Of a DNA stretch of 64,000 nucleotides, positions 1 through 64,000 are shown piece by piece. The position numbers and the translations under genes are program-made. The notes beneath the pieces were generated by a model. It searched no databases. It saw only the letters and a list, made by a program, of their open reading frames with translations, and was not told where the DNA came from. Numbering within the stretch: the first letter of the stretch is position 1; each line of letters begins with the position of its first letter. Origin of the DNA: Octopus vulgaris (taxonomy: Eukaryota); assembly GCA_951406725.2 (NCBI GenBank), contig OX597822.1:82956001-83020000 (forward strand). The letters are read 5' to 3'.

Positions 1-40
1 CGTTTACAACTATCACGCGATGTCAATGTAAGGAGAGAGT

Positions 41-76
<36 letters not shown>

Positions 77-249
77 GTTTCCGTCTACCAAATCCGCCGA
101 CGAGGCTTTGGTCAGCTCGGGGCTGTTGGAAAAGGCACTTTCCCAAAAAGTCACGCGGTGGCACTTAACTTTTCTCCTTCCCAAATCGATGGAGTAAATA
201 CCAGTTACAAACGGAAGCCATTCTCGCATCCTCCTCCTCGTTTTTCGTT

Positions 250-635
250 TATTCTTTTACTTGTTTCAGTCACTTGACTGCGGCTATGCTGGAGCACCGC
301 CTTTAGTCGAGCAAATCGATCCGAGTACTTATTCTTTGTAAGACTAGTACTTACTCTATCGGTCTCTTTTGCCGGACCGCTAAGTTACAGGGGCGTAAAC
401 ACACCAACATCGGTTGCCAAGCCATGTTGGGGGGACAAACACAGACACACAAACACATATGCACGCACATATAAGACGGGCTACTTTCAGTTTCCGTCTA
501 CCAAATCCACTCACAAGGCTTTGGTTGGCCCGAGGCTATAATAGAAGACACTTGCCCAAGGTGCCACGCAGTGGGACTGAACCTGGAGCCATGCGGTTCG
601 TTAGCACACTACTTACCACACAGCCACTCCTACGC
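250..635 (-). mobile_element. SINE family A (tRNA-like head + CORE-like box + internal microsatellite site + 3' tail), near full length
   Basis: The reverse complement reads ggctgtgtggtaag...gttcagtcccactgcgtggcaccttgggcaagtgtcttctattatagcctcgggcc...ggcggtgctccagcat...gaaacaagtaaaaga. More than 15 similar copies occur in the window. ccttgggcaagt resembles the CORE-SINE box. Confidence 0.85.
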
Positions 636-1789
636 CAGTTGATGAATCTGAAGTTAAAATCTCATCACTATCAACTGTGCTTTTCGTCTTTCAGAATCAA
701 TAAAATAGGTACCAGGAATATACTGGTGTCAATCCGGTCGAATATTTCTCTTCTACATTGTTCTACTAAATGCATGGCATTGTGCCAATAATATAAATCA
801 TTATTCCATGCTAGAGAATCTGGCGTGCACCTGAAACGAAGTGGGTAAATTTGTGTTGGAGAGTAGTTGAGTGATAGTAAGAATAGTAAAATAGTCGTAA
901 GCTGCTACTAAATCGAGTCTGTGATTAAAATTTCAATTCACACCCGAGGCGTCTGAATTCAATTATTTCCTTGTACTTTTCAGTTCGTGTCAGTAATCCA
1001 AAGCAAGATGGTCTCTGATTTACTATCGGAAAAAATTTCGATTTACTATTAGCAAAATTCAATAGCCAATGAGAGTCACAAACATCAAAAGAAGCCCACA
1101 GAAAATCGAACACATGTCGTGAGTTTCGGCCCCCTGGTGAAATGAGTTTACAAGATTTAATCTGTAATGAAAGTCTTTTTTGTAAAAGGTGTTTCAAAAA
1201 GATCTCAATTACTTGAAAGACAGGGTATTTGCATCGAGAAAAACATCACAGAAATTATATTTACGTGGAGGAAAGTGGCGAGTGCTATAGGGAGCGCATT
1301 AAGATCTAGGATTGTCTTAGAGTGTGAAACGGTTTCAAATCACAGGAAACATTGTGCTTCCCATATGTGATTCATATCTTTGGGAAAGGTATGAATGCTC
1401 AAATCTCAACAAAGATATAAAGCTTGGCCAAAATAAAGCCGCGTGTAAGTGGAAGTCACTGTTGCCGTAAAGTATATCGAGTGGAAAATAATTATGGTAA
1501 TTAAAGTGAAAACTGATTAGTACACAAGAGATAACCTCGCTGTGACTTCCGTCCTCAAGGCAGTTTCGTTTCATGTTTCACGTCATCTTTGCCTTAAAAG
1601 GAAGTGTCAATGCCTTAAACAGTCTTACAGGTATGCGATGTGCGCCAATCTTAAACCATGATGGTAATTGATTGAAAATGATAATACATCAGCTCAACGA
1701 AGATACCCTTATCGCTGCCTAAATTCACTAATGCCACACCAAGAGACGCGTCAAGTAGGGGAGGCTCTTATTATGCCTGTATTGAGTTC

Positions 1790-1968
1790 TTTTATCCTTT
1801 TATTTGTTTCGGTCATTTGACTGCTGCTATGCTGGAGCACCGCCTTTAATCGAACAAATCGACCCCGGGACTTATTCTTTGTAAACCCAGTGCTTATGCT
1901 ATGGATCTTTCGCCGAACTGCTAAGTTACAGGGACGTAAACACACCAACATTGGTATCGAGCGATGGT

Positions 1969-2021
<53 letters not shown>

Positions 2022-2175
2022 ACGATGGGATTCTTTCAGTTTCCGTGTTCCACATCCACTCACAATGATTTGGTAAGCTAGAGGCTATGATAGAAGACAC
2101 TTGCCCAAGGTGCCACACACTGGAAATGAACTCGGAACCATGTGGTTGGGAAGCAGGCTTCTTACCACCAGCAGG

Positions 2176-2178
<3 letters not shown>
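1790..2178 (-). mobile_element. SINE family A with internal (CA)n
   Basis: Same head, core and tail as 250-635, with (CA)n at 1972-2023 in the internal microsatellite position. Confidence 0.85.
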
Positions 2179-2225
<47 letters not shown>

Positions 2226-2894
2226 CCTTGATTTTTACATGAATACAAATCTGGTTCCGTCGCACATACTTTATTTTGGTAAGCACTGTAGTTCTTTTCA
2301 TGAATCAGAATTCGATGTCTAAGTAATGTTAATATTCAGCGGGAATTGGTTAGCCATACTGCGTAGCGAGAGTGAGAATTTCTTTGATACTAACAGTTTT
2401 GGGCATTCATTAGAAACCTTCAGAGAACGATTGATTATTATTCAGAAGATATGAAGAGATTCTCTTACATTCGGGGGGAAAAAAACCCGAAAAATATCTG
2501 AATAAAAGGAACTTTTAACGACGTCTTCGTTCAAGTTAGTGTTTATATGACGTATGAAAGAAGACATATTCTACATAAGTATATGCGAGTGTATGTTTGT
2601 GCACGTGTGTCTAAGTATAAGAAGAGTTGGTTTTAAATAGTTTGGAATGTATATATATTTGTAAATGCGAGTGAAAAGATGGAGAAGTGAATGCGTGTGT
2701 GTGTGTACCAGTCTGATTAACATAACGATAATTGTGTATGTAAGTATCTCTCTCTGTCTTTTGAGAAGGATGATTCTTAAAATAGTAGCAGACAATTATT
2801 TAGAATTTATCAACGAGAAAAATGCCCGTCGGTTGTGGCCATTGACAGAACTGTTGTTCCGTACCGCGCTTCTGTTGAGTGCAGCATCCTGACC

Positions 2895-3095
2895 ACCAGG
2901 CCTGAAATTTCGAGGGCAGAAGGGTAAGACGATTACATTGACCCCAGTGCTCAATTGGTCCTAATTTTATCAACCTCAAAAGGATGAAAAGGAAATATCG
3001 ACCTCGGAGGAATTTGAACTTCAGAGCGTAATGGAGCGGAAGAAATAGCGCAAAGTAGTTTTTCCAATGCTCTAATACCTCTACAAGCTAGCTTG
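2895..3095 (-). mobile_element. SINE family B, degenerate
   Basis: gaccccagtgc...aaggatgaaaag...cgacctcggaggaatttgaact matches the family B consensus on the minus strand. Confidence 0.7.
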
Positions 3096-4225
3096 ACAAA
3101 GTGCTAAATATAATGGCGGTGTGTGTACAATATAATGACAGTGTGTTAAATATAATGACGATGCTTGTTAAATATAATGAGCAAATTTCATTGATATGCT
3201 TCATTGAGGAAAACGATAACTTTCTTGTCAAGTAGTCGAGCAAAACCAATCCAAAGTTCTTTTGTTAAACAGGAACTCAGGCTGTCGCAACAAAGCTTTT
3301 ACATTGTCATCGCATATTACTTGTCGGTTTCTATGTCGGTCAAAATTTCGTTCAAACTGATTTTATTGTGTAGTATTTCTCTCTTTACGATTTGTCTGCA
3401 GATATTTTCGAAATAGGTTTCACGCTGTAATTACTTATAAGATAGAAAAGAAACAAAGTGTCTACTATAAAAATCTAATAAAAACACAATAACTTTGACG
3501 AAAGATTCATAAATAGGATAATCCAACATCATGTACGGCAGCAAAAGGAAAACAAATTAAATTTAATTGCTATAAAAACTTGAAAGTAGGGCAACTGTTG
3601 AATTATTGTTCTAGAAAATATATTTGTCACAGAAATCTATGCTAAAGAATTAACACAACTACTGAGCCTCGATGTAGTCGCTCCACTTGCTAGAAATAAC
3701 TACCAAAATCTCCTTCAAACTGCGCTGTGTTACGTTACAAAAAGCAATGCTTTGAATAAGACATGCTAATCACAGCAAGAATGCCTTCGCCCTTCTTCTC
3801 GATCAAGGTCGACCTCGGTGTTAAACAGCAATCCACTGTCGCCATCACCAGCAGAGCACCAACAGCAGCATGCGGAACAGCGTTAATTGGAGCCATAATA
3901 CAACAAACAGGAGGAGTTATGGCAACGCAAACTTTATTCAATAAGAGACATTTTAAAGAGGAAACCTTACGTTAAAGCAAACCGTATCAGAGGCGCATTG
4001 TGTACAATGCGCAAACACACACACACAGAGGAATACAGAGAATGTGAGTGAGTGAGAGAGAGAGAGAGAGAGAGAAAAAGAAAGAGAGATAGGGGGAAAG
4101 TAGAGCCGTATCTGAACAATATATAAACGTGGCGAAATCGTAATTGAAAAATATACAAATACAGTTGAATAATATTTGAACTGTACACACACGCACATGA
4201 ACACACACACACACACACACACATA

Positions 4226-4607
4226 CTGTCGTCGTCGTGGCACTCCGTCGATTACGACGACGAGGGTTCCAGTTGATCCGATCAACTGGGACAGCTTGCT
4301 TATGAAATTAACGTGTAAGTGGCTGAGCACTCCACAGAAACGTGTAGTTCTTGGGGGAAATTCAGCGTGACACATGTGTGACAAGGCTGGTCCCCTTCGA
4401 AATATAGGGGCAACAGAAACTGGAAGAAAGAGAGAAAGTTGTGGTGAAAGAGTACAGCAGGGTTCACCACCACACCCTGCCGGAGCCTCGTGGGGCTTTA
4501 GGTGTTTTCGCTCAATAAACACTCACAACGTCCGGTCTGGGAATCGAAACCGTTATCCCACGACCGCGAGTCCGCTGCCCTAACCACTGGGCTATTGCAC
4601 CTCCACA
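4226..4607 (-). mobile_element. SINE family C (tRNA-derived, Arg-like head)
   Basis: The minus strand has an A box (tagcccagtggttag) and a B box (gtttcgattccc). The tail ...ctggaaccctcgtcgtcgtaatcgacggagtgcca is shared with 44115-44402 and 63405-63706. Confidence 0.85.
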
Positions 4608-4727
4608 CACGCTCTGTAAACCACGTTTGAACACTATAAACTCATTGCATGAGGCAATTCGCTTTGGAAACATGTTGCTCTTGGTTTGATCCTGCCACAC
4701 GGTATTGGTCACTTATAAAAATATATA

Positions 4728-5187
4728 CTAGTCTTAAACAAGAATATTATTGACAGTGACTTCGAAGATTCAGCCAGTTAAGCCAACGTCGGATTGCGAT
4801 GCTTTGAAATTAATCTTGGGATTTATGTAGTCACTGTTGATTTAAAGTCATCCTTTGGTGTGTGGGTTCGAGTAGGGTGGTAATTAGATTTTAGGGCGGG
4901 TTGTTATGGAGAGGCATCTTGGAGAAATATTCTCACCTGCTTACAAAGTACTACACGCATTGATAAATTCTAAACAATGACATAACCCCAAAATTAATTT
5001 TAAAAAGATTCTCCAATACACCTCTCCATAACAATCCACCTAAAATCCAATTACACACCCAAGGATGATTTTAACTCACCATAGACTATAAAAAAATACC
5101 AAGATTAACTTCAATACATCGTAGTCTGACGATGGCTTAACTCGCCGAAACTTCGAAGACTGTCAATAAGTTCTTGTTTAAGAATAG
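4728..5187. mobile_element. Head-to-head inverted repeat, probably a Penelope-like pseudo-LTR pair, each arm with a decayed hammerhead
   Basis: Arms at ~4728-4930 and ~5007-5187 are imperfect reverse complements. A possible 12-bp TSD lies at 4718-4729 / 5188-5199 (10/12 match). Confidence 0.75.
5121..5163 (+). ncRNA. Minimal type I hammerhead motif, cleavage dinucleotide deleted
   Basis: GTAGT-CTGACGA-T-GGC(ttaactc)GCC-GAAA-CTTCGAAG-[TC missing]-ACTGT. The partner arm (4753-4797, minus) keeps the TC but has core mutations. Confidence 0.65.
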
Positions 5188-7469
5188 AAAATTTGTACTC
5201 TGCCAAAGTAGAAAGGGAAATGGTAACAAGAAATTATTATTTATCTCATTTTCACTCTCTCGAGAACATACATGTTTGTGCAAGTGCGCGCATATATGTA
5301 TGTGTATATGTATTTATGTATAACACACACCCACATTTGTGTCTACATGTACATGTATGTAAGTGATGGCACTTACAAGGCAACTTGCTTTTACTAGAAT
5401 TTCGGCAAGTCTCCGATAGTTTCTGTCTTAGACGTGTCACTTACAAGGCATTTGTTGAGCCGAGGTTATGATGTGGTTGAAGAATTTGGTCAAGATTCCG
5501 CGTAGTATTGTTGGGCGCATGTTGGTGCTTGAATGGCTAAAGTCGAGCTTCCTTCATAGCCAGGGAACTCGGTATTGTTGCTGAATCACTTATGGATTAC
5601 ACAGTGCTCCCTTCGTCGACAGCGGTGAACTAAGCCTGTACTATACAATCAGGTTGATTAGATTGACCGAGTTAGCGTACCGCCTGTTGCTGCATACAAA
5701 CTGTCGACTCTTCACTGGAAATATCGCACTTAATGTACTCAAACCCACCACAATTGGACAAAATAGTTTCTTTTTCTCTCAAAAGAAGAGAAGCGTACAA
5801 AAAAATTATATCGTTTTGTGTTTCTTTAGTAACTACAACTATTAATTTATAGCAATTCATAGCAATATTTATTAACTTATATATTGTCTACATAACTTAT
5901 ATTTTCGGAAGATAACTAATAATGATCGACATGAAGTCTGAATGCAATAAATCAATGTCACGAGCTACTACTGTTAGTAAAACAAGTAGGATTTCTTATT
6001 AGCTCTGTTATGATTAAGTGTCATATATAATACAATAAAATAACTCAGAACTGCTACAATGAAGTCAGTAAAAAAATCTAAAAAAAAACAAAACATATTC
6101 GGATCTTTAAACCTGCGTAATTATACTCGAGTTTATTTGTTATGGCTGTTGTTGTTATTGCTTTGAGTTTTATATCTGCACAATTTACCGCAACAATCAA
6201 ATATACAATTATTAGATCATATAAAAGGAAATTATCTATAACCAATCACATTAAGTTATTTTTCTGGCTAATATAATCAAATAGTTCGGAAAATTAACTT
6301 ATGAATTAAATTAAGAAATAATGGTTTTTCTCTCAAGCAACTTTTTTCGCCGATTATTACAAAATTTCTCATCGAAATATACGGTTTCACACAAGATACT
6401 TTTTAGCATGAATGTTTATAACTGTTAATCCTGATTCCCAAGGTCAAATTTCATTAAATTATCCTAATCACCCAATCATCAGTAGCTAAAGGACAAATTA
6501 ATAAAGAGTTAAACTAATAAAACGAAGCCTGATGGTTCGTATTTTGTTATTGACTCTGCTCCGTGTTTATGGCAAATGCATGTTAACTTAACACTCGCTG
6601 AATCAACCTCTTTTGTAGTAAATAGATGTTATGAGTAAGTACAGTTCATTGTTCTCTATAAACAGTTGTACCACAGTATAATCATCGTTAGTCTGGAGTG
6701 GCGAGGAGAAGCGCTTCTAAGTCCTTAATGACGGGGTTTTGTTTGAGTAATTCTGTGACTACCATCACGTCTCGAGGACGGGTGGGGGCCACAGATTGAA
6801 CGGACAGGGACTTTGTAAAACCGGGTTCCTGTATCATATATAACATTTAGTTTTTAATTTTTTTGTTTTTTTGCAAACACTGTACAATTGTAGGCGAGCA
6901 CTGGACCAATCGATTTCACAATCGAGTTTAAATTTCCAGGATTAACAATAAAATAAGTGTTCCGGCAGTTGCTTCTGACAAGACTCTATGGAAGAGGTGC
7001 CCGAGAACTCTATCCTCACTGGATTTGTGGGTGGAAAAGATGGATGGATGGATTACACCAAAATATACCTGATAAAGATATAAACTTAATACAATCCTAT
7101 TTCGCACTGTTTTTTAATCTCAGGCCTAATGCTTATGCAAGAAATCAATCTTATTTAAAATAAGAAACAGCAAAACATTATGGGTACGCCGAAAGTTTGC
7201 GAAAATTCGCAATCATAACCAAGTTTTCATTTCAGCTTCAAAATTGTTTAATTTCATTTACATCATGAATAGTTGAGGAAAATGTATGACGACTATAAAT
7301 CCCACCCGCTTCGAAAGTGTCACCTTTTGAGGGCAATCGAAGGACCGCAGTGTTTTTGAATAGAATTGTGACGTAGAGAAAAAGGTAAGCTCTTGGCAAA
7401 TGGAACTACGAATCGAGTTTTGACTGCCGGCTTTAGTTATTTTTCTTAGGCAATATCATCATCATCATT

Positions 7470-7737
7470 AGCAACTACAACAATCCCTGGACTTTAATGT
7501 CTCGATTTTTAGGACTAACAGGGCCGGTTACTTTGTCTCCAAGGCGACTAAAGTGACCGAGATCACAACTTCCCTCCCTTCGCTTCCAGACCGGTGCAGG
7601 ATTACTCATTTGCAGACGAGTAGACTGGAATAACATGACATGAAGGATTTTGCTCAAGAATACAACGCACCGCCCGGTCCAAGAGTGGAAACCACGATCT
7701 TACGATTGTTAGTGCAGCACTAACCACTGGGCCACGA
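7470..7737 (-). mobile_element. SINE family C variant
   Basis: The minus strand reads gtggcccagtggttagtgctgcactaacaatcgtaagatcgtggtttcc...gttgtattcttgagcaaaatccttc. Confidence 0.7.
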
Positions 7738-7824
7738 TCATTTCATGTCATGAACGCCATTGAGAAATGACAGGACATCCCACAATTGAATTTGTCTTCG
7801 AAAAGAATAATCATTTTTACTGGA

Positions 7825-8013
7825 AGCACAAGGCCTCAAATTTGGGGGAAGGGATTAAGTCGATTAGATCGACCCCAGTGCGTAACTGGTACTTATTTAA
7901 TCGAATGAAAGGCAACTCGACCTCGGCGGTATTTGAACTTAGAACATAAAGACAGACGAAATACTGCTAAGCATTTCGTCCGGCGCGCTAACGTTTCTGC
8001 CAGCTCGCCGCCT
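7825..8013 (-). mobile_element. SINE family B monomer
   Basis: ggcggcgagctggcagaaacgttagc head and B box gttcaaat on the minus strand. Confidence 0.85.
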
Positions 8014-8289
8014 TCTCTTCTGTAAGAATAACAACAATAATCATGATAATAATCATGATAATCATGATAATAATCACGATAATCAATTAAGACGAGGAAA
8101 AGATGGCGGTAACAGCAGCGCGGTGACCAACACCCAAGGCCAAACTTTAAAAGGAGGGTGCGCATTTGGTCGGATCGATATCAATGTAAAACTACTCCTT
8201 TCCGGAATCAACAAGGCAGCCCTCAGTATAGTCGATCAGTCTGCTAGAAATAGCAGCTAAAAATCTTCATTAAATTATACCTTTCACCT

Positions 8290-8652
8290 TCCACTTGTTT
8301 CAGTCATTTGACAGTAACGATGCTGGGGCACCGCCTTGGAAAATTTTAGTTGAACGAATCGACCCCAAGATTTATTATTTTTGAAGCCTGGTACTCGTTC
8401 TATCGGTTTCTTTTGCCGAGCCGTAAAGTTACGGAGACGTATAACAAACCAACATCGGTTGTCAAGCGGTGGTGAGGGACCAGCATACATACATAAGCTT
8501 CTTTCAGTTTCCGTCTACCAAATCTAATCACAAGGTTTTGCTCGACCCGAAGCTATAATAGAAGACACTTGCCCAAGGTGTCGCGCAGTGGGATTGAACC
8601 TGAGGCCATGTGGCCGAGAAGCAATCTTCTTACCATGCAGCCACGCCTGCGC
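8290..8652 (-). mobile_element. SINE family A
   Basis: Matches the family A head, core and tail. Confidence 0.8.
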
Positions 8653-10157
8653 CAACATACCGCATAGTTTTAAATAACGATGGATACATTAGAAAATATA
8701 GTTCCAGTTAATAAGATGGGTTGTCTTTAGTCATAAGTCTTCTTGGTCAGGACATGCTCGCAGGCCACAACATAACATAAACTGGAAATCCTTTCTCAAT
8801 TACAGAGATCCATCGGGTCAGGGCTCCACTCTGATTTCCCTGGCGTTAATGATATAGAAAAAATCTAATCCAACGTAGCTGTCTTTGCTCGCAGTGTTAC
8901 CACCACCAACAACAACATTATCAATCATGAAGTGGTTTTATGAGACAGCACTGCGTAATAATTTCTTCATATTCTTCAAAAATATTCTTAATCACAAGTC
9001 GAATCTCTTTTAAAATTGGAGCAGTCTATCCTAATTTAGCTAAGATCTTTTTTCCTAAGTTTGTTGGTAGATTCTTCAGGTTCTGCGAGATACTTTAACG
9101 TCTATTGCGAAAAAAGCTTCGTTTTCAATTTCGTTTAGAAAAAGAGCAGAATTCTGTAGTTGAATTGAAGACATAATCTTTGTCTTATCCATTTTTACCG
9201 AAGCATTATATACGAGTGGAACTTGTGAATACATCTTGTCTCAGAATCTGAGAAGAAACATACACACAAACATTCACAAACATACACACACCAGTGACTG
9301 CAGCACGACGACAATAACGACATCATCATCAACAATGCAAATCTCACAAAAGATGTCCATAAGAAAGAGGGGAAACGAACCAGCAAGAATAATCTGAACA
9401 AACAGCCATATTGGTGGCAACAACAGCAGTAAATGCAACAGCAGCAGCAACTACAAATATAGCGGTAAGAGTGACAGCAGCAACAATGAAGACAAGAAAT
9501 ATGAGAGCAACAACAGCTACTACAATAACAAATTGATTTACAAAAGAAAAAAAAACAATATGGCAGCGAACATGTTATAGGCCGCGAGGTATGAGAGTCG
9601 TTAGAGCGGAGAGCAAAATACCGCTCTGAAGTTGTTCTATCTGCGCTCCAAGTTCGAATCTTGCCGGAGTCAACTTTGATCCTTTTTGAGGTCGACAAAT
9701 GAAATACAACTAAACCAGGTTAACGGATTGGTGAGGCTGTTAGAGCATTGAGCAAGTGTTATAGAAACTGTTTCGGATTTTTGCTTTCTGAGTTGTTGTT
9801 AGGGGAGGTAGACGTAATCTGTCACCTGGTTCAACACTCCTACCTGGTCCTTCGTTGAATTTAGGGTTTACACAATAGTTACCTTTGAGACTTGCTCACT
9901 GGTTTGAGGATAAATTTCTTCCTGTCAGGGCCTCCCATCGTAGGCTCTGAAAAATTGAGGGTCATTGAGATTTTCCTTCCTTTCTTGATACAAGGAAGGA
10001 TAACCCTGGATATTGTAGCCCTAGATACATTGTGCCAGAAACAAAAAGTTCGTTTTTGACTGGAACATTTTTGATCATAAGATCCAATCGATCAGGGTTG
10101 GACGATGAAAACGACAACATTACAATGAAATCCCACAATTTCTTATTATAAAAATAG

Positions 10158-10555
10158 CTTTTTCTATTCTAGGCACAAGGCCTGAAATTTTTGGAGAGGG
10201 GGCCAGTCGATTAGATCGACCTCAGCGCGCAACTGGTATTTAATTTATCGACCCCGAATGGATGAAAGGCCAAGTCAATTTCGGCGGAATTTGAACTCAG
10301 GACGTAAAGACAGACGAAATGCCTATTTCTTTACTACCCACAAGGGACTAAACACAGACAGGACAAACAAGGACAGACAAACGGAGTTAGTCGATTATAT
10401 TGACCCAGTGCGTAACTGGTACTTATTTAATCGACCCCGAAAGGATGAAAGGCAAAGTCGACCTCGGCGGAATTTGAACTCACAACGTAACGACAGACGA
10501 AATACGGTTACGCATTTCGCCCGACGTGCTAACGTTTCTGCCAGCTCGCCGCCTT
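10158..10555 (-). mobile_element. SINE family B dimer
   Basis: One head plus two internal units, ending in the ...gtgcctagaatagaaaa tail. Confidence 0.85.
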
Positions 10556-11339
10556 ATCATAACAATATATTAATAGCAAAATTTTAGAAATGGTAAAATC
10601 TAAAAAAAAAATCTATTGAATAATGTTTGTACAACTAAAAACGTTTATATAAACAAAGGCATGCCGGCTGCAAGGATTCTGTCGTTTTTCAGTTAATAGT
10701 GCACCCTGTATGTTAATTAGAAATATAATTAATACAGATTATGTAGAACTTGTTACTACATTATCCAGATCTGTTCTTATTTTAGTACTGTAGGGTTGAT
10801 GTCACGGAATTTTGATTGCTAACTGTAGCAGAATGCGAGCGAACTCGTAGTGGTATTATTACTAAAGAGGGCAGCTTAAAAATAAAACCAGAATCTGAAT
10901 AAAAACTACTCAGTCAAGAATGGTAATGGATCTTAATGCGGTATATCTGAATTCATCATTTTAAAGCGTAATAGAAAATGGAATGTCTTACCTTTAAGTT
11001 CTTACTGACCAACCATAATGAAATATATAATGCGAATTGATTACAACCGGAAATCAAAACTCTTTCACTCGTGTGATATCTTCTAGAAATATATTATTTG
11101 ATTAATTGCGAATCGGTTTTACTTCTCCGTGGAAAAGATTAGAACGAATATTTGCTTAAGTAGAACCATGATGCAGATAGACAACTTTTGCAGTAATGGT
11201 AGAGATTGTAGTAGATCTAGCAAGCCTCATTCTTGACATTATTTTCTGGTACTGGATTGACTTAATGACGAGCATTCAGGTCGTGATTTCAGTTCCCAGG
11301 CTGAAACAGTTTGTCAACGCATTGTTTCCAGTTACACAT

Positions 11340-11750
11340 TCTGTGGTTGTGTTATTGATTGCAAGAAGTTAATAGTTGGTGTGATTCTCCAGCGCAAGTT
11401 TGCTTGCTTTCCAGACCCGAAACCAAGTGTAATGCTTTAAGCGGTTGACCTACCAGCTTGTGCATAATCTCGTATCTACTTCTGCTCCAGTTTTTGATTA
11501 GTATCCATTCCCGGTCAGCAAATATATTTAAGAGTCTCACCTGTGGTCCATGAATTATAAATGGAAATACAAAGATCGATCGACTGGTTGGCTGCAACAT
11601 ATCGGCCAAGGGTCCTCTTTTTCTCTCCCCACACATTCATTTTCCTTTAAGATCATGAACATATCTCGAGTGAGCAAGAATCGATCTGGTAAAATTCAAT
11701 TCAACTTTGATCCTACCAATCACATTCCACTGACACGCAAAGCATAAATA
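11340..11750 (-). pseudogene. Decayed 3' end of a CR1/L2-like LINE ORF2
   Basis: The translation FPFIIHGPQVRLLNIF...IKN...LHLVSG resembles the C-terminal SF..GP.LFN.LP...LD.FL..VPD tail of CR1-type LINEs. Recognised by eye. Confidence 0.45.
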
Positions 11751-11900
11751 TTGCTCCTCCCCAAAACACAAAACTCTCATTCATTATATCGAATCCATGG
11801 TTAGATATAACGAATGAGAGTACAGTTGTATATTTAAGAGCTGAGGAATTTTGTACATTATTTACATTTGACAGATATTTGTCCTCTTCTTGTTTGTTAT

Positions 11901-11945
11901 TAAATACGTTTCGGCTGATATACCATCCAGCCTTCATCGGGTGTC
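11901..11945 (-). ncRNA. Decayed copy of the same hammerhead (CCGAUGA core, stem I 3' arm lost)
   Basis: Reverse complement: GACAC-CCGATGA-A-GGCTG(gatggtatat)CAGCC-GAAA-CGTA. Confidence 0.7.
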
Positions 11946-12187
11946 TTGGGAAAATTTCAACAACAAACAAGATGAGAACGAACATCCGTCAAATGAAAAT
12001 AATGTACACAATTCCTCATCTCTTAAATATAGAACTGTATTATCTAATCGGTACGGAGCCGACATTAGATTTCAATGGAGACATATAAACTCCATCAAAA
12101 ATTAGCTCGTCTTTCAAACATCTAACTTTCTTAAAAAAGAGAAAGAAAAAAAAAAAACAAACAAAAAAAGGTTCGAAATTTCCCCAA

Positions 12188-12233
12188 GACACCTGATGAA
12201 GGCTGGAGGTCATATCAGCCGAAACGTTGTGTT
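12188..12233 (+). ncRNA. Minimal type I hammerhead ribozyme, intact core
   Basis: Stem I GACAC/GTGTT; CTGATGA at 12193-12199 plus an extra A; stem II GGCTG/CAGCC; GAAA at 12221-12224; palindromic AACGTT stem III; GUU site. Confidence 0.85.
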
Positions 12234-12744
12234 AAAAACAAGCAAGATGAGGATAAATATCCGTCAAATGTAAATAATGAACGAATGAGAGAATATCAAG
12301 CGCGCCATGGTCACGCTTTATATTTGAGCTCCTTTCTTAAAGTTGGAGTCTTAATCAACTGACCCCTCATACTCGAACCATATCAACAATGGATTTCCAG
12401 TTTCTCTGGTTCAAAGTCTCTCTTTTACATTCCCCGATGTTCCAATGTTGTCACCACTACTCTTCGAACCCCTCCTGTTATCTGTAAGGAAGTTGCTCGT
12501 AATGCTAGAAATAACAACCAAATTTCTCCTAAATCACACCACATTCTCTTAAAACAGACATTGTGGATCTAAGTGCCTTGCAAGTAGGAATGGTCATGGC
12601 TGAAATATCTTTGATTACACATCTACTTGGTTTGCTTCAAACGGATAAGATTGATTTGATTTTTGGTCATCGATTAATCTCCATTCACATTTTATTGTTT
12701 TTATTCTTCCTTGTAAATACAAAACAGGCACAAGTCATAGTCGA

Positions 12745-13485
12745 ATGCATGGTTGTGTGGTTAATAATCTTGCTTTGCTACCGCGTGGCTTTCGGTTCAG
12801 TTCCATTGTGCGGACAGACCAATGACTTGTGAATGAATTTGGTTGACAGAAACTGTGTGGAAGCGAGCTGCAGAAACGTTTGCACGCCGGGCGAAATGCG
12901 TAGCCGTATTTCGTCTACCGTTACGTTGTGAGTTCAAATTCCGCCGAGATCGACTTTGCCTTTCATCCTTTCGGGGTCGATTAAATAAGTACCAGTTACG
13001 CACTGGGATCGATATAATCGACTTAATACCTATGCCTGTCCTTGTTTGTCCTCTCTGTGTTTAGCCCCTTGTGGGTAGTAAAGAAATAGGTATTTCGTCT
13101 GCCGCTACGTTCTGAGCTCAAATTCCGCCAAGGTCGAGTTTGCCTTTCATCCTTTCGTGATCGATTAAATAAGTACCAGTTACGCACTGGGGTCGATGTA
13201 ATCGACTTAATCCGTTTGTCTGTCCTTGTTTGTCCCCTCTATGTTTAGCCCCTTGTGGGCAATAAAGATATAAGGAACTGTGTGGAAGCCAGTCGTGTGT
13301 GTGTCTTTGTAACTATATTTTGTCCCCATCACCGCTTGATAACCAGTGTTTTGTTTACGTGCCCGTAACTTAGCGGTACAGCAAAAGCTACCGATACAAT
13401 AAATACTGGGTTCGATCCATTCGACTAAAACACTCTAAGGCAGCGCCCCAGTTTGGCCGTAGTCCAGTGACTGAAATAAGTAAAA
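12745..13485 (+). mobile_element. SINE family A interrupted by a family B dimer (12865-13275)
   Basis: An A head, then B, then an A tail. AACTGTGTGGAAGC is duplicated at 12851-12864 and 13276-13289. Confidence 0.85.
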
Positions 13486-13529
13486 CAACGTTACCACATA
13501 CCAAATACCTAAGAACTCATATCTTACCC

Positions 13530-13855
13530 CTTTCTTAGTCGTTAGACCGTGGCCATGCTGGGGCACCGCCTTGAAGAAATTTCAGTCGAATGAGTCGACC
13601 TCAGTACTTATTTCGTTTTCTAAAGCCAAGTACTTATTTTATCGGTATCTTTCGCCGAACCACTAGTTTATGAGCAGGTAAGCACACCAATATCGGTTGT
13701 CGAGCGGTGGTGGGGACAAACACACACACACACATATGTATAATACAGGTTTCTTTCAGTTTCCGTCTGCCAAATCCACTTACAAAATGCCAAGCAGTGG
13801 GATAGAACCCGGAACCATGTGGTTGGGAAGCAGATTTCTTACATTCAGCCACGCC
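13530..13855 (-). mobile_element. SINE family A (internally deleted)
   Basis: Family A tail and head motifs. Confidence 0.75.
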
Positions 13856-14244
13856 TTACTTAATTACTCTAACAATCTTAGTAGCAATTATTAATTGTGA
13901 TAGATTAATACATTTCTTTTTCACTGCATCATTTGTGCAGATCCAAATAAATCTTTCATTAAAGACTAATTGAATCTGTTATTGGCGAAGACATTTTCTT
14001 GCTGGCTTTTTTTCGAATTACATCTCAATTCCTCTCGTCATTTGTTTTTTACTTTAATTTTCTTTATATATTTTTATCTGGATTTTGATTAAAAAAAACA
14101 ACCCAAAATAACTGGCGACTTGAGATGCAGATTTCATCATTTCCAACATCGATTCTATTTCAACACCGTTAAACTAGTAAAGTGTTATATTGATTTAACG
14201 ACTTCCTTTCTGCTCGTTGAAACACTATGAATAGCGATGGCGAA

Positions 14245-14590
14245 TCTTTTATCTTTGACTGGTTTCAGTTTTTTGGATTGCGGTCACGCTGAAGCACCGC
14301 CTTGAAAGTTTAAGAAGAACAAATTGATCCCAGCCTTTATTTTTAATCCTGGTTCTTACTCTATCGATCTCGCTAAGTAACGAGATCTAAACAAACCAGC
14401 ACTGATTGTCAAGAGGTAATCACACACACACATACAACGGGCTTCTTTCAGTTTCTGTGAAGCAAATCCACCCACAAGTTTTGGTCGGCCCGCAGCTATG
14501 GTGGATAACGTCAAGAATGCCACACGGTAGGACTGAACCTAAAACGACATGGTTGAGAAGCACGTTTCTTAACCACACAGCCACGCATGC
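14245..14590 (-). mobile_element. SINE family A, older copy
   Basis: Family A motifs with many substitutions. Confidence 0.7.
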
Positions 14591-16020
14591 ACTACGTCAG
14601 CGAGGTTACTCGAAATAGCAGTAATGCTTCCATCAAATCACACCATATCGTTTTAAATAACAAAGAATACACTTCATTATGTTGTCCCTGATATAAAAAC
14701 GAATGGGTTAGTCATGATTGGAACACCTTTGATCATAAGCCTGCTCGATCAAGGCTGACTTGGGGGTTAATGAATAATTATTCTTTCAACCAGAAATCAA
14801 TTTGAAGTCGCTTTTCATTAACTGTCGAGACAACCTTGGAAAATTACGTGCTCATAATAATTATATGCACATAATAATTACTTTGGCGCAGTTGTAGCTG
14901 TGTGGTTAAGAAGATCGCTTTGCAGCCATAGAATTTTGGGTGGGTTCAGTAATACTGTGCTGCATCTCGGGCTTGTCTCTTCAACTATAGCCTTGTGCTC
15001 ATCAATGCTCAGGAGTGAATTTGATATATCAGTGGCGTGTGGTGACTTCCGAGGTTGGTCATGCAATAAATAATTAGTGCACATGGCAGAGACGTATCCC
15101 GCACCCTAATTTTTTTTTAAACGGAAACCCTCATTTTCGACTCTGGAGATTCAGATTCTGAAAAAAAATTGGCGAAAATCGCAACTTCAAAATTTCAATT
15201 TACACCCCGCTTATTTCTCCATTTTTCATTTTCCAGAATTTTTTTTTGGTTGGGGGTAGGGAACACGTAGAAAAAAACAGAGATTATGATTCTGAAAAAA
15301 AATATTGTTTGTAAAATTTCAACATTTTTCAAAAAAAAAAAAAAAAAAAATTACCTCAACTCCCTCCCTTCCCGATTTTACGGCCTTCAAACAGGCTATC
15401 TACATGCTAGATATAACAGCCAAATTTCACAGGAATTTGTTGGGCGATAAAATAATGAAAAAAATATGTAATAAATCTACTCACCTTCCTGCAAAGATGT
15501 CTTTCAGAGAAATTTCCCGCAGTAAAATGAGGAATACTGTGACAAAGTTGTAAAAAAAAAAAAAAAGAAAAAGAGTCTGTTGGAGATTTGACTTTTTTCT
15601 GCTCTTATATTTTTTGTAACTTTTAAGTTTCATTTTCTAGAAAAAACACTTTCAGTTGAAAAAACCCCAAAAAAACTGAACACTTTAATTTCACTTCAAA
15701 ATATATTCCCTAACACACGTTTCAGTCATCTGAACAAATATTTCGAAAATACTAAAGATCGTATGAAAGTAATAGTGCACGTGGAATGATAATGGTAAAT
15801 TAACGAAAGATTAAATTAGCTATTTCAGAAATTAGATATATAATATAGATTATAGATATTGATTATATTTCTGATATCAGAATTTTTGAAAATTTCTTCA
15901 TACAAAATGATGGTTAATGATAATAAATTTCAAAACTTACGACAGAGCGAAATAGATATTCCAGACATTTGAGCTGACTAATAAGGAATTATGGGATTGC
16001 TGATATGTTTTATTTTGATA

Positions 16021-17096
16021 AGGCGGCGAGCTGGCAGGGCGTTAAGCGCGTCGGGCGAAATGCTTAGCGGTATTTCGTCTGTCGTTACGTTGTGAGTTCA
16101 AATTCCGCCGAGGTCGACTTTGCCTTTCATCGGGGTCGATTAAATAAGTACCAGTTACGCACTGGAGTCGATGTGATCGACTTAATACCTATGTCTGTCC
16201 TTGTTTGTCCTCTCTGTGTTTAGCCCCTTGTGGGTAGTAAATAAATAGGTATTTCGTCTGTCGTTACGTTGTGAGTTCAAATTCCGTACAGATCAACATT
16301 GCCTTTCATCCTTTCGGGGTCGATTAAAATAAGTACCAGTTACGCACTGGAGTCGATATAATCGACTCAATCCGTTTGTCTGTCCTTGTTTGTCCTCTCT
16401 GTGTTTAGCCCCTTTTTGGCAGTAAAGAAATAGGTTTTTTCGTCTGCCGCTAAGTTCTGAGTTCAAATTTCTCCGAGGTTGACTTTGCCTTTCATCCTTT
16501 CGGGGTCGATTAAATAAGTACCAGTTACGCACTGGGGTCGATATAATCGACTTAATCCGTTTGTCTGTCCTTGTTTGCCTTCTCTTTGTTTAGCCCCTTG
16601 TGGGTAGTAAAGAAATAGGTATTTCATCTGCCGCTACGTTCTGAGTTCAAATTCCGCCGAGGTCGACTTTGCTTTTCATCCTTTTGGGGTCGATTAAATA
16701 AGTACCAGTTATGCATTGGGTTCGATATAATCAAATTAATCCGTTTGTCTGTCCTTGTTTGTCCTCTCTGTGTTTAGCCCCTTGTGGGTAGTAAATAAAT
16801 AGGTATTTCGTCTGCCGCTACGTTCTGAGTTCAACATTGCCTTTCATCCTTTCGGGGGTCGATAAATTAAGTACCAGTTACGCACTGAGGTCGATGTAAT
16901 CGACTGGCCCCTTTCCCCAAAATTTTGGACCTTGTGCCTAGAGCAGAAACGCTATTTCGTCTGTCTTTACATTCTGACTTTGCCTTTCATCCTTTCGGGA
17001 GTCGATAAATTAAGTACCAGTTAGGTACTGGGATCGATCTAATCGACTGGCACCTTGCCCCAAAATATCGGGCCTTATGCCTAGAGTAGAAAAGAA
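16021..17096 (+). mobile_element. SINE family B multimer (about 6 tandem ~180-bp units)
   Basis: One head, aggcggcgagctggcag, then units restarting at gtatttcgtc near 16070, 16249, 16433, 16619, 16803 and 16953. Each unit carries gactttgcctttcatcctttcggggtcgat...aagtaccag, which resembles the Meta/MESC SINE domain. Confidence 0.9.
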
Positions 17097-17159
17097 GATA
17101 TATCAGTTGAATAAAGTTAAAACGTGGTCTGGTTTTCACAGCTTTTGTTATGGTATTTT

Positions 17160-17222
<63 letters not shown>

Positions 17223-17447
17223 TCATAAAGTTAAATTAGTTCTTAGTCAAGAATTCAACTGTCAGTTAAACACATTTGAAATCTGATGATTATATTATGT
17301 GCGAAAGCGTGAATTTAACTTTATGAGTATTACAAAATGTGTTTTTAATGTTAAAATACCATGAGAAAAAGACGTGAAGACAAGTCCATGTTTTAACTTT
17401 AATCAACTGATATTTACACATTCACACAAATTCGAAACAAGATATAA

Positions 17448-17486
<39 letters not shown>

Positions 17487-17677
17487 AGTTCGCTCGCATT
17501 CTGCTACAGTTAGCAATCAAAATTCCGTGACATCAACCCTACAGTATGCATGTGTGCGTGTACGTGACTTTCTGTCTGTTTGTCACCCATCCCGCTGCTT
17601 GTCAATCAGTGTTGGTTTGTTTACATCTGCGTAACTTAGCGGTTCGGTCAAATAACCGTAGAATAAATACCAGGCTT

Positions 17678-17734
<57 letters not shown>

Positions 17735-18649
17735 ACGTATATACACCTGGCTTCTTTCAATTTCCGTTTACCAAATCCACTCACAACGGTTTGGTCGGCC
17801 CAAGGCTATAGTAGAAGACATGAGCTCACGGTGTCACGCAGTGGGACTGAACCCGGAACCATGTTATTGGAAAGCCTGTGCCTATAATTGCCAACAAATT
17901 AATCGGTAATTTATTTCTTTTTAAAATGACTGTGATGCATTAATTTTTTTAGAAATTTAAGAATAATTGGAACGAATGTTTCTGATAGAAACAAGAAATG
18001 AGTAAATACCCGAGAGAAAATTTTATTAACATGTAAAAAAATAATAATAATAAACGGTGATATATTTTTTGCAATCAAAGCTAAAATAGTTTGGTTTGTG
18101 AACGAACGTACACACTCTCACACATTTGTATTATTGTATTATTACGATGAAAAATATTCTACGTACATATTTTGATTAAAAACAGCCGATTGGTGTCAAT
18201 TGAAATTACATTTTTCATCATTGAATTGAAGTGTAATGGAATCCAATTGTTGATTGCAACAACAAATACATAAAAATCAATTTAACAATAATGGAAATTA
18301 TTGCCAATGCATTAATCAAAATTAACAAAATAACACGAAATATTTTTGTAAAATGTACTTTAAAAATGACGAAGTCACTTCGTGCGCTCGATCAGGTTTC
18401 GTATTTTTTGTATTTACTTTAGATATATCAATAGAAAGGATCGAAAGAATCAGCGGTTTTATTTGAACACGTAAAGGTATTTTCACGTGTTTATTTGTGA
18501 TTTTTCTGAGTTATTTAACTGCTCCTTGTTTACCATGGAGATTAATGTCACAGCTTTTTTTGTTAACCCGTTGTTTATTATTTATTGAACACTTTGTGGT
18601 AATTTCTCAAATTGCGTAGGTCAGAATGAATTGCGTTCGACTCGTGTTT

Positions 18650-19075
18650 GATTCTTTGGAGAAATAAAAATCAGAGATGCTTTGCCACATGCAGGACCCA
18701 CTCAGAAGTTTTGCAAGCCCTCCTTCTAAATCCATTGCAATGATGGAAACACTTCAATGTCATCAGCCGGTATCTCAGGGTCACAAGTATTTTGTTCCTT
18801 CGCTTGTTTGCTTCACCTGAGTGGAACAGCGATCTCAGAGCTAGTCTTCACTTACGGAAGGGTTCCATATACGTTTTCTGTAAAAACCAGTTTCAGCTGC
18901 CGTCCTCATTTCCTTGATATCTTTCTTCAGTTGTCTGAGTTCCAGATCTATCTTTTGCAGGAAATAGCGCACTGATCTAGCTGGAAAGCCGCGACAGCCG
19001 ACCTCAATGGGGAATGAGGCCACATGCCAGCCCTTGAAAAAGGCCTCGTCGACTAAGCACTTATAGTATTTTCTT
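18650..19075 (-). pseudogene. 3' end of a Hero-like (restriction-like endonuclease) non-LTR retrotransposon
   Basis: KYYKCLVDEAFFKGWHVASFPIEVGCRGFPARSVRYFLQKI...KKDIKEMRTAAETG matches the KY..L...GW....PVEVGCRGF...AAE.S.W C-terminus of Hero-type elements. Confidence 0.75.
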
Positions 19076-19456
19076 TACACGGTTGAGTTCAGGTTTAAAT
19101 TTCTCCTATAAAAGAGACCAAGATGATTTTTTAAAATTATTTTGTTCGTCGTCGTTTCTTCCGAAAGCCGCCAATAAATAACTGACGTATACTTACGAAA
19201 CGGTATCATGCAATTACTGCTGTCTCGTTTGTTTGTTCTAGCTGACGAAATGAGTTCGGTTTGCAGAAACAGGGCTATCCCATCACTAAATAGATATTTT
19301 CACATGTGTTTGTTTGATGCGATTTGTCTGAATTTCTTTGTCTCATCGTTACCATATAAACTAACGAGGTAGCTGTAAATATTTCATAGTATTGTGTTGG
19401 TTCAGACGAGATCGGTCGGAATGCGTTGCCTTCAACACAACCCTAACTCCTATGTA

Positions 19457-19819
19457 CTTCCTGTTCTTCTTTTTATTTATCAGTATTTTTCTTGGTTTTT
19501 AACAAAGAAACAAAAGCTTCATCATTGGAGTTTGGCTAACACCAACAATGATTGTTACGTATAGAACTTAAAGAAAGTCTTGCATATTTTTATTGTTCTA
19601 CTTACAGATTGTATCTATAAAGTACGTTTAAGCCGGTTTCTTTCTTTTCCTGAAAACCCTGGCTTCTCCGGATTGTGGCTTAAATATTTATTAACATCAC
19701 TGAGCACACCAACGATCATCGGTATTAATGTCAATTGACAATCAGGGAGTTGCGGGTTTCGAATCAGTTGTCCATAGATATTATCCTTCTTGCCGGTTTT
19801 TGAAAAGAAGTTGTTCACA

Positions 19820-19822
<3 letters not shown>
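19457..19822 (-). pseudogene. 3' fragment of an R4/Dong-like non-LTR retrotransposon (CATA-associated family)
   Basis: KDNIYGQLIRNPQL...IPMIVGVL...KPGFSGKERNRLKRTL aligns with the 37804-38000 translation and is followed by a 3' UTR. Confidence 0.7.
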
Positions 19823-19823
<1 letters not shown>

Positions 19824-19883
<60 letters not shown>

Positions 19884-19901
19884 TGTATGTATGTATGTAT
19901 G

Positions 19902-19930
<29 letters not shown>
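19824..19930. repeat. (TG)n(TATG)n microsatellite
   Basis: Read directly from the sequence. Confidence 0.95.
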
Positions 19931-19932
<2 letters not shown>

Positions 19933-20069
19933 GCATTTCCTTTTTATCTCTGTCTATATACGAGCACAGGCGCGTCCGCGCCCTCTCCATATATCACACT
20001 CTACCATTTTATAAAGAATATATTGGATAATGTAACCCGAACCATATTATTCCTGAATATGAAGCGGAA

Positions 20070-20400
20070 TGTGAAGGCACGTGGCCTAGTGGTTAGTGTG
20101 TTATACTCATGATCGCAAGATTGTGGTTTCGATTCTCAGACAAGTGGTGAGTCGTGTTCTTGAGCAAAACACTTCTTTTCACGTGGCTCCGGTTCACTTG
20201 GCCGTAAACAGGCGACCCCCTGTGACCAGACTAGCGTTCCGTTCAAATGGAATGTGGGAATGTCAGCCTGGCTAGGGGGATGGCATCTTTCGAAAAGCTG
20301 CAACAGTGCGAGGAAGCACATTGTGACCAGTGATGCACAACATTTGATAGTAAGATCGATAAAGTGATAAGACGCAATATTCATGAATGGAAATTCTTCA
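20070..20400 (+). mobile_element. SINE family C variant
   Basis: gtggcctagtggttag...gtttcgattc...gtgttcttgagcaaaacactt. Confidence 0.75.
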
Positions 20401-21674
20401 ATCACACGCCCGACCGATCAGAGCTGACCTGGAAATATCTAAAAAAAAAAAACGTCTTCTTTTAAATATATTTGCTGTCGATAGTGAACAACCGAACCGT
20501 GGCATTTCTTTAATACATAAGCGAAAAGCAAACCTACAATAGATAACTCTATAGAAATGGAGTAAAGTGTAAAGAAACTTTTCAACGAAATCAATTATAA
20601 ATAAATTGATGTTACTTTTATACATTATTTGTTCTGTCCCTATTAAATTTGCTCGTCTTTGGAGTAAAAGTATTTTATTGTTTTTTCCCATCTATTCTTT
20701 TTCATATTTGTTCAATGTATGAAGAATATTCTAGAAAACAGCTGAAGCTGAAAACATAACAGTCGTTGATTGTCTAACAAGAAAATAATTCAATATGTCT
20801 GTCTTTGTATTTGCGTACAACTAACAATCTGTCTTACATCTCGCTTATTTTGTATTTTTTTCTTCTTTGATTATACACACAGCAAAAATATATGTGACGG
20901 TGTATTCAATGATTTGAGAATTAAAGAAGTCAAACTAAGATTACTTAAAACATGTTGTGAAGAAGAAATAATAATGTCCAACATTATTTTTCTCTTGTAC
21001 ATAATGGCGACAACTGCAGGTATTTCTCGTCCTTGTTGCACTTCTTCAACTATTTGCATATATACACAGACTTATGCACACACACACACAGGCACACACA
21101 CACATACGCACACACACACACATACACACACACAATGCACATACACTCCTGAGCAAAAAAAAAAAGAACAATGAACCACGAAAAATTTGGCACTTTAAAT
21201 TATTCCAATTTCTATTGGACATTTCTTCGACACGTTCTTAAAGATATTGTTTTGCAGGAAAAACGTATTTACAAAGTTGAAAAGAAGGTTTTATGAAAAA
21301 AAAAAAAAGAAAACAAACTTAGAAATTCTCAGATTGTAGGTTTGTAAGCTTTATAGGCCAGATAAGACAAAACATATTAAAATTATGCGCATAGAAAATA
21401 GATAAGGTGGTTTGGAATCGATCTTTGGCATAAATGAAAATTTTATACATTTTCTTCAAAATTTCCAAGATCGTCTTTTCCGTTTTGTAAAAATGGAAAT
21501 GTGTATGAAATTTCTTTTAATATTTAAATCGAAAGTTGTACATAATTTGCAGCGCAGATAACGAAATTACATAACCACTCTGCCTTTGTATTAGCTACAT
21601 ATATCGATAGTTACGAGTATGTATATATTCTTTTATTCTTTATTCACATAAATCTGTTCTTTATTCTTTATTCA

Positions 21675-21873
21675 CACACACGCACGCACACACATACACT
21701 CACACAACACACACATGACGGGCTACTTTCAGTTCCCGTCTACCAAATTCCGTCTCACAAGGCTTTGGTGGGCCCCAGGCTATAGTAAAAGACACCTGCC
21801 CAAGGTGCCACACTGGGACTGAACCCGTAACCATGTGGCTGGTAGGCAAGCTACTTACCACACAGCCACTCCT
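21675..21873 (-). mobile_element. SINE family A, 5' half
   Basis: Family A head and core. Confidence 0.8.
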
Positions 21874-21886
21874 GTGTGTATGTATA

Positions 21887-22214
21887 TGTGGCTCAGTGGT
21901 TAGAGCGTCGAGCTTACGATCGTGAGGTTGTGAGCTCGAATCCCGAACCGGGCTGCGTGTTGTGTTCTTGAGCAAGACACTTTATTTCACGTTGCTCCAG
22001 TTCACTCAACTGTAGAAATGAGTTGCGACGTCACAGGTGCCAAGCTGTATCGGCCCTTGCCTTTCCCTTGGACAACATCGGTGACGTGGAGAGGGGAGGC
22101 CGGTATGCATGGGCGACTGCTGATCTTCCATAAAACAGCCTTGCCCAGACTTGTGCCTTAGAGGGTAACTCTCTAGGTGCAAACCCATGGTCAGTGTCTG
22201 ACCGAAGGGGGTCA

Positions 22215-22216
<2 letters not shown>
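21887..22216 (+). mobile_element. SINE family C variant
   Basis: tggctcagtggttagagcg...gctcgaatccc head, gtgttcttgagcaagacactt core, and a distinct tail. Confidence 0.85.
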
Positions 22217-22276
<60 letters not shown>

Positions 22277-22280
<4 letters not shown>

Positions 22281-22420
22281 AGAATTCACAAAACCAAAAA
22301 AACAAAAGACGAAGACAGTTGGTGTAGACAACAAACAGATGTATTAGTATAACGTTCGGGAAGCGAAAAAGTCTTTAACGTTTCGAACCTACGCTCTTCC
22401 ACAGAAAGAAACAAGGATCC
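22277..22420 (-). mobile_element. Penelope-like pseudo-LTR fragment with a hammerhead variant
   Basis: Contains the motif at 22372-22409. Related pieces lie at 53013-53070 and 54355-54475. Confidence 0.6.
22372..22409 (-). ncRNA. Hammerhead-like motif, A6U core variant
   Basis: TCTTT-CTGTGGA-A-GAGC(gtag)GTTC-GAAA-CGTT-AAAGA. Confidence 0.6.
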
Positions 22421-22771
22421 CAGTTGTAACAGGGGCTGGAGTTGTGGTCGCCCAAATGTCCAGTTGGGAGCGAATCGGTAATCAGTAGCTAAACTTTGAG
22501 TCAGTAGGTATGAGTTAAAGAAGAGAAAAACAATTAATCAAGTGGTATTTAAATTCATTTAGTTTAGTTTTAATTAAGAGAGTTAACAAATAGGTAAAAT
22601 TAATAGATATAGATAATTCTACCAATATTGTATTAGTTTTAAGTCTCTCAAACTAAATGAATTTGAATGCCATAGACCTACCTTGATTAGTTGTTTTTCC
22701 TCTTCTTTAACTCATACATACAAGTGTATACATACACACATGCGCGCGCAGGTGCACAATTAAATACACAC

Positions 22772-22846
<75 letters not shown>

Positions 22847-22904
22847 GAAACAACAAAGCCGAGGGTGTGTGGAATTTTCAGGACATTTATAAAGAGAAAG
22901 TTAG

Positions 22905-22950
22905 TCTTACAGCTGTTTCTGGGATATTAGGGATATCCCTTCATCAGAGA
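22905..22950 (-). ncRNA. Minimal type I hammerhead, intact core
   Basis: TCT-CTGATGA-A-GGGATAT(cccta)ATATCCC-A-GAAA-CAGCTG-TA-AGA; palindromic ACAGCTGT stem III; GUA site. Confidence 0.8.
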
Positions 22951-22997
22951 TGATGTGAAATGGTTAAATAGAGGGAAATATTTAACCATCTCACATC

Positions 22998-23045
22998 GTC
23001 TCTAATGAAGGGATATCCCTAATATCCCAGAAACAGCTGTAAGAC
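22998..23045 (+). ncRNA. Partner hammerhead with G5A (CUAAUGA), probably inactive
   Basis: GTCT-CTAATGA-A-GGGATAT...ATATCCC-A-GAAA-CAGCTG-TA-AGAC. Confidence 0.7.
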
Positions 23046-23089
23046 TAACCTTCTCTTTATAAATATCCTTATTATTGTTTATTATTATT

Positions 23090-23280
23090 AAGGTGGTGAG
23101 CAGGCCGGGCGAATGCTTTGCGGTAATTCGCCCGCCTTCACGTTCTGAGTTCAAATTCTGCCGAAGTCGACTTTGTCTTTCATTCTTTCTGAGTTTATAA
23201 AATAAGTACCAGCTGAACACTGGGGTCGATGTAACCGGCTCATGCCCTCCGCCAAAATTGCTGCCCTTGTGGCAAAATTT
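23090..23280 (+). mobile_element. SINE family B monomer
   Basis: Family B head, B box and core. Confidence 0.75.
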
Positions 23281-23407
23281 TTAACTCTTCTTCTTCTTCT
23301 TCTTGTAAAATATATGTATTACATAACTACACGCCTTTATATTTCATCTGGTTTTGTTTGCATGTAACAAAATAATGATCCATCTGTACAATAACTGGTA
23401 ATGTTCT

Positions 23408-23423
23408 TCTACTACTACTACTA

Positions 23424-23488
<65 letters not shown>

Positions 23489-23505
23489 AAATACTACTAC
23501 TACTA
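23408..23505. repeat. (CTA)n microsatellite
   Basis: Read directly from the sequence. Confidence 0.95.
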
Positions 23506-23782
23506 CCATCATTATCTGTAGTTCTTATAGCAGATTATTTATAATGGCAAGTTATTATCTGTTGTTCTGTGTTTTATTCCTTCAAGATATTCTGTTCTTT
23601 TGAGTATTTATTCTCATAAAAGTCAACACTTGTTTTGCATTTGTTAATTTAGAAATTCTTATGTTCTCTGAAGTGGCTCGAAGGAATAATTCCAGTTTCA
23701 TATTTTTGCACAGAAATATGTAAAGATTTATTGGCTTTCGTTTACTTTTCTCTACTTAATCATGTGCGTTCTGATATTATTT

Positions 23783-25090
23783 TGTATGAACGTATGTATG
23801 TATGTATGTATGTATGTATGTATGTATGTATGTATGTATGTATGTATGTATGTATGTATGTATGTATGTATGCATGTATGTATGTATGTATGTATGTATG
23901 TATGTATGTATGTATGTATGTATGTATGTATGTATGTATGTATGTATGTATATGCATGTATGTATGTATTTATGTGTGTATGTGTGTATATATGAATGTA
24001 TGTGTCTGTCTGTATGTAGTATATGTTTATGTATGTGTGTTTGTATATATGAATGTATGTACGTTTGTATGTATGTACGTTTGTATGTATGTGCGTATGT
24101 ATGTATGTATGTCTATATGTATGTATGTGCGTATGTATGTATGTATGTATGTATGTATGTATGTATGTATATTATGTATGTATGTATGTATGTATGTCAT
24201 TATTCTGTTTTATTTCAAGATTTCTTGCCAATAGAGAATGAGCCGGTTTCTAACCTAGATCCAAGGCTTCTTCATTGGAATTTCAACACCAACAACAAGG
24301 TATTTTTGTATGTATGTATGTATGTATGTATGTATGTATGTATGTATGTATGTATGTATGTATGTATGTGTGTGTGTATGCATGTATAAATATATGTATG
24401 AGTGTGTGTGTGTATGTATGTGTGGGTGTGTATGTAAGTGTATATATATGTATGAGTGTGCGTATGTATGTGTCTATGTATGTATGTATGCATGTATGTA
24501 TGCATGCAAGTAGATATGTATGGTTGTATATATGTATGTATGTATGTATATGCTTGCACGTATGTAAATACAATATATATATATGTACGTACTTATATAA
24601 GAATGTACGGATGTATGTAAGAATGTATGTATGCATATATGTATCTATGAGTTATCTATGAGTATATACTTGTGCATGTATGTATATATGTACGTATGTA
24701 TATATGTTTGTTAGTATGGATGCATGCATGTATGTATATGTATGAATCTATGAATATATACATGTATGTACGTATGTATGAATGTACGGATGTATGTGTG
24801 AGTATATGTATTCTTTTATTGTTTTATATGTTTCAGCCCTAAGGCTGTGGCCATGCTGGGGCACCACCAGTGCAATCACCTTTTAATTGACCAATACCAT
24901 GTGATTGGCTTGCTGTCTCTTTTGAGTTTCCTGCCTTGATATTGGTTCATCTGGCATATGTATATGTGTGAATATGCATGTATATATGTAAGTACGTATG
25001 TATGTAAGTATGTATGTATATGTACGTGGCTGTACATACATTTGTATGAGCATACATGCTATATTATGTGTCCATATATAAATATATATA
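23783..25090. repeat. Long, partly degenerate (TATG)n field with small insertions
   Basis: Read directly. It generates the MYVC/HTYI ORFs in the track. Confidence 0.95.
24198..24306 (-). mobile_element. 3'-UTR-only fragment of the R4-like family inside (TATG)n
   Basis: ggtttctaacctagatccaaggcttcttcattggaatttcaacaccaacaac aligns with the 3' UTR at 19494-19550. Confidence 0.6.
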
Positions 25091-25174
25091 CTAATGCCAC
25101 TGGTTCTCGCCGGCGGTGGAGGTGCAGTTTCCTTTATCTTCTCCGGAACCATTTGTGTGGTTACAAGCGATGGA

Positions 25175-25560
25175 GAACAATCCACTCTAATGTAACCTTT
25201 CAGGCATCATTTGTAGCAGCGAGGGATCCTGCCCTCCCCTCTAACACTGAGTATTACATCTTCAACTGCAATGGTCTCGATCATATTTTCCAGGTACCAC
25301 GGGGTTGTGTGGATTACCATATCCAGTCTCTGACTTTGCTAATTATTATGTGCAGTACTAGCGGTGGACGACAATCCGCTCTGATGGGTCTTTCAGACCA
25401 CATTTGTAGTATCGAGGCATCCTGCCCTCCAGTCTAACCCTGAGTTTTATATCTTCGACTGTAATGGTCTCGACCATATATTCCAGGTTCCCCGGGACTG
25501 CCTGGATTATCATATCCAGTCTCTGGCCATGCCAGTTTTATATGCAGTGGTGGTGGCTTG
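25175..25560 (+). pseudogene. Two tandem 193-bp fragments of an unidentified protein-coding sequence
   Basis: SNTEYYIFNCNGLDHIFQVPRGCVDYHIQSL versus SNPEFYIFDCNGLDHIFQVPRDCLDYHIQSL, with an excess of synonymous differences. Confidence 0.55.
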
Positions 25561-26239
25561 CTGGACAATGATCTTTTCTTTCATGCCCAGTAGTATAGTA
25601 GTTACTAGCCAGGCCACATTTATTTCCAGGGGTATGTCTTTTGCCTTCCATCTCTGCTCTCTGTCTGTCTGTCTGTCTCTCTCTGCCTTCTACCACTTTT
25701 CTCCCTCCTACTACTGACACATGACCTGTGGTCATCATCATCTTTTATTCTACTTTTTCTTCATGTCGACTGGTCGTATTTTCTTTCGTCTTCCACTTCC
25801 AATCCATTTCACTGACCCTCTACGATATTCCGCCTAGCGTTAACCATATTTTCGTCTCTTGCCTGGTCCGAAGGCCGTAGTCTGTTTATTTATTTCACTT
25901 TGTTCGTATGACCACATTTCGTCTTGTTTGCTTTCATCTTTGTCCCTCGTCCGTCCACTAATGGCCACCTCTCGAATTACATTTATTTCATGTTTGGATG
26001 TTCACTTTCTGTATTGCATATATGTTTATTTCTTGTTTGTTTGTTTGTTTGTTCCCTTTATGTTAGTTTTGGTCCCTTGTTTGTTGGCTCGCCATTTCTC
26101 GGCGACTTCTTGCTGCCGGCACCACCAAAGAGGAGTAATATCGTTGAAGGCGATTGACCCTCTGGCTGATAACTGATGAGGATTTGGTGACCTTTTGTGT
26201 CCGTTTTCCGTTTGTTTGTGCATTTATTATGAGTAACAC

Positions 26240-26333
26240 CTTAGGAAAGTATCTTCTGCTATGGCCTCGGGCCGACCAAAATCTTGTGAGAGAATTTAGT
26301 TGAGGAATCTGAAAGAAGCTCGTCGTTTACACG

Positions 26334-26402
<69 letters not shown>

Positions 26403-26780
26403 CCGTATGTATGTATATACGTATGTATGAGTGTGTGTCTGTGTGTACGTACGTACGTATGTATGTATGTATGTATGTATGTGTTGTATGTATGTATGTA
26501 TGTATGTATGTATGTATGTATGTATGTATGTATGTATGTATGCACGTATGCATGTATGTAGATATGTATGGATGTAGATATGTGTGTGTGAGTGTTTGTG
26601 TTTATCCCCACCATCGCTTATCAAGAGAGTGTTGGTTTGTTCTCGTCCTCGTAGCTTAGTGGCTTCGGCAAAAGAAACCGTTAGAATAAGAACCAGATTT
26701 GAAAAATAATTACTGGAGTTGATTTTTTTCAGGCGGTGCCCCAGTATGGCCACAGTCCATCGACTGAAAAAAAGCAAAAG
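26240..26780 (+). mobile_element. SINE family A with expanded internal (CA)n/(TATG)n
   Basis: Core at 26240-26325 and tail at 26595-26780. Confidence 0.75.
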
Positions 26781-26914
26781 AAAAAAAGAGATAAAGATAA
26801 TCTAACTGAATAGATGATGGATAATTATGATGCATCCGCTTAAACTTAAGTCCACATTCTCTGTGATCTGTAATTCTCGGAACATTACACATGAGACAGA
26901 AATAATTGTCGGAT

Positions 26915-27420
26915 TATAGAATCGCCTCAATTGGATTGATGTACCTTGTTTATCCTAAAAAATCGAGAGTGATTCCAACCGTAAACTTTATTGAAAAATG
27001 TCTCAATAGCTACATCACTGGAAGATGTGAGAACCATCTATGGTGGTGTTTGTACTACCCAGAAATAATCTGCAATCAAAATGGATTTAGCAGAAGATGA
27101 TAAAAAGAATACAATAAGAAAATGCAGAATGATCACATTCTACAACAACAGTAGATGTTTTCTTTTGCAATTTTCTGCAGAACGTGCGAAATTATTTACA
27201 ACATTTGAAGAAATCGTATCTTTCGATGGATGAAGGTATGATGGAGAACTAAAATTACAGATTCTATACAACAGAAAACTATCGAAGTTTTCTTACAAGA
27301 AATGGATTCACTTTGAATAATATTCCATCAATGTCAGCACAAAACTGGTTAAAATGAATATTGGTACAGAAGGTGTATTCATTGTTCAAGATCTTCGAAG
27401 TTCTATAGGGAATATGCAAA
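26915..27420 (+). pseudogene. Helitron RepHel fragment (region between Rep and helicase), frameshifted
   Basis: SIGLMYLVYP.../LLKNVSIATSLEDVRTIYGGVCTTQK*SAIKMDLAEDDK matches the Helitron motif IGR.Y.V.P...LLL..V.G.TSFEDLRTV.G....F..AC...GLL.DD. Confidence 0.75.
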
Positions 27421-27429
27421 AATACTAAG

Positions 27430-28510
27430 TGAATTCCAGAAACTTCCAGACTTTTTCAAGAGAGACATTTATTAATCTAAAAAAAAAAGTACAAAACTCT
27501 AATCTTCTTTAAAGTAGGATTCTCTGACTCCAATGCACTTCAATGCATTTGTAATGCTCAAGCCATTTCGTGAAGGCTCCATAGAAGCTCTCCAAAGTGG
27601 AGGTATCCAGGAGCCTTGTTACAGCCTCCTTCATTTTCAAAACTATTGCCTCTGCCTTCAGCTTGGGAATCAACCGAAAGTGACAGGGAGCAAGGTCTAG
27701 ACTGTAGGACAAACAACGATCAATTTTGATGCCCACCCATCTCTATCAAGTAGTCGGTTACCAGGATAGAACCGAGAACTGGTGCATTGTCTTTATGCAA
27801 GGTGCCACCGACCCGGACAGAAGAGCTCCAGGCTTTTGCGATGAAACCTCAAAAGTACTCTTTGCTGACTGTCTGACCAGAGGGAACCTAGTGAATGTAA
27901 ATGATGCCCTTGCTGTCGGAAAATGGAACCACCACAAGGTTCCCAACGAATTTGCTTTGTCTGGCCTTCTTCCGTTTGGGGAATCAAGGATACTTTCATT
28001 GGGCACTCTATCTCTCGCTTTCAGGATATAAAGGTGCATCTTGCTTTCGTCAAAGATCACCTGAGACTCAAGTACTCTTCGACTGCAGGTAATGAACTCA
28101 ATCGTCTCTTTGCCGTCACCAACGCATCTTTCCTTTTATTTGTCACTGCGTACGCAGGAAATAAACTGTGTACAAATTTTGCGCATATTCTGATCTACCT
28201 GGATAATTCTGTGAACAGTTTCCACACCAACTCCAAACTATATGCTTATTGTCTGTATAGACACACGGCGGCCTGAAAATTGTGACTTTTCTCAACCAGT
28301 TCTGATGTTCTGACGTCCTTCTTCCTACACCTCACATCGCATCTTACCTCCCCTCTACCGTCCTTAAACCTTTTGTACCAGCAAAAAACAGATGTTCGAC
28401 TCATAGAAGTTCATCCTTAAGCAGTTGGGGTATTTCATAAGTTTCTGTAACGTTTCGTCCAGTTTGATACAAAACTTTGTTGCATAGCCAGCTTCCAACT
28501 TGTCTTCACG
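27430..28510 (-). pseudogene. Decayed mariner (DD34D-type) transposon
   Basis: YSLDLAPCHFRLIPKLK (YSPDLAP motif), HKDNAP, DES, VPSGQTV and an N-terminal KFCIKL-like HTH, with many frameshifts. Confidence 0.85.
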
Positions 28511-28708
28511 TCCCGGATTTACTGTATCAAGGATAGCGTTTTTGTACAGTCTATTCTATTACATGCAAGCAGAAAAGCATTTCAAGTGCTATGCTAGTGG
28601 CCGGAACCCTCCCCCATCTAACTCATTGTGTTTTGTTCTTCAGTCTTAGCACTCATAAGGCTGGTTATCCAGTTTCCTCAGCATTTATGTGACAAGGATT
28701 ACAACATT

Positions 28709-28875
28709 GCTGTAATTTAGCCCCTGGAAACATCGTCTCCAGCTGACTATACGACATGATCTATGTCCTTATATTTTCGAACAAGGGAATCTGGCACCCT
28801 TGTTCGAAAATATAAGGACACAGATAGTGTCATATAATCAGCTGGAGATGATGTCTCCAGGGGCTAAGTTACAGC
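28709..28875. mobile_element. 167-bp hairpin MITE
   Basis: Arms gctgtaatttagcccctgg...tcgaacaaggg and cccttgttcgaa...ccaggggctaagttacagc. AACATT is directly repeated at 28703-28708 and 28876-28881. Confidence 0.75.
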
Positions 28876-29029
28876 AACATTAGTCCTAAACCAGGACTGA
28901 CATGCTATGTTGGCAAATAATCTTTACTCCAAAGTACTGTTGCTTAATATCTCTCGTTGTGAGATTTACAAATAGTAGTTTTCTAAAGGATAACAACATT
29001 GCCCCTGAATGGGATGCCGATCCTTTACA

Positions 29030-29235
29030 GGGTTCAAGGACAACAATTTCGAGGAGATGGAGAGGCAAATCGATTAGATCAATCCAGAGCTTGACTGATA
29101 CTTTAATTTTATCGACCCCAAAAGGATGAACGATAAAACTGACCTCGACAGGATTTGAGCCAAGGACATAAAAACCCAAAAGAAATATCGTTAAGTATTT
29201 TGCCCGACGTCTTAACGATTCTGTCAGCTTTCCAT
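29030..29235 (-). mobile_element. SINE family B, degenerate
   Basis: Family B core on the minus strand. Confidence 0.65.
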
Positions 29236-29719
29236 TTTACTCAGCATTAGGTCTACTATTTCAGTAGATTTCAGGAAAAATATGGGCTGTAATTAAACAT
29301 GGCAGCTACAAAGACGTTTTTAACAATTGATCATAATGGTGGCTGTTTAAAAAGCTTCATGTAACAGAAAACATGTAACTAAAAACATGACAGAGGATTC
29401 CGAAGAACAACTTCTTCGGTAGAAAATGTTAACGAACCTGAAAAGACAGAGAAATTCCAGTCCCACGAAGGGGTTTCGCTGTTAAGCGACTTTGGATCTA
29501 TTTCTTCAGTTTTTAATAAAGATGTCACGCGGAAGTACAATGATGAAGCTGATTGTTTTTAGCTCCTAAAAGTGATGTGAACTTTAGCTTTCTTTAACAA
29601 TATAACAATGTCTGAAATGACGATACTTTTCACCAAAGTTAAATTGATAAAGATACTGATTTAAGTCAACACAACACATTTTAAAACTTCTCGTTATTAC
29701 TTACATAATTCATTTAAAT

Positions 29720-32225
29720 CTTTAAAATTTCACATTCAACTGTTGCTTATCAACTTCTTCATTTAAAAAAAATATATAATTCAAAACATTAAAGCGGAAA
29801 AATACACAACAAAGACAGGAATCGTTGATCAATAAATCACAGTAGAAGATGAAGGACCAAATATAAAAAGATAAAGAGAAAGTAATATAATGAAGGATGA
29901 AGTGATTTATCACAAATATTCCATCAAAATATAAACAACCAAAAATTCATCAAAGCAGAAGAACTAATTACAAAAATGAAATAATGACTATAAAAATTTA
30001 GAACAATCCTTCAGTTTTGAGCAACTAACAAGGACAAATTTGAAGCCGGTTCTTAATTATGGAAAATATGCTTTATTTTAATTCCATTACCATTTTCATA
30101 TTTCATTTCAATTTCCAAACTTTTCCTTTTACTTTACGCTTGTTTAGTTATCAATCATTAAAACTGATTGATGAAGAACAAATATTTTTCACCAAACATG
30201 ACTTAATAATAATAATTAAAGATGAACAACAACTAAAAGCCCCAAACAATTCAATCGTAGCAGAAGGACTAAGAACATTACCAAACATGCAGAACCAAAT
30301 CTACAAACATTTACGAAGAACCAAGCAACGCACAGTGAAGACTAATGATACGCAAAAACAGATAATCGAAAACCCTAAACTATAAGAACACACGAAGAAT
30401 TGGGAATGTGAAGATGGGAAATCAAAGAATAAATAGTTTCTTATTTTCCGTGTGTCTATGACCACCATTAAAGAGAGATAATTCATAAAGATAAATATCC
30501 ACAGCAGAGTTCGTTTGAAATATCGAATTTTACTTTCAGTTTCTACCTTACCGTTTCTTTCTTTTTTGAGCAAATATAACGAAGAAAAAAATACGAACCA
30601 CCAATTATTCAATCGCAGCTGAGGATATCAGAATATAACAACGAATAAAGTATTAATTGTAAAAGAAAGAATGAGAAAAATAACAATGGGCTATTCATTT
30701 CATATTCTGTTATTCGTTCTAAAGAAAAAAAAACAGAATAAAAAATAAACGAAAGCAAAATACACACAATTAAAGTTGCAACGGCAGCTTAAGAGGAAGG
30801 ACTAGCTATATGATCACAGATTGAATAAAAAGTACAACGAAAGTGATGAAGAACCAAGTATTAACGATTATAAACACACAAAAAAATATATAATAAAATA
30901 AAATAAGTAGATAAGCACCATTTTAAGATCACGGTAAATAAAAAAAAACGGAAAACAGTAAGAAATAAAGACTGTGATGGAAACAAAATAGCAGGCAGAG
31001 GAAAAGAGGAATAAAGAAGGCACAAAGACGAGAAAACATGAAGACAACCAGAGGTAACCAAAGCTGGCAGCTTCCTCACAATACATCACAAAGAATATAA
31101 GACTAATAATAAAGCAATACTTAAAGATGAACAATGACAAAAGGTAAAGTAGAAGAACTTATTACAAGAAACAATAAACGCGAAAAATAACTAAGTATAT
31201 GAAAACCTGTAGAGTAAGGAATAAATGTTGCCAGATTATAACTTTGGAAAATAGCAACGCAATAACCTCAAAGTAGAATAAAACAGTATTAAAAAATGCA
31301 GAATAAAATAGTATTAAAAACGCTGAACAAAACAACATTAAAAAATGCAGGAAAGAACAAACAAAGCGACACCGAAGGGTAAGCAATATTTTCAAATGAA
31401 CACAAAAAAGCGTGCTTAAAATGAGATAGAACTTTATTATACAATACACAATCAGGACCAAAAAAAAAAAAAGACAAAGAATGTAACAGAAACCGAACAA
31501 AAGGTACAAGCAAACAGGAGCAACGTTGAAGACAAGCAAAGTCAACCAGTAATAAGAGGAACAACAGATGATAGTATATTACTCAATAAAACATTCAGAA
31601 ATGAAAAAGAAAAGCAATAAAAGAATTTAGATCTAATAAATATAAACCATGAACATAAAATAACTACACACGTTGATACCTTCAATAAGAAAAAAAAAAC
31701 AACTTAAAATGCTGATGTAGAAATATATTCAAAGAAATATATAACCAAGTAGCCGAAACAATATCAAAGATGAAGAGACAAAAATTGAACGGAAATATGA
31801 GGGTGATAGATTATAACTAAGAACACTACGGCTGCACAGTGATATAAAATATGTTATAACATGGAAAAAAAAAATTATCTTGGAGAACTGAAGGAAAATG
31901 AAACGGCACGCAAAGACAAACATCAGCAAAGATGGGCATAAACAGAATGTGCATAAGAGAAAGACAACAAGAAAAAAGAATGCAACTAAGAATTTATCTT
32001 AGAGAATAAAGTAAATGCCAAAATGTGAAATTATGACACTTCCCTCCTTAGATAACATAACTGAGAAAACAGAACAAAATTTATATCGAAGGAACGAAAT
32101 AAAATACCAGATCATCGTAGGACAACAAAAGAAAGACAACAAAAGTAAATTTAAAGATTTGAATATAAAACGAAAGGCAAAACCCGAAAATGAAAGAGTC
32201 AAGAACATCGCATACATTGATGAAT
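29720..32225 (+). other. Strongly A-skewed tract, possibly a highly decayed LINE ORF
   Basis: The plus strand is A-dominated for ~2.5 kb. KAPNNSIVAEGLRTL at ~30235 resembles the LINE KAPG.D.I.AE.LK motif. Confidence 0.35.
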
Positions 32226-32234
32226 TAAAAATAT

Positions 32235-32623
32235 ATTCTGCTCCAGGCACAAGGCTCAAAATTTTGGAGGAGGGGGGCCAGTCGATTAGATTGACCCCAG
32301 TAAGCAACTGGTGCTTAATTTATCGATCCTGAACGGATGAAAGAAAAAGTCGACCTCGGCGGAATTTGAACTCAGAACGTAAAGGCAGATGAAATACCTA
32401 TTTATTTATTGCCCACAAGGGGCTAAACACAGAGAGGACAAACAAGGACAGACAAACGGATCAAGTCTATTGTATCAATCCCAGTGCGTTACTGGTACTT
32501 ATTTAATCGACCCCGAAAGGATGAAAGGCAAAGTCGACGGAATTTGAACTCAGAACGTAGCGGCAGACGAAATACTGCTAAGCATTTCGCCCGGCGTGCT
32601 AACGTTTCTGCCAGCTCGCGGCC
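32235..32623 (-). mobile_element. SINE family B dimer
   Basis: One head plus two units. Confidence 0.85.
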
Positions 32624-33018
32624 ATGTTGCTCGAGTAAATACTAAAACCGAAGGTCTTCTCGCCGTAAACATCCCTTCTTTTTGTTAAGAATATTGTATC
32701 AAGGAGTATATTATCCAAAATGTATCTCTCCTTTATAGGCGTGGTCGTGTGGTTGACAAGCTTGTTTCCCAACCTTGGGCTCACTCCCATTTTGCGGCAC
32801 GTGGGGCAATTCTCTTTCATTACAGCTCCGTGCCGACCAAACCCTTGTGTATTATATAATTACCATTACCGTATTGATATATAAAAATAACACAAACGAC
32901 TCACTTATTATTGTCATATAATAAACAAACAGAAGTTCATGTATGAAATTGACCTTTTTCCTGCTTCAGTTATTACATATTTTTTTCTTATAAAATACAC
33001 ACATACAGGAGGAGTAAA

Positions 33019-33102
33019 TCTCTCTATATAATAACTCTTTGAATGTGGCTCCTGAGAAAGAGTAAAAGTAATTACCCGATCAACAACGGGTATTACTGCT
33101 GG
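33019..33102 (+). mobile_element. Putative 84-bp mini-Helitron
   Basis: A|TCTCTCTATATAAT start, TACCCG/CGGGTA hairpin at 33073-33092, CTGG|T end (CTRR), sitting between A and T with no TSD. Confidence 0.5.
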
Positions 33103-33647
33103 TATATAATATTATCATTTTATCCTCGAGTCTTCCTTTGAATTTCCGACAACTAAATTGAATGATGATTACTGAATCATTTTCTCAAACTTCAAGAACC
33201 GACGGAAAAGTTTCAGAATTCATTTTTGAATTACAGTTTGTTAAAATTTGCTCTATACAGTTGCATTCTCTCCTGTTCTTGATAACTGCCTGTTGGTTGA
33301 ATAATTTTGTAGCTATAATATTTTGTTCAAAAAGTTTCTCTCGCCATTTCAATTATATAAATGATTAAATTATCTCAAACCAATCTGGCTTTAAGAAATA
33401 TATATTTATTTAAAACGTATGACGCATATCTAAGCATTGTAAAAAGAAAAATAAGTCAAAACAGCTGTTCAAAATTTTCAAAACCAAAACACACAAAACA
33501 ATAGAACTACATGTTTCAGTTACTGCATTGTTTGTTCGTTCTTTTCTTGTAAGCACATCGCTTGTAGATACCGAATGCATTTCAATTGCTTATATATTAG
33601 ACGAATACGCGAATTCATGGTAAGTTAACTATTTCATTTGACTGACT

Positions 33648-34243
33648 GGATCTTTATGGTTTTCGTCACTGTTTACAATTTTGTTCCAATTGTTTTCAAA
33701 TTTGGTATATTGATTAAGTTTTGTGTACTAATTATGAAAATGAAATTTATTTTTCCTATAAATCCATTATTAAAAAGTTATTAGCATTTAAAATTTGCAA
33801 AATTTGGGTATTTTAGCCAATCAGAAGTGAATATTTTACATATCACCTTGGCGAAAATTTCTATTTCCATAGTAACCAAAGCAAAGAAGCACCACGGAAA
33901 CAGTACTTCGCAAGTACCGTTTCCACAGTAACCAAAGATATTGCGTGCCAGGAGGAGAAGCAGAAAGATAATTTATTTTATAAAATCCTAGTTTAATGTT
34001 TTGACATGCCGATGACCCCCCGACTTCTTCCTGATGATGGAAGAGGCAGTGAACGTACTGTTTTCTGATTGGCTGAAAATACTGATAATTATCAAACTTT
34101 GAATACCTGTAATATTTTTGCAAAATTTTTCTGGAATAAATGAATACCAAATTCGGATTCAGCATCAAAAATTACATTTATATGATGAATAAAACATTTC
34201 TTTAAAAGATAATTGTAAACAGTGACGAAAACCACAAAGATCC
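33648..34243. mobile_element. Non-autonomous DNA transposon with 8-bp TSD (Merlin-like)
   Basis: TIR GGATCTTTATGGTTTTCGTCACTGTTTACAATT / AATTGTAAACAGTGACGAAAACCACAAAGATCC. TSD GACTGACT at 33640-33647 and 34244-34251. Confidence 0.85.
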
Positions 34244-34265
34244 GACTGACTTGTCTTAAAGTCTC

Positions 34266-34297
<32 letters not shown>

Positions 34298-34797
34298 CAC
34301 GTTTTAGATAATAGATACGAAATCTTTGAACGAAGGTCAATGGGAATAGCGAATGGTGCAGTGTTGATAATATTGATGTGAAGTTTGATGAGTTGTTAAT
34401 TCTTTTAATGAATTGTAAAGTTTTCTCTGTTCGAAGTCGAAGTCAGCTTTGCCTTTCATTCGTTTGGAGATAATAAAATAGTACAAAGAAAGTACTGCTT
34501 CGATTTGATTGCTTACAAATCCGGAGCTGGGGACTCTGTAACAGTCCACCGATGTCGTCAGCTCTTTTAGACCATCTATTGTGAAGACACATGTGCCACT
34601 GTGTCGGCTCATACACCTTCTACTGATAACATCGGAAACGAAGGAGTGAAAATTTCATAGAATCTTGTGTCAGCCATTTGCACAAGACAATTCAGTGACG
34701 CCTCAAAATGCTCTACCAACACAGACTGAAGCAGAGCTTTCCACATAAAGCTCTATGGTGTTGCAAAGTATATAGGCGCCAACAGACACACACACAT

Positions 34798-34859
<62 letters not shown>

Positions 34860-35258
34860 GCAACATAATGCTGTTATATACTTTGGAGTTCTTGAAACTC
34901 TACCAAGCGATATCTGGATTTGCATATCATACACAAGGAATTATCTTGAATGTTAATTCTATTAGAAGTTATTGGTATCTGATTGCTTGATATTGTTAAC
35001 CAGTTCCACTTAACCACTGAGTGCTTTCTTAATATATGCATAGGTTTACTAATTCATTTTATCTATTATATATATAATAGATAAATTTTATCGGATTCAG
35101 TTGTGCATCGTTAACCAGTTAGAGGAGATGTCCTCTTGGAGTTAAAAAATCGCAGTAGAGTCCGCTGAAACGGACAGCCATTTTAAAGTGGTATACGAAT
35201 ATTATTTGTCACTACAACTACTGCGTTGATCTTAGATTTCAGAAGTAACATCTTTGCG

Positions 35259-35304
<46 letters not shown>

Positions 35305-35636
35305 CATACATATATATATATATGTATGTTTTGAGGTATTTTAAAAACAAAATGATTAAGAAAAAAAGAACTTCGTTCGAATCTTTAGTTGACGCATTTT
35401 TTATTCCATTTATATCTCCTGCCGGAATACGAACTCAAGGAATGTTCAGCGATCACCCACAATCATGCCCACTCGGTTGTTGTTGTTATTATTATTATTA
35501 TTACTATGTTTTTTCCTCTTTCAAATTTGCTTCCATTTCTTGCTGAGTGTCTTCCCGACTCCTAGGGCAAAGAAACTCATAGTATACATTGGTAGGCCAT
35601 TAAACCAAACTCAATAGTTCGTTCATTTTTTTATTA

Positions 35637-35699
<63 letters not shown>

Positions 35700-35703
35700 T
35701 ATT

Positions 35704-36300
35704 GTCTTTGCACAGCTTCTAACGCTGGAGATGTACTACAGTGCCAGCTAAGGTAACACCCCTTATTTTTCGAACACCATCCGGAGTATTCGAGTAGTTT
35801 CAAGCAGTACTGTTTTCTGCAAGTGCGCCACCCTTATTGTAACCCCTATTTGTTCCATGTACTTCTCAAGATTTTTACTCACTGTTCCAGGGCTCCGACA
35901 ATTATTGGTACTACTACCAGCTTTTCCATCGAACACAACTACTTAACTTCCCAAGCTAACCTGTCATATCTCCCGACTTTTCTTTCTTCCTTATCGCATA
36001 CTTTATTGTCAGCTGGGCATGTTATCTATATCTATGATCCAGCATCATGTGCTTTCTTTCTCAATTAACACTATATCTGATTTCCAATTCTCCATCTCAT
36101 AGTCGCACTTAATCACAAAATCCCACAGGATCTTTGCATTATCATTTTCGATGATGCCTTCGGGTTTGTGATCTTATCACTCTTTTGCTCTGTCAGTTCC
36201 ATACTTGTTGCAAAGTGTCCAATAAACAGTCCTTGCTTTATTGTCATGACGTCTCTTATACTCTTTCTGGGCTAGTGGCGTACATTGACTGGTAATATGC

Positions 36301-36301
<1 letters not shown>
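35704..36301 (-). pseudogene. 5'-truncated R4/Dong-like retrotransposon inserted in (TAA)n
   Basis: HITSQCTPLAQKEYKRRHDN...KILWDF...KSDIVLI...CPAD...VVVPIIVGALG (zinc-knuckle tail + restriction-like endonuclease). (TTA)n flanks both sides. Confidence 0.85.
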
Positions 36302-36345
<44 letters not shown>

Positions 36346-36379
36346 TATTATTATTATTATTGTTATTATCATTATTATC

Positions 36380-36597
36380 GAGGCGGCGAGCTGGATGAAT
36401 CGTTAGCACGCCGGGGGAAATGCTTAGCGACATTTTGCCCGTCTTTACGTTCTGAGTTTCAAATTCCACCGAGGTCAACTTTGCTTTTCATTTTTCTCTG
36501 GGTTCATAAAAGCAGTACCAGTTAAGCACTGGGGTCAATCTAATCGACTTACACCATCCCCCTGAACTTGCTGGCGTCGTGCCAACATTTGAAACCA
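36380..36597 (+). mobile_element. SINE family B monomer within (TTA)n
   Basis: Family B head, core and tail. Confidence 0.8.
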
Positions 36598-36606
36598 TTA
36601 TTATTA

Positions 36607-36674
<68 letters not shown>

Positions 36675-36905
36675 TTCTTTGTCGTCTCTTGACAGTTTTC
36701 TTTAAATTGGTTTCTTTCGAATTAAGATGTAGTATCCCCCCTTCCTCCTATTTTAATGACAATCATACCTTTTCAAATTGTGACTCGGAGCAATATCAGA
36801 CAATGTAATTAATTCAACACACCCAGGCGAAAGATAAATACAGTAAACAACCACATACAATTTCTGTACGCGCATGCGCACGCACGCACGCACGCACGCA
36901 CGCAT

Positions 36906-36960
<55 letters not shown>

Positions 36961-37660
36961 CACACACATACGACTGTGCAATTACCGGGATACAAACCGG
37001 ACACAGCTTTCTCCTTATGTCAAAACACAACCGGACGCACACATACATACAAACATATCTACATATATGCATTCATATATATAGACATACACACACGCAT
37101 ATACACACACATACAGATGTACACAAACAATATAATTGGCTGAATGTGCAAAAACAATGGTAGGTGTATTCACATACACACACACACGCACACATACACA
37201 CAGTCACATACACATACACAACATAGAAGAATGCACGGATACACATACATTTATGGAATCACACATTTGTTGAATAATAGCGTCGTTAGTTACGTGTCAA
37301 ACGGACCAGTCACTGGTTCATTGACGGCAAAAGTTTGTGTAGGCAGCTTGGAGTGGCATAAATATCACGCATCACTGAAACACGCACTCACGCATACACA
37401 GATACATGCGTACACACATATGTATACACACATACACACGTATAATATGTAGGATAAACTTTTATATGTTATGCTTGAGATCAATTCCTGTTTGTTTAAT
37501 TGAAAAAGGTATAAAATCATATTGATTACCTGCGTAGTTGCGCACTGAAAATCTACTGCATAAGTTTAAATACAGTAAACCTATTTCTCTCCCTTGTATG
37601 TATGTATGTATGTATGTATGTATGTATGTATGTATGTATGTATGTATGTATGTATGTATG

Positions 37661-38957
37661 CCTTTTCTATTTTTTAATTATTATAAATCTTCCACTGAGG
37701 GGGGAAGCCAATATCCAACAACGATACAAAGCTCCATCTTTGGGATGTAGTTAACACAGACGAATTCACATTTGGAGCTTGAGAAAACTCTTCCACTCAC
37801 AGATTAGACTTGTACTGTACGAATTAGCTGGTCAATTCCTCTTCCTGAAAATCCCAGTTTATCCAGATTCTCCTTTAAGAATTTACTAACAAAACCTAGT
37901 GCTCCAATTATTATTGGTATGTATATGAATTCATTGTCTGGATATAGAAGCTGGAGATTTTGAAGCAGTTTTCCATAGATATCTTCTTTTTCTTTGAAAT
38001 TCAAAGAGATATATCTGCAGGGCAGCTGACCTCTATGATGATATATACCTTTGCCCCTCTGTCCCAAACAACAATATCCGGTCTGTTAAGCTTACATTTG
38101 ACAGAAGTTTTGATGGGAGTATTCCACCGGTATTCCTTGAGTTGGTGCTTATGAATATATTCCATAACAAAGAGATTTTCTAAGTTTATTTCAGGATTGG
38201 TATTTAGGCAGTGTGTTACAGATCTCAGGGCCCCAATATTTACATGTATAAACCTGAACTTGTAATCTGGATAGAGTAACAGCAGATTTTTCAAAAGTTC
38301 ATCGTAGTTCTCATTTTCGCTGATCTTCAGCTTTATGTTAACATCCGCTAGACATCTGATTTCCATAACTGTACACAGCTGCTCTTCTCTATCCCAAATC
38401 ATTATATCAGGTCTGTTGTGTTTATATTTTATTAAGGTTTTCACTAGGACATCCCATTAGTACTCCTTTTTATTATAAGTGGCTAAGGCTTTTACCATGC
38501 TGTGAGTTCTCGTTTCTGTGCTCTCGGGGTTATCCTTCCAATGGATGTCATTATAGAGTGTCCTAGCTATATCATGTCGCATCGATAGATAATGCCGTGA
38601 TGATATTTTCGGACGACTGCTTATGATGTGGGTGATATCGTCAGTGTCAACTCCACAAAGTCTGCATCGGGTGTCACATTTTACTGCTTTTTTTTGTATT
38701 TCTGTCCCTTTTGTGCATCAGATATTTGGTTTGCAAACATATACCCTTCAAAGTGGGAGGTAGTAATCTGGTTGTTGGTCCATAATAGACTGCTTTAATG
38801 ATCAATGTCACAATTATCTCTGAGCTTTCTACTAACATATCCATGCATGGTCTTCTGCTGATATACGCTCGACCTTTCATCTGATAATATATTACAGTTG
38901 AGTCGTGCGACTTCTTTGGGCATGTATTCTAGGTTATCAGACAAGGAATGCAGTACG
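37661..38957 (-). pseudogene. Two tandem R4/Dong-like fragments (CCHC-like knuckle + two restriction-like endonuclease segments + 3' UTR)
   Basis: RCRLCGVDTDDITHIIS...RHD; KHNRPDIMIWDRE...; then a second NRPDIVVWDRG...EVSCPAD...IPIIIGALG. The 3' end abuts (TATG)n at 37596-37660. Confidence 0.85.
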
Positions 38958-38967
38958 CATGTATGTA

Positions 38968-39815
38968 CAAGGGGGTAACCCCCAAAACTGGAATTTTGCA
39001 ATATTATTTTATTCACTCAGTTTTACATGTTTATATTTTTATCGCCGTCAAAGTATTCTCCATTTTGGAGCAATGCATCGGTCCAGACGAGTTTTCCACT
39101 GTTCCAAGCAGTCCTGGAACTCTTGCGAAGCGATGCCTTTTAACGCTTCTGTCGCTTTTTTTCACCTCTTCCATATCAGCAAATTGTTTTCCTTTAAGGA
39201 CTTTTTCATTCGGGTAACAAAAAAAGTCGTAGGGAGCAAGACTTGGTATATAGAGTGAGGGGGTGAGGTAAGCGGGGTCATGCCATTTTTGGTCAAAAAC
39301 TGTCTCACATTCAAGGCAGTGTGCGCAGGCGCATTATCGCGATGAAACCACCATTCTCCACTTTGCTACTGGTCGGGGTGTTTCTGTTTCGCAAACGCTT
39401 CAGAACTGCCAAGTGAAATGTCTGGTTAACAGTCTGACCAGGAGGAACAAATATTGTGTGGATAATTCTCATCGCATCGATGAAACAAATCAGCATCATC
39501 TTGACGTTGGACTTTACTTGACTTCGGGGCCGTGGTGACATTGAATGCTTCCACTGACTTGATTGCTGCTTCGTTTCCGTGTCATAGGCGTAGTACCAGC
39601 TTTCGTTACCAGTGATAACCTTCGAAAAAAGTTCACAACATACATTCAGTTGTGACTGTTTTTAATCTTCCATGAGCAAGAGAGGCACTAAATTTACTGC
39701 AATTCGTTCAATTCGCAATTCCTCGCTTAAAATTCATTGAGAGGAGCTCCAGGACACACCAGTCATATTAACAAGTTCGTCAATTGTTCGGCGACGGTCC
39801 TCTAAGATTAGTTTC
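38968..39815 (-). pseudogene. Mariner transposon, 3' two-thirds with right TIR
   Basis: TA|CAAGGGGGTAACCCCCAAAA terminus; ITGNESW, VPPGQTVN, PSLAPYDFF, WKTRLDRCI, GEYFDGD. Confidence 0.9.
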
Positions 39816-39823
39816 AGGGTATA

Positions 39824-40190
39824 TGGACTGCCACATTAGCTTGGCGATAACTACTAATATCCAGTGCCGCTGCCGTAGTCTCCTTTAGAGAGACTTAGAA
39901 ATATTAATATTTCTACTTTTGAAAACCAGTGGATGTATTCCACTGAATTAAGGTAAATAATCCTTCGAACAGACGGTTAGTGCTGGGTTCGGCTGCTCTG
40001 CATTGATAAGGGGCAAATACCCTGAAACTAGTCTATAGTTGCCTGACCAGCAAGGGGAACAGGCTGACCTCCCCTGTCCGAAGGTTATAATGGACACAGG
40101 TTTGTGTGTCACATAGCTAGCTAGAGGTGATGGCAGCATTCGTCCTATATTTCTGGACTGCCACATTAGCTTGGCGATAACTATTAATAT
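39824..40190 (+). mobile_element. Retrozyme-like / Penelope-like 330-nt unit with 37-nt terminal redundancy
   Basis: tggactgccacattagcttggcgataactaytaatat occurs at 39824-39860 and 40154-40190. The unit has an internal hammerhead motif and many hairpins. Confidence 0.75.
39998..40038 (+). ncRNA. Type I hammerhead motif with U3-A8 core
   Basis: CTGCA-TTGATAA-GGGG(caaata)CCCT-GAAA-CTAG-TC-TATAG; palindromic ACTAGT stem III; GUC site. Confidence 0.65.
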
Positions 40191-40213
40191 ATGTATGTCT
40201 CTCTCTCTCTCTT

Positions 40214-40288
<75 letters not shown>

Positions 40289-40295
<7 letters not shown>

Positions 40296-40503
40296 ATAAG
40301 AAAATGGAGAAGCACATTAGTTGGTTCATCAGCTTTAGGATATTAAAATGTTAACTTATTTATTTATCAAAACGACAACCATAATAACATACATACATGA
40401 ATAATATACTGTATGTATGTATGTTATTATGGTTGGCGTTTTGATAAATAAATAAGTCAACATTCTAATATCCTAAAGCTATTCTCCATTTTCTTATTTG
40501 TAA
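40289..40503. repeat. Foldback inverted repeat (~95-bp arms)
   Basis: ataaataagaaaatggaga...agctttaggatatt...catacatac mirrored by gtatgtatg...aatatcctaaagct...tctccattttcttattt. Confidence 0.85.
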
Positions 40504-40673
40504 TATAAATTAATGGTAAAATATTTCTTTACCTAACCCATTTAATACAATAAGTAAGTTTATTGCATTGCAATTAAAAACACTTGTGTATTAATAATTG
40601 GGTATTATATCAACAGTATATTGGATAAGTATTATCCCTTAGTGGGTTGGATCCACAACCCCTAACTTACTTG

Positions 40674-40724
<51 letters not shown>

Positions 40725-41181
40725 ACAAAACAAAAAAGTTGAACAAGAATGTAACAAAACACCCGGACAGTTAGACGATACAAAAAAGGACAGGAAAAAA
40801 CAAGGACGAATCATTCGGGGCCTTCTATCGTCAGTCGAGTTCCAGATCATCCCTGCCGTTTCGGCCAGTTGCACTCGAGACTGCTCCAATCTGACCGGCC
40901 CCAAGAAAACCTAAGCTAAGGTTTGGAAGAAAGCAAGCGAATGAATATGTTATTTTGACCTGAAGAGTTTTTTACCTTTTAAATTCATAATGCAATTTTA
41001 ATTGTATAATATAAATGAAAATGAAAAATTGAAACGTGCGTAGGTTATGACCCAAATGGGGTCATCACCCCGAAATATTGAATACAAGGTAAGTCTACAT
41101 TAACTCACATTTTTGTTTTCTTATGATTTACCTTGCATTTACCTCACATTGTTTTGGCCTTAACCACGATCCTTTATACAC

Positions 41182-41240
<59 letters not shown>

Positions 41241-42017
41241 CATGAACGGCAAGGTTGTGTGTTTGTGAATTTGTTACTTTAACTCTTCCGAGATTATCCA
41301 ACAGACCTAGAGGAAACTTGACAGGTGTGTGGGGCTCATGCCCATGCGGCCACTTACGCATTTGGAATAAAAAAAATCGATTTTTAATCAGCAAAATCGT
41401 AAAATTTCGGCATTTTTCGCACTAGCCATCGTGACATCAATTTGACGAAAAATGTTTCATGGGTATAAACAGACAGCTTATTAACGGTAATCTATTTAGC
41501 ATTTGCTAATTCTTCATTTCAATGCGAATTGTTTTGATTTGCTAAAGCTTATTATTTCAATTTGTTGTTTTAATTCCGTAGCGTTTCAGGTTTTGATTAG
41601 GTAAAACCATTTTATTTCTCAAGCATTTTGCGCACTGGCCATCGTGACTTCAATTTGATGAAATCTGCCCCAAAGAGTAAAATTTCGCTATTTTATGCAC
41701 ATGAACAAAAATGACGACGACACGGTTTCGCTACCAGACTCTGCTCATTTTTTCGTCTAATTGGTCCATCCATTAATATAGATTTAAATTTTTTTGAAAA
41801 CTGCCGAAATTTGACGAAAAATGTTTCATGGCTATCAACCGGGTACCTTAGCTAGTGTACACGTATACGCACACAAAAGAAAAGGGGATTTAATCTGTAG
41901 CCGAATACTTTTAAGTAGGAGTCAAACTTTTCTAATCAAATTGATTAGTGAAGGCCACTGTAATCCACATTGTCCGTAAATTTACATTCTACTGCCTCTG
42001 TGTGAGTGCAAGTGTGT

Positions 42018-42060
<43 letters not shown>

Positions 42061-42080
42061 CGCGTGTGTGTGTGTGTGTG

Positions 42081-42112
<32 letters not shown>

Positions 42113-42673
42113 AAAGACTCTCTAAATTTTTGTTTCACACTCTACCATGCAAGAAAGGACGTAAGAAAATTCTCGTTCCAGGAACGTCTACAGAGACAGT
42201 TTGGAATTAAAAAAAAATTTGCTGTTATACAACTGTGTCCGAAAATTATCTACCAAATTTGACTGAGATTGGCACGGAAACTTTAAAAAACAAAGACACC
42301 TAGAATCATTTCTCTCAGCAATCTGGAACGGCTGCAGTCTCCATCAGTTCGTCACTCCATTCGCTATAGATTCTATGTCTGAAGACAAAAAAGCAAACAA
42401 GAAGAAAAAAACTCGTCCCCACCACTAAAAAACAAAGAGAATATTCGGCCATCCATTGAGACGACATAAAATCCATAAAACATTGGAGGCATTGTTCCAG
42501 TATTCCTAAACCAAACCAAAGAACTATAGAACGCATACGATACTCGATGTAATTATCTAAACACTGTTAGAGAGCAAATCAACAACGTACACGTATACAC
42601 AGACAGACATAGACAAACACATAGACAATACGCAGCTTTTTCTGTATGCCGCCTCCACATATACATTCAGACA

Positions 42674-42724
<51 letters not shown>

Positions 42725-43039
42725 ATACACACATACACACACACACGCGTGCGCGCGAACGCACACACACACACACACACACACACCGCAAATACGCGTA
42801 TCTACGCATATTCGTTGCAGACACAGGAGACAATATAATTATTTGAACACATTCAAAAGATAATTAAGCACTTTACAGCCACATCTCTCTCTCACTCTCT
42901 TCCCCCCTTTCTCTCACTCACACACACACACGTACACACATACGTAAACACTCCGGCTCGCAACAACACCACACACTCACCTGAGACAATGTTATTATCT
43001 GAACAGATTCAGACAACAGATAAGCACATACACACACAC

Positions 43040-43962
43040 ACATCCCGATAAGACACACACACACACACATCGCGACACAGACACAGACACACACACACAC
43101 ACACACATTCCGATACAGACACACACACACACACATTCCGATACACACACACACACTCACATCCCGATACAGACACCCCACACACACATCCCGATACAGA
43201 CACCCCCACACACATCCCGATGCAGACACCCCACACACACATCCCGATACAGACACCCCCCACACACATCCCGATGCAGACACCCCACACACACATCCCG
43301 ATACAGACACACACACACACATTCCGATACACACACACACACTCACATCCCGATACAGACACCCCCCCCACACACATCCCGATGCAGACACCCCACACAC
43401 ACATCCCGATGCAGACACCCACACATCCCGATACAGACACACACACACACATCCCGATACAGACACCCCCCACACACATCCCGATACAGACACCCCCCAC
43501 ACACATCCCGATGCAGACACCCCACACACACATCCCGATGCAGACACACACACACACATCCCGATGCAGACACCCCACACACACATCCCGATGCAGACAC
43601 CCCCCACACACATCCCGATGCAGACACCCCACACACACATCCCGATACAGACACACACACACATTCCGATACACACACACACACTCACATCCCGATACAG
43701 ACACCCCACACACATCCCGATACAGACACCCCCCCACACACATCCCGATACAGACACCCCCCACACACATCCCGATGCAGACACCCCACACACACATCCC
43801 GATACAGACACCCCCCACACACATCCCGATACAGACACCCCCCCACACACATCCCGATGCAGACACCCCCCACACACATCCCGATACAGACACCCCCCAC
43901 ACACAACCCGATGCAGACACCCCCCACACACATCCCGATACAGACACCCCCCCCCACACACA
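43040..43962. repeat. ~25-bp minisatellite (CACACACATCCCGATRCAGACACCCC)n, roughly 35-40 copies
   Basis: Read directly. It explains all the long Cys/Val/Gly and His/Thr/Pro ORFs here. Confidence 0.95.
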
Positions 43963-44114
43963 CCTATAAACACTGTAAGTTTGCAAAGTTGAATAAATTG
44001 TTTTGCTTTGATGAAGAGAAATTAAAATTATTTCCTCATTTTGCGAAGTTTTTTGTCCTCACTTTCTGCCGACGCAGATCCACTAACTCCTTTTGTTTCA
44101 CCTTGATAATTGGT

Positions 44115-44402
44115 CCTCCGTCGGTTACGACGACGAGTGTTCCAGTTGATTCTATCTTACGGATCGTGAAATTAACGTGTAAGTGGCTGAATACTCCTCA
44201 GACACGCGTACCCTTAACGTAGTTCTCGAAGAGATTCAGCGTGAAACAGAGTGTGAGAAGGCTGGTCCCTTCCAATTACGGGTACAATTTATAGAGTGGA
44301 CTGGGCTTACATGAAATAAAATACCTTATTCAAGAACACAACACATCGCCGGGAACCAAACTCGTGACCTTACGATTGGGAATCGAAGACCTCTAACCAT
44401 TC
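44115..44402 (-). mobile_element. SINE family C, degenerate
   Basis: Tail shared with 4226-4607. Confidence 0.7.
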
Positions 44403-44431
44403 AGCTAACCACCATCACTACACTTTGGTAT

Positions 44432-44852
44432 AAACGCACACGCACACAGACGCACACACACACGCACACACGTACACACGCATACATGCACACACGTACA
44501 CACACACACGCACACACATATGCACATCAACGCACACATACGCACACACACACACGAGCACACATACACACGAGAACACACACACAAGAGCACACACACG
44601 CACACGAGCACACACACACGCATATACACACGCACACGCAAGCATACATACACACATACACACGTGCACACGTACACACGCATACATGCACACATGTACA
44701 CACACATATACACATGCGCACACTCGCGCGTACACACACACTTGCGCGTACACACACACTCGCGCGTACACACACACGCGCGCGTACACACACACTTGCG
44801 CGTACACACACACGCATACCCACACACACACCACGCTCCCCACTTACACACA

Positions 44853-44889
<37 letters not shown>

Positions 44890-44905
44890 ACACACACATA
44901 TATAT
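44432..44905. repeat. Degenerate (CA)n/(CG) and (CT)n microsatellite
   Basis: Read directly from the sequence. Confidence 0.9.
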
Positions 44906-45084
44906 ACATGGTGGTTCTCCGTCGCTAAAGACTGAGGATTCAGTGGTCGGTTCAACGCCAGGTAGCAGTGGGTGATGCCCTTTTTACCTGAAATTGATTT
45001 AAAAATATAAGGAATCACTTCTTAGTAGTAGCAGCAGCAACGGTAATTTAGAACTAGTTTAACCCCGACATTTATCAAATGTGT

Positions 45085-46210
45085 CCTTTCTTCCACTCAC
45101 AAGGCATTTGGTCGACCCGAAGCTATAGTAGAAGTCAAATACCCAAGGTGCCACGCAGTGGAAATGAGCCCGGAACCATGCGGTTAAGAAGGAAGCTATA
45201 TTCCACACGGCCGCATGGTTCTTGGAGGACGAAATATACCAGGAGTGCCACCCTAACTACCAAAGACCAGACCCACACTGTTACATATCTCCATTTTAGT
45301 TTTCATCCGAAATTGCAGCAGTCTACATCCATCCCACTCCACCCTCGTCCTTTTTTGAGAATAATTCTTATTAACGCAACACTAATGATGAAAATATTTT
45401 CCATTCTACTATTGAAATTTCAAATGATGAAGAATTATTTTCAGCTGACCACATTAGGAATGGCACTTTGTTTTTAAATATACGTTATACATGCCGAAGG
45501 CACACCAAGGAAATATTTACTCTCTTTTTACTCTTTTACTTGTTTCAGTCATTTGACTGCGGCCATGCTGGAGCACCGCCTTTAGTCGAGGAAATCGGGG
45601 GACGTAAACACACCAGCATCGGTTGTCAAGCGATGTTGCGGGACAAACACAGACACACAAACACACACGCATATATATACATATACTTATATACGACGGG
45701 CTTCTTTCAGTTTCCGTCTACCAAATCCATCCACAAGGCTTTGGTCGGCCCGAGGCTATAGTAGGATGTGGTTAGGAAGGAAGCTTCTTACCACATAGCT
45801 ACGCCTATCTTTTACTTGTTTCAGTAATTAGATTGCGGCCATGCTGGAGCACCACCTTCAAGAATCTTAGCCGAGCGAATCGACCCAATACTTATTTTTT
45901 TAAAAGCCTGGCGCTTATTCTATCGTCTATTTTGGCTGAACCGCTAAGTTACGGGGACGGAAAACACCAATGTCGGTTGTCAAGTAGTGATTGGGGTACA
46001 AACACAAAGACACACTCAAACGCACATACATAAACTTATATATATATATTTAGACGATGGATTTCTTTTAGTTTCCGCCTCCTAAATCCACTCACGCGGC
46101 TTTGGTCGGACCGAGGCTATAGTAAAAGACACTTGCCCAAAGTGCCACGCAATGAGACTGAACCTGGAACCACGTTGTTGAAAGGCAAACTTTTTACCGC
46201 ACAGCCACAA
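45085..46210 (-). mobile_element. Cluster of three SINE family A copies (45085-45215, 45520-45808, 45808-46210)
   Basis: Repeated family A head and tail motifs. Confidence 0.8.
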
Positions 46211-46551
46211 AAGGAAGAAATATAATGTTGGCCCAGATGAGAATTCGACTCAGACCGCTGAGTGACGGAACCAAAGCCGCAAAACGTTCTAATCGGATTC
46301 TCCATTTCCTTCATCACATATTTCCTCTTATGCAATATATTACCAATGTTTTGGATGAAATAAAATACCTTTGGAAAACAAAATATACATTCTATACACA
46401 GAGACATGTATATTAAATTTATATATTTACAAAATGGAATTCTTCAGATGAAAACCTGTCAAATTCATTAAATATAGGTGTCGAGAGTCTGTTAAGTTTT
46501 AACCAAGTATTACATCTGTTGTGAAGAAGATAACACGTTGTCTTAACCATT

Positions 46552-47080
<529 letters not shown>

Positions 47081-48249
47081 AACAGTTTGGAAAATTCACA
47101 TATAAACTATACTTATAAATAGAAAACTCCTGCGCGTGCCTTATATTTATTTATATATTCATTCTATACGAATATATTTCTTATTTACATTATTTATAAT
47201 TTCCATGGAGAACAAGCTAAACTGCATAACACATTGATATAACTTCTCAAATAAATAACTATTAATATTTTCATAAAATGTCAATAAATATCACAACTTT
47301 AAATGGCCGTTTCAGTGGTGTTAAGCTGATGCCAACCGAGTTTTCACGAGGGGAATATATGATAGATGTTATCAAGTCACATCGCTTGCCTCAACTTACA
47401 CCGTAAAAGTTTTGTAACGAAATAAACAACGACAAGTAGAATTGGTTTATTTTCCTGCTTCTAGTCTTTATCGTTGTTACTGTTGTCCAATTCTTGATCA
47501 ATACTGAACTAAAGCTGATATATGATCAAAGGCTTTCAAGCCGCGACAGCCGCGTCTTTGTTTTCTCAAACTTAATCAGGCGTATCATCTTATTATGACA
47601 GCTGTGGACCCTTCTGTGGCAGACGATAGGTTAGAGCTAAGAAATTCCTTGCTGAACAAGCTGCACAGATAATTTGTTTATAGCGAAGAAACATTTGTAC
47701 TGTACATTGGTTCACTCCCGTCATCAAATCGGCATTATCTGTACAGGTGTGCTACACGACATATGTCGAAATGATCGCAGAGCAACGTAAAACGAAGTGT
47801 TTTTCCTTAAGAACATAACGCAACGCCTGGTACAGGAATCGGAACTTCTATCTCGCCATCATGAACGCAACACTCAAACCACTAGACCATCCCTTTTATG
47901 AGAACAGTGTGTATTTAAAGGAAATGTGGCTGATATTTCGAGAATGTTTAATAACCATAAGGAGCATCCTCGTTAGCTTGAGTACATCTCCAGTATGATG
48001 ACGTGCAGAACCTGGTATAATACGCTTTACTGTTTATTGTTCGATGCACACAATTCTCCTTTGAATTCCATTTCTGTGTCGAAGGTGACCTTCATTGAAC
48101 CACTAAATAAAATCTTAGGAATTTGGATAAAATACTTTATAGGAATGGTTCTGTTTGTTTGTGTTTTGAGTATCGAGGAATTGTGAGGCGAAATTGTTTG
48201 TATCTGGCCGAGAAGAGAGAGTCCAATAAAACCTACTCGCAGAAAGGCA

Positions 48250-48850
48250 ACGGAAGACCATCTTTATATTCAGTCATGAAAATTCTTTCAGAATTACATA
48301 ACACATAGATGGAAGCAAATCACTACTGTTTATGATGGTGAGCTTTTACAATTCATCTGCGCCTCCTATTTCCAGAACGATGAACAAAATCATCTGCAGC
48401 AAGAAAACAAACAATATAGTTTTTCTTACTATTTTTAATGCTTATTCCGAACGAGAGAGATAGCATCTATCACCTCATACAAGTTAAAGATATCCTTTTC
48501 GTCAGAAGTTTCACCAACAGTCAGGTGATGGTTTTCACGGATTGTAGCACACACTTTCGCAATCTGGTTACCGTCCGTTGTTGTGGAAGGTCATCTCGAT
48601 ATTGGGGTTGTGTTTGGTAGATGTTCTCGATTTGAAACTTTGGTACCACACATAATATTGTATGGCCACAATACTCATAGGTCTGTAGCAACATCAGAAA
48701 ATTCTCAGTAAATGTACTCACAATTTGGAACAGATTTCACACAGAAACTTTGACCATAAACCTTCGATGTTAAACTTACGACATATCGCCAATGGAACTA
48801 GGCATACGTTCATTTTAGCACGTGAAGGTTAATGGCTAAAGGTCACCACT
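48250..48850 (-). pseudogene. Very decayed mariner/Tc1 5' relic
   Basis: Weak DDLP..RTV and HTH-like remnants on the minus strand. Confidence 0.3.
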
Positions 48851-48923
48851 GAACATTTGCGAGCAAGCTGCACTGGACGGTTGACGCATTCTTTGAAAGT
48901 CGGTTTCGTTTTGGATAGACCTC

Positions 48924-49085
<162 letters not shown>

Positions 49086-49195
49086 CTCGGTAGAATTAGA
49101 ACTCAGAACGTATAGACCGTCGAAATGCCGCTAATTATTTTGTCCAGCGTGCTAAGGTTTCTGCCAACTCGTTGCATTCTCCAAGCAAGTAAATT

Positions 49196-49939
49196 CTTTT
49201 CTACTCTAGGCACAAAGTCCGAAATTTTGGGTGATGGGCCAGTCGATAAGATCAACCCCAATACGCAACTGGCACTTAATTTATCGACCCCGAAAGGATG
49301 AAAGGCAAAGTCAATCTCGGTGGAATTTGAAATCAAAACGTAAAGACAGACGAAATGCCGCTAAGCGTTTCGCCCGGCGTACTAACGTTTCTTATTTCTT
49401 TATTGCCCACAAGGAGCTAAACATAGAGGGGGCAAACAAGGACAGGCAAAGGGATTAAGTCGATTACATCGACCCCAGTGCGTAACTGGTACTTTATTTA
49501 TCAATCTCGAAAGGATAAAAGGCAAAGTCGACCTCGGTAGAATTTGAACTCAGAACGTAGCGGCAGACGAAATACCTATTTCTTTACTACCCACAAGGGG
49601 CTAAACACAGAGAGGACAAACAAGGACAGACAAAGGGATTAAGTTGATTATATCGACCCCAGTGCGTAACTGGTACTTATTTAATCGACCTCGACGGAAT
49701 TTGAACTCAGAACGTAACGGCAGACGAAATACCAATTTCTTTACTACCCACAATGGGGCTAAACATAGAGAGGACAAACAAAGACAGACAAACGGATTAA
49801 GTCGATTACATCGACCCTAGTGCGAAAGGATGAAAGGCAAAGTCGACCTCCGCGGAATTTGAACTCAGAACGTAACGACAAACGAAATACGGCTACGCAT
49901 TTCGCCCGGCGTGCTAACGTTTCTGCCAGCTCACCGCCT
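49196..49939 (-). mobile_element. SINE family B multimer with 16-bp TSD
   Basis: TCCAAGCAAGTAAATT at 49180-49195 and 49940-49955. Confidence 0.9.
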
Positions 49940-50370
49940 TCCAAGCAAGTAAATTATCGCGAGAAATTAATTGTTGATTACGTCCTCTTTATGGGGATTC
50001 ACTGAAAAAAGAAAAAAATACTGCTAGGTTTTGTATCACCTTTCAAAGTTCATTATCCGATTTCAAGTCATTAACCTCTCTCAATCATTTCCCGTAATTA
50101 TACAAATTAATCTATTTCTTTTTTGTTTTTCAACATGTAAAATGTACATCCTCTGATCTGCGGCTTTGTGTTTAACAAATAATTTTATCACTTAGGTGCA
50201 GTGATGGCTGTGTGGCCAAGAAGCTTGCTCTGCAACCACGTAGCTTCGGGTTCAGTCCCAGCTCGCGGCATCTTGAACAAGTATCTTTTATTATCTCCTT
50301 AAGAGTATCAATGTAAGTGAATTTGGTATGCGGAAACTGTGTGGAAGCTCGTCGTATAAATGTATATATA

Positions 50371-50952
50371 GAGGTAGAATCAAGAAGACATGGGACGATG
50401 TGGTGAAGCATGATCTTCGAACTCTGGGCCTTACAGAGGCAATGACTAGTGACCGAGGCATTTGGCGATATGCTGTGCTTGAGAAGCCCCGTCAAGCCAA
50501 GTCAAATCGTAGTCGTGGTTGATACTGGTGTCACGTAACTGGCACCTGTGCCGCTAGACCGTAAACAGCACCTTTCGAGCGTTGGGCCTGATGGAGGAAA
50601 AGTGGCTGAGCTCCTTTCGAGTGTTGGGTCTCAAGGAGACCTTTGGCATTATGTCGTGCTTGAGAAGAAAACCCATCAAACCGAGAAAAATCAGTCATGG
50701 CAGATACTGGTGTCACGTGAGTGGTACCCATGCCGGTGAAACGTAAAAGCAACATGGTGCCACGCAAATGGCACCCGTGCTGGTAGAAAGTAAAAGCACC
50801 CATTATACTCTCGGAGTGGTTGGTGTTAGGAAGGGCATCCAGCCGTAGAAACCATGCCAAACCAGACTGGAATCTGGTGCAACCTTCCAGGTTACCAGCC
50901 CTGGTCAAACCGTCCAACCCATGCCAGCATAAACAACGAGCATAAAATGATG

Positions 50953-50953
<1 letters not shown>
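50371..50953 (+). mobile_element. 5'-truncated RTE-type LINE 3' end nested in a SINE A (head 50196-50370, tail 51075-51280)
   Basis: RGRIKKTWDDVVKHDLRTLGLTEAMTSDRGIWRYAV is the RTE C-terminal RGRP.KTW...DR..WR motif. The fragment ends in tgatgat. Confidence 0.8.
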
Positions 50954-51029
<76 letters not shown>

Positions 51030-51034
51030 TGTGT

Positions 51035-51077
<43 letters not shown>

Positions 51078-51614
51078 TGTGTCTTTCCTTCCATCCACTG
51101 TTTGACAACCGGCGTTGGTTTGTTTACGCCACCGTAACTTAGCGGTCCTGCAAAAGATCTGATACAGGAAGTGTCTCAAACTTAAAAACTTAAAAAATAA
51201 ACTTAAAAAATAAATACTGGGGCTGACAAGACGATGCCACAGCATGGCCGCAGTCCAATGACGAAAGCAAGTGAAAAAAAGGCACGAATTATTTTCAAAG
51301 TTTCCGAAACGGAACAAAAAAACAAAAAAAAAAACTATACAGGTGAGGTAAGAACTGACGAAACTCCCTTTTCCTTTGGGAGTAAACGTGAGAAGATTTC
51401 TTTTCTCTCACCTAATTAGAGGCAAATTTGAATAAATTAAACATTTACTAAACCCGGCATTCATTTCTTCCCCTTTCCCCTTAATTATCTAATTTTATGC
51501 CATTCACATCTTTCATTCCGGTCTGTCAGGATTCTGCTTTTTTCTTCTACTTGAGGCAAAATTTTAATAAATTTAGAATTTACTGCGTTCGCCATATGAC
51601 AATTAATCTTCATA

Positions 51615-52230
51615 AACATGCATGCAAACACACACACATACGAATATATACATACATGTGGATATAAATGTACAGGCATACACATGTACATATGTACATA
51701 CATACATGCATACATACACACATACATACACACATACATACACACATACATGCACACACACATACACACACACACACACATATATATATACACACACAGA
51801 GAGACATACATGCATGCATTCAAATATGCATGCGTACGTATATATGCACATGCATACATATATGCATACAAACATAGTCAAATGCACATATATACATATA
51901 TATATATATAAACACATATATTTACCCATATACATATATGCATATAAATTGCTGCATAAACGTTTACAAATGTATAAAAGAATTACACACACACATACGT
52001 ATATACATTCATACATATATGCTTATATATATATACACACATATATATGTATAAATGTATATATATGCAAGTACATATATACATATATAAATAAATGTAT
52101 ATATGCGTATATATATATATACATACACATGTACGTATGCATATGTATATATACATACATATGCTTTCGCACATGCACATACGCACATGCACATACGCAC
52201 ATGCACATACGCACATGCACATACGCACAC
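51615..52230. repeat. Degenerate (CATA)/(TA)/(GCACAT) microsatellite field
   Basis: Read directly from the sequence. Confidence 0.9.
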
Positions 52231-52526
52231 ATAATATGGCACCTAAGGACATGCTTTGATGATTGCTGAGTCAGGTAAGGTGAAGGTAAAGAGTGATTGA
52301 AAATGTGTCCCTTGTTGTTTCCCCCTTACCTTAACCTTAGCTTGGAGTCAAGGAAAAAAATACAAGTTGAAGGCATATGCAATCATATCAGTAGAACTTA
52401 GAAGCAAATCTGTGAAAAAATCACACACACACATACAGACACACACACACACACACACAAGACTGAACGGAATGAAATGCAATTTCATGTTCAATGATAT
52501 TGTAATGGCGATTATGTAACTTTGTG

Positions 52527-54072
52527 AGGCGGCGAGCTGGCAGAAGTGTTAGCATGCCGGGCGAAAATGCGTAGCCGTATTTCGTCTACCGTTACGTTGT
52601 GAGTTCAAATTCCGCCGAGATCGACTTTGCCTTTCATCCTTTCGGGGTCGATAAATTAAGTACCAGTTACGCACTGGAGTCGATATAATCGACTTAATCC
52701 GTCTGTCTGTCTTTGTTTGTCCTCTCTGTGTTTAGTTTCTTGTGGGTAGTAAAGAAATAGGTATTTCGTCTGTCGCTACGTTCTGAGTTCAAATTCCACC
52801 GTGGTCGACTTTGCCTTTCATCATTTCGGGTTCGATTAATTAAGTACCAGTTACGCTCTGGGATCGATATAATCGACTTAATCCGTTTGTCTGTCCTTGT
52901 TTGTCCTCTCTGTGTTTAGCCTCTTGTAGGTAGTAAAGAAATAGGTATTTAGTCCGTCTTAACGGTCTGAGTTTAAATTCCGCCGAGGTCGACTTTGACT
53001 TTCATTCTTTGTTTGAGTTTTTCACGTTTCGAGTCTACGCTCTTCTACAGAAGGATTTGAAAAGAGAAATGTATACTTGTGTGTGTATATGTATCTGTGT
53101 GTGAATGTGTATGTATGTGAGTGTATGTGCGTATGTGTGTGTGTGTGTATGTTTAGTTGTGTGTGTATCTGTATGTGTGTGTGCGTGTGTGTGTTTTTGT
53201 GTCGATGTAATCGACTTAATCCCTTTGTCTGTCCTGGTTTGTCTCCTCTATGTTTAGTTCCTTGTGGGCAATAAAAAAATAAGAAACGTTAGCACGCTGG
53301 GCGAAATGCCTAGCCGTATTTCGTCTGCCGTTACGTTCTGAGTTCAAATTCCGCCGAGGTCGAATTTGCCTTTCATCCTTTCGGTGTCGATTAAATATGT
53401 ACCAGTTACGCACTGGGTTCGATATAATCGACTTAATCCATTTGTCTGTCCTTGTTAAGGGGGCAATCTGGCAGAAACGTTAGCACGCCGGGCGAAATGC
53501 TTAGCAGTATTTCGTCTGCTGCTACATTCTGGGTTCAAATTCCGCCGAGGTCGACTTTGCCTTTCATCCTTTCGGAGTCGATTAAATAAGTACCAGTTAC
53601 GCACTGGGGTCGATATAATCGACTTAATCCTTTTGTCTGTCCTTGTTTGTCCTCTCTGTGTTTAGCCCCTTGTGGGTAGTAAAGAAATAGGTATTTCGTC
53701 TGCCATTATGTTCTGAGTTCAAATTCCGCCGAAGTCGACTTTGACTTTCATCCTTTCGGCGTCGATAAATTAAGTACCGGTTACGCACTGGGGTCGATAT
53801 AATCGACTTAATCCCTTTGTCTTTCCTTGTTTGTCGCCTCTATGTTTAGCCCCTTGTGGGCAATAAAGAAATAAGAAACGTTAGTGTGCCGGGCGAAACG
53901 CTTAGCGGCATTTTGTCTGTCTACGTTTTGAGTTCAAATTCCACCAAGGTCGGCTTTGCCTTTCATCCTTTCGGGATCGATAAATTAAGTACCAGTTGCG
54001 TACTGGAGTTGATCTAATCTACTGCCCCCTCCCCCAAAATTTCGAGCCTTGTGCCTTGAGTAGAAAAGAATA
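52527..54072 (+). mobile_element. SINE family B multimer array with an internal insertion and 13-bp TSD
   Basis: ATGTAACTTTGTG at 52514-52526 and ATGCAACTTTGTG at 54073-54085. About 7 units, with a foreign segment at 53010-53200. Confidence 0.85.
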
Positions 54073-55328
54073 ATGCAACTTTGTGTTATTTTAATGGTAT
54101 TTCATGGATACAGGCGCAACATATCTTTATATTTATAGCATGTACAAATACCTACATCTTCTAGTAACAATCACACACGAACACAAACACATATATATAT
54201 AAGACGGGCTTCTTTCAGTTTCTGTTTACCAAATCCACTCACAAGGCTCTGGCCGTCGGGAAGTTATGCTAGAAGACACTTGGCCGAGGTGCCACGTAGT
54301 GGGAATGAACCCAGAACCGTGTGCTTGGCAAGCAAACGTCTTTTACTTTATCAGAGCGTCATACCAAGACACACTGCTTGTTGTTCCCTTACCTGTCTGT
54401 TTTTTTTTTTATGATTGTGTTTTTCACGTTTCGAGTCGACACTCTTCTACAGAAGGAATTGAGAAGAGAAATCATGCAGAAAACAGATGTACATTACCTA
54501 TCAGGTGTGTGTGTATGTGTGTGTGTGTGTGTGTGTGTATGTGTGTGTGTGTGTTTATGTGTTTGCATGTGTGTGTATGTGTATGTGTGTTTATGTGTGC
54601 GTGTATGTGTGTATGTGTGTGTGCGTATGTGTGAGAATGTGTGTGCATGTGTGTGTGTATGTATGTGTGTGTGTGTGTGTGTCTACTCGTGTGTGTGTAT
54701 CTATGTGTGTGTATGTGTGCGTGCGTGTGTTTGTGTCTTTATGTATGAATGCTTGTATGCATGTCTGTATGTGTGGAGGGATATGTACATGAATGATATG
54801 TCTATGGATGCCCGTAATGGTGCATATATGTATTTGAATGCCTCTTGAGTGCATGAACGCATATTTGTATGGATATAAGTAATTTTTTTTTTAGCTATAT
54901 AAATTCTTCCCGGAAAGAAAAACCTATTTTCTAACATAGAAACAAAGCCCTATCGTTTGGCGAACGAAAGTGAATGTACCGTGTTGAACATTAGCAAAAG
55001 ACCGACATTCTTTCACTGTTCCGCACCAGTTGATTATCTCTTTGGAATATATACATTAGATCAGAGACAATCTTTCGGCTTTCAGTCACAGATGGGAGGA
55101 TTGTTGACCAGGTCTTGGTTAGCATTTCGATGGCAGTAACCAAGGCAACAAGTAGTGATTTCAGCAGACATAACTGGGGAACAAAACTGAAGGCTTTCTG
55201 AAATCCAGTCATTAATTTTACGTTAAGACTGAAATTGTCGCAAAGATGTAACAAACCGCTTCTATCCTGTTTCCTTCTTCAGATACGCTATTTTTAATTT
55301 CATATATAATCCGTTATTCTTTTTGAAA

Positions 55329-55575
55329 TGTGGAGGCGCGTGGCTTAGTGGTTAGGGTGTCAGCATCATGATCGTAAGATTGTGGTTTCGATTCCGGGAC
55401 CGGTACAACACATTGTGTTCTTGAGCAAAATACTTCATTTCACGTTGCTCCAGTCCCTTCAGCTGGCAAAAATGAGTAACGCTGCGATGGACTGGCGTTC
55501 CGGCCAGCTGGGGAACACATGCGCCATCGAAACCGGGCCCATGAGCCTGGCTAGGCTTTAAAAGGGCGCGTTTAT
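55329..55575 (+). mobile_element. SINE family C variant
   Basis: tgtggaggcgcgtggcttagtggttag...gtttcgattcc...gtgttcttgagcaaaatactt. Confidence 0.85.
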
Positions 55576-56074
55576 TATATTATTATATTATTCTTTTTTA
55601 AATGCTCTATGATGCCATTTGAAGGAGATTTAACGCCTATCTTTGCAAGGCAGACAGTGACATCGAGACATTAATCGTTGGAATATTCTGGATATTTTCT
55701 GCCGTTGAAGAAGAACAGTATGTTTTTGGCAGTATTTACGTATAGGTGTTTGATTATTGTGAAATATAGAGATGGTGGGGCTAATATTTGCAGCGAATGT
55801 GAGGTTTCAGCCATATATTTTTCATGAGTGAAGAAAGAAGTTCCTAAACTGACTTTTTGATACGTAAGTGTGGGTATTGTGCTTACGTGTTAACCAAACA
55901 GTCAACAGCATCATGTCTTTTTATTGGAGAATGTTTCGATGTATTTATTCTTGGAAGTCGTTAGGTATGAGGGTTGCATATGGGTAGCGAACACTTTGTA
56001 GCGGGAGTTTGATCCCCATTCGCCAAACGCTGCTGCATCTAGAGGTAAGTGTCGGTCCCGTGCATATTTTTTGC

Positions 56075-56430
56075 TGGTTTCACTTACTGGACTATGCCAT
56101 GCTGGGACACCTCCTTGAAGGGTTTAGCCAAAAAATTTGCACACCGTACTTATTTTTAAGTCCAGTACTCATTCAGTCGGTGGCTTTTGCTGAACCGCTA
56201 CGTTACGAGGACGTAAACAAACCAACACTAGTTATCAAGTGGTGGTGAGGAATAAATACAAACGTAAAGAGACATGCATATACATACACATATACGGAGG
56301 AATTCCACATAGTTTCCGTCTACCAGACTCACGAAGTATTAGTTGGCTTTGCGAAGGCACTTGACCCACGTGACACGCAAAGTTACAAAGTTACAAAGCG
56401 AACTTCTTAATCACACAATCAAACCTGCGC
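56075..56430 (-). mobile_element. SINE family A, old copy
   Basis: Degenerate family A motifs. Confidence 0.6.
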
Positions 56431-56984
56431 CTCCTTACAAATACGAAGACATTTTAATTTTAATTTAGCATTTTTATTTTAAAACAAAATCAAAATGATT
56501 TTAAATGGAAAATAGAAGTTAACAGAGTAGACACATTCGAACGTAATTACATTATTAACAGATTATTTTCAAATTAAAACAATAGAATTGGTTTTCACAG
56601 CAGAAATCTTGATTGTTTTGTATTGTTTGTGCATCAGGTTTATGATTTCTTAAGTTTCGAAGGACGACACTTGAACAAAGTCAAAACATAATAAACGGCA
56701 GAGAATTAATATTTTACAATTGAACAGACAAAAAGAGAAACGATTCAAAGGTGTCTGTTATAAAGAACGGTTCTTTTACTTTCGGGGAAAGTTCGCATCA
56801 TAACCTTTTTTGATATTGACAAGGCATCTTGAATGAGTGACGAATGGAAATGATCGCATCGCCTTTTGTTGATTGTTATCGTTGTTTAATATCTCGTCTT
56901 GTAAATTAAACAGCGATCTTTGATTTATACTCCCTCCGGTATTAACAGATCATGCACGGATTATGTATCATTTAATCTTTATCA

Positions 56985-57495
56985 GATAGAAAGTGCGAGA
57001 GAGGGAGAGAGAGAGAGAGAGACAAAGAAAGAGACAGAAAAAGAGAGAGTCAGCAGGCAGAGAGAGAGAGAGAGCAAGAAAGAGAGAAAGAGACAGACAG
57101 AGAAAGAGACAGAAAAAAGAAAGAGAGAGTGAGAAAGAGAGTCAGGCAGAAAAAGAGAGAGACAGACAGACAGAGAAAGAAACGGAGACAGAGAAAGAGA
57201 AAGAGTGAGTGGGAGAGGGAGTTAGGCAGAAAAAGAGAGAGAGAGAGACAGACAGACAGAAGAAGAGAAAGAAAGAGTGAGAGAGAGAGGGAGTTAGGCA
57301 GAAAAAGAGAGAGAGAGAGACAGACAGACAGAAAAAGAGAAAGAAAGAGTGAGAGAGAGAGAAAGAGTCAGGCAGAAAAAGAGAAGAGAGAGCCAGACAG
57401 ACAGAGAAAGAAACCGAGAAAGAGAGAGAGAGGGAGAGAGAGACAGAGAGAGAGAGAAAGAGAGAGAGAGCGAAAGAGAGAGAGAGAGCGAGTGA
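56985..57495. repeat. Complex purine-rich (GA)n tract with internal ~60-bp duplications
   Basis: gagagggagttaggcagaaaaagagagagagagacagacagacagaa occurs twice. Confidence 0.9.
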
Positions 57496-57910
57496 TTGTA
57501 TATTCTCGTAACACAGAGTATCCTGACCAAATTAATTCCTAGTTACAGTAGAGTGTTTTGTGTGTTTGAATACAAGAGAAACTGATGGGAGTTCGTTGCT
57601 CGTTGCTGTAGTTTATTGGTGCGTTTGGTTTGTTCCTTTGGATTTGGATTTTACTTAAAACCCTTAACACGGTTTGCGCTCGCGTTCGATTGAGCGGTGG
57701 TGCCAGGCTGCTTCTGAACGATAAAGGTTGGACACCTCTAAGTCTGCAATGTTACCGGACCCGAGTTGTTTTCTAAAAGCGTCTCAACCTCAAGCGGCGC
57801 ATGCCTTAGTTCGGCGCTCGCATCCGCCTGTAAGTCTGCGAGCGCGAAGGAGATTCCAGAAAATTCCCCTTGAGGAGAAGCAGGTTTAGTTAGTTTAGTC
57901 AGTGTGTTAG

Positions 57911-58216
57911 TTGTTGTTTGTTCTTTCTCGAGCCATGCTTGGCGCATAAGGGCCGGTTCCCCGGTTTCTTGGCGTATAGGTTCCCCACCTGGACGGGACG
58001 CCAGTCCGTCGCAGGTGAGCTGCAAGATGCAGGAGGAAAGAGTGAAAGAAAGTTGTGGCGAAAGAGTCAGCAGAAGTTTCGCCATTACCTTCTGCCGGAT
58101 CCGCGTGGAGCTTAGGTGTTTCGCTCATAAACACATATCGCCCGGGCTGAGATTCGAACCCGCGATTCCTCGACCGCGAGTCCACTGCTCTAACCACTAA
58201 GCCATGTGCCTCCACA
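57911..58216 (-). mobile_element. SINE family C variant with TSD
   Basis: tRNA-like head on the minus strand; GTGTGTTAG at 57902-57910 and GTGTGCTAG at 58217-58225. Confidence 0.85.
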
Positions 58217-58419
58217 GTGTGCTAGCACTGTGGAGAAGTGACAAAGAATAGGTGACAAGAAGAGGGAAGACTGGGTGGGCTTAGACGGGTGAGATATTCA
58301 ACTAGATAACTCTGAGGAACTGTGGTTTTACAGCAGGAGTAATAGAGTCTCTGTGGTAGCGGTGGAATTGTGTTCAGCAACAACTGTTGATTCTGTTTTA
58401 TCATCACGACTCATAATTA

Positions 58420-58620
58420 TTTCTACTTGAGATACAGAAATTTGGTGGTGGGTGGATAATCGATTACTTCGGCTAGAGCTCTCGGCTGGGACTTATTTTA
58501 TCGACCCCGAAAAGACGAAAAGCAAAGTTGACCTCGGTGGAATTTAGAACGTAAAGCCGGAATAAATGCTGCTAAGCGTTTTATCTGGCGTGCAAACGAT
58601 CCTTCCAGCTCGCTGCCTTG
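58420..58620 (-). mobile_element. SINE family B monomer
   Basis: Family B motifs. Confidence 0.75.
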
Positions 58621-58836
58621 ATTTACTCAGCTTACATATAATAAAACGCTATGTGTGTCCCGTTGGTTACGCTGGTAGAGGGAGATTAAAAAGGACAAGC
58701 ATAATGGAAGTGAGTGAGAGTCAGAAACGCTAAATACAGGCAAACTGTAGTAAAAGGTTTTGCACTGAAGCCTCTGATATTTTAATCAAAATAAAACTGC
58801 AAATTTTTTATCGCAAATTCTATTTAGTTTATCAGC

Positions 58837-58898
<62 letters not shown>

Positions 58899-58899
<1 letters not shown>

Positions 58900-59271
58900 C
58901 TATATATATAAAACACATCTATATATATATATATAAAACAGGTGGCGAGCTGGCAGAAACGTTAGCACGCCGGGCAAAATGCGTGGCTGTATTTCGTCTG
59001 TGGTTACGTTCTGAGTTCAAATTCCGCCGAGGTTGACTTTGCCTTTCATCCTTTCGGGGTCGATAAATTAAGTACCAGTTGCGCACTGGGGCCGATGTAA
59101 TCGACTTAATTCGTTTGTCTGTTCTTGTTTATCCCCTCTATGTTTAGCCCCTTGTGGGTAATAAAGAAACATATATATATAAAACACAGGACGTGTACCT
59201 GTCTGTGTGTTAGTCATGTTATAACTGGAGGTCCACCCAACCGATTTTAATGAAATTTTATGCATAAATTT

Positions 59272-59275
<4 letters not shown>
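58899..59275 (+). mobile_element. 5' part of a putative non-autonomous Helitron, interrupted by SINE B (58941-59170)
   Basis: A|TCTATATATATAAAAC start followed by gtctgtgtg...ccgattttaatgaaatt. atatatataaaaca is duplicated around the SINE. Confidence 0.5.
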
Positions 59276-59314
<39 letters not shown>

Positions 59315-59996
59315 TTTTATTTTTCCTTTCATTTTACTCGGTCTTCTCTTGCATCATCCGTCTTAATATTCTGAATTTAAATTCCGCTGACGTCGACCTT
59401 TGTCTTTCTACCGTTCGGAGTCGATGAAATGAGTATGCCATTTGTGTCCTGGGGTAGACGTAACCGACTAACCCCTTCCCCCCACTAAAGTTGCGGGCCT
59501 TGTACCGACATTTGAAACAATTCCAAACGATAAGTCATGACCATGATGACTACAATGACACCTACGACGGCAGCGAGGGCAAGCATGACGATGACGATAG
59601 CAATAACGCTAAAGACAAGCGCAATGATAGGAACGATAAGGCCTGGCTTTCCACTCGACGTTCTTTTCATCTTTCTTGTAAAATTGTATAATGTTTGATG
59701 TTCAAAGAGAATTAAATAAATTTAGTTTCAAAATGTGATTTTAGAAAATTTGATAATGTTGGAGCAAACACCTGCTTTAATGTCATAAATGGCATGGTTT
59801 GTAGGTTGACGTTGAAGCCAAGCTTCTAATTTGTGTTGATATTTATCATTATACACACACACCTGTATATATGTATGTGTATATGCACGTATATATATAT
59901 ATATATATATACACTCACATATACATACATACATATATACATATATGTGCGACTGTGTTTGTATAAGTATGCATGTGTGTATTCGTGTATGTTTAA

Positions 59997-60300
59997 GCGC
60001 AGGCGTGACTGTATGGTTAGAGGTTTGCTTCCCATCCACGTGATTCCGGGTTCAGTCCCATTGCGTGCCACATTTGGCATGTGTCTTTTCCTATAACCTC
60101 GGGCCGATCAAAACCTTATCAGTGGATATATATACATATATATATGTATATATATGTGTGTATATATATAAATATATATATACATGCATACATACATACA
60201 TACATATATATGTATATGTATATATAAGTGGTATTGGTGTGTTTATTTCCCATAACACCAATAAAAGAAACTGATAGAATAAGCATCAAGTTTAAAAATG
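59997..60300 (+). mobile_element. SINE family A
   Basis: Head and core at 59997-60127, tail remnant at 60230-60300. Confidence 0.7.
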
Positions 60301-60543
60301 GTAAATACGGACACAAACTGTGTGTCGATAGCTAGCTGGAAAAGATGTTTTCCTGGGGCCAAAACAACAGTAACATCGTCCTTTAAAGGACTGCCACGTT
60401 ATGTTGGCATATAAGCATTCGGTACTATAAGTATTCGATACTATATATACATGCATATATATACATAAGTAAATATATACATACATATATATACATATAT
60501 ATATATACACATACATACACACATACAAACACACACACACACT

Positions 60544-60598
<55 letters not shown>

Positions 60599-62819
60599 AG
60601 TGGTTTTGGAAGGGCGCTCCTTTGGTGGATGGAGTAATGAATATGAAAATTATGTGTAATGTAAGTCAGTTTGTAGGCAGAAAAGAGTAGTTGTGTAGGA
60701 AGGATTATGGAGAAAGGCTGGAAAAAGTTTGTATTTCTTGGTGCTGAAGAAGAGGGAATGGTGGAGACTGTGTCACTGGTTTGATAAAGGAAATTTGTTA
60801 TTGCTTGGGTTTATACACATCACTCCACCCATGAAAGTAACACCCTACCAAAAACATTATATATAAAGCTTGAAGATTAAATTAAGATATAGCTAGTAAT
60901 CACTGTTAATCCAAAATGTCGAAGTCGTTATAACCATTTTGCTTGTAAAATTAATATATGTCTGTAGGCGTGCTTGAGTATGTCTGTCTTAGTACGAGAA
61001 AAATAACCAAATTTGATTCATCGTATAAATGAATATATCCTATTTGGGAAAATACATATAAAAGGTCGATGATATAACCCCATAACAAAAAGAAAGATCC
61101 GCATACTGACCTCTACCACACAAACATCAGTGTACATCTGTATAATTACGCGTGCTTTCTAAGATAAATCTCTTTCTATGTACCCGTAAATATTCAACAA
61201 AGATTTGGCAATTAGTAACATACCTCACACGCATGCGTACACCAATACTTCCACAAACTCGTACAAACATATACAGCTATACACGCATACACATGGCTGT
61301 ACACACATATACAACCATTACACATATGTACACAGACACAGACCTATACAAACATATTTTAATTAGTAAAAGAGCACCCTTATATTAAATACCTCGTTTA
61401 GATAACTCTACCATATTATGTATGTATGTCTCCTGGGTTGTTTTAACAGTAATTAAATTTAGCCACCTGGAAAGTTCTCTGGAGGTATTTTTTCTGCTTC
61501 AGTACAGTGGATATATTTTGGTTGAATATAAGAACGCCGGTCTTATCACTAGGAGTAGGACACAATGAGAAATGTTTTCTGTATTTTTGAATTTGAGAAG
61601 AAATATATTTTTTTACAAATATTCACGACCTTACAAAAACTGTATCAGCTTTGACCTTCTCTAAACGCATTAAAAGCATCATAACATAACTTGAACACTA
61701 TTTTAGAAAATTATTTCCCTTCTCTTTAAGCATGTTAAATTTAGTTGGGGCAAAATGAGTAAGCCAAAATAAATTGGCCTCTTCAGTTAGTTCTGAATTA
61801 CATTTGAAAAAAAGACTCATACACATCAATGTCCATCTTTAGACATCAAAAAGATCAGAAATGCAACAAAAATTTAAAATATCTTGGTCAAATGAAAGAG
61901 GATCAGGGGAAAACGGCGCATAATATGAAATTAACGAAACTCCACTAAATAAAAAACTCAGCATAAGATATTCTCTATAGCTTCCCCACGATCTGCTGGA
62001 GTGTCCGACATCAACCTATCATGTAGGTAAAGAGAAGAAATTATTGAAATTAGTCACGGCTCATTTTGCCCCATCTTCGACAATTTTTTAGAAGATTTAA
62101 AATGATCAGATTAGACATCAGTGTGAGTAAAAATTAACTTGGAATCCAATATAGAAATGATTGTTAAACAACAAAATATTATTTTGTTAGCGACCGCAAT
62201 TACAGTCGGGTCAAAATTGACCTGACTATGTTCCAGACTCTTTCAACTTCAACAACAACAGTCATGCTGACCAATTTTTACTCGTAAAGATGATGCAACG
62301 AAGTAAAATGGTGATGCAATACTCGCAATGCAATGATTCCAAACAGGCAGAAAGAAAATAACATGAAATCAGAAATTACTCATTTTACCCCACCAGCACC
62401 TATTCCTTTGCTTATCTCGCTTTGCGTCAACTCTATGACAGCTCTGCTTCATACATTTTGGGTTCACGAATATCTGTCTTTAATCAACTTCAGGTGAAAG
62501 TTCACGTGGGTGATGAAACATCGAGACGTGTGGCTGGAAAGAGAAAAGACGTTTTTCGTTATATAACCGAAATACTGATTAATTCCTTTTGTTTAATTAA
62601 ATTCAAATAAGTCTTTGTTATAGATTTAATTATTTTCTAATTGCTTAGAGAAACCTTTCAATTACTAAATATTTCGTTTGGACAAATCAAGGGTTTGTGT
62701 AGACTTAATTACATCATATGCATACATATATGTGTGTATTTATCTGTTATATATATATATGAATACAGACACACACACATACACACATATGTATATATGC
62801 ACACGCACAAACATATATG

Positions 62820-62857
<38 letters not shown>

Positions 62858-62874
62858 CATACACATATATATTA

Positions 62875-63039
62875 TAGGCGCTGGAGTGGCGGTGTAGTAA
62901 GTAGCTTGCTTCCCAACCACATGGTTCCGGGTTCAGTTACGCTGCGTGGCACCTTGGGCAAGTGTCTTCTACTATAGCCTCGGGCCGACCAAAGCCTTGT
63001 GAGTGGATTTGGTAGATGGAAACTGAAAGAAGCCCATAG

Positions 63040-63105
<66 letters not shown>

Positions 63106-63275
63106 TGTGTGTCTGTATTTGGCAACCGGTGTTGGTGTGTTTACGTCTTTTGCTGTTCGGCAAAAGAGACCGATAGAATAAGTACTAGGCTTACAAAGAA
63201 TAAGCCCTGGGGTCGATTTGTTCGACGAAAGTCGGTGCTCCAGCATGGCCACTGTCAAATGACTGAAACGAATAA
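62875..63275 (+). mobile_element. SINE family A, near full length and young-looking
   Basis: Head, core, internal (TA)(TG)n and tail are all present. Confidence 0.9.
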
Positions 63276-63404
63276 TATATAAACATATCTGCAGATGTAT
63301 GCATATATGTCTGTCTGTCTGTCTGTCTGTCTGCACGATTGTCAATGCTAAGAAGTACTGGCGTCAATTGGAAGTTCTGTACAAAAGATTTACCGAAGAA
63401 ACAT

Positions 63405-63706
63405 CCATCATTGGTTAGAGTATTCACCTCACGATCGTAAGGTTGTGTGTTCGAATCCCCAGCAGCGCGTTGTGTTCTTGAGCAAAATACTTTATTCCAC
63501 ATTACTCCAGTCACTAATCTGGCAAAAATAAGCAGTACCTGTAATTCAGATGGGGCTAGTCTTCTCACGCTGAATCTCCTTAAGAATTACGTTAAGGGTG
63601 CGTGTATCTGTGGAGTGCTCAGCCACTTGCACGTTAATTTCACGAGCAGGCTGTTCCGTTGATCGGATCATCTGGAAGCCTCGTCGTCGTAACTGACCGA
63701 GTGCTA
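63405..63706 (+). mobile_element. SINE family C
   Basis: ggttagag...gttcgaatccc...gtgttcttgagcaaaatactt, with the tail shared with 4226-4607. Confidence 0.8.
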
Positions 63707-63734
63707 GTTTTTATCAATCTATTTTTGACATGGT

Positions 63735-64000
63735 CATTTTGTCGGTACTTTTCGCGTCCGTAGTTGAGGAAAATCCAAAGCAAGTACATGAGAATTAGGA
63801 AAACGATTCAATTTAAATCACACTTCAATCACAAAACGCCTTCATGAACTAGAAAAGTGTCTAAACGTGTCACTGGGCCCCTCATAATTTGATGGCTCTT
63901 CAGCTCAGTCAATGAGTTGCCCTCTACTCGTTATTGAAGAGAAATCATTCTATGAAGTCATTCCTGGGCAGAATAATAACAAGGGATAAAAAGTGGGTGT
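63735..64000 (+). pseudogene. Mariner transposase fragment
   Basis: VVEENP.../KRFNLNHTSITKRLHELEK.../WAPHNL (WVPHEL motif), frameshifted. Confidence 0.7.

Follow-up and report, generated by a model that had tools for sequence, protein, structure and literature searches.

Why should a single stretch of the Octopus vulgaris genome, 64,000 nucleotides long and hereafter referred to as the window, contain eleven hammerhead-shaped motifs? The original prediction saw in them a window-wide system of unrelated minimal-hammerhead retroelements. Relatives of each site were collected from the same genome (399–2626 first-look candidates per site), and window repeats were mapped by masked self-BLAST, a plain repeat listing being dominated by microsatellites. 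All 11 sites turned out to be type I hammerhead-shaped motifs or decayed copies thereof (Table 1), as predicted. They sort into six genome-wide repeat families, A–F, which share no sequence beyond short chance-level matches and are indeed separate, and the motif is present in the majority sequence of every family. The site at 17283, previously taken for a partner copy, represents the sixth family, F. The two sites listed as 53017 and 54421 are decayed copies, as supposed; treating them as a family of their own was rejected, since their relatives are subfamilies of C, the family of the 22372 site.

Table 1. Hammerhead-bearing insertions and their arms in the window; core positions are numbered 3–17, and a core coordinate is that of position 3
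Feature	Positions	Strand	Remarks
Family A, inverted 5′-truncated arm, decayed hammerhead	4728..4926	-	position 3 at 4792; C4, A9 and A15.1 changed
Family A, arm	4935..5191	+	core 5126; inner stem III an 8-nt palindrome; likely Hydra-like PLE 3′ end
Family B, inverted arm and short forward piece of 3′ part (11959-12004)	11856..12004	-	core 11940; C4; lacks stem I
Family B, intact minimal hammerhead	12169..12288	+	core 12193; Penelope/Poseidon-like PLE 3′ end
Family F, inverted piece of 3′ end, without hammerhead	17098..17163	-	
Family F	17246..17483	+	core 17283; stem II weak; altered cleavage triplet in this copy; Neptune-like PLE 3′ end
Family C, minimal hammerhead with U6	22268..22412	-	core 22404; ends at (TA)n run; Neptune-like PLE 3′ end
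Family D, intact motif	22813..22982	-	core 22947; extra A each side of stem II; Hydra-like PLE 3′ end
Family D, inverted partner	22979..23069	+	core 23002; G5 to A
Family E, retrozyme-like unit of ~361 nt	39824..40190	+	U3-A8 core 40003; 37-nt terminal redundancy, 39824-39860 = 40154-40190
Family C, decayed fragment	53010..53070	-	U6 core 53050; G17; lacks stem I
Family C, decayed fragment	54412..54472	-	U6 core 54452; 90% like the 53010 copy

Such motifs could be chance matches within AT-rich repeat DNA. A full descriptor (core, stem II of at least 3 bp, palindromic stem III, UH, stem I of at least 3 bp), which must tolerate an unpaired nucleotide 3′ of stem II for 22947 to match, found two motifs in the window with the strict core and three with a relaxed core composed after the families had been seen. 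In 300 block-wise dinucleotide shuffles of the window the mean was 0.01–0.02 and the maximum 1, the outcome that the prediction called for. Loose half-descriptors do match shuffled DNA: core, stem II and GAAA alone occurred 12 times in the window and 3.3 ± 1.9 times, at most 9, in shuffles. Rfam was also silent. Of 260 window matches, the 150 listed did not include Hammerhead, which was also absent from a scan of the 39.8–40.2 kb stretch and from 16 loci scanned at the gathering score; none of the hammerhead-derived motifs was flagged in these window and locus scans. Folding energies of six window copies were ordinary, no better than those of shuffles (z −1.33 to +0.40). Against chance stand the full-descriptor control, the family majorities, the covariation in family E described below and 600 kb sampled elsewhere in the genome, where 31 descriptor hits were found compared to about 0.2 expected. 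The shuffle control, the 600-kb sample and the covariation refute this reading, to which we assign next to no probability.

The strict descriptor matched only 12193 and 22947, the sole two unaltered copies in the window. The other nine of the 11 are broken or deviate from the standard motif; at 5126 a 2-nt deletion removed the cleavage triplet, and stem I of the family E copy has lost two of its six pairs. Most copies in the window are dead. At the family level, stems I and II and the palindromic helix III were all found. The majority sequences of B, D and F have the standard core (C3 U4 G5 A6 N7 G8 A9 … G12 A13 A14 A15.1 … U16.1 H17), with 27, 25 and 18 of 29 copies, respectively, matching at 10 positions. 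Non-canonical cores were predicted and do occur, as U3-A8, A6U and U4C. The claim that the hammerheads are minimal throughout fails for the 39998 site, which belongs to family E and is canonical-like.

A Penelope-like element (PLE) origin, with linked RT/GIY-YIG remains, had been proposed, and such remains were found upstream of the hammerhead-bearing end in other genomic copies: RT followed by GIY-YIG in B, C and F, EN only in D. For B the link comes from one ORF-bearing locus (L026), where a 235-aa RT-thumb-EN begins ~580 nt upstream. One family C locus (L276) contains RT, a Cys linker and GIY-YIG, and the C motif lies downstream on the same strand in 17 of 30 loci found by the EN C-terminus (one partial). 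Six of 30 F loci carry GIY-YIG ~440 nt upstream (PF01541, E 1.3e-4), the thumb preceding EN, and four of six extended D loci show GIY-YIG-like remains 1.1–2.3 kb upstream. The link for A is weaker and two-step, through the 3′ UTR: Hydra-like EN pieces lie upstream of the latter in 4 of 30 loci and inverted in one further locus, and no single locus carries EN and hammerhead jointly in sense. Pfam RT matches were weak (E 0.0055) or absent. Neither tblastn nor the ORF list revealed PLE ORF remnants in the window, and extensions of 8–10 kb yielded no complete element flanked by two terminal repeats (pLTRs). Judged by motifs, B appears Penelope/Poseidon-like, C and F Neptune-like, D Hydra-like and A, more weakly, Hydra-like.

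The insertions also bear PLE marks, namely 5′ truncation, an inverted 5′ copy, an AT-rich target and a tail. The inverted or partial tandem layout described earlier is confirmed by inverted arms both in the window and among genomic loci. With 30 loci inspected per family, an inverted copy was present within 1.5 kb in 14 (B), 8 (D), 8 (F), 7 (E), 6 (A) and 2 (C), and 44 of 49 such copies sit upstream. Since these partners lie on the opposite strand, a transcript across both would hold the motif and its antisense, and no cis dimer should form from it. Known EN+ PLEs of the Neptune, Hydra and Penelope/Poseidon clades (Craig et al. 2021, PMC8557442) have in common with these families the C-terminal GIY-YIG, 5′ truncation, inverted 5′ copy, one-sided tail and (TA)n targets; as to linkers, we find CX2-5CxxC in C and F, CxCX5C in D (L212) and no Cys linker in B. 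The tail of known elements is 30–40 nt, compared to 47–66 nt in E.

The sites are therefore highly likely to represent hammerheads within insertions that arose independently and are mostly dead, five of the families being 5′-truncated PLE 3′ ends and E a likely retrozyme carried in trans by Penelope-type enzymes. By analogy with PLE biology (PMC8557442, PMC11167929), the RT-endonuclease would nick AT-rich DNA, and reverse transcription would start from either of two internal sites located downstream of the hammerhead and would usually halt early, so that every stub would retain the motif; the inverted arm would result from priming from the opposite strand. In the source elements, minimal motifs may weakly cleave tandem transcripts as dimers via palindromic stem III, probably with assistance from the element's protein.

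For genomes of this kind, a window with many minimal-hammerhead families is ordinary and fits the known picture; the implied novelty does not hold, multi-family minimal hammerheads being already reported by the thousand in metazoan PLE pLTRs (Cervera & De la Peña 2014, PMC4209133). Shared with that set are CUGANGA, an extra base, a G-C stem II, GAAA, palindromic helix III with UH, the U3-A8 variant, numerous families in one genome, a predominance of truncated solo copies and opposite-strand pairs 100–700 bp apart. The extra A on each side of stem II in D and the weak stem II of F differ from it; none of the 56 motifs of its Fig. S3 has U6 or C4, and cephalopods are unlisted. What appears from sequence to go beyond print is A6U fixed in >16,000 copies of family C and a retrozyme-like unit with PLE marks in E.

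The motifs might instead constitute a window-specific regulatory system used by the host. The 600 kb sampled elsewhere contain 45 such motifs, and the window has 11 where 4.8 are expected from the sample, an excess of ~2x (Poisson p 0.01 by motif, 0.03–0.08 by insertion), with density profiles built from the window's own closest relatives and a window picked for its motifs. This bias, the nine nonstandard or broken copies and the scatter of the families across the whole genome make a host system very improbable. The window's density is near the genome norm, and the idea of a window-wide system is abandoned. As a rough extrapolation, 44 per 600 kb corresponds to ~200,000 hammerhead-derived motifs in the 2.8-Gb genome.

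Family E is a non-coding retrozyme-like repeat of ~360 nt with a canonical-looking, covarying hammerhead, and the presence of retrozymes is upheld to the extent of this one family. A single circular 361-nt unit accommodates all 54 distinct loci; 35 share one end site, 12 stop about 57 nt further, and 24 include an inverted piece. The longest ORF is 57/73 aa, with none above 73 aa. Three subfamilies, E1, E2 and E3 (exemplars L270, L371 and L401), are 52–79% identical, with units of 359–362 nt and GC contents of 43.8%, 41.2% and 49.9%. The hammerhead has a 6-bp helix I with an internal loop and a 4-bp helix II with a 6-nt loop (5 nt in E2 and E3). These loops probably resemble those that make the canonical tertiary contacts, in part as judged from a machine reading of Fig. 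S1 of PMC4209133. Ten of 17 pairs change on both sides, a level reached in 0 of 500 shuffles, a count that is not a probability because the subfamilies are related. The predicted stem covariation is thus seen across the E subfamilies, the place where it was measured; copies of A–D and F decay neutrally.

The arrays at L401 and L371 are 98–100% identical with head-to-head arms (about 5.7 + 1.8 units at L401); L371 and L270 are also head-to-tail, with a hammerhead per unit. Young multimers show the insertion marks of PLEs, with inverted arms set head to head, TA targets and a one-sided tail, and these marks point to PLE-driven mobility of E. Multimeric E RNA would be cut to monomers or circles and then copied by the same PLE route into arrays of more than unit length. 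Alternatively, E could be a gutted PLE end whose arrays stem from local DNA duplication (satellite birth), not from an RNA circle. Most E loci are at most monomeric, only 10 of 54 reaching >175 nt upstream; family C likewise forms a 203-nt local array (L228), and a satellite route is argued by Li et al. (2026, 10.64898/2026.07.22.740005). This origin is nevertheless improbable given the retention of unit length and covarying canonical fold in three diverged subfamilies, arrays on both arms of single head-to-head insertions (L401, L371) and the absence of parent sequence, or any other common sequence, upstream in 60 loci.

Retrozyme mobility driven by PLEs thus remains our preferred reading of E. 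Animal non-LTR retrozymes (Cervera & De la Peña 2020, PMC7229834; Li et al. 2026, 10.64898/2026.07.22.740005) are, like E, 170–400-nt non-coding tandem units with a type I hammerhead and co-occur with PLEs. Their GC content lies below 45%, as does that of E1 and E2 (41–44%); E3 is at 50%. E differs further in its core (U3-A8 in two subfamilies, C3-G8 in the third) and in bearing inverted arms, a TA target and a tail, PLE marks that we did not find described for retrozymes in the parts consulted. A point against the model is that, of nine retrozyme dimers from Xenopus, eight failed to cleave (10.64898/2026.07.22.740005). Animal retrozyme mobilisation has so far been argued from co-occurrence and phylogeny; here it is argued from junctions of nearly identical arrays.

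E has no sequence link to A–D or F. A Neptune helper was considered and not adopted: L293 represents a nested insertion located within a TA run, and L346, a single direct junction, is only a hint. The palindrome at 28707–28877 resembles E by eye and was rejected as a relative, BLAST giving only a 13-nt match. A search for expression listed no RNA source; E1 and E2 units are covered by contigs of runs that are not on record as RNA, in which strand, ends, level and circles are unreadable.

In family C, U6 replaces the conserved core A6 in 16,101 of 16,737 exact matches (636 non-U) and in 29 of 29 aligned copies. Positions 3, 4, 5, 8, 9 and 12–15 are fixed; position 7 varies (T40, A24, C22, G14 among the first 100 listed), and position 17 differs by subfamily. 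G17 was weighed as a possible subfamily trait; it occurs in 10 of 37 copies of a set gathered with a G17 query and in one of 41 copies from two further sets. Perreault et al. (2011, PMC3088659) describe U3-A8 and U4C among natural core variants, and A6C from a single phage; we found no publication with A6U fixed in a high-copy family.

Possibly the PLE motifs, above all those of C, no longer cleave, the fold being a structure for the element's protein or in slow drift, and catalysis dispensable for spread. Apart from U6 itself, C4 is frequent in A (15 of 29 copies; 11 have U4), D2 (5 of 8) and C's sister family (3 of 5). CUGA mutants are poorly active (PMC9901934), A6C has a kobs <0.1/min (PMC3088659), and catalytic mutants of the anole Poseidon hammerhead left in vitro insertion unimpaired (PMC11167929). 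However, variation at 7 and 17 in an otherwise fixed C core is the pattern expected of hammerhead-core selection, a viroid tolerates U4C (PMC3088659) and B, D and F keep the standard core. We consider loss of cleavage rather unlikely, and retain weak, protein-assisted cleavage as the working model. Taken together, there is a somewhat less than even prospect that a retrozyme superfamily is still inserted by PLE enzymes with a PLE junction signature, and that the commonest Neptune-like PLE spread via several subfamilies with A6U, either a new natural protein-assisted core variant or proof that cleavage is unneeded for PLE spread.

Whether PLE hammerheads must cleave can be addressed with a natural pair, C with U6 and its sister family with A6; this question and that of retrozyme mobilisation both become testable with natural sequences. 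The L228 array was not adopted as a retrozyme family, C having an ORF-bearing parent. At a further locus (L263) the EN lying 2 kb upstream of a C-like copy is of Hydra type, and is probably a neighbour.

All 11 hammerhead sites read from the sequence alone are present in the window (G000:C9:82956001-83020000; assembly 2.80 Gb, 227 contigs), where GC content varies from 30 to 48% per 2 kb and microsatellites and short repeats are plentiful. The full hammerhead descriptor gave two matches with a strict core and one more with a relaxed core (Table), compared with a mean of 0.01-0.02 and a maximum of 1 in 300 shuffles. Rfam scans matched no hammerhead family among the 150 matches listed of 260 in the window, in the 39.8-40.2 kb stretch, or at gathering score in 16 loci. 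The window copies fold no better than shuffles, as is usual for short open motifs; young family E copies do fold better (subfamily E2, z -4.18; E3, z -2.09). We conclude that the sites are real hammerhead motifs of a known kind, with two variants.

The octopus genome was searched with each family, with 40 candidates scored and 30 fetched per search. First-look candidates numbered 419 (A), 2626 (B), 2040 (C), 1707 (D), 1996 (E), 634 (F) and 399 for the decayed family C copy at 53017. Alignments of 29 nearest relatives each revealed a hammerhead in every family majority. The core is standard in B, D and F, U3-A8 in E and U6 in C; position 4 of family A is C in 15/29 copies and U in 11/29. Non-canonical cores had been predicted, as had the separateness of the families, which have no common sequence beyond short matches.

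The original prediction of a window-wide system was not supported by a comparison sample of sixty 10-kb stretches at round coordinates elsewhere in the genome. Profiles of the six families matched there 45 times (A 2, B 13, C 16, D 5, E 9, F 0), three of the C matches belonging to a C sister family. The full descriptor matched 31 times, with at least four further motif types. With 11 motifs against 4.8 expected, the window is somewhat rich, a comparison that carries selection bias. Several of the types absent from the window have U3-A8 cores or a long stem II.

No PLE coding remains were detected by ORF and homology searches of the 64 kb itself. In loci fetched from the genome, the predicted PLE link held for B, C and F, with RT and GIY-YIG remains upstream, was limited to EN for D and was indirect for A. 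For B, a single locus of 30 (L026) contains an RT C-terminus, thumb and GIY-YIG start lacking the Cys linker, ~580 nt upstream. For F, GIY-YIG lies ~440 nt upstream in 6/30 loci, the remains consisting of thumb, then a CX4CxxC linker with GIY-YIG. EN remains of D, 1.1-2.3 kb upstream in 4/6 extended loci, carry the CxCX5C linker, described in PMC8557442 as the defining mark of the Hydra clade. At L262, a C copy whose 5' part is long forms the end of an EN that shares 51% identity with a Neptune-like ORF; the C motif was found downstream on the same strand in 17 of 30 loci fished with this EN stretch, and another locus (L276) shows RT, linker and GIY-YIG. Homologues of the C protein carry PF01541 and PF26215; its only named match, also the most identical, comes from Octopus bimaculoides (UniRef; 71% identity across 27% of the query). 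Family A has an 800-nt non-coding part upstream of its hammerhead end; among 30 loci fished with this part, Hydra-like EN pieces lie beyond it in four and are inverted in one more. This two-step link indirectly suggests that A is a PLE end. On sequence grounds B, C, D and F are PLE ends and A probably is one, with clade names set by motifs, not trees. In 44/49 cases the inverted copy is on the 5' side of the motif, a layout likewise drawn for PLEs in PMC8557442. The dynein junction at L158 is probably a PLE piece adjoining processed or exonic dynein sequence.

An exact 27-nt C pattern in its U6 form matched 16,101 times in the genome, and the reversed control pattern not at all. With A, C or G at position 6 there were 636 matches; the first 100 listed comprise 70 C, 20 A and 10 G, which reads as decay from U. 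Position 7 (T40, A24, C22, G14 among 100 matches listed) goes with position 17 by subfamily, which argues that several C source elements kept U6. Since the sister family has the same stem II with A6, U6 is likely a derived state. Changes of A6 are harmful in published hammerhead data (A6C, PMC3088659), and the literature listings searched showed no natural A6U, nor do the 56 motifs in Fig. S3 of PMC4209133 include one. An anole PLE hammerhead required its protein for cleavage and was dispensable for insertion in vitro (PMC11167929). No PLE peptide was found beside the sister copies at five loci (L367, L379, L395, L007, L308), three of which have C4. C4 also occurs in 5/8 copies of a D subfamily (L403, L420, L095, L188). 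By sequence comparison, U4C seems to have been fixed three times: in A, the C sister and the D subfamily.

The window copy of E is one 361-nt unit plus a 37-nt redundancy. After four of 60 loci without a parsable core and two duplicates were left out, 54/54 fit circular permutation of one unit. Ends fall at one TA-like site in 35/54 and ~57 nt further in 12/54, and 24/54 have an inverted piece; no other upstream sequence is common to the 60 loci, and ORFs in the unit do not exceed 73 aa. By analogy, the two ends may reflect two internal RT start sites plus the tail reported in PMC11167929. An exact E pattern matched 124 times; among 100 listed, 97 were U3-A8 and none C3-G8. The unbiased sample gave two subfamilies, E2 (79% to E1) and E3 (52%, C3-G8). 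One locus (L401) joins ~5.7 units on one strand head-to-head to 1.8 on the opposite strand, at 98-100% identity, with TA runs at both ends and a tail on one side; L371 is built similarly. In 13 distinct sequences (two truncated upstream, one representing E3), 95.9% of stem cells pair, and two-sided changes affect 10/17 pairs, among them 3-8 and those of the stem III palindrome, more than in any of the 500 shuffles or any slid control. The stem covariation sought is found in E, which has the sequence features of a non-LTR retrozyme.

PMC7229834 proposed that PLEs mobilise retrozymes, and 10.64898/2026.07.22.740005 argued for this on the basis of co-occurrence and the phylogeny of pLTRs; a word search of both texts found no mention of inverted insertions. 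Our literature search, mostly of open-access papers, listed none that deals with hammerheads or retrozymes of cephalopods. The L346 junction, a single case, could be a template switch naming E's helper. At L371, the T>C pattern is what A-to-I editing on the opposite strand would produce; alleles may also account for it.

From the observed anatomy, linkage, counts and covariation we infer a mechanism in which a PLE would nick AT-rich DNA and prime internally, early stops of reverse transcription would yield shortened copies, and second-strand priming would produce inverted arms. Inverted partners presumably cannot be cis dimer partners; source elements may rely on weak dimeric or protein-assisted cleavage. 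For E, monomers or circles would form, followed by rolling copying. The U6 core of C and the retrozyme-like E are two variants meriting bench work.

Two families of short interspersed repeats are also very abundant in the window, where a site can have up to ~30 (first family) or ~15 (second) overlapping matches; one of the two is arranged in ~184-nt tandem units.

Table. Features in the window and in loci (L) fetched from the same genome
Position	Strand	Feature
12193	+	Descriptor match, strict core
22947	-	Descriptor match, strict core
22404	-	Descriptor match, relaxed core
28707-28877		Near-perfect palindrome, no hammerhead; only visual resemblance to 3' part of E
22504-22721; 40331-40480		Near-perfect palindromes, no hammerhead
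33648-33826; 34063-34243		Inverted pair, ~180 nt, MITE-like
12854-13278; 16010-17096; 49085-49955; 52523-54072; others		Abundant repeat family
244-637; 1787-2172; 8281-8660; others		Second abundant repeat family
38001-38456	+	ORF remains, presumably restriction-like-endonuclease retroelement (by motifs)
39311-39661	-	ORF remains, presumably mariner transposase (by motifs)
27758-28135	-	ORF remains, presumably LINE (by motifs)
43000-44000		C/A-rich minisatellite, ~27-nt units; yields spurious long ORFs
L396:3798; L408:8996; L412:2767; L398; L416:3899; L104; L070		Examples of at least four hammerhead types absent from the window (sampled stretches are L363-L420)
L158:2411-3097	-	Dynein heavy chain C-terminal coding stretch in frame into GIY-YIG fragment (PF18199, PF01541)
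L228:1636-2631; 7876-8668		Head-to-tail arrays (5 and 4 units of 203 nt) of family C ends, each unit with a TA run; inside 6.2-kb local duplication
L346:1783-2306		E dimer, 5' end abutting Neptune-type ORF fragment in opposite direction via short inverted piece
L371:8768-8980		Run X5 contig differs from E2 array, T>C in 9/10 listed changes (one contig, run type unsure)

What the first reader, a model, noticed from the sequence alone, without database searches (positions are those of the whole stretch)
39806..40190. Candidate retrozyme: 330-nt terminally redundant, highly structured unit with a U3-A8 hammerhead
Seen: a 37-nt direct repeat exactly 330 nt apart and no credible ORF. The hammerhead at 39998-40038 has UUGAUAA in place of CUGAUGA. 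Stem I is extended by GGC/GCC and TGCTG/CAGCA. Other pairings are AGTCTC/GAGACT, a 20-bp palindrome at 39896-39915, CAGTGGA/TCCACTG, AGGGGA/TCCCCT, GACACA/TGTGTC, CCTTCGAACAG/CTGTCCGAAGG and GCTGCC/GGCAGC. An inverted piece of the ribozyme (39806-39822) forms the junction with the truncated mariner through microhomology. Established: positions 3 and 8 base-pair in the active hammerhead, so U3-A8 is compensatory. Animal retrozymes are small non-coding type I HHR units that form circular RNAs. Inference: this is a cDNA of slightly more than one turn of a 330-nt circular RNA. Caveats: stem I has a C-A mismatch, the two core changes could be independent decay, and a Penelope pseudo-LTR partial tandem could look similar.
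Basis: partly seen in the sequence, partly recalled or inferred. Interest (0 to 1): 0.9.

Follow-up and report, generated by a model that had tools for sequence, protein, structure and literature searches.

The report
Penelope-copied hammerhead retrozyme, U3-A8 variant
This is a damaged copy of a non-coding, roughly 360-base jumping element present in thousands of copies in this animal genome; it carries a predicted self-cutting RNA motif, and its insertion scars show two fixed copying start points, likely left by a Penelope-type retrotransposon enzyme reading round a circular RNA.

Summary
The stretch is one decayed copy of a dispersed non-coding family (3,582 exact hits for one 23-nt motif, control 0). 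The family unit is 360-362 nt; 330 results from two deletions private to this copy. U3-A8 is a family trait (114 of 120 hammerheads), supported by covariation with C3-G8 sister families; the C-A mismatch is private decay, so this copy is probably dead. The ends are not circularly permuted: 3' ends fall at two fixed sites 57 nt apart, mostly in AT-rich/(TA)n DNA, with random 5' ends. Head-to-head insertions pair one site with the other in 56 of 61 cases and carry 9-15 bp target duplications: the Penelope 'tail' signature. Arrays reach 5.5 near-identical turns and copying does not stall at the cleavage site (1 of 46 stops, 1.7 expected), as expected for a circular template. No copy is attached to an ORF. 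A co-resident Neptune/Nematis-type Penelope-like element has the same U3-A8 core and two-end pattern. Verdict: a new variant of a non-LTR retrozyme, mobilised in trans by a Penelope-like element; circular RNA and cleavage are inferred, not shown.

The parts
39824..40190 (+). Main arm: 1.1 turns of the retrozyme unit (consensus c1 round to c37), 5'-truncated, with two private deletions (10 nt after 39980, 21 nt after 40131)
39806..39822 (-). Stub of the head-to-head inverted arm (c204-c220); joined to the mariner through about 8 nt that match both parents; probably cut short by a later deletion
   Evidence: deletion is inference
39991..40043 (+). Type I hammerhead: distal stem 39991-93/40041-43, stem I 39997-40002/40034-39 (three private changes, one C-A mismatch), core U3..A8 40003-09, stem II 40010-23 with CAAAUA loop, palindromic stem III 40027-32, predicted cleavage after 40033
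40160..40190 (+). Site A: hairpin (40160-40175) followed by the fixed 3' end at 40190, the inferred reverse-transcription start; hairpin conserved across sister families
39877..39917 (+). Two hairpins preceding site B (c92-94, about 39915-39917), the second fixed 3' end used by other copies; c38-c94 is the 57-nt 'tail'
40191..40290 (.). AT-rich / (TC)n(TA)n microsatellite target flank
   Evidence: family preference
38965..39813 (-). Decayed, 5'-truncated mariner-type DDE transposon abutting the element (not part of it); its missing portion was not found to the right
   Evidence: the name mariner rests on the recalled HxDNAPxH motif

Best explanation
The window holds a decayed copy of a non-coding, roughly 360-nt retrozyme family with a U3-A8 type I hammerhead, likely copied into the genome by a Penelope-like (Neptune/Nematis-type) reverse transcriptase-endonuclease from a circular RNA. 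Inferred cycle: tandem arrays are transcribed; two hammerheads would pair through their palindromic stem III and cut out monomers; monomers would be ligated into circles, in which a lone hammerhead cannot close stem III and stays quiet. The Penelope protein would make a staggered double-strand cut in AT-rich/(TA)n DNA and prime both strands, one at site A (c37) and the other at site B (c94), each just 3' of a hairpin; the cDNAs run round the unit for a random length and are joined head-to-head or to the flank. Shown by sequence: family, unit length, covarying hammerhead, two fixed 3' ends, A+B pairing, target duplications, multi-turn homogeneous arrays, no ORF. Inferred: cleavage, circle, identity of the helper. 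The window copy has one hammerhead with a damaged stem I and is probably inactive.
For: Copy number and core: 257 hits, 98 of 100 listed U3-A8; 114 of 120; 3,582; 1,053; 99 of 100 listed U3-A8. Covariation: 15 of 17 hammerhead pairs change on both sides, 3-8 pair UA 11 / CG 6, stem III centre always palindromic. Ends: 161 of 193 arms end at A or B; A+B in 33 of 37 pairs, replicated in 23 of 24, pooled 56 of 61, p 3e-12. Target duplications of 9-15 bp in 13 of 13 pairs with non-simple flanks, null mean 4.8. (TA)4 next to 73 of 139 A/B ends vs 4.6% background. Same template lineage for both arms and successive turns (10% and 12% mismatch at polymorphic sites vs 48% and 45% null; 1.6 differences within vs 12.7 between loci). 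No stall at the cleavage site (1 of 46, 1.7 expected). Co-resident RT+GIY-YIG element with U3-A8 core, palindromic stem III, two ends 40 nt apart, (TA)n targets and A+B inverted pairs. Matches published PLE behaviour (PMC11167929, PMC3846280, PMC8557442) and the retrozyme model (PMC7229834).
Against: No circular RNA, cleavage or expression shown. No autonomous element sharing sequence with the unit outside the ribozyme core was found among 50 GIY-YIG loci, so the helper is assigned at clade level only and the site-A hairpin is not evident in it. Uncleaved linear multimers would also give no stall at the cleavage site; in the one PLE tested in vitro unprocessed RNA was the dominant substrate (PMC11167929). 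Several multi-turn arrays have only 0-1 private variant, which does not discriminate. 5 of 61 pairs are A+A or B+B and 26 further pairs have at least one end elsewhere. Rfam finds no hammerhead.
Confidence: 0.8

Rival explanations
1. Non-autonomous Penelope parasite copied from uncleaved linear multimer transcripts; the hammerhead is slow or cuts late and no circle serves as template.
For: U3-A8 and a 1-bp stem III may be slow (inference); PAc uses unprocessed RNA in vitro (PMC11167929); no stall at the cleavage site fits this too; 8 of 9 tested Xenopus retrozyme dimers did not cleave in vitro (bioRxiv 2026.07.22.740005).
Against: Arrays would shorten each generation without a one-unit bottleneck plus amplification; L222 has 13 variants shared by all 5 turns, 9 of them absent from the other 14 loci compared; strong hammerhead covariation implies selection on cleavage.
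Confidence: 0.12
2. The copies are 5'-truncated pseudo-LTR remnants of an autonomous Penelope-like element not yet found.
For: Same tail, inversion and target signature as PLEs; U3-A8 is known from Schistosoma PLE pLTRs (PMC4209133).
Against: After site B the sequence returns into the unit for up to 5.5 turns rather than entering an ORF; no shared flank at a common boundary among 121 loci; 5' ends are spread over the whole unit; the hammerhead has the canonical 6-bp stem I / 4-bp stem II / loop-loop layout typical of retrozymes, not of PLE minimal hammerheads (PMC4209133, PMC7229834).
Confidence: 0.05
3. Monomeric insertions that were later amplified locally by unequal crossover into satellite-like arrays, with homogenisation by gene conversion.
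For: Proposed for Xenopus retrozymes; would also give homogeneous arrays.
Against: Arrays end precisely at A or B, occur in both arms of inverted insertions, are dispersed, and arm lengths fall off smoothly across unit boundaries (70 arms: median 184 nt, 17 over 360, 7 over 720).
Confidence: 0.03

Closest known systems
Metazoan non-LTR retrozymes (Acropora, Mytilus, axolotl/newt; Cervera and de la Pena 2020, PMC7229834; Li et al. 2026 bioRxiv)
   Same: Small (150-450 nt) non-coding, structured, GC<50% tandem units with a type I hammerhead of canonical helix sizes; large target duplications; co-existence with PLEs; stem III like axolotl HHR_Amex1 (one pair plus palindromic tetraloop, works as a dimer).
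   Different: U3-A8 core (not mentioned in the sections read); mostly dispersed 0.1-5.5-turn insertions with two fixed 3' ends and head-to-head inversions, features not described for retrozymes in the parts read; circles not demonstrated here.
EN+ Penelope-like elements (Neptune/Nematis, Poseidon PAc; PMC11167929, PMC3846280, PMC8557442)
   Same: Two internal RT start sites defining a tail; tail on one end of inverted structures; 5' truncation; AT-rich/(TA)n targets; about 8-10 bp target duplications reported for Adineta copies.
   Different: No ORF; tail 57 nt rather than 30-40; canonical rather than minimal hammerhead; no detectable sequence homology to the co-resident PLE outside the core.
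U3-A8 hammerhead variants (Schistosoma Cercyon PLE minimal HHRs, PMC4209133; Perreault 2011, PMC3088659)
   Same: Same compensatory core pair, reported active in vitro.
   Different: Here in a canonical-architecture retrozyme hammerhead, arising at least twice among sister families and also in the host's young PLE.

Membership tests
Non-LTR retrozyme | Small non-coding unit of about 150-450 nt | tested here: met
   360-362 nt; longest ATG ORFs 13-85 aa and not shared between subfamilies in 71 units
Non-LTR retrozyme | Type I hammerhead with canonical helices in each unit | tested here: met
   core is the U3-A8 variant; window copy itself damaged in stem I; Rfam negative
Non-LTR retrozyme | Tandem copies with two or more consecutive complete hammerheads | tested here: met
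   family arrays of 2-5 hammerheads; not met by the window copy, which has one
Non-LTR retrozyme | Highly self-paired monomer | tested here: met
   z -4.1; circular fold z -3.2 to -9.6 in 4 copies, 25 shuffles each, antisense similar
Non-LTR retrozyme | Large target-site duplications, no true LTR | tested here: met
   9-15 bp in 13 of 13 scorable inverted insertions; PBS/PPT not searched
Non-LTR retrozyme | Self-cleavage in vitro | not testable with these tools
   needs transcription assay
Non-LTR retrozyme | Accumulation as circular RNA | tested here: inconclusive
   no run on record as RNA; only contigs; indirect genomic support
Autonomous Penelope-like element | RT plus GIY-YIG ORF between pLTRs | tested here: not met
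   no ORF, no shared flank at a common boundary in 121 loci; unit re-enters itself
PLE-mobilised insertion | Two fixed 3' ends (tail), random 5' truncation, head-to-head inversion with tail on one side | tested here: met
PLE-mobilised insertion | Sequence relationship to the pLTR of a specific autonomous partner | tested here: inconclusive
   only core and end architecture shared with L167 family; BLAST and nhmmer negative on 50 GIY-YIG loci apart from independent retrozyme insertions; genome holds 6,136 candidates, 150 scored

The most novel reading that the evidence does not exclude
One dimeric Penelope RT-endonuclease grips a single circular retrozyme RNA at two hairpins and primes the two cut target strands asymmetrically, one at each site, which would explain the PLE tail, head-to-head inversions and target duplications in one step; and in this host the U3-A8 core was selected repeatedly (two retrozyme lineages plus the autonomous element), perhaps to slow cleavage or to avoid a host protein that binds CUGAUGA.
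Probability: 0.35. Interest if true: 0.8.

Novelty: new variant of a known kind. Interest (0 to 1): 0.62.

Why it matters
How animal retrozymes are mobilised is still a hypothesis (PLEs are the proposed helper), and how PLEs make tails and head-to-head inversions is unresolved. This family gives a dense genomic record that ties the two: PLE-type twin priming at two fixed sites on a 360-nt non-coding unit, near-obligate A+B pairing, and multi-turn copies. With a young subfamily (1,053 core hits) and an intact co-resident PLE ORF, it offers a minimal template for a direct in vitro test. Searches that demand CUGANGA miss thousands of these ribozymes (3,772 U3-A8 pattern hits vs 298 control).

Tried and rejected
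Rfam scans: no hammerhead family hit in the window stretch (E<=10) or four intact loci (E<=0.5). Independent decay of C3 and G8: rejected. 330-nt circle: rejected. Circular permutation of ends: rejected. Idea that the inverted stub marks priming at a self-cleaved RNA end: not supported; only 1 of 272 arms ends in c205-230 (at c228; arms under about 20 nt are invisible to BLAST) and the junction bases also match the mariner. Parent PLE by sequence: not found; Pfam PF26215 not in the library. Expression: no RNA holder listed; four guessed-RNA runs, contigs only, hold many variants and some contigs bridge the cleavage site, but run type is a guess, tandem and circular joints cannot be told apart, and the depth dip reflects divergence of the young subfamily from the reference: not used as evidence. 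No exact core match in viral or metagenome contigs. Earlier scan findings: none. RNAalifold on 38 decayed copies gave a weak consensus with 4 two-sided pairs. Lunse et al. 2017 on PLE hammerhead dimers was not held and may already describe similar variants. Supplement of PMC8557442 was listed but not read; supplements of PMC7229834, PMC4209133 and the bioRxiv preprint were not seen and could list cephalopod or U3-A8 retrozymes.

Full report
Observation. The 37-nt repeat 330 nt apart, the UUGAUAA core, the palindrome, the listed helices and the inverted 17-mer are all present. The monomer folds better than shuffles (z -4.14; antisense -3.47). Rfam does not see the hammerhead. The window lies in a 2.8-Gb, 227-contig, microsatellite-rich animal genome; an octopus is my inference, confirmed by no tool.

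A family, not a one-off. The stretch has 3,102 first-look candidates in its genome, 40 scored. An exact core pattern open at positions 3 and 8 gives 257 hits, control 0; 98 of the 100 listed are U3-A8, none C3. A hairpin motif near the 3' end gives 3,582 hits, control 0; a younger subfamily with core UUGAAAA gives 1,053, 99 of 100 listed U3-A8. Full units are 360-362 nt. The window copy is 95.7% identical to its subfamily majority and has lost 10 and 21 nt; neither junction occurs in other fetched loci. No ORF is shared between subfamilies.

The ribozyme. Among 120 instances, 114 are U3-A8 (most loci were picked by a pattern that fixes the other core positions, so only positions 3 and 8 are unbiased). 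Family stem I is six perfect pairs; the window copy has three private changes on its 3' strand, including the C-A mismatch, and only one hammerhead, so it probably cannot release a monomer. Stem III is always a palindrome: ACAUGU, ACUAGU or ACGCGU, the layout that in axolotl and newt retrozymes works as a dimer (PMC7229834, results sections read). Sister families, about 60-66% identical over the unit, keep C3-G8 and the same loop II. On 18 hand-picked rows, 15 of 17 pairs change on both sides, 94% of cells pair, against 75% in shuffles and 24-53% in slid controls; the 3-8 pair is UA in 11 and CG in 6 (rows are related, so this is not a probability). A tree of 30 rows with positions 3 and 8 masked needs two changes of core type, and one U3-A8 clade is rejected (p-AU 8e-5; unrooted, and I had noticed the second lineage's affinity before building it). 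U3-A8 itself is known: natural and active in vitro (PMC3088659, passages) and about 1,300 copies in Schistosoma PLEs (PMC4209133, parts 1-2).

Ends reveal the mechanism. In 121 loci, 193 arms: 90 end at site A (about c37), 71 at site B (about c94), 32 elsewhere; 5' ends are scattered. Of 56 head-to-head pairs, 37 have both ends at A or B and 33 of these are A+B. In 48 further loci chosen by the hairpin motif, not the ribozyme, 23 of 24 are A+B. Pooled 56 of 61 (p 3e-12); 26 more pairs have an end elsewhere. 43 of the 56 lie in simple repeats; the other 13 all show a 9-15 bp duplication, against a null mean of 4.8. (TA)4 lies within 20 nt of 73 of 139 A/B ends, background 4.6%. A hairpin about 15 nt before site A is conserved across sister families. 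This is the PLE signature: an optional tail on one of two inverted pLTRs (PMC3846280 and PMC8557442, passages), explained in vitro as two internal RT start sites with both target strands cut and extended by a predicted dimer (PMC11167929, parts 1-2); that paper found no difference in start site between strands. The geometry here implies a staggered cut whose two 3' ends are both primed (inference).

Template. The two arms of a locus, and successive turns, share subfamily alleles (10% and 12% mismatch vs 48% and 45% null). In the young subfamily, 28 units from 15 loci differ by 1.6 columns within and 12.7 between loci; L222 has 13 variants in all five turns, 9 seen in no other locus there, while L223 and L224 have one each. 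Arms reach 1,991 nt. Only 1 of 46 passages stops at the cleavage site, 1.7 expected, so cleaved linear monomers were not the usual template. A circle explains all of this; uncleaved homogeneous multimers explain most of it. RNA data were uninformative.

Helper. No copy continues into an ORF. The genome holds a young family with a 781-aa RT plus GIY-YIG ORF and a CxxC linker, i.e. Neptune/Nematis type by the description in PMC8557442 (no tree built). Its hammerhead is also U3-A8 with a CAUG palindrome, it has two ends 40 nt apart, inserts in (TA)n and forms A+B inverted pairs in 2 of 2 cases seen. Outside the core no homology to the unit was found in 50 GIY-YIG loci, so the partner is a clade-level inference.

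The window locus. Main arm ends at site A in a microsatellite; its inverted partner is a 17-nt stub joined to the interior of a decayed mariner through bases matching both. The mariner's missing part is not to the right. A later deletion is the simplest reading; that the stub ends at the cleavage site looks coincidental (1 of 272 arms ends in c205-230).

Comparison and novelty. It works like, and meets the testable criteria of, a non-LTR retrozyme; it is not an autonomous PLE. A PLE origin or helper for retrozymes is already proposed (PMC7229834 parts 2-4; bioRxiv 2026.07.22.740005 parts 1-3, vertebrates and four invertebrates). Six literature searches returned no paper describing a cephalopod retrozyme, a U3-A8 retrozyme, or A+B end pairing in retrozymes; an octopus repeat annotation has no occurrence of 'ribozyme' in its main text (PMC13282606, passages). 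Unread supplements and papers outside the library could hold such a description. Verdict: new variant of a known kind, with an unusually clear mechanistic footprint; interest 0.62.

Noticed in passing
window 28694-28986: Relic of a sister retrozyme family as a head-to-head pair, one arm ending near site A and the other running to the site B region.
   Followed up: partly
window 35087-35250 and 60305-60440: Two more 5'-truncated relics of the same superfamily without the hammerhead; four loci in 64 kb suggest a very large superfamily.
   Followed up: partly
window 12193-12225 (+), with an inverted partner near 11910-11950: Canonical-core minimal hammerhead (CUGAUGA, long stem II) in a head-to-head repeat; same motif recurs in L002 and L186; likely another Penelope pLTR family.
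   Followed up: no
window 22915-22947 (-): Canonical-core hammerhead-like motif inside a long inverted repeat ending in (TA)n; likely a PLE-type head-to-head insertion.
   Followed up: no
window 40331-40480: 68-bp near-perfect inverted repeat just right of the element; miRNA-family Rfam hits there are below gathering and probably spurious.
   Followed up: no
L167 406-1485 and 1745-4090: Young Neptune/Nematis-type PLE with an extra 359-aa upstream ORF of no clear Pfam family and many intact 781-aa copies; U3-A8 hammerhead with very weak stem I.
   Followed up: partly
G000:C1 hits (e.g. L207-L212): A further U3-A8 core family with an A/U-rich stem II and ACUAGU stem III; not characterised.
   Followed up: no
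L121 1381-2277: 2.6-turn array of a 343-nt variant: an 18-nt deletion and several substitutions repeated in each turn; its compensated stem I is shared with L203/L204.
   Followed up: yes
window 38001-38456 (-): 151-aa frame resembling the restriction-like endonuclease end of a non-LTR retrotransposon (recalled motif RPDI).
   Followed up: no
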